In this document: positions 1 through 64,000 of the stretch, in pieces
Numbering within the stretch: position 1 is the stretch's first letter
Layout of the letters: each line of letters begins with the position of its first letter
Assembly (NCBI RefSeq): GCF_964204645.1
Contig: NC_134027.1
Coordinates: 2,450,485-2,514,484, forward strand
Reading direction: 5' to 3'
From: Tubulanus polymorphus
Lineage: Eukaryota > Animalia > Nemertea
Length of the DNA: 64,000 nt
The notes under the pieces: model-generated
What the model was told of the DNA's origin: nothing
The model's database searches: none
What the model saw: the letters and a program-made list of their open reading frames with translations, nothing else
Made by a program: the position numbers and the translations under genes

Positions 1-3000
1 TAACATCGTTTGGTATACTTAATGTATATGTTTGCGCCGTCATACACGGAATTCAAGGTTACACTGTCGCGCTATATTTGACAAATGAGCAGATTTCTGA
101 AAGATTATCATTCTACCATTCGTTGGGTTGTTTATATACACACCACGAGTTATGGATAGATTTTTTGCGACTGATTCCAAATTGATCCCAGTTGTCAAGT
201 GATAGTCCTAATAGCTCTTCACGTCTCCGATCGTATAGTAGCTAACAGGCAAAATTTCTGACATTAATTGCTTGTACGCAGCCATTTATTGGGTAGTAAA
301 AATCGTGTCTTTGATATTCGTCGGGTGGATTTCATCAGGAAATAATTCGCATTTTGCACTGTTCACATAAGCTGCTAATAACTACGCTTTGGGTGATAAA
401 TACTTGAGATCTCATACATCATTCTGAGGCGCGGAATAGAATTAAGAATTGTGAACGATGCGTTTTGTCGGTCGTGGGCGTTTAGAGAATCTTGTACCTA
501 CAAACTCATAAACACATCGTCTGTTGAGTTCCCATTAATCGGTGAACAGACCTAGACGTGTTGATTATTTGGTATTTGACGTAAAACATCTAAATTCTGA
601 AACTATCGATTTATGCACAAACGTTCAGTGAAAATCTCTCTCATATGTACAGGTCATTTATAGGTTGTTGCTTTCATTAATATCTACTATCACTCATTTA
701 GTTTCCTCTTGAACTTTTTCCACATTTTATTTTACTCGAGACAAGTCTTAATTAGAGATCAGTGTCAGTCATGTGTTTAATTGAATTTCGGTACTTTGCG
801 CATCCAACTTTATGATCATAATTCAACAACTCAACAGATTCCGCAGGGAACGCGCGGAACCTTCGTGTTTTCGTTTCGTCTGTTAAAAATACATTAAACA
901 ATTATTAACTGAGTTAATTGGTTGGAAACTGAAGCTGAGTTTTTCGTTAATTCGCTCGAAATAAGATAATTACATCGATGAGTTTGGATCGAGGTTAGAT
1001 GAATGACAGCGTCGTTACGAGACGCCATCTCTTCCACTTGTTGAATATAGAGCCTTCAACGAGTTGACATTATCGGAAGGAGATAATTGAGCATTCGTTT
1101 ACGCGTGAAATTGATGGCTTAAAAACCTGAAAATATTAATGGAAATTCAAAATAAACAAACGCGACGAAAATCAAGCGAATCTCGACGCATTTTGGAGAT
1201 CTGCGCTGGTCTTGTTTGTATTGGACAAAACTCATTAAGTTTAATGAATTTGTGCGGGCCTTAGTTTATAATGGTTTTACTTAATATCTTCAGAACAATA
1301 AATCCTGTAATTCCAATATGCGAATTAACGTTTGTGATATTAGGTTACCGTGCAGCTTATTGGAAAATCGTGTTTATTAAATATTGACATGGTATTACGT
1401 TACGTAGCGAAATAGTCAACTAGGTCCAATAGTTGCATTGATATTTAAAGTCTGGGCAACATAATTTGAGGGAAAATATAGATTTTTATGTTTTCAAATT
1501 TGGAAAAACTACATGAACATCTGGCCTGCAAACTTTTAAGCGTTATAATGCACTTTTAGGCTTCAAAAATGCAAATGCCGCGTTACAATTATCGTCGACA
1601 ATCCGTAGTGTGACAACTGACAGTAACTGTGAGACACACGCAGCAAAAATTCAATATAGGACACAGAAGGAACTGAGCTTAAAAGCTTTCAGTTTTATTT
1701 CGCTAAGTGGACCCATTCCTGTGCCATGTGAAGATGTTAAAAATCTTTCGTGACAAGAAAGTAGATCCCGCGATCTCAGATCTGCACGATTTTTCATCGC
1801 GACTTTCGCAGAAAATTCACTCTCCGAGAAGTTCGCTAACTTCTTAATGTAACACCATGTGCTTTTATCCAGGTGACTACGTCATATTGACGGCCAAAAA
1901 CTGTGATTTACATTATAGAAGCTCAAAGTATGTAAATCCTCGCCCCGATCATCTTCTTAGGATAGATTTTGAAATGCTTAACTTTTATCGTAATTACATG
2001 CAATAAATTTGGTATTAGCAATAAAATGTAAGTGTTTTGATAAGTGAGGCCTAACTCTCATTCTCATGTAATAATATAGTGAATTACCAAATAGTAACTG
2101 TTATCATTCTGATGCAGAAATCTTTCTCATGCCACGCTGTAGTTTATGATGACAATGGTAGATCGTGTGGTTATTACCTCTCCTTCCACACGTCTAAATG
2201 CTTCTCCATATACAGTAATCAAGTTCGTGACGGTTGGAAACTCGCACTGAAAGCCGGTATATTGAATGGTACATTCAATCACAAATGTTTTCTGGTCGTG
2301 TTATTGGCGTCGAAGCTGCTGGACAGATACCCAATTATTTACGAGCCTGCTTCTGTTTTTTTTTTATATGATCTTCAGGACGGTTCGTCACATGTTGTCT
2401 GAAAAGGTCCTAATGCTTCATTCGCGATAAGTTTTATTGCTATTCCACACGCACATGGCTAAACTTGTTGCCTCTAGTAACGTTAGTACTATTTCATGGA
2501 AAAACTAGCTTTACACTTAATTATCAAAGATACGGAGAAATTTCATTAGACAGAATATCATTTATTGTCATGAAAAAACAACGAAAACCAATTAAATGTA
2601 TTGAAATGACACATTAGAACTGAAGGTGATACATCATGCACGCGATGGGTGGAAATTTGTTGCTTTTTGTGAAGATCGATTGTTCACGGTTCGATGGTTG
2701 TAATTTCCTATTTTTTATCTGAGCTCTCGGTGTCTGCACCTGAGAATCTGATTGGTGGAAATGATGCCGCTCTGTAAACCTGTATTGTCGTCGTGTGCAC
2801 TGCGGCGATGCTGTGATGGTTTGTATTTGTTGAACAGGTAGAAATCGGAAGAAATTCAATTTACCTGTTTGTAAGGAAAGGCAACGGTGCGATACAAGCA
2901 TACAGAAATACGATCAGTACCTAGTCTCCTGGTGGCAATCTCTCCGCAACCATCAAATCTAAATCACATCCAACTTAGACATTTTTTTTCCAGTGAAAAT

Positions 3001-3259
3001 GCGATTCGAGTCGGAATGCATAAAATATTTCCGCGTGGTTTTTTTGGTTTCAAGATTTTGTTGAAAATATTTGAATAATGCTGTAACAAAAACTAGAAAG
3101 TAATAGCAGCTTTTGAAGCAATCAGTTAGAAATTTTTTTTCCAGATTTCCAAACTTTCTTTACAAATATTCCTTAATCGAATACATCTCAGGTATAAAAA
3201 ACATTCATTCTGCGAAGATTATTTGCAATATGTCACTGACTGTCGTAATATTTTTTCAG

Positions 3260-9655
<6,396 letters not shown>

Positions 9656-11044
9656 TAGAACATCATTGACTTTAGTCGAATCGACATTTTCCGAGGTGTA
9701 GTTTTTAACGCTAGTGACGAATCTTGAAAAAATAAAAGAAAGTCGTAAAGCGGTTAAGCAAGCGGTCTATAGTCCAACGATAAGGATGTGGTTACTGATC
9801 AGAAACGAAGATCGAAGCCTGTGCTGGCCTCTCTGGCACCTGTGCGTGAGGCCTATCATCGCAAACTCGAGCGGACAATTTGCGGACGCGCATTAAATGT
9901 TGCATATGGATGATGAATAAATGCTAGCTTTATAGAAGTCTTGTCAAAATTCTTATTTTACTCGTGTCTTTGAATTGAGTCTAGCTGTTTTTGCTACGTG
10001 TGTGTATCATTTGCTACGAACGCAATATATTCATAGAGAAACTATACTTTGCTATCAGAATCAACGACTGACCCAGAATCATGTGAAACATTTTCAATAT
10101 CAAACCGATTATGTGTAAATAAAGAAGTCGTACAGTTAATGTTCGCGTAAAAATCATAGCTGTGCGAAGTAGGTTCGGATCATATGATTCTATACCATTG
10201 TTAAACCTGCACCTGATTTTATTTTGACGTATTATTCTACACCGATTATTCTAGATTTTTGGGAAATTTTGAATAAAATCGCGTATAGATTACCTTAAGG
10301 GTTCACGTTCACCGAAGTCAAGGATTAGCTATGTGTATGGTACCAAGTGACCCCATACTTATATACGAATTGTGTGGTTATTGTCATTGCAATTAAATCT
10401 TGGTACCAATCAAATATTTTTGTAAAAAAAACTGGTCTTAATAACTTAGAATAAGCTTGCAATATTCTATCGTATTGTTTTGCCAATCGATGTTCTGATA
10501 AATGTAATATTGATCAAGGGAATAAATGACATTATCAAATAACCCGAACATGTCAGCTTTCTGTGGAAGGATTTTTTCCGCCCGCCTCAAGTTGTATCTT
10601 TTCAATCAACTGGTTTAGTAGTCGTGTAAAATGCCGGGCTTGAGTTGAGAATTTAAATCGTAGTCTGTAAATACATTTAAGTTATGTTTATCTCAGAAGA
10701 TTTTGTACATTGGAATGGATATATTGAAATAAAACAATTATGATTATTTCCAAAAATTATTTGTTGGTGGTTTAGGTTTTTCGGGAAATTCCTCGTCATA
10801 ATAAGAGAACAAATTTATTTTTATTATAAGGACTGTTCTCGACGAGGTTATCTGTGGCTTTAATGTTTCATTTGTTCATGTATGTCACATTTGACCGTCA
10901 AGGGTGAATTTACTTCAGTGTTTAGCGAATGCGCTTGATTCTAATATGACGCGCTCTGACGTCAAGCGGTTACGATCAAATTAGTTCCGCACTCCGCCAT
11001 CTTAATGAAATGGCAGCAGGTGACGGTAGATCCTCGCGGCTGTC

Positions 11045-13597
11045 ATGGACGCCGTTTCAAGAGCTGTTCCATGCCCAATTTGCGGCCGTTCTGTCAATTC
11101 TGCTTTTATCAACAGCCATATTGACAGCTGTCTAAGTGCGGAGAAGATTGAAGAGGACAGTCCCAAAAGTAGTTCTTATGTGTCTTCACCAACAGAAGGT
11201 TATCCTAAATAAAAAGTTTATTCTTAATCGCATGCTCGTTCAATCTAGTTAGAGCCCTTTAGAACTGGTGGTACCGTATTTCAGGTAACATGAACTCAGA
11301 AGCTCGTAAACCTTCTTCGAAGACAAAGCAAACACTGCTTTTTGGGGTGCCAGCAAATAACAAGAAACGTAAGGTGGAGAACGATGTACATGTAGTGGCA
11401 TCAACATCGGTAACCCAACCTGCTGGGAAGGCAGCAAAATCTGATGCTGCAACCCATGTTGAAAAAATGATAGATTTAAATGGTGTGAAACCATTAGCTG
11501 ATCAGATGAGACCAAATTCATTGGAGGATTTTGTCGGTCAAAAACAAGCTGTTGGTCAAAGTACAACGCTCAGGTCTTTACTCGATGCTAATCAGATTCC
11601 CTCATTGATTCTGTGGGGTCCTCCTGGTTGTGGAAAGGTAATTAAAATTTGTCAGATTCACAGAGATTCGAAATCTAGAGAATTTCCTGAAAATTAAGGT
11701 TAATCCTTGAACATCGTCTAAATGATAGTAAATATAATTTTCAGACCACATTAGCTCATATCGTTGCAACTCAAAACAAGTCTAACGAAAAATATCGCTT
11801 TGTGAAGATGTCAGCCATCAGTTCCGGTGTAGCAGATGTGAAAGAAGCGATAAAACGTGCACAAAATGAACTGAAAATGTTTAAACGCAAAACGATTCTA
11901 TTCATCGATGAAATTCACAGATTTAATAAATTACAGCAGGTTTCTATATGATTCAAAACAGTTAACCTACTGCGCTTAACTCAACATGGCCAACTTAAAA
12001 CATTCAATTTACTCGGCAAAAACAAAATCATTTTCTGACTTTCTTACATAGCCTTTTTTGCGATTCTTGTAGATTGTTGTATTTTAGGATGCATTTTTGC
12101 CACATATTGAAGATGGGACAATTACATTTTTCGGTGCAACAACAGAAAATCCATCCTTTCAAATCAACAACGCATTGTTGAGTCGTTGTAGGGTGATAAC
12201 TTTAGAGAAATTAACAGTAGATGATATCGAAAATATCTTAAAACATGCGTTGTCTCAATTAGATATTGGTATCGTTGAAGATGACTGCAGGATTGTTGAA
12301 GTCAGGTGAACATTCGATATAGAACCTACTTGTGCTTTCAAAGTTACTTGATGTTAAAAGTACAGTAAATTTTATAGGAAAATGAATAAGAACATGATAA
12401 AGCAAGCAGCTGTGAAAAATCTAGCGTATTTGTGCGACGGTGATGCTCGCAGTGCTTTAAATGGTTTGCAAGTTGTCGTTCAATCCCAGATAGTAAAACA
12501 ATCTAATACTACTGATAGTGATCTGGGAGGATTTGTTGTTATCACGGAGGAACACGTTAAAGAAGGTCTTCAAAAAGCACATTTACAATATGATCGCGCT
12601 GGTGAGTTATTACAGTAAAACTCAGATAAATTGTCACATCATATGAGTTCCAACTTCACTGAATAACCAATTTTCTACAGGTGAAGACCACTATAATTGT
12701 GCATCTGCATTTCAAAAGTCAATTCGTGGATCTGATGAGAATGCTGCGATTTACTGGTTGGCGAGAATGTTTGAAGGTGGAGAAGATCCACTATTCATAG
12801 CTAGGAGGCTTGTTGTTTGTGCTAGTGAAGATATAGGTGTGTTTCATCGATATCACCTACTCTATTATGGACATACCGTATGTAACTGAACTTACTTTTA
12901 AAATGATTCTATTTTAGGTTTGGCAGATCCTAATGCTGTAGTCCAGGCCAATGCTGCCTATCAGGCTTGTCACTTTATTGGTCGTCCTGAGTGTGGAGTG
13001 AGTTTTCTGATCTAGGATCCAACATAGATAGGTTTCCATAGACAAGTGACTGTCATATTCAATTGAAAAAAAGAGCCACAATTACAAATCAATTATTAAT
13101 TGAGGATTGATATTTTGACTAAAATGCCAAGCTGTTTTGAAAATGGCTCGTAGCATTCGAGTTGAAACGTCAAAATCCTCTATTACCGGGTAGTCTTACT
13201 TCATACAGGTTTTTCTCTCACAAATATATCTACAACCAGTATTCGTGTTTTATGATTTCAGATTAATTTAGCACAGGCCACAGTTTATCTCGCGAGAGCA
13301 CCGAAATCAATTGAAAGTTACCAGGCATTCAAAAATGCAAGAAAGGCTGTTGTTGATTGGAAAGGACCCTTGCCTCCAGTGCCATTACATCTCAGAAATG
13401 CACCCACAAAATTAATGTCAAAATTAGGTAAGTGTTGTTCAATTGAGTTCAGCTTAATTGATGACCATAGCTTTAACAATAAACCGTCTATTTTAGGTTA
13501 TGGTAAGGGCTACAAATACAACCCATCATTCACTGAGGAAGTTCATCAAACTTATTTACCAGATGAGATGATTGGTACAAACTTCTTTAATGGCTGA
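11045..13597 (+). CDS. WRNIP1: ATPase WRNIP1 (Mgs1/RarA family AAA+ with UBZ zinc finger)
   Basis: Exon 1 (11045-11198) encodes the UBZ '[21 protein letters not shown]'. Later exons give '[17 protein letters not shown]', Walker A '[10 protein letters not shown]', Walker B '[15 protein letters not shown]', 'GATTENPSF', '[11 protein letters not shown]' and '[22 protein letters not shown]'. TGA ends at 13597. Confidence 0.96.
13135..13175 (+). ncRNA. Degenerate hammerhead ribozyme-like motif in a WRNIP1 intron
   Basis: TTGAAAA-T-GGCTCG-tagcatt-CGAGTT-GAAAC-GTC-AAAA. Stem II and GAAACGTC are retained, but the core differs from CTGAAGA at two positions. Confidence 0.4.
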
Positions 13598-14295
13598 CAT
13601 TCGATCGTTCAATTCAATTTTTATAGGGTATGCATTTGTTTTGTAAGATATATCTGTTTAATACAGTGAAGAGAAAATATATCATTCTGTAGATTTTGTA
13701 TTGTTACTGTTGACTAGTTTTCAGGATAGAGACAGTATAACAGGTAAACAGTGAAGGCAGGAGCAATGAACAAACTATTCTACGTGTATTGATTGTTCAT
13801 TTATTTATTTAGCTTGCGTGATTTAATACAATCTGAATCTGTAATACACCCCAGAATAAATACGATTAAATTACAATAATCATTGTATCACAGATAATTT
13901 CGGAAGGTGGTACGTGTAAAATTAAATAATAAAATTGCGAGAAAAAATCAATCAACAATCCACAACCAATTTAAGAATACGCCTCGATTAATGAATATTT
14001 CAAAGTTTTACTTTGCACAAGGGGCCATCCGCAAAGTACATGAAATTAGCAACTTCTCTCTATGTACATAAAGTAATGAAAACCAGCAATTTTTGCGTGT
14101 CGGTATGTGCTTCACGGATGGCCTCGAAATGAATTTAATAAAATGCAAAGCTGATGAATTCTTGGCATTAAATAGGAATACATTATGTACACGACGTAAA
14201 GTGACAACATTCACACTTCGATGTAACATCAAATTTATGCAAATATGTTTGAGCTAAAAACCGAATAAACCAAACTGCTGCCTTACGCTAATCTC

Positions 14296-17200
14296 TCATA
14301 CTGATCTGTATCGACTTTGATTCACTCTACGACGAGACCAAACAAATGGCGATATTCCGATCATTAATATAGTCATACCGATCATAGGTCGATACATAAT
14401 CCACGAAATCGATATAATAGTCAAACTTAAACTGATCGATAAACAAACATTCATCATGTTCACTCCTAACACAATTATATCTCGTAAAATCGGTATCCAA
14501 TCCACTGAAAAATATAATTCATAGTTATATATACTAGGATCATACGGAGTTATTCTTACTAGTTATTACCCATCTGTCCATTTCTTGATTAACTTCCCGT
14601 CCAATTCTCATTGCGCCAGGGCATTAGGCTTTTCATCAAAAGTACCCCTTGGGGTTCCTTTTTGTCCTTTTTCTTGATTTAATTTTACAATGTACAAGTA
14701 CTTTCTTTAACTTTTTATTTTATGGAATATGATGACTGTATTTTAGTACAATGTATTGTACTTTACAATAAAGAAATAAACTTATAATAATAATGATAAT
14801 AATTCGAAGAACGCATTTTTAGAGTGATTTTAGATACATACGAAAAACTACTGAATTTACCTAATGTTGTTACAATATTCGTTAAACAGCCAAAACCTAT
14901 GAACATCATCAGCCAACCTCCAAACCTAAATGCCCACGTCACCAGTGTATTATGTGCTAGTTGTTTGTCAAATATTTCCTAAAATAAGAAGATGAAAGGA
15001 ACAGTTGTATTAGATTTCATCAGTCATGCATCTAGCTGGATCAGTTAAAGCAGCTGATTTTAAAACGTGTGAATGTACAACATTGATTTGGTCCATTCTT
15101 CCATGTGGGGCCAAATTAGAAGGGACTAAACTAGTGGCTTATGACCTGTGACTTTAGGACCTGTAGTTTCTGTACCTGTGGTGTATGTTCCCCCATATAC
15201 AATAATTCGATGTCGTATCCGTCTATTGTTGTTTGATATGATAGAAGATTGGTTCCCATTTGTCTTGCGATCACACTCACCTAGTGATAATCGATTTACA
15301 AAGCAATTAACATACATTATCAAACATAAGAAATAATATTTTATTGCATTGTGACTTACAGTGTCTGCCTTCTCACTGTCATCGGTCAGACCAGCGTAAG
15401 AAAATGTAACCTTGAGATCGCCAATCTGAAACATGTATACCTTATCATAATCTACACAAAAATACCCACTTGATCCAATTTATCAGAAATCTAGATTATA
15501 TATCATGTTTTACATATACCAGGTACATTTACGGTATAGGAGAACCATGGATCAGATCATAATCCAGATCAAACTGATCTGAATTAAGTGCGTTATAGCG
15601 TAGTTAAACATAGATTTACCTGAGGTCTTAATGGGTTTATACCATGGTAAAAATCGCCGTCATGTAAGATGACTTCTTTGTTCGCTGGGGCAGATTTTGG
15701 GAAGAATTTCTGAAAATCACTTATTTTCTCAGTTAGTCCTGGAAGAATGAAATGAAAGATTTTAAACGATCTGTGGACGATGAAATAAAAGGCGAAAACA
15801 AAACGAGATTCTATTCATACCGACTGATAGGTGAAAGTTTCCAACACGAGGATTTGCGGCGATGTCTTCTTTTGAGGTAACTGGAAATGATCTGCAATTG
15901 ATAATCAGCATCTGTTATTGTATGAACTACAGCTAAACATAAACGAGAATTCGAGTTCAAACGTACTGAGGATTATGATGTCCATTAGGATTATGGAACG
16001 ATGAAGATGAGGTCAGCTCTGAACTCCATTTCTGCGCTGCAAAATAATCAGATTTTTTTAAATTTCAGAATCCCAGCTGCTTGTAGTGAAATGAATAAAA
16101 CAATTCTGTATTTCTGTCATCCTCCCCGGCAGGGATTCGAACCTGATGGCATCGAGATTGCCACGGCACGAAACCCTGCCATAATCGACCGTGTGCGCAG
16201 ATACATGCGCAGTTCAGATGATGTGATTTTTAGCCAATCAGAAATCCCGTTTTATTTTAGCCCGGGTTTTCCCATTTATAGTTCTTCCTTGAAATTTGCC
16301 TCAACAATTATACAACGAGCAATCTGATTGGTGCCGCCAGTTTTCGTTCGGAAAGCTGCGCATGTACCTGCGCACCCGGTCTACTGATGCAGGGGTTCGT
16401 GCCGTGGCTGAGTGTAGCGATGCCATCAGGTTCGAGTCCCTGCAGAGGGAGGATGTATATCTGTATGCAAGTACTAACTGTATGAATAAGATGTTTCTAC
16501 TCTGGTTTGTCCATCCTCCTCAAATTCCCTAAAATCATCAAAATTTGTTCGTAAACATTTCTAAGTATTTGAAGAATGAGAAGCTATCAATGAAATACCA
16601 GTATTGTATTAGCATGAGGTGCTATCCATTAAATATTACCTTTTGGATTCTATTTCGACCCACTGATACATCTCAACATGGCGTTTTAATTTGATAGCAT
16701 TTACCGTTATATCATATTCAGCATCATGTACGGCCTAAAATGTTAAATCAGCAAAGTATTTAACAAGCTTAGATTAGTTTTTAAAAACTCTAAACGGGGG
16801 TAAGATTGATGAACCATGGACTTTTCACACAATCCCTCACTTTTCTTTAATTTTTTCACATGTTCATGATTTTTCAAATTTTACAAATTTTTTAGAAAAC
16901 ATCAATTTTTCACATTAATCTTCGACTCCTCGTGGAACTAGATACTGTCAAATAGGAGACAAACCTTGTCAGCACGAAGTGGGCCGTGGACGTAGATTAG
17001 TTTTCCGTTATTTTCCTTAAATGCAACCTCAAACGACTGAAAATTTCGAACTAAGTTGATTCCCTCGTGCAATGATTTCGAAGTTTTAACCGCTCGACCC
17101 TGTAAAAAGTGTAAGTGGGAGAATGCATTAATATGTGAATATGAATATGTGTAGTTTCAATTCAAAATACACACTTTTCTTTAATCAAACGCACCTCATT

Positions 17201-17591
17201 CCAAAACAATAAATAACTAGCAGTTGCTAACAGTGCTAAACCGGCGAGGAATGCCACTAGTCCATTCTTCACTCTCTCCCCAAATGTCGGCTGTCTTCTG
17301 AATGTTGTTCTTGTTGTCCCAGTTGGATGTTGGTCTTGCATGTTATGCATGCCAGGGGCCTCTGGGAACTAAAAGGTAAATTCGAAATTCAATAACTAAT
17401 CAAACAATTCTGTCAGAAATAACCTCAATGACTTTCGATATTACAAAAAGGAATAAATGCTAATTGTTATTTGACTTGATTTTGATTGGATGACTGAATT
17501 GCACTTTTCTCGACTTGTCTTATGGCAAGAGCTCTATCAAATTCGTGCAAATACAATGGATATTACTGTAACATACATGTTGTCGGTACAT
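14296..17591 (-). CDS. TMEM43: Transmembrane protein 43 (LUMA) homolog
   Basis: Micro first exon 17577-17591 (MYRQH), then 'YLLFWNEGRAV', 'LKRHVEMYQWVE', 'IGDLKVTFSYAGL', 'TWAFRFGGWLMMFIGF' and the last exon 'VDWIPILRD...WIMYRP'. Confidence 0.93.
16118..16455. mobile_element. MITE/foldback element with long imperfect TIRs, in a TMEM43 intron
   Basis: CATCCTCCCCGGCAGGGATTCGAACCTGATGGCATCG...CCACGGCACGAAACCCTGC...TGCGCAGATACATGCGCAG is mirrored at 16355-16455. Confidence 0.8.
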
Positions 17592-18000
17592 TTGGTTATT
17601 AGCTCAGCCTATTAGAAGAGGTGATATTACGAGTAGAAGCCAATAAATTAAGAATGAATGCAGAATGAATCATTAATCTGTCAAAATGTGCAAAAGTTGG
17701 AAAACCCCATTGGGTATCCCAGTTAGCTAAATACCGAAATTAACCGATAAAATTTTCTCAAAGTTTATCGATCACGTAGGCAATGTAAAGAAATTATCTT
17801 TATGCCAATCAGCTGCAGCTGCATACAGCTTTTATATATTTTTTATCTACGAATGTTTCCCCAGAAATGTTTCAACTGATAAATAAATTTTGTATTTGAA
17901 TTATCGGAAATGAGGGGTAGTCACATGATACTTAGTGAACAAAATGGTGGACGACCAAAACAAAACCCAAAACGGCGCTATTAAACGCTAATGATGAATT

Positions 18001-19877
18001 ATGGAATCTTCAACGAATTCAAATTTAAGTGACAGTGTTGATTATAAAGTCAAACGGACTCCAACAATTACCTCAACTATTGTCGGAACGGTGGGAAATC
18101 TAGCCTACTTTATTTTGTCGTTTGTTAATCCCGCAATCGTGGGATTCGATTAACAAACGTATTACAATTACTGATAAATGATGATGATACAATGATAACA
18201 ATGCCAATTGAAAATTTAAATGTAATATTTTTTGCAGACGAGGACAGTTGAAGCAATTAAACCGAAAGAATGGTCATTTCTTGCCTTGACATGTTTGAAC
18301 TTGTTTCTTACAGTCGCTCTTACAATAGAGCGATTAGTGGTTCTAATTATCTATGAAAAGAAACCCACTTCACAAGATTTCACTTTTGCCATCTTACTTC
18401 TGTTGAATATCGGTTAGTAGCGGCTGCCATGGGTTTAAGCATTTTTTTCTCATGTAAATAATGAAGAAAACAGCAAATAAGTCGGATAAAAACAGGATTA
18501 GTTTAATAAATGGTGTGTGCATTTTCAGGATTCTGTGGATTTTACGCTATTCATGGTGTTCTCAGAGAGAGAGTATTTGAGGTCTATGCGCTCATTGCTG
18601 CTATATTAACAGTTGAACTCTATTGTATTATTGAATATATAGAAAATGTAGATGGAAGAAATACAATCAAGCTGGTAAATATTCCAAGAATTGAATAGCT
18701 TTTTCTGATGATAACACTAGGCATTTTGTAAATTAATCTGCTATTGCAGGTGCGTTTGATTGTTATTTGTGTTCTGGCTCCTTTGAATATATTCCTAGCA
18801 GTGATTGCTGCTAAAGGTTTTGGATTTCTGGACTGTAGAATCGTTGGGGCTACTCAATTCATGCAAAGTAAGATAATAAGATGTTAAAGCATTTTGTAAA
18901 AGATATAAATTATGCATTGAAATATTCTACGGATGTTTATTGGCATCAATTATTTCCAGGTATCTACAGAACATTAACCATATATTCCTGTTTCCTGAAA
19001 TTTGATCTTCAAGTAGCTGTAAGTTTTGAATGAAGCCATCAGGAATAATAAAGCTCCATTCGAATTTATCAAGAATTTTTGATTTTACTAAATTTGCAGT
19101 TGAGTATCGTTGTATTAGTGATGGTGAATGGAACAAATGTTGAATTATTTGAAATCATCACGTTATCAGTTGGGATTCCATATTCTATCATATGGACAAC
19201 ATTAGGAATTATATTCGTAAGCATCATAATGAGAATTGTGAAGGCACCGTTTATGCTGGTACATGTGTATAACCATATGAGCGACAATCTCTTCTCTCAT
19301 CTTTTCTTCAGGTCCAGAAAGAAAACAAGTTTGGAATGATTTTTCTAGCCATTTTGTCCCTACCTGCTCCAGCATATGTGATATACAAATTGATATATGT
19401 AAGAAATTTCATATGCAAATAAATCTGTATTAAAATTTGTGGTAAATTTTCATGACAGCAATACTTTAAAATAGAAAATATTTTTCTAATTAAAGGTTTA
19501 TTCTAGAATTGACACGATGAAGCCATTGGAAAACGAGGTTATTTTGTATTCTCAGTTCTTTGCAAGTAGGTGATGTTTTAATGAATTTCATTTGTTGCTA
19601 TATTTTCGTTACAATCGGGCTGATGGAGATAATATATTTTTATTAAATAGGCGCTCTGTTTCTGATAGTGAGGTTTCTATTGGCATTTGAAGGGATCTCT
19701 GTCTACAAGAACTTCGGGAAAGGATTGAAAGAAATCGATATACGTAAGCGGCAAGATTAGAATTCTTTGATACGATATTTATTGCGAATTCATCTAATAT
19801 GATGTGGTAATTTATTTGTAGCCGATGAACCAAATGAAAGATCGGGTTTGCTGAGTGGCAGATCACATACTAATTGA
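18001..19877 (+). CDS. Uncharacterised multi-pass membrane protein
   Basis: About 10 short GT-AG exons join in frame from ATG 18001 (MESSTNSNLSD...) to TGA 19875-19877, with many hydrophobic helices. The motifs 'FLKFDLQ' and 'YKNFGKGLK' resemble, from memory, the UPF0658-like family (unverified). Confidence 0.8.
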
Positions 19878-21943
19878 ATTAACAAAGAGAACGAAAATGG
19901 AATTCAATCGTCTCAAGTCTGGACGAAAATAACATTTTTTCATGGATAATATTCAATTTATAAATCAAAAATTTCTGCTCTGCTTGTAAGATCAGTGGAC
20001 TATGTTAACATTTCAATCAAAATGTTGCCCAGCTAATATCATAACCAAATTCGCTTGAAGTTATTACATTAGGCTTCACATTTCCTTTTAGTCACAATTT
20101 GTAAATCGTCATTTAGAGAGGTCGTTACATATTATGCGGTCAGACGACGTAATATGGCGTAAAACGATTAATCAAGAGTCGTGTAATTACTGTAGGATGA
20201 AAAAAATGATTGTTTGAATAGATTAAGTAATGTTTTAATTTGTTTCATGTATTTTATACGTTTATATATATGACGTTTAACGCACTAGATAATCTGCGTA
20301 AACCACCGTGTAACGCATTGTGTGTATTAATTATATTTATTTATTACATATTAAATCGATTTATATATTTGCTAAATATATTTCTTTCGGTGTTTTTGTG
20401 TTCGTTTGGCTCGTCGAACGAGGTAGAAATATAATATTCAGATTGAGGAATTGTTCGTGCAATATAACGACTGTAGGACAACCTCGAACAGCGTTCGAAT
20501 TCAAGTGCATTTTAACAGGCGGGAATATTGAACCCTTATCTGTTCTCAGATTCAGAGGATTTGATTCACCCTACGAGGAATTATCTAACAATTGCTCGTA
20601 GATTCGCCATATTCCATAAAACCAGCTGCACGCGACAAATCGATCGGCAACCACCGACCGACTTAATACTCTCGGCTATCGATTTCCGGTTCTCAAGGTC
20701 ATCGGAAGTATTGCTTACACCTTCAAACTCGAAATTATTTGCTCTAGGTAGCGATTGCATTAGGATAAAGTTCACGTTTCCATTTGTATCATATATATTC
20801 ACGACGGAGCGTTGATAGTTGTCAAGTTGTTAATGATAGCTTTATCAGTTGTCAATGAAGGTCTGCAATTACATCGGCCGGTATCCGATTCTTATATATT
20901 ATTCACGAAGTAATAGTTATTAGAGATAAAGACGAGATGAGAATGAAACACTGTCTGTCACAATAATCGAGTGTTAATCCATTCCTTTCAGAATATTTCA
21001 CGTGATTATCAGGCCTGTTATGTTTATCTTGCTTATCTTAAATAGGGACCTCGTTCTAAAATAATTTCTACTTGTAATAAATGCATTCTTGATTATTAAC
21101 TTTACTTGGAACCAGATCCACAAAATCTTTAACCAGATTTTTGGAACTAAATGTCGATTCTGGATTCCCAATAACGCTCAGCTATTTCTATGGAGATTTA
21201 AATGATTATGGACTATGTAAAAACATTGGGCGACGCGGCTGATAAACCTTCAAAGATGGTTTCTTTTTTACTTTTAATTATGGGCTGTATGTTTATTTTA
21301 AAACGATTGTAATAACCTTTGTTGAATGGAATATCAGATTCACAGCTTGCTATCACCAGGAATCGATTGGGTGATTATATAGCTGCGACACAGACGACAT
21401 GAGGGATTCAGTACTGTAGCAGACGACAGTTCATTGAGCAGCAGACGGCGGCTTACAGTGCGCGTACCGGTGTTCGAGAAATTCTCCGGTAAAACGCTAG
21501 GAGATGCTACTTCATACTGGCCTCCTTACAGATTTACCGGGATCGCGGAGTACAGCGCGCTTGCAGCGGGGTTTTTTCCTCAGCAACTTCTCGGGGAGCG
21601 TATTCATAACAAGCCGGCGAAAGAATTGAGACCTTATAAGGCTTCGGTAAGCCGTGCTAACTGCGCGCAAGTCAGATCCATCCTGCATAATTTATTCACG
21701 ATACTCGTCGATGGAGTCGCCGTTTCGAAAACCAAGTCATTAAATACAGATTTCGAGGCGACAATTCGGAATATAGACAAACTTACGAAACTAGTTACCC
21801 GCCAGTCCGCTGCGTGATCTGCGTGTCGCGTGGTACCAGCAACTGACAGCTGTTTTGTGATACGTCCATCCATGTGGGATCTATTCCGAGGCTCCGCTAG
21901 CCGACTTCCGGCGTACTGGTAAGGTCGTTTCTATCGCTCTTAA

Positions 21944-41882
<19,939 letters not shown>

Positions 41883-44144
41883 CACCGACCAATGTTTCGT
41901 TAACTGTCGTTAACTGGTATGGCCTTAAACAAAATGATGACTTAACGGTGTTCAAACGCATGGTGCTAAAAAAAAATAAAACGCCGTTAGGGGACACGAA
42001 TATGGCTGTCGTACCCCGATAGATGGCGATTCCGCAGATGCCGGCTAGGCCGTGGCTGATTCTTATTCCACTATACATTCTAGACGATGGAAAAAAATTG
42101 AACGGAACCTTTATCACTAAATATGAACGTTGATTATGTATACATTTTTTGACAAAAGAAAATGGTTAATTATTTTCTCTCTACGTGCAACATCATTCAT
42201 ATACGTATATACATATATATGTATATAAAATATCAATATATACCAACATTAATCAGGTGCCTATTTTTGATTCTTTCTCCTTTAATTTCGTTTAAATGTC
42301 CGAAATATCTATATATATATATATATATATATAAGTAACGTTGTGAATTCATACGTGTAAAAATGAATAAAAGTGAACTTATTTTTTACCGACAAAAAAT
42401 CAACAAGTAAGAGGCTTAATTTGCCTTTTGCTAAGAATGTGTCTGCTGGATTTAAACCAGCCAGTCTTAACAACCCTGAATAGTTTTCTTGTCGCTTGTG
42501 AATAATGAATGTTTTCCTCCGATAGTATTCTGTGCCTGCATGTTTTTTGACTTCAAAATGCAGGACCACAAATAAATAATAATTGCTCCAGTATTGTTTT
42601 ATAGGTGTAGGGAATTTCTTTTTCTGGGAACCGCGAACCAAGAACCATGACAGTGCTACAAACACTAAATCACTTGTAACAAAGGACGACATTTTCAATC
42701 TTTAATCTTGGTGTTCTCTCATTCTCTCTCTCTCTCTCTCTGTTTTTCTCTTGTTATATGTATTTATATAGAGCTATTCAGATAAACCGTTAATTTAACT
42801 CTCAGTATAAACTCTAACTCAGATGAAAATTTTCTCGTCAAATGATAAATTTGCAGGGATTTTATCTTCCGTTTCATTAATCGACGTGTTTGTCCTGAAG
42901 TGCTTGTGTATTTTTACGGTGTATTATACGAAAATCGAGAAGTGTGTATTAAAATGAAAGAGGTGGCTTTGAGCCTCTCGATCAATCTGTCGCATATAAC
43001 CCAGGTTTTGGCTGTGATGATTAACACGATGAATGTAGATATTTAGAAACTTGTAAATTATCGCCCCCTAGTGATGATTAGTGGAATGTTCACCTTCTAT
43101 TAAACATATTTCCGAATCACAGTCGATACAAATCTGAAGAATATTTTATTATCCTACGATCATTACATTTATTATTACACTCTCTTTATATTTCACGTTA
43201 AACAATATTATTTCATCTTCACTGACGAAATTTTTCCCAGAGCTACCTGACTGTATTAAAATAAATTGGTCTATTTAAAAAAAAAGGTTTCTATTTCTCT
43301 TGTTCGTTTCTCGTGCGTGCAAAGTTGAAGATATTTTTCTGAAAATGGGGAGCGCGGAGGTTGCACAAGTGCATTGTATAACCGATTTACAGAAATATTC
43401 CACTGAGAAGCAAAAGCCGATGGGAACCTCGATAATAATGCCATTGTTTGTTAAGTAAGTATATATTTTTATACGGTTAAAGTAAGTGGGGAACGACTGC
43501 GCCGTCGTTAGTACCAGAACAACGATTGGAATGTTAGACTAGTTGCTGGAAACATCCGGCGCGCAAAAGCCACGAGAGTGAGTCGAATGCTGGTCGAACC
43601 CGGGACAATCTCCGCGTGATCATCCATAATTCAGTATCGACATCAGAAGAACCATGCAAATAATATTTTTCATCTGTAACTCTTTTTCGAAAGTCTAAAT
43701 AGAGTATGATGGTCACTCACTGCTTCGTAAACCTGACATTATTGACAGTAACGGCTGACGCCAATTGAGTTAAGGTGTCGTCGTTTAGTATCCGTCACAA
43801 CTAAGCCCGCATGGCACAAGTTCACAAAGGTAACTTTCTTTTGGCCCCGGCGGCAGTCGGCACTCTCGAAATTGTAGTGCTCAAAGTAGATTTGACGCAG
43901 CAATGCGAGTATCAAGCAATGGTGTAGCTTTAAAAAGTTCAATACATCCATGATTACGATTTATATCTTTAAAAAAAAACGTTGCCGGGATTCAATGAAA
44001 TATCTCGAGATCCGGGCCCGCCACGGCGGCATCGAGAAAGCGTTGTAGCCGGAACCGTGTATTTAGTCGTCGTAGCCGTAGCCGTATTTTAGAGCTAACC
44101 AATGCGGTGGCAGCACCGTACGGTTATGAATTTTTCAGTAGGAA

Positions 44145-46408
44145 ATGAAGTTTACTCTTAGGAGAGTAATTGGCATCGTTTTAACTATTTATTGCATTTT
44201 TTCATTCTACATCGGGTATTTGCTTATTCTCAGAAACGCGTGCGAAACCAAACAACTGAGAGCCGCTGAAAATTCATTGAATTCCGGTAAGTTAACAGCA
44301 GTGTCAGTGCCAATTCAAATATAATTTTATTCATAAGAGAACGATGATAACCACACTCAAACGTGGTAAACGGATAATAAGTTAAAACCCACTATCTACA
44401 GATTAAAAGAATTTAAAAACAAGAATTTATTTATTCAATCTAAAATATATATAAGACACGACGTTTCGATCTCACCCTTAGATAGAGATCATCGTCAGGT
44501 GTGATCGTCACCTGACGATGATCTCTAGGGTGAGATCGAAACGTCGTGTCTTATATATATTTTAGATTGAATAAATAAATTCTTGTTTTTAAATAATTTT
44601 ATTCAGTCAAACATTTTGAAAGAGATAGAGTATAGACGTATTTTTTTCTAATTCTAGTATACGCAAGTGATTCCGATGATGAAAATGATTCAGATATCGA
44701 AGTTTTGCCGCCGCAACGAGAAAAACTTTATGACGAAAGAGAAAGTTTGTTGTCGACTTTAAAAAATGACAAACAACAAGAATCTGCACCTAGCCGGCCC
44801 CTGATTGAGATCTGGGGAAAGGCCGCTATAGGTAACATATCTATTTGAGAGAACGTAAATCTTTTGATAGATTGTGCTCAGATTATCAATATATTTCAGG
44901 AGGATATCTGTGGGAACACATTTTAGATGGAAGTTTAGAAGATGAAGAAGATGGAATGCGCATCTCAGGATTTCAACAACTTCGCAATTTTAATCTTAGG
45001 TCGGTTATTCCTATTGAAATGATGTCTCAATCGATGTATGAAGTTAATTTACTATTGGATGATCTAAGCTACTATTCACCCCTAAACTTCAAATACGAAT
45101 GTCATTTTACCTTTATAGTACAAACCGCTTAATTTGGCTCATTTGGGATTGATGAGATTAATCCAGTTTAATTAGGTTTATATGAAGATTGATCCACATT
45201 AAGAGGGTTTCACTGTATTATTAAACTTTTTAAAGATGAACTCTATGAAATGATGACTATGAAACTTAGGGCTTGGTTTTTAGGTATCGATCTGGTCCTG
45301 GATTCATTCAAACTACCGTTCCACAAGACATCGAAAATCTCGTACTCATCCTCAACGGCAGGGAGGATATTAAAGTGAAATTCGCTAAATCCTGGTTGGA
45401 TTATTTGCCTCGCTATAAAAAACTACAGAATGTCGGTGTGATATTGTTAGGAAATGAGCGATGTGACAATATTTGGATTGAGCCGTATTTGAAAAAGAAC
45501 GGTGGTTTAATCAAAGCTCTTTTCATAGTGTACGACAGTCCAGCAGTCGACAATCAAAGAATATATCAATGGCCTTTAGGAGTCGCGACGTATGTACTGA
45601 AATAGCTGTTTTACAGGGTGACCACTGACCTTGAAAATAGGGCAGGAAAACATTTGATTTACCTCTAGTTGTCACCCTGGTATTTCGAAACGAATGCTCA
45701 AATGGTTCTCTTGAATAATTATGAACATTCTATTTCAGGTATCGCTCTTTCCCAAAAGCTGAACTGACGTTAGCGGATTTAGAAACACCTCGTCCGTTTA
45801 TGTGCAATTTTCTAGGTACAGTTTATAAGAATTCTAGTCGAGAAACGTTGCTTCAAATCATCAATTCACACGATTTAGGCAAATATTGCTACCTCAAATA
45901 TAGAACTACGTAAGTATCATTCGGTAATTCAGTGACAGTAAGAGCCTCGCAAAAATTCGAGCTTATTAAAATGATCATCTTTCTCTCATTCAGATGGGCG
46001 TCCCAGGAATCGGATGATTCGATGAGTAACTATGTTAATGTCCTCGCTCAAAGCGATTTAACTTTAAACCCGATCGGTTTCAATACGGAATGTTATCGAA
46101 TCTACGAAGCGATGTCGTTCGGTTCGTTGCCAATAGTCGAGGATCAAATGACAGCGGGAAACTGCGGAAATTCATCGACATCGAAACACGCTCCGTTGAG
46201 ATTACTGAAACAAATGGGTGCTCCTATTATCTTCATCAAACACTGGTCAGAACTTCCTGCTCTGATAAAAAACGAACTTAAATTGACCGCGAAACAAAAA
46301 GCGTTACGTCGCAAACGGATATTTAATTGGTACGAAGGATTCAAATCAATAATGAGGGACCAGTTTCTGACTGTTTTAGACAATCATTTCTTTCATAATT
46401 TCTCATAG
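44145..46408 (+). CDS. RXYLT1: Ribitol-5-phosphate xylosyltransferase 1 (TMEM5)
   Basis: Exons 44145-44286 (signal anchor 'MKFTLRRVIGIVLTIYCIFSFY'), 44658-44831 ('IEIWGKAAIG'), 44900-~44999 ('YLWEHI'), 45283-~45589 ('VLILNGRE', 'LLGNERCDN', 'QWPLGVAT'), ~45739-45909 and 45994-46408 ('SDLTLNPIGFNTECYRIYEA'). Confidence 0.94.
44456..44502 (-). ncRNA. Minimal type-I hammerhead ribozyme motif (minus strand)
   Basis: ACAC-CTGACGA-T-GATCTC-tatctaagggt-GAGATC-GAAAC-GTC-GTGT. Confidence 0.8.
44509..44548 (+). ncRNA. Minimal type-I hammerhead ribozyme motif (plus strand)
   Basis: CAC-CTGACGA-T-GATCTC-tagggt-GAGATC-GAAAC-GTC-GTG; predicted cleavage after 44545. Confidence 0.8.
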
Positions 46409-46435
46409 CTCGATGATCAATTAGACATTTTAAAC

Positions 46436-46572
46436 CTGAAGCCGGTTGCTTAAAAGTTGGTTAAAGATTAGATAACCAACAGATAAATACCACAGTAACA
46501 ATGAACTTTTAATTTTCACTACGTCAACAATCCACCAGTTAACTCTAACCAACTTTTGAGCAACTGCAGCCT
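46436..46572. mobile_element. MITE, same family as 53337-53445
   Basis: Termini GTTGCTTAAAAGTTGGTTA / TAACCAACTTTTGAGCAAC and the shared core CAGATAAATACCA.AGTAACAATGAACTTT. Confidence 0.75.
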
Positions 46573-47842
46573 CTGGTCTTTAATAACTCATTTTGCTCCA
46601 TATACCTTAGTTTTGTTCATGTGATAAATATTGTATTTTGTTGTTACGTAAATATTCAATCATGTCGTAAAGTGCAATTTTTTTACCGCCATAGATTATT
46701 TTCATGCTTTAATTCCAGCCTTGATAGTTCATTTAGCTGTAGTGTGATTTTTTTCTAGTAAAATACTGCTAAATTGCCCTTTGAAAAGATCATGGAATTT
46801 ATGGATTCAAACCTTTAAGTTTGTACTCAATACTTCTAGTGTAATATTCACTAATGCATTTATGTCGTAATACTGGTGCTCAATAAATGTATTGCCACAT
46901 TGGATTTCATTGTAAATTCTTTTCTTGTTGCGGTTCATTACTTTATTAATAAGCAATAATTCGACAGATCCAGCAAGGTCGACAGTTTAACTTAAGATAA
47001 CTATATGATTATGTTATCTATCAATTTTATTTGATATGAACGTCTTGACAACACATTCTTACAATTAAAACATTAAGATGTGACTAATTTTATTTCAGCA
47101 CAGTATATTTCGTGATAGTAGCTGTATATATTGGAAGCCTCAAGTATTTTTGTCAGCAGCTGCCTTGAACATAACTACGAACAGTATTATGCGGATTCAT
47201 TTTTCGAATGCGTAAAAAGTTAAAACATGATAGATGTTGTACACAAACCAATCATCACAGACTGCTGCTTGTGGACGGAATACAGAGGCAACGTTTTTCT
47301 CGCCAAAGCATCATTAATCGAGATGGAGTGCCATAATTACTAGACGTTTACATATATTAGAATACAATGAAAGCCAATTGAAATACGGCAGTATCTAAAT
47401 GCAGTAGCCTTCATATAGCACATAATATCAATTGTGTTTGATCATAAAGGCTTAGATAGTATTACATTCAAACCACTTAACAATAAAGAAGTACCAGAAT
47501 ATAATATGAAGAACTCGATATGAACTTTCCATAGTAACGAAGCTTTAAGTTCAAACTCGTTTAAATCGTCATCACATCATTAAAGTTATCTCTATTTTTG
47601 AGTCCTAAATTGTTTTTCCAATTCGATCTACTACGGTAAGTATAAGTCGTCATTCAGATAAGTCATCGACATATTGATCATCCCAACAACAACGACATAA
47701 GCGAGTTTGACTGTCTATTACATAAGAAACCAAGAGCAAATCAAATCTAGGAAAACATGATTTTGATTAAGTAGTCATGAATGTAAAACGTTTAATTCAG
47801 TAATTATTAAACTAGGTTATAATATCAATCGGTACACCTCCC

Positions 47843-49400
47843 TCAATGTTTACCACAAATCCATTTGAGATCTTTACAAGTTCTTAAATCGGTGAGTTCT
47901 CGAATACTCGTCCACTTACACTGACACGCGTAGCTTCTTGTACCTGAAAATATGATGATAAGGATGTAACATTAAACTCAAAAGTAAACACTGGTTGGAT
48001 GCAAAAATAATCAAACTCTGCCGTGTAATCTTTCTTACTATTATCAGCACTGAATGAGATAAATGTCGTTTTATTACCTAATTCAGATGTCAATTTAGCT
48101 CTTAATTTCTCATGATCTGGAACGTTATTTCTCAGAAAGAGGTAGTCGGTACTCGAATGCCATTTACAGTTGTCAAATTGTACGATCTTAAAATCACAGT
48201 CAGTGCAACGAAGTCTATCACAACATCTGAAAATAATCACAATTTCTAAAGCGATGATTTACGTTCAAATGATTTTGGATTAGGGAATGGATATTAACTT
48301 TTTTAAAAATTTAGCCCTCAACCTTAACTTAACCCTAAACCTGACCCCAACGCTTATACTAAAAATTTAAAAAATCTAATTATAAATCATAATTTCTTAA
48401 AATTGTATTGGCAAAAAAGCGTTTATCAGAATTATGCTAAAATATCCACTTTCTTAATTATAGAGAAACTTACTTTGATTGAATAGAACTTGCTAGACCC
48501 TGTTCACACCTTGTTCCACCCAAGAATATCGGAAAACATCTAGAAATTGAAATACGAAGTCTAGTTAGAACGGTACTAATAAAATTTCCTTTTAGCAGCA
48601 GATCTACCCGATAAATTACGTACTTTTTCTGCGCTGAAGTAACGATTCTTTTACATGAAATCCCTGAATTACCGACTGGTTTTAACTGGAAGATGAGGAC
48701 AAAAAATTATTACCAAACTCGCATTTAGGCAAGTAGCGCTTAAATTACCAGAAATAGAAATCGAAAAATAAAGTGGTTACAAACCTGTGGTTCCGATGGC
48801 ATACCCATTATATCATCGATCATTGCATCCAAATCGTTGTCTACATTACTGGCTTTCATTCTACCAAACAAAATAATGAATGGAAATGTTTTCAAGGCGT
48901 AAAATAAAATTATCTTCCAAAAACATCCTCTCTTCGGTGCGATTCAAGAATAGGGGACTATAGCAATATATATGTAGTGATAGTAATCAATTAAGTAATA
49001 ATATTAGTAATTGATAATGATGATATATAATGATAGTAATGTATATAGTAATTAATGATGATTAGGAACTAAACCTAACCCTAACCCTAATCCTAACCCT
49101 AATCCTAACCACTAGTAGTCCCCTATTCTTGAATCTTACCCTTTCTTCAATTTTTAATCTAAAGGACTAAGATAAATGAACTCACCGAGACTGAGTTAAT
49201 TTTCCACCCTGTGTATTATATTTACTACCACATCCACTACCGGTACCAGCAGCTGTAAAGTTGCAGCTGCTGCTGCTGCTGCTGCTTGTTGTTGATGATG
49301 AATTTGACTTAGTTTTCACATTTTTACTAGAATTTGACGATTTATTGATGACGAACTTTGATTCGACCTCATCTAACAGATCATCTATTTCGTCAGCCAT
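47843..49400 (-). CDS. CFAP418: Cilia- and flagella-associated protein 418 (C8orf37, RMP domain)
   Basis: '[16 protein letters not shown]', 'CFPIFLGG', '[36 protein letters not shown]' and 'RSYACQCKW...KWICGKH*'. Confidence 0.93.
48936..49140. mobile_element. MITE with internal telomere-like CCCTAA repeats
   Basis: Termini GGTGCGATTCAAGAATAGGGGACTA / TAGTCCCCTATTCTTGAATCTTACC; flanks CTCTCTTC / CTTTCTTC (7/8 match, candidate TSD). Confidence 0.8.
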
Positions 49401-49627
49401 ATCAATCTTACTGATTAATATCTATCGAAGTGCAGTTAAAGCCGAGTAAAACTGTTTTAAATGCCGCTGTTGATCAGTGATTTATTTATTTCTACTCATT
49501 TGTTTACGGAAGTAGAGAAATACACGAGAAATTACTGTTCTCATTGGAAATTAATGTATGTTGTATCCGATAGATGGCAGCAACTCCTGGGCGTTTGGCG
49601 TTCGTTTGACAGCTAATAGGAATCTTG

Positions 49628-52600
49628 TTAAGAATCTGCGTTCATCGCTTGTTCTACTTGTTTAAAAAGTTCGGCAGCTTCTTCACTAGCAGAACACTGT
49701 ATGACAAACTGTGTAGCTTGTTCTACTCCAGCAGTCTGCTGTTCCTGTTGCTGTTTAATAACTATAGTTTCTGCCGGGTTAAGACTGGCTCCTCCTGTCT
49801 GCTGGAGGCTTATCGAATCACCCTGTTGAGCTTCTAACAATTCCTTTAAAAAGTTATACACACGTTACAAACAATAAAATTGTCAAGAGAACAAAGATGA
49901 AATAATAAGCATTTGTGAGGCCTACCTGCTGCTGGGCAATAATCTGCTGTAGAATGTTTATTGTTGAAACTGGTTTCGCATTCATTTCTCCTTCTACAAT
50001 AAATATAAGTATATATAAACAACTCCTCAATCGTAGATCCAACTATGTGTGTAGTTCTCATGATTTCTTACCATTAAATTGTAGTGATTCTAGGGAAGCA
50101 GTGGATTCAATTGATGGCTGATTATTACTGATATTTAACTGAACAACCTGTAAATACAAACATTCATTGGGAATGATTAACAAGTGGTTCGACACCAACT
50201 CAAAACATTTTTTACGAAATATTAAAAAGTTGATCGAAAGACTGAAGATTCAACTAATGTAAAAAGCCAGCAGTATTTGAATCTGCACTCAGCACTGATA
50301 GCGAATGCATAAGCATCTCACCTTATCCTGCTGAGCTACTGAGGTAAATTTATTTGTTTTACTTTCAAAAATGATGAGAATGGCAATAATCTATGGAATG
50401 TGCGAGGGATGGATCAAGCGAGACAGCGGATAAGCTGTTCGCTGGTCTATACACACCTGAGTTTCAGCGTTATCACTGAGTGTTGTAGTTGCCGACCCTT
50501 CAGCGCTGACCATTACATTATCACATGACTCGAATACACGTATATCTTCAACCTCCAGTAGATGTGCATCGCGTAAATGATGATGAATTAATTCAACATT
50601 TTCGAACAAACTATCGCACGATAAACATTTGAACATCTTGAAAGAATCGAGTTGTTCCGTTGTCGTCGTCGTCAATGCTGTAGCGGTGTTGTTATGGTAA
50701 CGATTGTTATGCGTCCGTATAGCTCCGAGGGCGTTCGTTGAAAATTCACATTTTTCACATCGATATTGTTTTAAAACCTCGTGTCTCGTCATGTGTTTGA
50801 CGAGTTGACTCTTCTGTTCTGCATTATACGGACACCTGATTATAAAATCAGATTGTTATTCTATATCAAAAGAGGTGTCTCTTTTTTGCTCCATTCAACT
50901 CAAGTAAACGAATAAACAAATACAGTCTATCCCGCTTAATTTGGATCATTTGGAACCGACGCAATTCATCTGGCTCATGAGAAATATGGATTAAACACGT
51001 AGGTGCACCTCAAATATTATCCATATCGGATCAAAATCTGCAGGAAACTCTAAATTAATCAGGTTTGACTATTAGACTTCAGATAAATCAAAATACTTAC
51101 TTGGTACATTTAAAAATACGTCCGCCATTTTTATGAGTGCGAATGTGGCATCGTAAAGCTGTCTTTGATTTGTATTTCTTATCGCAGTAATCGCACTGTA
51201 ATAGTTTCGTATTATAATGTCTCAACATGTGTATTTTCAGGTTATTGATATTGCTACTCGTGTGCCGGCACAATTCACATCTAAACGTTTTCTTTGCTTC
51301 ACGCGTGCAAACATGTTTCTGAACATCCGTACCATTTTGCGCGACGAATACCCGATCACAATTTGGACACCTGTTTACTCGTCGACCTAATGAAAAGTTT
51401 TTTCAATAATCAAACGATTTGTAAATAAATTTTGACACACGGTGGTTATCCATCGGATATGTACTCACTAATATTGATGGATCTTTGAACCTCATCTCTG
51501 TTAAAATCTGGATGTTGAGTCGAGATGTGAACGTTCAACATTTGCTTACTGAAAAATTCAAATATAAATTACAAAGGAAACACCAGCGATTCATTAAGGG
51601 ATCTATAGCAGTACACTTACTCAGTAAACCTAGTTTTACAGACAGGACAATCGGATTTAGAAGACTTGTGTTTTTGAAGATGAACCCACAGTTGGTAACG
51701 ACCAATAGCAGTAAACGAACAGGCTTCCTCTGTACAACTGTATTGAATGTATTCGTGATATTTCTCGATATGACGCATCAGTGTTCCCTTGTTTACCGCA
51801 TGATAATCACATTTATCACATGGAAATGGTTTGTCACCTGTAAATAAATCAACAGTTTTAAGATTCAAAGATTCGTATTATTACTGATACCGCTTCGATG
51901 AGATTTATGCTGGCATTCTATACTGTATAGGCCAAAAAAAATTGATACCTTGTTTCTCCGCTCTGCTGAGCTTAAATGTTGACCCGGCCGGCCACCTATC
52001 TACCCTATACATTACTTTTTTTTAAATCGTGATCAATTTCACCATAGCAGACCCGGCCGCTATAGAAATGAACTGTTTATAAATTTTATCATATTTTACA
52101 AAAATGACCCGGCCGCTGCGGAGAAACAAGGTATCATTTTTGTTTAGCCATAGCATTATGACTGACCTGTATGCGTAAACAGATGAGGTTGAAGATCAGT
52201 AAGATGATTAAACAGACGTCCACAGTACTGACACTCTTTATCACCGAACATCTCTTTAATCTTATTCAATAGATCCGTGTTCAACAAATGATAATTCAAT
52301 TTTTCATAAATATCGTACGAAAACATCTGAGTTCTTTCATCGATCGTTTCATCCTCAGTTGTTCTCCGATCCGAGTCCGCTGAGGCTTCGATTAAAATAT
52401 CAGTTTCATCGGCGGCGCCACGTAGAATCGATCGTAATTGTTCAGACTCGTCGACCGTGGCTACGACGTCCGATAGACTTCGAGTAGAATCTTTAAGTAA
52501 CGTTGTCGTTTCTTCACTCGCGCAATTGTCGCTAGTTTCCGGTGGTAGTTTTTCCAAAAGCGAACAATTCTCTTCCAGCAGCGACGGTTGATCTGTTGCG

Positions 52601-55341
52601 AGTAGATCGATCGTACCGTCCGGCTCCGGTAAAAACAAACTCGCGTTAATACACGAATCAAACAAGTTCGATCTGATTCGTTCGTCGGATGGTTGCGGAC
52701 AGTTCTCCGACAAATGAAACTCGTCTAGATGTTGATTTAACTGCGCGGCGCTAGCAAACCTCAAACTGCAGATCGCGCAACAATAGATAATGCGATGTTT
52801 TTGCATGTGATATTCCAGGTAACGACGTCTATGCGAGCTATAATCGCAAACCTCGCATTTATACATTGTTTGACGTACGGAGAGTTTGTGAACGAATAAA
52901 TGTCGATCGCGGTCGATTTTCTTTTTGAATTTACGATTGCAGACGTGACACTGGTGTAACACGGCGCCCGCCGAACTCGCAGTTTGTCTCGATAGAAACT
53001 GTTGTAAGTAATCGACGCCTCGTTGGTTCGAACCGTGATATTTACGTACGTGATTTATCAATGATTTCAGCGTACTGTAATCGTTTTGACAGATCTCGCA
53101 TCGATGTCGTTCGGCGTTGTGAATCGATTCGTGATCGATCACATGACTGCGATTCACCGATTTAAAATCGCACGATTTACAGCGGTAAAATTGTCCGGTG
53201 TGCTTCCGCATGTGTGTATAAAGATTCCCTAAAATATGAAATTTTTCAATTTCTTAAAGACTTAAGACATAAATTCAAGAAGTTCCGAGGAAATCAAGAT
53301 TGAAATTCCCCAATTTTTGAGTCCAGATAATATATCCTGGGGTCAGTAGCTCAAAACTTGGTTAAAGATAACTGGCAGATAAATACCATAGTAACAATGA
53401 ACTTTCAATGTCAACTCTAACCAACTTTTGAGCCACTGGACCCTGTGATCGCGAGAGAAATCCCACAATAACGAAGCCAAGATTGAAAAATTCTATATCA
53501 GAATGATTATATTTGAGGAGCAACGTTTCGCCTGTACGTCAGGCCTGTCACAGTACGCTCATGATGGCTAACAGTTGTTAGCCGAAACGTCGCTCCTCAA
53601 ATATAATTTTCAAATATAGAATTTTTCAATCTTGGCTTTGTTATTGTGGGATTTCTCTCGCGATCACAGGGGCCAGTGGCTCAAAAGTTGGTTAGAGTTG
53701 ACATTGAAAGGTATACGCTTACCTTTTGAGTTCGATGTATACGAACACTTGGTACATTTGAAGGGTTTCAGATCAGTGTGAGTTAAACAATGATGTCTGA
53801 TATGAGACAACGATTTAAACACTTTATTACACGTATTACACGAGTAAATCGTTAATTCCTGCGAACCTCGACTCGTTTGGACTGACGTCGTTTCATTCAA
53901 GTCTTGCTCGATCTTATGAACTCGAAACATGTGCTCGAAACTGCTGATTTCGACGTTTAAACTGTCGTCGAATCGACGTTTTTCGTCGTCGGTCGCGAAA
54001 GTCGGCGCTTCACTGACGCGAGGAATCACGGAATTCTCTAAAAGCGAAGCCGGGTCGTCCGGTATCGATTCTAAGCCATTGCTTAATTCGATCGTTACGG
54101 CTGGACTCGGTTCGACGTCGTGATGATTCTCTCCGATAGAATCTGCGTCGTCTTTTCGGTCGGTAGAGCCGCGATGAATCGGATATCGAGTACGTTTTTG
54201 TTTTTTCAGCGGTCGTTCACTTTTCAGACGAAAATCACCGTCTTCATCCTCGATTTCATCCACATTATCATTTTCCCCGGCGGACGCAGCAGCAGCAGCA
54301 GCAGCGGCAACAACACTGTCATTATCAGAATCACACATCGCTTCATCCACATAATCAATACCTGCTAAACACCTGTGCGTTTTAAAATGGCGTTCCTTCA
54401 AAAAACTCTTCTTGCATTTTCTGCAGCTGATTTTTCCATTTTCTACAATAAATATTTAATCAAAATGATCACAAGCATGAAAATTATTTTGAACGAGGGG
54501 AAAAATTTGTAAAATCTGTACCTAATATTAGGGGTAGTTGTTGTTCGGCTTGTTTTTGGATGACTGGAACAGAGGGCTTCGTATCAGAATCTTTCACTTT
54601 TCTAGGTCTTCCTCTTTTTCTGTTGGATACTTGAAAATAAAGATTTCGGGATTAGAAAACTATTTTATTATTTTCAACGGAAACTTTTGAATAAATTTGA
54701 CATTCAATAAAATTTACCAGCCGGTTTTGATATCAAAGAATTCATCTGTAAAGTTCCGACATTCTCTGATACATCCAGAATAAAGTTGCCGCCGCTATCA
54801 TTGATAAGAATTCCATGAATGCTCGCTAATGCACCTTCTGATATTTCATTGGGCAAACAACAAATCTGTTCGGCTTCTTCAGTTTCTACAAGGAGAGGGC
54901 ATTCACTGTATTAGGGATGCCATCAGCAGCACCGAGAAGATTTAAAATTAGAACAAGAGACCAGGGCAGGGGCCAGTTAGTTGCAGTCAAGGCTTAAGAT
55001 TTGAATCCAGTGACTGCAGTTAAGTGTTAGTGTAATTAAAACAGTGTTATGTGTTATGTAAGTAACATAATGGGCTGTGTTATGGGCAGGTTAGGTACAT
55101 ATCCATTAGGGACACTTGCTCCCTGGACTCTAGGCCTGTGCAGCAATCGCTTGTCAGCTGTTTGTTGTATTGTTAAACAGGTAATTGTGATTAGCCTACC
55201 GATTGAATTTGTTTGTTCCTTTGTCTGCTGGGTCTGAGGTGATTGAAAACAACCGATATTTTTGTGGTTAATGAACAGTTGTAGATCAGTGAATGATTCG
55301 TTGCAATCTCCACAAATATGCGTATCAAATCCCATTTTCAT
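49628..55341 (-). CDS. ZFAT: C2H2 zinc-finger and AT-hook protein, ZFAT-like
   Basis: Isolated N-terminal finger 'HICGDCNESF', AT-hook 'RKRGRPRK' (~54600) and the finger cluster 'YSCNTCNKVFK...KPFKCTKCSYTSNSKGNLYTHMRKHTGQFYRC', which follows the ZFAT pattern. Further fingers extend to ~50560, then a Q-rich tail and TAA at 49628. The start codon is approximate. Confidence 0.75.
51930..52149. mobile_element. 220-bp MITE copy 1 (PIF/Harbinger-like)
   Basis: TIRs GGCCAAAAAAAATTGATACCTTGTTTCTCCGC / GCGGAGAAACAAGGTATCATTTTTGTTTAGCC; 3-bp TSD ATA. Confidence 0.88.
53337..53445. mobile_element. MITE, same family as 46436-46572
   Basis: Termini GGGTCAGTAGCTCAAAACTTGGTTA / TAACCAACTTTTGAGCCACTGGACC. 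Confidence 0.75.
53402..53710. mobile_element. Long palindrome centred on degenerate HHR motifs, in a ZFAT-like intron
   Basis: Arms ~53402-53530 / 53583-53710; centre CTCATGA-T-GGCTAAC-agtt-GTTAGCC-GAAAC-GTC; tail TTATTGTGGGATTTCTCTC. Confidence 0.8.
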
Positions 55342-56599
55342 CTCCGAGACAGAATACTTGTCTTTTTTGACGTGTGTTACGCAGACTACAATGTGCAAGA
55401 GTCGAGAGTCTAATCCTGGCTGGCTGGTGAGTGGGCGCCGGCAGTAAACCTTTAGCAGTTTAGTAAACCTTTTTCAATCCATTCTGCATTCATGAAATAA
55501 CGCATTATAACGTGATTTTCAGAATGTTTAACACTACACCTACAGTTCCGTTCGGCGCTATTATCTGGCTCACTTTCAATTTCTTCGTACCCCCTCCCAA
55601 AAACTTTTACTCCTGCATATTATTAATCAGGGAGGTCTGGAGAATCAAAATAAATTACTTTTGACTAAAAAACCAACAAATTTTTAAAAAAATCAAAATT
55701 CTGATAATTTGGGACCGATTTCATCGGGTGTGACTTTATAGTTAAACCGGATTGATTTCATCGATTCAAATCGACGGGTCGGCCATGTTTCCGCACTAAT
55801 TACCACCTTAAAATATTTTATAGGCCCACCGATACCGTACGAAATATTCTAAATATTCTAAAATTTAAGAAAAAAAAACAGGTGGCGGCGGCTAAATTAG
55901 GAGGGGAGCTGTTGGTTGGGAATCAAAGAAATGTATTCTTATGGCCTTATTGAAGTACCGTCATGTTCATGTCAATTGTTCATAAAACACTGATTTATTA
56001 AGGCCCTAATCGAATATAGTTGAGCTTTTTCTTGATAATTGAGATGTCATTTGAATAGTTGACAGTTTGATAATGTTTAATGTTACTATTTAATAAAAAT
56101 GACTATTAAAATTTGAGAAAAGCTAAAAGTTATAATTTGATGTGAAAATAAAATGATGTAAAAATGTAAATCAGATTGATTACTTTATCCTACGCTTTCC
56201 AGTATTTGGCCAGGTTTATCTCTGTTTTTAGTGCGGGTGCCATGGACGATTGAGTCCATGGTTGGGCCATAAACTTTTTTTGTTTTAGAGTCTATGGTTG
56301 GACCATGGGCGTATAACTCTCATTTATTGTTTATATGGTGGTTGGATAATAGTTGTTTTTGAAAGTCCACTTGTTTGAGGAGCTTACATTATAATTCCAC
56401 GAGCACTCCTGGCATTTTGTATAATGAGAATAAATATGATTGATTTTGAAATTTGTTAAGTTTGATATAGCAACTCCTGGATAAAGGCCTAAATCGATTT
56501 AAGATAAACTGAATTAATGAAGAAATTATATCGATTTAAGTGTTAAACCTTTTTATGAAACTGGGCCGTGGGCATTGCTGTTGTCCAATCAGTTTCACC

Positions 56600-56709
56600 C
56601 AGGGATCCCAATGGAGTTGTAGGTAGTGTAAAAACGATAATCTGTTAATCCAGTGTCTGTTAATCAACAGGTTTTATATACTACCTACAACTCTGCTACG
56701 AGCCCCTGT
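56600..56709. mobile_element. Small MITE with CAGGG termini (hAT-like)
   Basis: CAGGG...GAGTTGTAGGTAGTGTAAAAAC / GTTTTATATACTACCTACAACTC...CCCTG. Confidence 0.55.
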
Positions 56710-56859
56710 GTTTTATTCTTGCAATGTACTTCTTTTTTTTTCAACCCAATAAATAATCCCACCAACTGGTCCGCTGGCAAACTTTTGCACGTTCGGAAGA
56801 CATGATTATGTGATTATATGATTCAATGGCAAAACCAATACGACTTTATTGCACATTAC

Positions 56860-57730
56860 ACTGGGCCTGTTGACAGTTGTTGATGGAAAAAGTCGCACGA
56901 TTCGAATTTTATATGAAATAATTTATTAAAACGAAACCACAACGTTTCGACTGTTGGCTGATGGCCATCATCAGGTGGAATGAACAGAAAACAGAAGTAA
57001 TGTATGTAGCATAGGCCTATAAACTTACAGGACATAAACAAAAGTGATGTGTCAGAATAAATGTAAACAGAACAAGTGACAGATGAAAACAACCAGGGGT
57101 ACCGTACCTTAGAAACCACAAAATTCTATGAACAGTTCAGGATGAATACAAATTATGTAACGGAGTGAAGTCGACCAGGGGGCCGAGTAGAAGAGGACGG
57201 AGAAGGCAGTGTGACACAAAGTGACATTAACCAAAATCTAGTAGAGAGTGTTGATATCTCTAGATAAACAATTGATTATGTGGCTGGAGGTGGTAGATAA
57301 GTTGGATTTCGAAAGTTTACAAATAAGGGCTGATTCCACTGTGTCTCTTATGGATGTCTTTACAAGGATAAATGAGTTTCGAATGTTCAAATACTTCTTG
57401 CCAGATAATTGAACAGTGAAGCAGTGTTCGATTCTGAAATGGGAAGCTGTTGGTTATTCCGTAATGATTGTATTATATATGGAATACGTTTTCTTGTTGC
57501 GACGAGTTTTTGGATTGCTAGAGATGGTCTTTGCTGAATTTCGGTAATGGTTTTAGTAAGAATCAGATTGTAACATGGATGTTTGAATTGTTGAAATGCT
57601 GTCCAGTATTCTAATAGATGTGTGTAGTAGCCTATAGAAGTTGTTTGCAATGATGTTTCAGAAGTTATGAATGATGGTTGAAAGATTCCAGCCTGGGCCA
57701 AGATGATTGGAATTATCTGATTTATCATCG
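56860..57730 (-). mobile_element. Decayed Penelope-like retroelement 3' fragment (post-RT region, GIY-YIG C-terminus, HHR-bearing 3' end)
   Basis: Frameshifted peptides 'AFQQFKHP...IPYIIQSL' and 'FEHSKLIYPCKDIHKR/TVESALI' resemble PLE C-terminal motifs. They are followed on the same strand by an HHR and AATAAA. Confidence 0.55.
56937..56978 (-). ncRNA. Minimal type-I hammerhead ribozyme motif
   Basis: CCAC-CTGATGA-T-GGC...GTC-GAAAC-GTT-GTGG, with a 4-bp stem I and a weakened stem II. Confidence 0.7.
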
Positions 57731-57835
57731 CAACATTGCTAAATTGAACGCAATGTGAAGAATTTCCCTAACGATACCAATAAACATCTTGCTTTTCAGA
57801 TAGTGACAATGAAACACGCTTGTTTTCAACAATAG

Positions 57836-59947
57836 TCATGTATTTAACATAAATGAAACTTGTTTATTTCCAGATTTATATTCTAAATGTGACACATAAA
57901 TTGATGTGAATTCATATTTAGCACCATCTTCAGATACTAGGAGTGCCTGCAAAATAATACACAAAACATGAATATTTCGCCCTCAACTGTAGACTTTTAT
58001 TTTCAATCCACACCCATTTCCATTGTTACCTTCAATTGCTGTAACCTTTCACACGTAAAATATCTTGAAAAATCACCAAGACACCAAGCAAAACTAAGAT
58101 GCAGTGAAGGCTCCTGAAGTCAAACAATGAAAAGTTGACAAGACGAAATCGGAATGGACAAATCTTTTTATATTTCTTACCTGATAAAATACTGGTAAAT
58201 GATATTCTTTCAGGACGTCATCTAAAGATGATATTATTTTGACCAGGTCATTGTGGCCATAACTAACTTTTAAACCAATGAATGTTCTGAAAATAATTTC
58301 CAATGTCGATTCATAAGATCAAAAGTCCATATTATAAAATAATCATTTCATCTATTTTATCGAAATCTTTGAATCAGTACCTTGTCTTTTCCTCATTCAC
58401 ATAGACATCTAGATCATCCAATAAACATGTAAACCTGTAAACAGTAAACAGACGTTCAATAGTACGAACAGCTCAGTGTGCAAACACAAATATCTTAAAA
58501 AGAAATTTACACTGAAAAAAACCCACAATAATGAAGAGAGAAGACTGATCGACTTAATTTCTATGAGCCTTTTTTAAAACAGAAAAGGAAAAATGTTCAC
58601 TACTCTCTTAGTTGTTCTGCATAGGCCTAAATGTCAGTTATTATCAAAACCAGTGTAAATTTCTTTCACCGTAAGGCCAAAAAAAATTGATACCTTGTTT
58701 CTCCGCTCTGCTGAGCTTAAATGTTGACCCGGCCGGCCGCCTATCTACCCTATACATAACTTTTTTTTAAATCGTGATCAATTTCACCATAACAGACCCG
58801 GCCGCTATAGAAATGAACTGTTTATAAATTTTATCATATTTTACAAAAATGACCCGGCCGCTGCGGAGAAACAAGGTATCATTTTTGTTTAGCCTAAATA
58901 TTTTAGTTTTTTGTTCATTTAAATCATATGTTGTCACTTGTTGTCGTTGGAAACTTACACTCGTATATTTGATAATGCTTCTCTTATGCTATTCATTAAT
59001 GGCGCAATAATGTGAAATCTGATTGGAAATGTTTTTGTAACGCTGATGTGCGGAGTTTCAATCAGATGAAAATCGGTTATATCAGACACCTGTTGTAAGG
59101 CTGTCCTCGCAAAATCTTCATAATCGCAATCAACTTCAACTACAAATTAGAAGAATTTTCAATCCATACAAGTAATTCAAATTGTAGTGTCCCTATTACT
59201 CTTCGATTTCTTAAAAGCTTCTTCTAGACAGAAAATGTTTTTAAAGGTGCTTGTAACTACTTCTTTAATTTCAGCAGATTCCCTGAAACTCCTTAAAAAC
59301 TCTTTCAATTTTGAGAAACGCTTAAATCAGTACAGTTGGTATTTTTTTCACTCAATTAGGCGGTTAGAAACCGACTTAAGTAGTGTAAAGGATAAAAACT
59401 TGCTTAGAAAACCACCAAATCAATAGTTTACTAAGATGAACAGTACCAATTTAGGAGGACTCTACTGTAATTGCGATGCAGACACTTCCTCAAAATTTGA
59501 AATTTTCTCCTTTAAAAAACTCCTTGAACCAGGAATGACAATCAAATTGTTGGCCCATATCTTACATGGAACATATACATAAGTTGCCCAATTTCCTCTC
59601 TCATGTTGAAATGTACGTTTCCTTCCTTTGTGGTTTTCACTATTGTCGTAATTTTGTCTCTCCGCAGATTCCTTGATTTCGGTTTCTCGATACATACATT
59701 TAACAGCAGCAGGTACCGACGGCAGCCTGTAATGCGAAAAAATGTGCTGTTGAAAAGTAAAAGATAAGTGCAATAAATAATGCTGATACATTGTCAAATG
59801 TACTATTCTTTACCTTTCATTTTCAGCAGAAGTTTGGTGAACTTCGCTCCGATGCTGAGAAAACGATTTGACTGATGGTTCACCATATTCATTCTCATCT
59901 TCAGCACCAGATGAATCTGAACTATAATCGACCAAACTTCTTTTCAT
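57836..59947 (-). CDS. USB1: U6 snRNA phosphodiesterase USB1 (2H family)
   Basis: 'MKRSLVDYSSD', 'HKGRKRTFQHERGNWATYVYVP', two HxS motifs ('PHISV', 'LHLSFAWC'), 'YVNEEKTRTFIGL' and 'KSGNK'; TGA at 57836. Confidence 0.95.
58675..58894. mobile_element. 220-bp MITE copy 2 (PIF/Harbinger-like)
   Basis: Nearly identical to 51930-52149; TSD TAA. Confidence 0.88.
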
Positions 59948-60799
59948 ATTTCTAAATGAGAAATGCCATGCTGACCTGTAAGATTCTGCTTGTTTCAAAA
60001 AAGTGCGGTATCTCGAATTTAAAACATTTCAAAATCCCAAAAGCATGCATGTTGTTATAAGAGACTTTTTCATCAAAAGCTTTTGTTTTAAGATTGGGAT
60101 TATTTGAATAGTATTGGTCGAAATGGTGCTACAATACATACGAGAGAGGGAGCAGCGAGGAATAACACACGTCACAGCCGAGTGAGCCAGAGAGAGTCAG
60201 ATCAGATTGAATAAATCGGAGCAGAGAGGATGTTGCCTACCCCTTTCAATAGCTCTATTCGATAGATTAGGATTCTAGAACCGCGTGATTAGTTACACAG
60301 ACATTATTATTCGGATTGTGGGTCTCTTTGAACCAGTTTAACTTGATTTTTAGGGATAAATTACCGTTGAAAGATTTTGAGGATCAACGACCTTCACCGG
60401 GGAGTGTCTTTGCTACCGTGAAGCGATAGCTTTGTCCTAATCGTCGAGCCATCCGCCACGAAACCGAGCTGATGAGCCAGCCATAAAGTGGCCGTCACAT
60501 GCAGTAATAGGTGTTGGCTCGACACTCAGAGGCGTCCATTCTGAGAAGTCTGTCTGATTGGACGTCCATCCTGAACAAGTGGCCGTCACATCCGCTGCCG
60601 GTGAAAAGATCCCAGATAAATGCCATCACAAATCTGTTTTTATAGACCAGGCCAAGTTAGTGAGCTGCTTAACTTAATGTGAGTTCAACTTATGTTTTAG
60701 GTTTTTGCTAAATGTGATGTTAAGATGCATGAACATTCAGATTGCAAAAACGCCCGGGCTTAATTCTTAAAAATTGTCATGATCAGGACAACCATTCAT

Positions 60800-60915
60800 G
60801 GTCTAACTGCAGTTTGGGTCACCTATCCACTGGGTGGCGCTAGTGTTATTAAAGAATAGTGTTATGGTAAGGTTAGGTGCATAACCATTAGGGACACCTA
60901 AACTGCAGTCATACC
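60800..60915. mobile_element. MITE-like inverted repeat containing a CTCF-like motif
   Basis: GGTCTAACTGCAGTTTGGGT / ACCTAAACTGCAGTCATACC termini; CCACTGGGTGGCGCT at 60827-60841. Confidence 0.55.
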
Positions 60916-61091
60916 GCCTAGCGGGTTAGAATTGGGTTCTTTCCAAATGTGATGTTCATTTGCCGACTTGATTGATTGAGGAACTGCATCGTTCATGGCT
61001 TTTGTAGGCTATTTATTTCGTTAAACAGTGTTAAGATCGCCAAAGCGGTCCATCACTTAATGTTACTGTTACTGTTATTTCAGTTCACAAT

Positions 61092-63102
61092 ATGGCGAAT
61101 GGTCCCGAATATAGATGGCAGAAACATGGCAGCATGCCAACAAAACGTGTATTCTCTTCAGCCGTTGAAATCGGTGATTGTTTCTACGTGATCGGTGGCT
61201 GTGATCACACCGGCGTTCCGATGAACTGTTGCGAGAAGTATGATTCCTCCACTAAAACGTGGACGACAGCTGCGAATATGCCGACGAGGCGTGCCGGTGC
61301 GGCCATCGCGGCCGTCAGAAATAAAGTGATCGTTATCGGTGGAGTCTGTACAAAACAACAGCCGTTATCAGAGGTCGAAGAGTTTGACGCGGAAACAAAA
61401 TCCTGGAAGTCTTTGACTCCGTTAAAAGAAAATCTACTCGGTGTTTCAGCCATATTGAAAGGTAAAATAGATTAATGTGTCATATAAATAGCCAGATGGC
61501 GAGCGCATCAATAGAACCTCTCGATCAAAATTGAGTTCATTTTCAATTAACTTTCATTTAGATGCCGCCTCAAAATGATGTTTCAGATAAACTCAGATCA
61601 ATTTAGACTTCAAAAATTGTGCAATTTTTTTTAGCTATAGTTAAATAGATTATGGAAGTAATTTTTTGAAAATTGAATCAGAAGAAATCTGGTGCATCAT
61701 ACATACTATCGCCACCTGGTGGATCCTTACATGCAGCAGCCGACTGTGGAATGCTCATGACTTTCATGGCATTGATTTATAATTAATTTCAGATGGTAAT
61801 ATTTTGTGTGTTGGAGGAATGGGCGTCGATACTTGTCCAAAAAATCATTTTCTGTGTTATCGAATTGAAGAGAATCTCTGGCAGGAGTTGCCGCCGATGC
61901 CAACTCCTCGTTACGCTACCGGCATATTCCTAGTCAATAATAAACTCTATGTTGTTGGTAAGTGATAAACTACAGTAGTGGATTTTTTCTAGATCTAGCA
62001 CAGTATCGGTCAGAATCGTGATTTCATTTTCCAGGTGGTCGAAGTGGAAAGACACCGATAGGAGCGTTTGAAATGTATAACTTTGATGATAAAAAGTGGC
62101 ATAAATTACCAGATTTACCGAGTCGCCGGGTATTTCCAATGTACATAGCATCCAGTACTCATCTATACAGCATCGGAGGCCTGAATGAAAATCCAACTAA
62201 CGGGTTTTCTGCCACCTGTGAATTATTCGATTTTGAAAAAGGTAAGCTGGTGATTTATTGATATTACTCAGGGTCCCTACAACTCCTTGAATCCTTGAAA
62301 ACTCCTTGATTTTTGAAAATATTTAGTAATACTTAAGTAATACTTGTTAACTTCATGGAACCTCGTAAGAACAAACTCGGACAACGATTCATCTAATATA
62401 AAAAACTAGGATTCTTCGAACTCTCGGTTATAAGGCTGAAATTTTCTGGTCCCTTTGAGTTCTCCATCTTATAACAAGCTTCCTTGGTTATTAGTATTAT
62501 TAGACATTGAGGAGATGGCTTTATCAGGGTGGCCACTGACCTTGAAAACCTGTTAATAATCCCTCATGCATCACTATGGGTGTACTCTTTTATCAGATCA
62601 GAGAATCTGTTTGCCTCCAATATCCGTGAAAATATCCGATCGTGAAACTAAACCACAGTCAGGTTACTGGCTAATTGATATCTATAGCAGAGGTAACATG
62701 TTGTAATATTTGGATTGCAGGAGAATGGACCATCGGTGCTTCTATGCCTACTAATAGGGGAGATGCTGCTATTGGATTTGTAAATGATAAAGTCGTAATT
62801 GCTGGTGGTTTAGGTGAGATATGTACTGAGATAGTATGAAATGATCGTAAAAACCATTCATTCCTTCAAACTTCCACTGATTTTCAACATTTTAACTTTA
62901 AACAGGTAATGCCGGTAAACCATTGGCAACAGTAGAAGCTTACGATATATCTACAGATTCGTGGTCTCAACTTCCCGATATGCCAAGTACTCATTGTTCG
63001 TGTTCATTTCTACAATATAAAAAGTGTCTTCACGTGATGGGAGGTTTATCTGTTAAAGGTCCCAGTGGATACATGGAATCATTACAACAGTGTTCGTCAT
63101 AA
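61092..63102 (+). CDS. KLHDC8: Kelch-only repeat protein, KLHDC8-like
   Basis: Kelch repeats begin immediately after the start ('WQKHGSMPTKRVFSS...YVIGGC') with no BTB domain. Exons 61092-61461, ~61793-61957, 62035-62241, ~62721-62813 and 62906-63102 (TAA). Confidence 0.82.
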
Positions 63103-63133
63103 AGTTCTATTTTTGCAACGATTATAATATACG

Positions 63134-63278
63134 CAGTAGACTCGGTTTACCTCGAATCTCGCGGGACAAGTTATAATCAGGTCTTTATCACGATGAATTG
63201 GAGTGAAATATTTGTAATACATTGTCGGGGCACGCAATAATCCGAAGTGAACGTCTCCAGAGTAAACCGAGTCTACCG
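63134..63278. mobile_element. Tigger/pogo-like MITE in the KLHDC8 3' region
   Basis: CAGTAGACTCGGTTTAC / GTAAACCGAGTCTACCG termini. Confidence 0.65.
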
Positions 63279-64000
63279 TATATTGAAATTATATAAATCT
63301 AAAGATACAATTATATTATACCATATTTAAGATTTTAATTAGTAAATCAATTGGTAGCATTGATCATAATGTATATGAATGTCTATATATTGAAATAGCG
63401 GAATTGTTCTTTTTTACATTCGATGTAATGATTTAAGATTTGAGTTTTGCTAAACATTTACATCTATTATAAATGTTTTCATTAATAGTCGCTGCTAACG
63501 TCTCTAATTATTGAAGTCATTGTCTTTAATCTAGTCTTCCTTTGTGACACTTAATGATAAGTAGATAGGTCTCAATTTGGGAGTAAGTCCACTCCAAAAG
63601 TCACTGACTTTGCTTTCTTACTTAGTTTTAACCTTTAATGCTTTTTATGATTTTTTTTTAAGATGATGTGTGAACAATAAAAATCAAATTATTCTTATTG
63701 AAATAAATTCGTTTCTTTTTCGCTTTTGTGACCATACTTTTGCATTAATTGTCTGCTGACTATATGATTACTGCACGGCTTGAAATGAGCATAGTTAATA
63801 CGGATTGGTTACAGGAGACATCTCCCCTAAGGCTTAGTTGATACCCAAATTGTATCCCCTATTGCACTGCTTTTATTCTTAGATTTCGTATTTGAAAATT
63901 TTTTATTTGTTATATTTGACTTTTTAATTTACTGCATACAGGCTAAAAAGTACTTGAAGTTATATATCGTAGGTTCGTTTCGGTAATTAGTATGAATAGT

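Follow-up and report, generated by a model that had tools for sequence, protein, structure and literature searches.

Head-to-head hammerhead hairpins in three introns of Tubulanus polymorphus as likely footprints of Penelope-like element insertion

Hammerhead motifs and inverted repeats in the window

The window, that is, the whole 64,000-nucleotide stretch of Tubulanus polymorphus contig NC_134027.1 analysed here, carries hammerhead-like sequences in introns of the junctophilin, RXYLT1 and WRNIP1 genes, in an intron of a zinc-finger gene and between zinc-finger and USB1-like coding exons. The layout sought consists of CTGAnGA, one base, stem II and GAAACGTH. Four exact matches are present (24286+, 44512+, 44498- and 56974-), whereas 60 windows resampled with a first-order Markov model had none at all. 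The site at 53558+ keeps the layout with one core mismatch, and the site at 13137+ has two; resampled windows contain, on average, 0.1 sites at that level. A search of the window against Rfam (E<=1) returned four weak unrelated matches and no hammerhead. An earlier note on this DNA had listed six hammerhead or hammerhead-derived loci with a shared layout and five different stem II sequences. The layout and the exact cores at 24286, 44512/44498 and 56974 hold, while 39265 has no recognisable core and 13137 carries its two mismatches. Nor are all of the families independent: 24283 and 39265 form a single family whose 3′ motif also occurs in 53556.

Three loci are long hairpins, extending over 24199-24385 (junctophilin intron 1), 44398-44607 (RXYLT1 intron 1) and 53402-53710 (intron of the zinc-finger gene, which lies on the minus strand). 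Their inverted-repeat arms measure 82 nt (100% identity), 81 nt (95%) and 102 nt (96%), and score 90-120. As the earlier note had described, the axis lies at or near the hammerhead, at +6.5, -6.5 and -1 counted from the first base of the core and thus within 7 nt of the minimal core in every case. The inverted copy sits next to the 5′ end in all three, in a head-to-head arrangement, and the partner arm is predicted by folding to mask the ribozyme. The units are 190-310 bp long and hold no reading frame between the arms. Target-site duplications (TSDs) of 15 and 13 bp flank two of the three; these duplications and the one-sided tails described below were overlooked in the earlier note. An assembly artefact is an unlikely source of the hairpins because TSDs are present and raw reads hold other hairpin junctions of the 44502 family.

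Anatomy of the loci

At 24283, the left TSD copy (24149-24163, plus strand) is an exact 15-bp match to the right copy (24385-24399, plus strand), a length reached by 0/1430 random flank pairs. Between the left copy and the arm lies a 35-nt tail on the inverted arm only (24164-24198, minus strand), whose alignment to the 3′ terminus of the 39265 copy identifies it as element sequence. The inverted arm (24199-24280, minus strand) starts at +18, inside stem II or its loop, and matches 24304-24385 at 82/82 nt. The sense arm (24281-24385, plus strand, sense to the host gene) contains a complete minimal hammerhead with its core at 24286 and a 6-bp stem II. The identical arms fit one template as well as two. 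A solo, decayed relative about 80% identical to this family lies in junctophilin intron 3 (39240-39385, plus strand, sense to host); it retains the tail, and has a damaged core and no inverted arm. Reads from elsewhere than the window contain a 69-nt tandem hammerhead unit of the same family.

The 44502 hairpin is bounded by a 13-bp TSD whose left copy (44321-44333, plus strand) exactly matches the right (44593-44605, plus strand); 2/1430 random flank pairs reach 13. The inverted arm alone carries a 77-nt 3′ extension (44334-44410, minus strand) covered by high-copy reads ending near 44346. Both arms hold complete hammerheads, with cores at 44498 in the inverted arm (44411-44504, minus strand) and at 44512 in the sense arm (44509-44594, plus strand); the host intron spans 44287-44657. 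Among the best 15 of 687 read joints, other copies of the family are joined to 44509 from 44387, 44410, 44467 and 44474, and no empty allele with a single target site appears. A read pile-up at 44384 was considered as a tail boundary and rejected, its loose letters resembling the reference as expected of an indel variant.

Loop II is 5 nt longer in the inverted arm than in the sense arm, and 1048/1770 reads at that site of the family lack those 5 nt. Together, these observations suggest two family variants, although the remaining reads need not all carry the 5 nt. They bear on a rather unlikely alternative that assumes the same Penelope-like element (PLE) origin, namely that one template or cDNA folded back and primed its own copying to give each hairpin, a route suggested for the Penelope elements of Adineta on the basis of their junction palindromes (PMC3846280; this and the other published studies are cited from excerpts). 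The perfect identity of the 24283 arms and a 12-bp internal palindrome at 56959-56970, which resembles a small fold-back, agree with such an origin. The loop II difference at 44502 does not, the junctions in the window hold fillers instead of perfect palindromes, and fold-back alone leaves a one-armed tail with a TSD outside both arms unexplained.

The 53556 locus is composite. Its inverted arm (53402-53530, minus strand) starts at +25, and the outer part of that arm is a separate MITE-like repeat (53338-53446), present whole on the left-arm side, partly mirrored on the right arm and found as a second copy at about 46440-46575. A junction filler with its own short hairpin (53531-53557) is unmatched in the other arm. 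The latter (53558-53710, plus strand, antisense to the host gene) contains the hammerhead with one core mismatch and an 8-bp stem II, and comes to within 12 nt of the 5′ splice site. With the MITE making up the outer part, a one-sided tail is hard to read here.

Recurring joints raise the question of whether the palindromes are a separate mobile class in which the entire hairpin is copied as one unit. The joint from 44474 to 44509 occurs in 62 reads and that from 44387 in 48 (again among the best 15 of 687), which at a single-copy depth near 10 represents several copies each; MITE sequence in both 53556 arms points the same way. Yet junctions vary widely among copies, the ends are asymmetric, unlike the terminal inverted repeats (TIRs) of DNA transposons, and recurrence at 44474 may reflect microhomology because the joint falls on a short repeat found in stem II and again 5′ of stem I. 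Such a class is highly improbable. An ordinary MITE or foldback DNA transposon was rejected: the left TSD and the arm are separated by unpaired stretches of the element (35 and 77 nt), and the TIRs are not symmetric.

Two further loci are solo or doubtful. The copy at 56932-56982 (minus strand), between the zinc-finger and USB1-like coding exons, has an exact core, a 3-bp stem II and the internal palindrome. The earlier note had called this locus (56937) the only non-palindromic copy with an intact core, outside coding regions; the exact core and non-genic position stand, but "intact" applies to the core letters only, since stem II is just 3 bp long and in the predicted fold the core is paired to an inverted piece within the copy. 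Two minus-strand frames upstream of this ribozyme (57241-57453 and 57390-57767) gave no Pfam match, no homologue and only sub-0.9 Atlas matches, and a profile built from 16 PLE-like proteins did not match them. In a WRNIP1 intron (12998-13261), a possible hammerhead remnant with two core mismatches occupies 13128-13180 (plus strand). The short decayed arm attributed to it (13135) was rejected as chance level, with a score of 19 that 6% of 2886 random positions reach.

Intronic location and the hinge

All three palindromes are intronic, as the earlier note had stated. A selection filter could be at work, in which sense hammerheads left unmasked cleave the pre-mRNA and are removed, so that introns keep only masked or broken copies; this would be compatible with a PLE insertion origin. 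In line with it, the three intronic hairpins are predicted to be masked, two intronic solo copies in sense orientation have damaged cores, and a preprint, as excerpted, reports tandem retrozymes to be depleted in Xenopus introns after size normalisation (42-44% still overlap introns). However, at least half of the non-coding DNA of the window is intronic, so the chance of three out of three falling in introns is at least 0.12, and the window gives intron selection no statistical support. Hairpins without ribozymes also lie in junctophilin introns (26113-26374 and 38843-38907), and the sole non-genic solo copy is itself predicted to misfold. Moreover, single minimal hammerheads showed no cleavage in vitro, the ribozyme of the Poseidon PLE of Anolis (PAc) requires the element's protein (PMC11167929), and head-to-head pairing is the usual outcome in other families, at loci taken irrespective of gene context. 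The filter is quite unlikely to account for the pattern.

Metagenome loci were collected with a hammerhead-only pattern or with family profiles, without selecting for palindromes. Among likely true hammerheads with enough flank, an inverted copy lies upstream in 22/70 and downstream in 0/52. Family profiles for three other families gave a partner 5′ of the ribozyme in 26 of 43 copies and 3′ of it in none. As a control, a looser pattern run on viral contigs yielded an inverted-arm score of at least 40 in 0/120 loci. Head-to-head stumps are the majority product in some families (18/26). The outer ends of the inverted arms fall into two groups, at 85-95 (10/26) and 105-130 (15/26).

The position of the inner ends addresses a further possibility, that self-cleavage or the folded ribozyme stops reverse transcription or makes it switch template and so sets the hinge. 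The axes in the window are consistent with this, as are the starts of partner arms in the metagenome, which fall within the ribozyme on the 5′ side of the cleavage site in 10/26 and at the ribozyme 5′ edge in 9/26. So are the 1232 reads with loose ends at 44509, although that pile-up falls partly where the reference itself stops. In a long family, 2/10 loci are hinged at the ribozyme even though most copies reach 100-645 nt upstream. However, none of the six arms in the window starts at the scissile bond (+34), their starts ranging from -6 to +25, and of the 26 metagenome arms only two have their start 5 nt or less from it, roughly the number expected under an even spread, with five further 3′. 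Hinges also occur away from the ribozyme, at -116 in locus L193 and about 350 nt upstream in L150 and L151. According to the excerpted studies, Naiad PLEs invert without canonical hammerheads (PMC8557442) and PAc insertion is unchanged in ribozyme mutants (PMC11167929). A hinge set by the ribozyme is thus very unlikely. The earlier note had proposed template switching at the ribozyme as one of two options; breakpoints are instead spread from -25 to +71 and not tied to the cleavage site, and a cleavage-defined hinge was rejected. In four of the five families, the sequence common to copies mostly begins no more than about 20 nt from the core, whether the copies are solo or palindromic. The fifth runs on upstream into a frame that has, among its homologues, the RT and GIY-YIG protein P0135 (42%, E 6.5e-9). 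Its profile matches the window at 24280 and 56977 (E about 4e-4), mostly on the ribozyme itself.

Comparison with Penelope-like elements

The 15- and 13-bp TSDs, the one-sided 3′ extra sequence, the head-to-head polarity, the variable junctions and the several hundred family copies make it likely that the hairpins are head-to-head pairs of short ribozyme-bearing repeat ends, left as dead-end insertions of endonuclease-bearing PLEs that nick and prime on two strands. The element's enzyme would nick both DNA strands and one cDNA would be primed from each nick, the two then being joined at their inner ends into a head-to-head pair. A staggered cut would produce the TSD, reverse transcription starting at two sites downstream of the ribozyme would leave one arm with a tail and the other without, and end joining with small fillers or microhomology would create the hinge. 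With a copied unit of only about 100-150 nt whose start is usually the ribozyme 5′ edge, the hinge would come to lie close to the ribozyme. The ribozyme is probably a passenger that does no cutting at these loci, and nothing here shows it causing the fold or introns selecting for that fold.

This anatomy has close precedents. In excerpts of PMC8557442 and PMC3846280 (the latter for Pen2a_Av), insertion units of endonuclease-positive PLEs comprise an inverted 5′-truncated copy, a tail of 30-40 bp on one end and a TSD. The head-to-head polarity, the one-sided 3′ extension, the TSD outside the arms and the hammerhead near the 3′ end are alike in the window, which differs in its short units without a frame between the arms and in the length of its TSDs (13-15 bp versus 8-10 bp in the Adineta examples). 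The 35-nt extension at 24283 fits the PLE range, and the 77 nt at 44502 exceeds it. The 53556 hairpin, with no TSD found and arms that include part of a MITE, departs from a PLE insertion unit. The window yielded no PLE reading frame (RT/GIY-YIG), so no parent sharing the same end is at hand there, whereas one is present for the metagenome family whose profile weakly matches two window loci.

The excerpts of PMC4209133 describe minimal type I hammerheads of metazoan PLEs, with which the hammerheads of the window, identified as such by their letters, share the lack of helix III, the palindromic GAAACGU junction, the extra base before stem II and a long stem II. Several sequence families per genome and opposite-strand pairs are likewise common to both, but those pairs are spaced 100-700 bp apart and the window copies overlap or lie within about 50 bp. 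For PAc, in vitro work (PMC11167929) describes nicking and extension of both strands, copying from two start sites at either end of the tail, about 100-150 nt downstream of the ribozyme, and equally good insertion with a dead ribozyme. PAc differs in being autonomous, its pLTR extends well upstream of the ribozyme, and the excerpted work describes no joining of two cDNAs into a hairpin. Animal non-LTR retrozymes (bioRxiv 10.64898/2026.07.22.740005) are, as excerpted, similarly non-autonomous and PLE-derived with a type I hammerhead. They form head-to-tail tandems able to give active dimers, whereas the window loci are head to head or solo; with no head-to-tail tandem hammerhead units within the window, identity with non-LTR retrozymes was rejected.

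The earlier note had proposed a class of self-silencing mini-elements mobilised by PLEs. Anatomy and literature agree with PLE mobilisation, and a new self-silencing class is not supported. What the note had itself listed as counting against its proposal is largely what is seen: an inverted copy with a one-sided tail and TSD is the PLE unit that PMC8557442 and PMC3846280 report in their excerpted parts, minimal hammerhead pairs on opposite strands are on record in PMC4209133, and the breakpoints are scattered along the element. The loci likely add nemertean examples of an already described footprint. A broader idea, which we regard as doubtful at best, is that the hammerhead 5′ edge is a programmed PLE copying boundary across animal phyla. 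One cDNA would end at a ribozyme that is folded but uncut (or at a splice junction or transcript start in helix I), the second cDNA from the opposite nick would be joined to it, and each insertion would bury its own ribozyme, with the hammerhead acting as a structural stop signal and masked copies enriched in introns.

Twin-priming inversion of L1 elements also involves two priming events from two nicks, a microhomology joint, a TSD and a poly(A) tail, the inverted part being a different upstream part of the RNA. The two priming events, the microhomology joint and the flanking TSD are alike, but L1-type inversion was rejected for the window, where both arms copy the same stretch and poly(A) is absent. 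A literature search of openly available main texts found no published breakpoint distribution for palindromic non-autonomous PLEs, no PLE twin priming and no study testing whether introns select for masked hammerheads. In the excerpted literature, how PLEs insert and what their hammerhead does are treated as open questions. Thousands of such junctions offer a free data set on two-sided priming versus fold-back and on the ribozyme 5′ edge as a stop site. Head-to-head stumps also matter when repeats are annotated, since they resemble MITEs or miRNA hairpins.

Hairpins and hammerhead motifs in the window

Three long inverted repeats, at 24199-24385, 44398-44607 and 53402-53710, are centred on hammerhead ribozymes (loci 24283, 44502 and 53556) and all lie within introns, as the earlier note had described. 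Their axes fall +6.5, -6.5 and -1 nt from the first core base, confirming the reported position at or near the hammerhead. The three hairpins are real, and their layout has already been described for insertions of Penelope-like elements (PLEs). Exact minimal-hammerhead motifs occur four times (24286+, 44512+, 44498- and 56974-) and are absent from 60 Markov resamplings. The hammerhead at 53558+ has one core mismatch and that at 13137+ has two, a level resampled windows reach 0.1 times each. The short decayed arm attributed to the 13135 locus is at chance level, matched by 6% of 2886 random positions, and 39265, listed as one of the hammerhead-derived loci, belongs to the 24283 family, of which it is a solo copy in a decayed state. 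The non-palindromic copy at 56937 does retain an exact core motif (56974-), but its stem II is just 3 bp and its core is predicted to fold into another hairpin.

At 24286, 44512, 44498, 56974 and 53558, an extra post-core base and its neighbours form an ATG in every copy. These may be start codons of the parent element; the reading frame of PAc, the Poseidon PLE of Anolis, begins at stem II (PMC11167929, excerpts). Directly upstream of the 56937 ribozyme lies a low-copy repeat (56980-57770, minus; read depth ~80 vs ~10) with overlapping frames of 126 and 71 aa on the same strand, for which a homologue search found none. What is left of a parent element's 3′ end after decay could account for it. 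Ribozyme-free hairpins occur at 26113-26374 and 38843-38907 in junctophilin introns. The arms of another imperfect hairpin without a hammerhead (16118-16455) carry an outward-pointing motif that resembles a tRNA B box.

Copies in the same species and in other animals

Genome-wide tallies are based on raw reads and on copies from other species. The reads come from one DNA run labelled as this species, sampled at 12%, and their counts are among the matches listed. Depth is ~10-fold on single-copy bins vs 1800-4000 on the 44502 element, which is present in several hundred copies. In other copies of this family, position 44509, the 5′ edge of helix I, is joined to 44387 (48 reads), 44410 (8), 44467 (20) or 44474 (62), so that one arm starts at the ribozyme edge while its partner ends at varied places. 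Loose read ends at 44509, where the reference itself also stops, number 1232; their agreement of 0.58, vs 0.40-0.49 at other repeat ends of the same run, points to extension into common upstream sequence in a minority of copies. Backward jumps from 39294 to 39265 occur in 439 reads, 253 of which share 39 intervening letters. Elsewhere in the genome, the 24283/39265 family has a hammerhead unit of 69 nt arranged head to tail, with roughly 25-45 joints, and such tandem units could form active dimers.

A hammerhead-only pattern, scanned against 1 of 64 parts of a metagenome collection, returned 109 loci, presumably animal DNA co-assembled with microbes. A filter for likely hammerheads (family of at least 3 or stem II of at least 5) was passed by 72 of the 109. 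Where flank sufficed, an inverted copy lay upstream of 22/70 filtered loci and downstream of 0/52; it was found in 1/35 rejected loci, and in a looser test none of 120 viral control loci reached a score of 40. Family profiles, built for three of the five (43 loci), counting the nearest match per locus and excluding further matches in L189, L206 and L219, place an inverted partner upstream in 18/26, 6/7 and 2/10, and downstream in 0/43. Of these 26 partner arms, 9 begin at the 5′ edge, 10 inside the ribozyme, 2 no more than 5 nt from the cleavage site and 5 further 3′, with the caveats that decay blurs ends, an inserted hairpin can later lose its centre by deletion and the search requires the whole ribozyme in one arm. 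Common sequence mostly begins within ~20 nt of the core in four families, palindromic or not. In the fifth, where 5′ ends are scattered, it extends upstream by 100-645 nt and enters a frame related to a protein with RT and GIY-YIG domains. Some hinges are distant from the ribozyme, at -116 in locus L193 and about -350 in L150/L151. The latter two, GIY-YIG-linked family copies lying head to head ~700 nt apart on one contig, are a long version of the short hairpin structure.

Insertion structure and possible origin

The 24283 insertion reads 15-bp target-site duplication (TSD), 35-nt tail, inverted arm, sense arm, TSD; 44502 reads 13-bp TSD, 77-nt extension, inverted arm, 4-nt filler, sense arm, TSD. 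Among 1430 random flank pairs, 13 is reached twice and 15 never. Neither the TSDs nor the one-sided extra sequence figured in the original description. The 24283 tail is element sequence, since the 39265 copy ends in a stretch that aligns with it. A TSD was sought at 53556 and none was found; its arms run on into a MITE-like repeat (~35-nt terminal inverted repeats; 53338-53446 and 46440-46575), part of which is mirrored in both arms, so that either the RNA template contained it or the hairpin was lengthened at the DNA level. Another repeat (51929-52149 and 58674-58894; 221 nt, 98.6% identical, terminal inverted repeats, mean depth >2000 in its bin) is a young, very abundant MITE-like family.

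The proposed new class of structure is not upheld, since excerpts of PMC8557442 (Naiads without canonical hammerheads included) and PMC3846280 already describe an inverted copy with tail and TSD. Opposite-strand hammerhead pairs are reported in PMC4209133 (excerpts). A literature search outside supplements and repeat libraries found no paper mapping hinges against the ribozyme.

Template switching at the ribozyme during reverse transcription, also proposed, is disfavoured: the six window arms start between -6 and +25 (two sense-arm starts are upper bounds), none at the scissile bond (+34), and the metagenome arms rarely start near it. The PLE cycle is the best fit. Staggered nicks would be made in both strands, each would prime one cDNA that starts at either of two sites 3′ of the ribozyme, and the inner cDNA ends would then be joined. 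For PAc in vitro, both strands are nicked and extended, two start sites flank the tail and ribozyme activity is dispensable (PMC11167929, excerpts). We infer that the arms are separate cDNAs, and likewise how they are joined; the 44502 arms differ in a loop, which is a hint of two templates but could be slippage. Fold-back self-priming (PMC3846280, excerpts) is a live rival explanation. The hinge lies close to the ribozyme chiefly because the copied unit is short and begins there; an RNA start, a splice junction or a stall may set this beginning. Excerpts of PMC4209133 give a splice-junction precedent in D. virilis.

Introns and masking

The window contains animal DNA: one of its junctophilin exons matches, at 100% identity, a database protein labelled Tubulanus polymorphus (ribbon worm). 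Genes located in it by Pfam and exon mapping are WRNIP1, TMEM43, junctophilin, RXYLT1, an RMP-domain gene, a zinc-finger gene, a USB1-like gene and a kelch gene. A frame change in junctophilin exon 3 (38373-38511), relative to a database protein flagged low quality by its source, is probably an assembly indel.

In predicted folds of the three pre-mRNA hairpins, the partner arm in each case takes the place of helix I and the GAAAC junction, which would mask the ribozyme; such predicted masking is no proof of selection. In favour of the suggestion that only self-masked or broken ribozymes persist in introns are this prediction, the sense orientation and damage of the two intronic solo copies, and a preprint, in excerpt, that reports retrozymes depleted in frog introns. 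However, because at least half of the window's non-coding DNA is intronic (a lower bound from a hand-estimated exon total), three of three intronic hairpins are expected with P of at least 0.12. Hairpins without a ribozyme share those introns, minimal hammerheads tested singly in vitro showed no cleavage (PMC4209133, excerpts) and the sole non-genic solo copy, 56937, looks misfolded. Intron selection is not shown.

The 53556 hairpin makes up 309 of the 494 nt of its intron (53229-53722, minus), starting 12 nt from the 5′ splice site; conjecturally, it may affect splicing or RNA editing. Long (TA)n and GA-rich tracts occupy 5087-5260, 30300-30730 and 37220-38140.

Follow-up and report, generated by a model that had tools for sequence, protein, structure and literature searches.

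The window analyzed here is a 64,000-nucleotide stretch of the genome of the nemertean Tubulanus polymorphus (contig NC_134027.1 of RefSeq assembly GCF_964204645.1, positions 2,450,485 to 2,514,484 of the forward strand). The feature under study lies within intron 1 of a gene identified as RXYLT1 from Pfam matches of the flanking exons to RXYLT1_N and RXYLT1_C. When exons 1-4 were spliced, 242 of 244 residues were the same as in the Tubulanus polymorphus protein record P0001. The runs compared with the window (X1 to X4) are contigs, all from one study. One X2 contig is spliced over three GT..AG introns of RXYLT1, and its splice joints set intron 1 at 44287-44657. The components of the locus are given below, where HHR denotes a hammerhead ribozyme, PLE a Penelope-like element and TSD a target site duplication.

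44287-44657, plus strand: RXYLT1 intron 1, of 371 nt; subtracting the insert and a single TSD copy leaves 99 nt
44321-44333, plus strand: left copy of the TSD, 13 bp, ATAATTTTATTCA, a direct repeat
44334-44383, minus strand: tail of the PLE type, extending the minus arm at its 3' end and marked by loose ends and depth steps in contigs
44384-44504, minus strand: pLTR body of the minus arm, comprising the HHR and an AT-rich 3' part; starts TCA like other family copies
44456-44502, minus strand: minimal type I HHR of the minus arm, with a 4-bp stem I and a 6-bp stem II; predicted cut after 44460
44505-44508, no strand assigned: junction filler of 4 nt, head to head, read from the sequence
44509-44548, plus strand: minimal type I HHR of the plus arm, with a 3-bp stem I and a 6-bp stem II; predicted cut at 44545/44546
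44509-44592, plus strand: plus arm, a pLTR copy without tail that ends before the 3' ends of the family
44593-44605, plus strand: right copy of the TSD, 13 bp; an X1 contig covering 44565-45400 spans this junction with 0 differences

The original prediction had bounded the element at 44411-44594, an interval that is too narrow. Given that the 13-bp repeat stands at both outer edges, the insert corresponds to 44334-44592 (259 bp) and is asymmetric, with the minus arm running 77 nt past the hairpin. The TSD is perfect (13/13) and is the sole word of at least 7 bases common to the two flanks; ~2000 random pairs of the same sizes drawn from the window gave no common 13-mer. Both outer junctions were reached by X1 contigs with 0 differences at a depth of ~26. 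Since this depth equals that of both upstream haplotypes combined (17 + 9), the data suggest that the X1 animal is homozygous for the insert, and X1 is possibly the source sample of the window. Among the contigs listed, none spans the center of the RXYLT1 copy without differences.

Two minimal type I HHRs of opposite polarity were found with the parts and at the places originally described. In the plus arm, the stem I strand CAC (44509-44511) is followed by CTGACGA (44512-44518), one unpaired U, the stem II strands GATCTC and GAGATC, GAAAC-GTC up to 44545 and GTG at 44546-44548. The minus HHR is the same motif read from 44502 to 44456, with a stem II loop 5 nt longer. As had been claimed, the arms (44411-44501 and 44509-44594) differ at this loop only, being identical apart from the 5 extra bases of the minus arm. 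The rod-like hairpin that had been placed in RXYLT1 intron 1 is likewise present, as a near-perfect structure of 184 nt with a folding energy of -139.6 kcal/mol (z -26), and none of 200 shuffles was equally stable. AATAAA is present in the arms of this hairpin.

The HHR core pattern has two matches in the window against 0.02 expected, and at least two matches occurred in 0 of 100 shuffles. In the Rfam search proposed as a check on the hammerhead call, no family reached its gathering score over the whole window. At E values up to 10, the region 43500-45500 gave 13 matches, none of them to a hammerhead model; these were miRNA, sRNA and snoRNA models far under their cut-offs, the best of which mirror the hairpin only. 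It is thus the pattern and covariation, and not Rfam, on which the HHRs are identified. Covariation was assessed with a small set of 10 aligned, related motifs, 8 of them distinct, in which 5 of the 10 rows had been fetched with stem II fixed. Within this set, compensatory changes affecting both partners occur at 8 of 10 pairs in stems I and II, and pairing is kept in 93.5% of 77 cells. No shuffle in 500 scored as high, and slid controls reached at most 45.5%.

As described in PMC4209133 (Cervera and De la Pena, 2014), the minimal HHRs of metazoan PLEs have a short helix I, a long helix II, an unpaired 5' base and a G10.1-C11.1 pair, together with a palindromic 15.2-16.2 and no loop III, and dual motifs on opposite strands, ~100-700 bp apart, are reported in the same source. 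The RXYLT1 motifs share the helix I and II features, the palindrome and the lack of loop III. Here, CUGANGA, GAAA and NUH occur in type I order, stem I is of 3-4 bp and stem II of 6 bp, the palindrome is ACGU, and both the unpaired 5' base of helix II and the G10.1-C11.1 pair are present. By contrast with the published pairs, the two motifs lie a few bases apart. Helix II has 6 bp where that of Schistosoma has 7-8 bp, and for the combination of CUGACGA with GUC, mispairing of the core is predicted even within one isolated arm.

The repeat that carries the HHR arms is a high-copy family. Contigs aligned to 219 bases of the minus arm numbered 915, 233, 290 and 174 in X1, X2, X3 and X4, respectively, and the summed depth in X1, which is not a copy number, was >100,000 on the minus arm as compared with 25.8 on the flank. 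The form with a stem II loop 5 nt shorter accounts for 83,679 of the 104,761 of X1 summed depth. On the tail side, family copies end at ~44340-44346 (distal) and at ~44373-44384 (proximal), 30-40 nt apart, the proximal end being blurred because the RXYLT1 copy departs from the family at 44382-83. Unrelated sequence precedes 44509 in 60, 21, 21 and 15 contigs of X1 to X4 (agreement 0.43-0.47), and its consensus ends in CTCA.

Joints between copies were also compared. Among the 12 non-splice joints listed (38 more joints lie beyond the listing), 8 fall at 44507-44513 and 5 at exactly 44509, the latter from different left points of the inverted 3' part. For the minus arm, 6 of the 14 joints listed switch strand, 3 of these at 44501/44502; none of the 14 is a head-to-tail joint of the circle or tandem type, although contigs show presence and not absence. 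A few contigs have other centers, with 4 bases omitted at 44505, 5 omitted at 44501 or 2 added at 44506, and in other copies an inverted piece, truncated to a varying extent, is attached to a forward copy beginning at the HHR. Given that the inverted junction varies from copy to copy, the palindrome was likely rebuilt at each insertion and not copied as a unit. Letters that are minor in the family are common to both arms (e.g. 44553 and its mirror, 44452), and the arms thus came from one source. The insertion is young, its arms being identical bar one indel and its TSD perfect.

A pattern scan of metagenome contigs revealed five loci (L001 to L005) with nearly the same HHR, and the HHR pattern had 0 matches in viral contigs. 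At one of the five, L005, which belongs to another organism, a near-identical HHR lies ~210 nt past an ORF of the RT/GIY-YIG type.

L005, 8-1698: RT/GIY-YIG ORF of a PLE, frameshifted
L005, 1860-2000: pLTR, with a possible splice acceptor, TATA box and initiator-like motif just before the HHR

In Pfam, this ORF matched GIY-YIG with an E value of 1.4e-4 (22.5 bits against a cut-off of 22.6) and RVT_1 with an E value of 0.0097, under the cut-off. Both ends of the minus arm at 44384-44504 align with the pLTR of the L005 element. In L004 and L005, a TCATT stands directly before stem I and is preceded at a distance of ~28 nt by TATATAAA; these two loci have the upstream pLTR sequence in common, and L001-L003 lose it within ~10 bases of stem I. 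The metagenome relatives and the window arm also have in common a GTGGG motif close to the 3' end. No ORF of the family was found in the window. From these sequence comparisons, the repeat is most likely the HHR-bearing pLTR of an EN+ PLE, the link to an ORF being drawn from one of five metagenome loci in another organism. The Penelope-type family appears undescribed in the literature searched: no paper named both Tubulanus and Penelope, and of the 3 papers listed for Nemertea and hammerhead none is on this subject, as judged by title and start of abstract.

Related structures occur elsewhere in the window.

24164-24384, both strands: head-to-head HHR insert of a second family, with a 15-bp TSD at 24149/24385 (span 24149-24399)
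~53402-53710, both strands: third HHR-related palindrome, with 87% arm identity and ~40 bp of central filler
~39259-39380: solo copy of the 24.2-kb family, tailed and truncated at its 5' side
56974 (region 56935-58100), minus strand: lone minimal HHR, ahead of which lie a TCATT-like motif and ~1 kb of what may be decayed coding sequence

The insert at 24164-24384 has a 35-nt tail on one arm only. Its plus arm starts at stem I and contains an intact-looking minimal HHR (CTGAAGA core, GUU site); its minus arm is cut inside stem II. In the palindrome at 53402-53710, the plus arm has a damaged core (CTCATGA) and the minus arm stops at GAAAC; the left flank of this palindrome resembles 46445-46578. 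No TSD was found around the 53.4-kb and 39.3-kb copies. The sequence at 56950-58100 was considered as a candidate remnant of a PLE ORF, some residues resembling a GIY-YIG end by eye. This candidate gained no support: neither its ORFs nor three read-through frames gave a Pfam RT or GIY-YIG match, no homologue was found, and tblastn with the L005 proteins over the whole window gave a best E value of 0.68, with no match at the remnant.

Repeats of other kinds were seen in the same window. RXYLT1 intron 3 holds a high-copy repeat (45053-45098) with a summed depth in the thousands and loose ends on both sides. Older degenerate inverted repeats at 16118-16455 and 26113-26374 (65-68% identity) are MITE-like, with no HHR core seen. 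A dispersed repeat of 221 bp, present at 51929-52149 and 58674-58894 with 98.6% identity and short terminal inverted repeats, is likely a young MITE, and a low-complexity repeat of the (CT)n/(CCTCT)n type extends over ~850 bp (37230-38090) with strong GC skew.

The Penelope-like origin suggested in the original prediction is upheld by the TSD, the tail on one arm, the head-to-head pLTRs and the RT/GIY-YIG neighbor in L005. In the scheme for PLEs given in PMC8557442, an inverted 5'-truncated copy lies beside the pLTR, and a 30-40-bp tail is present at one end. The RXYLT1 insert comprises inverted, head-to-head pLTR copies, has a 30-40-nt tail on the minus arm only (35 nt at the 24164-24384 sibling) and is flanked by a TSD in AT-rich DNA, of 13 bp here and 15 bp at the sibling. 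For Pen2a of Adineta vaga, PMC3846280 describes head-to-head pLTRs, a tail and TSDs of 9-10 bp (Pen2/Pen2a), and leaves the question of the template open. Such EN+ PLE units resemble the insert in their head-to-head pLTRs, their tail at one end, their TSD and the HHR within the pLTR; unlike them, the insert has no ORF between the repeats, consisting of two pLTR ends alone (259 bp), and its TSD is 13 bp. In all, the 259-bp insertion with its 13-bp TSD very probably represents two head-to-head, HHR-bearing pLTR ends of an EN+ PLE, with a hairpin that was likely made at insertion and ribozymes that are predicted to be inactive.

The capacity of the two ribozymes for cleavage was assessed by folding. 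According to PMC4209133, minimal HHRs lack a helix III and depend on another copy of the same sense to form one, and no cleavage was seen in vitro with one motif by itself. At the RXYLT1 locus there is one sense HHR per strand and, with the copies lying head to head, transcription passes through the antisense arm before it reaches the HHR, whichever strand is read. When the whole insert was folded, neither strand left the core free (P unpaired at most 0.003), consistent with the earlier suggestion that each HHR can be masked by its antisense arm. Freeing the core would cost 32.7 kcal/mol on the plus strand and 29.4 kcal/mol on the minus strand in transcripts ending at or just after the cut site. 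In the isolated arm, the core GACG is predicted to pair with CGUC (P 0.93-1.0), and no ACGU helix III is predicted in the best two-copy fold. In the form of the palindrome, both ribozymes are predicted by these models to be inactive passengers, and the likeliest effect predicted for RXYLT1 pre-mRNA is ~90 bp of intronic double-stranded RNA and not cleavage. The single sense HHR per strand, the need for a dimer, the mask-first order and the sequestered core together argue for a PLE stub as opposed to an ambisense viroid-like element.

The repeat might instead be a non-autonomous HHR element of the retrozyme or SINE-like kind (short RNA or circle), trans-mobilised by a PLE, in which case the RXYLT1 copy would be an inverted double insertion. 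This explanation, which departs from that of a PLE stub only by invoking a short master copy of its own, is considered improbable. The start of many copies does coincide exactly with the HHR 5' edge, before which the sequence is unrelated, and the failure to find a family ORF in the window would fit. A 2026 preprint (10.64898/2026.07.22.740005) derives animal retrozymes from PLE pLTRs, and its non-LTR retrozymes are, like the insert, short, non-coding and PLE-related, with a type I HHR. Retrozymes are, however, defined as tandem arrays with an HHR per unit, head to tail in those of the preprint, and no such joint occurs among the 14 listed here; the RXYLT1 locus is inverted and so falls outside this definition. 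The TSD, the tail and the inversion are marks of PLE insertion, and upstream of the HHR the sequence of L004 and L005 continues as pLTR, leading in the case of L005 to the ORF.

The hammerhead arm of avsunviroids holds HHR sequences of both polarities in one rod, as does the insert. Unlike that arm, the insert is genomic with a TSD, and its complementarity reflects duplication of one sequence and not two co-adapted ribozymes. A functional ambisense switch or viroid-like agent, in which RNA from either strand would alternate between the masked rod and an active HHR or be replicated in circular form, is judged highly unlikely. The two intact cores, one motif per strand, and the great stability of the rod are what such a switch would have; yet, with arms so nearly complementary throughout and the mask made first, no window for folding is predicted, the single minimal motif is inactive in vitro according to PMC4209133, the junctions differ among copies, and viral contigs gave no match. 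Being short, AT-rich, high-copy, palindromic and TSD-flanked, the insert might also be taken for a MITE or another DNA transposon with long terminal inverted repeats, to which an equally slight chance is given. This reading is largely refuted by the asymmetric ends, since the 77 extra bases on one side mean that the inverted repeats are not terminal; in addition, the TSD is not of fixed length (13 bp here against 15 bp at the sibling), and most family copies are single arms or truncated inverted parts. An assembly fold-back artefact is scarcely credible. Although no listed contig spans the center without differences and X1 may be the window's own sample, the flanks are unique on both sides, a TSD is present, the arms are asymmetric with a 5-nt indel, X1 contigs extend at full depth to the outer junction on each side with 0 differences, and the spliced X2 contig joins the exons on either side. 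The feature is real and is most likely the stub left by an ordinary PLE insertion. The description of a young, non-coding ribozyme element thus stands as to its youth, given the one indel and the perfect TSD, and its lack of coding capacity, but not as to a distinct ambisense or avsunviroid-like identity.

The formation of such a PLE stub can be explained by the following model. The PLE RT-endonuclease would nick each strand of an AT-rich target, the two nicks being staggered by 13 nt. One nicked end would prime cDNA synthesis at the distal start to give the tailed minus arm, and the other would give rise to the shorter plus arm, either by second priming or by fold-back copying of the first cDNA. 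Second priming would perhaps be aided by likeness of target and template, the TSD and the element's own continuation being alike at 9 of 13 bases, which in AT-rich DNA is a weak, post hoc hint. Copying would halt at the HHR 5' edge, which implies that the template RNA was uncleaved. In RXYLT1 pre-mRNA, the antisense arm would emerge first and zip up the HHR. The plus arm ends before both usual family ends, which a simple model with two starts does not predict. For the Poseidon element of Anolis (PAc), PMC11167929 reports cutting and extension of both strands in vitro, and HHR cleavage that needed protein and was not required for insertion. The insert resembles PAc in having an ATG where stem II begins, 3' ends ~105-160 nt downstream of the ATG, two ends separated by a tail and an AT-rich target; unlike in PAc, the ATG frame closes after 15 codons and no protein is encoded.

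The HHR 5' edge may reflect a transcription start or a stall of the RT. That it is the 5' end of a short RNA started from a TATA/initiator inside the pLTR is plausible, if somewhat short of an even chance. More tentatively, and rather doubtful as a whole, the stubs might be full-length copies of a short RNA started by the 3' pLTR's own TATA/initiator just before the HHR, with the RT-endonuclease priming twice, once per nicked strand, and running off the RNA 5' end. A TATA/initiator-like pair similar to that of L004 and L005 is described for Pen2a of A. vaga in PMC3846280. Penelope of D. virilis is described in PMC2377424 as having a TATA-less internal promoter with a start well upstream of the intron end, and the HHR edge is therefore not generally a start site. 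A literature search combining Penelope, pLTR, promoter, transcription start and TATA found no paper.

The motif type, the head-to-head layout and the opposite-strand pairs are already published for PLEs, and the locus has little value for ribozyme discovery; in genome scans, such stubs are apt to be flagged repeatedly as ambisense ribozymes. The high-copy PLE family, with its sharp 5' edge and two 3' ends, instead provides natural products with which inversion and tail formation can be tested. If true, the run-off reading with twin priming would favor a sense template over the antisense self-priming model left open in PMC3846280 and would show uncleaved HHR RNA to be the template in vivo. The genome of this nemertean would then contain very many natural read-outs of the formation of head-to-head Penelope junctions.
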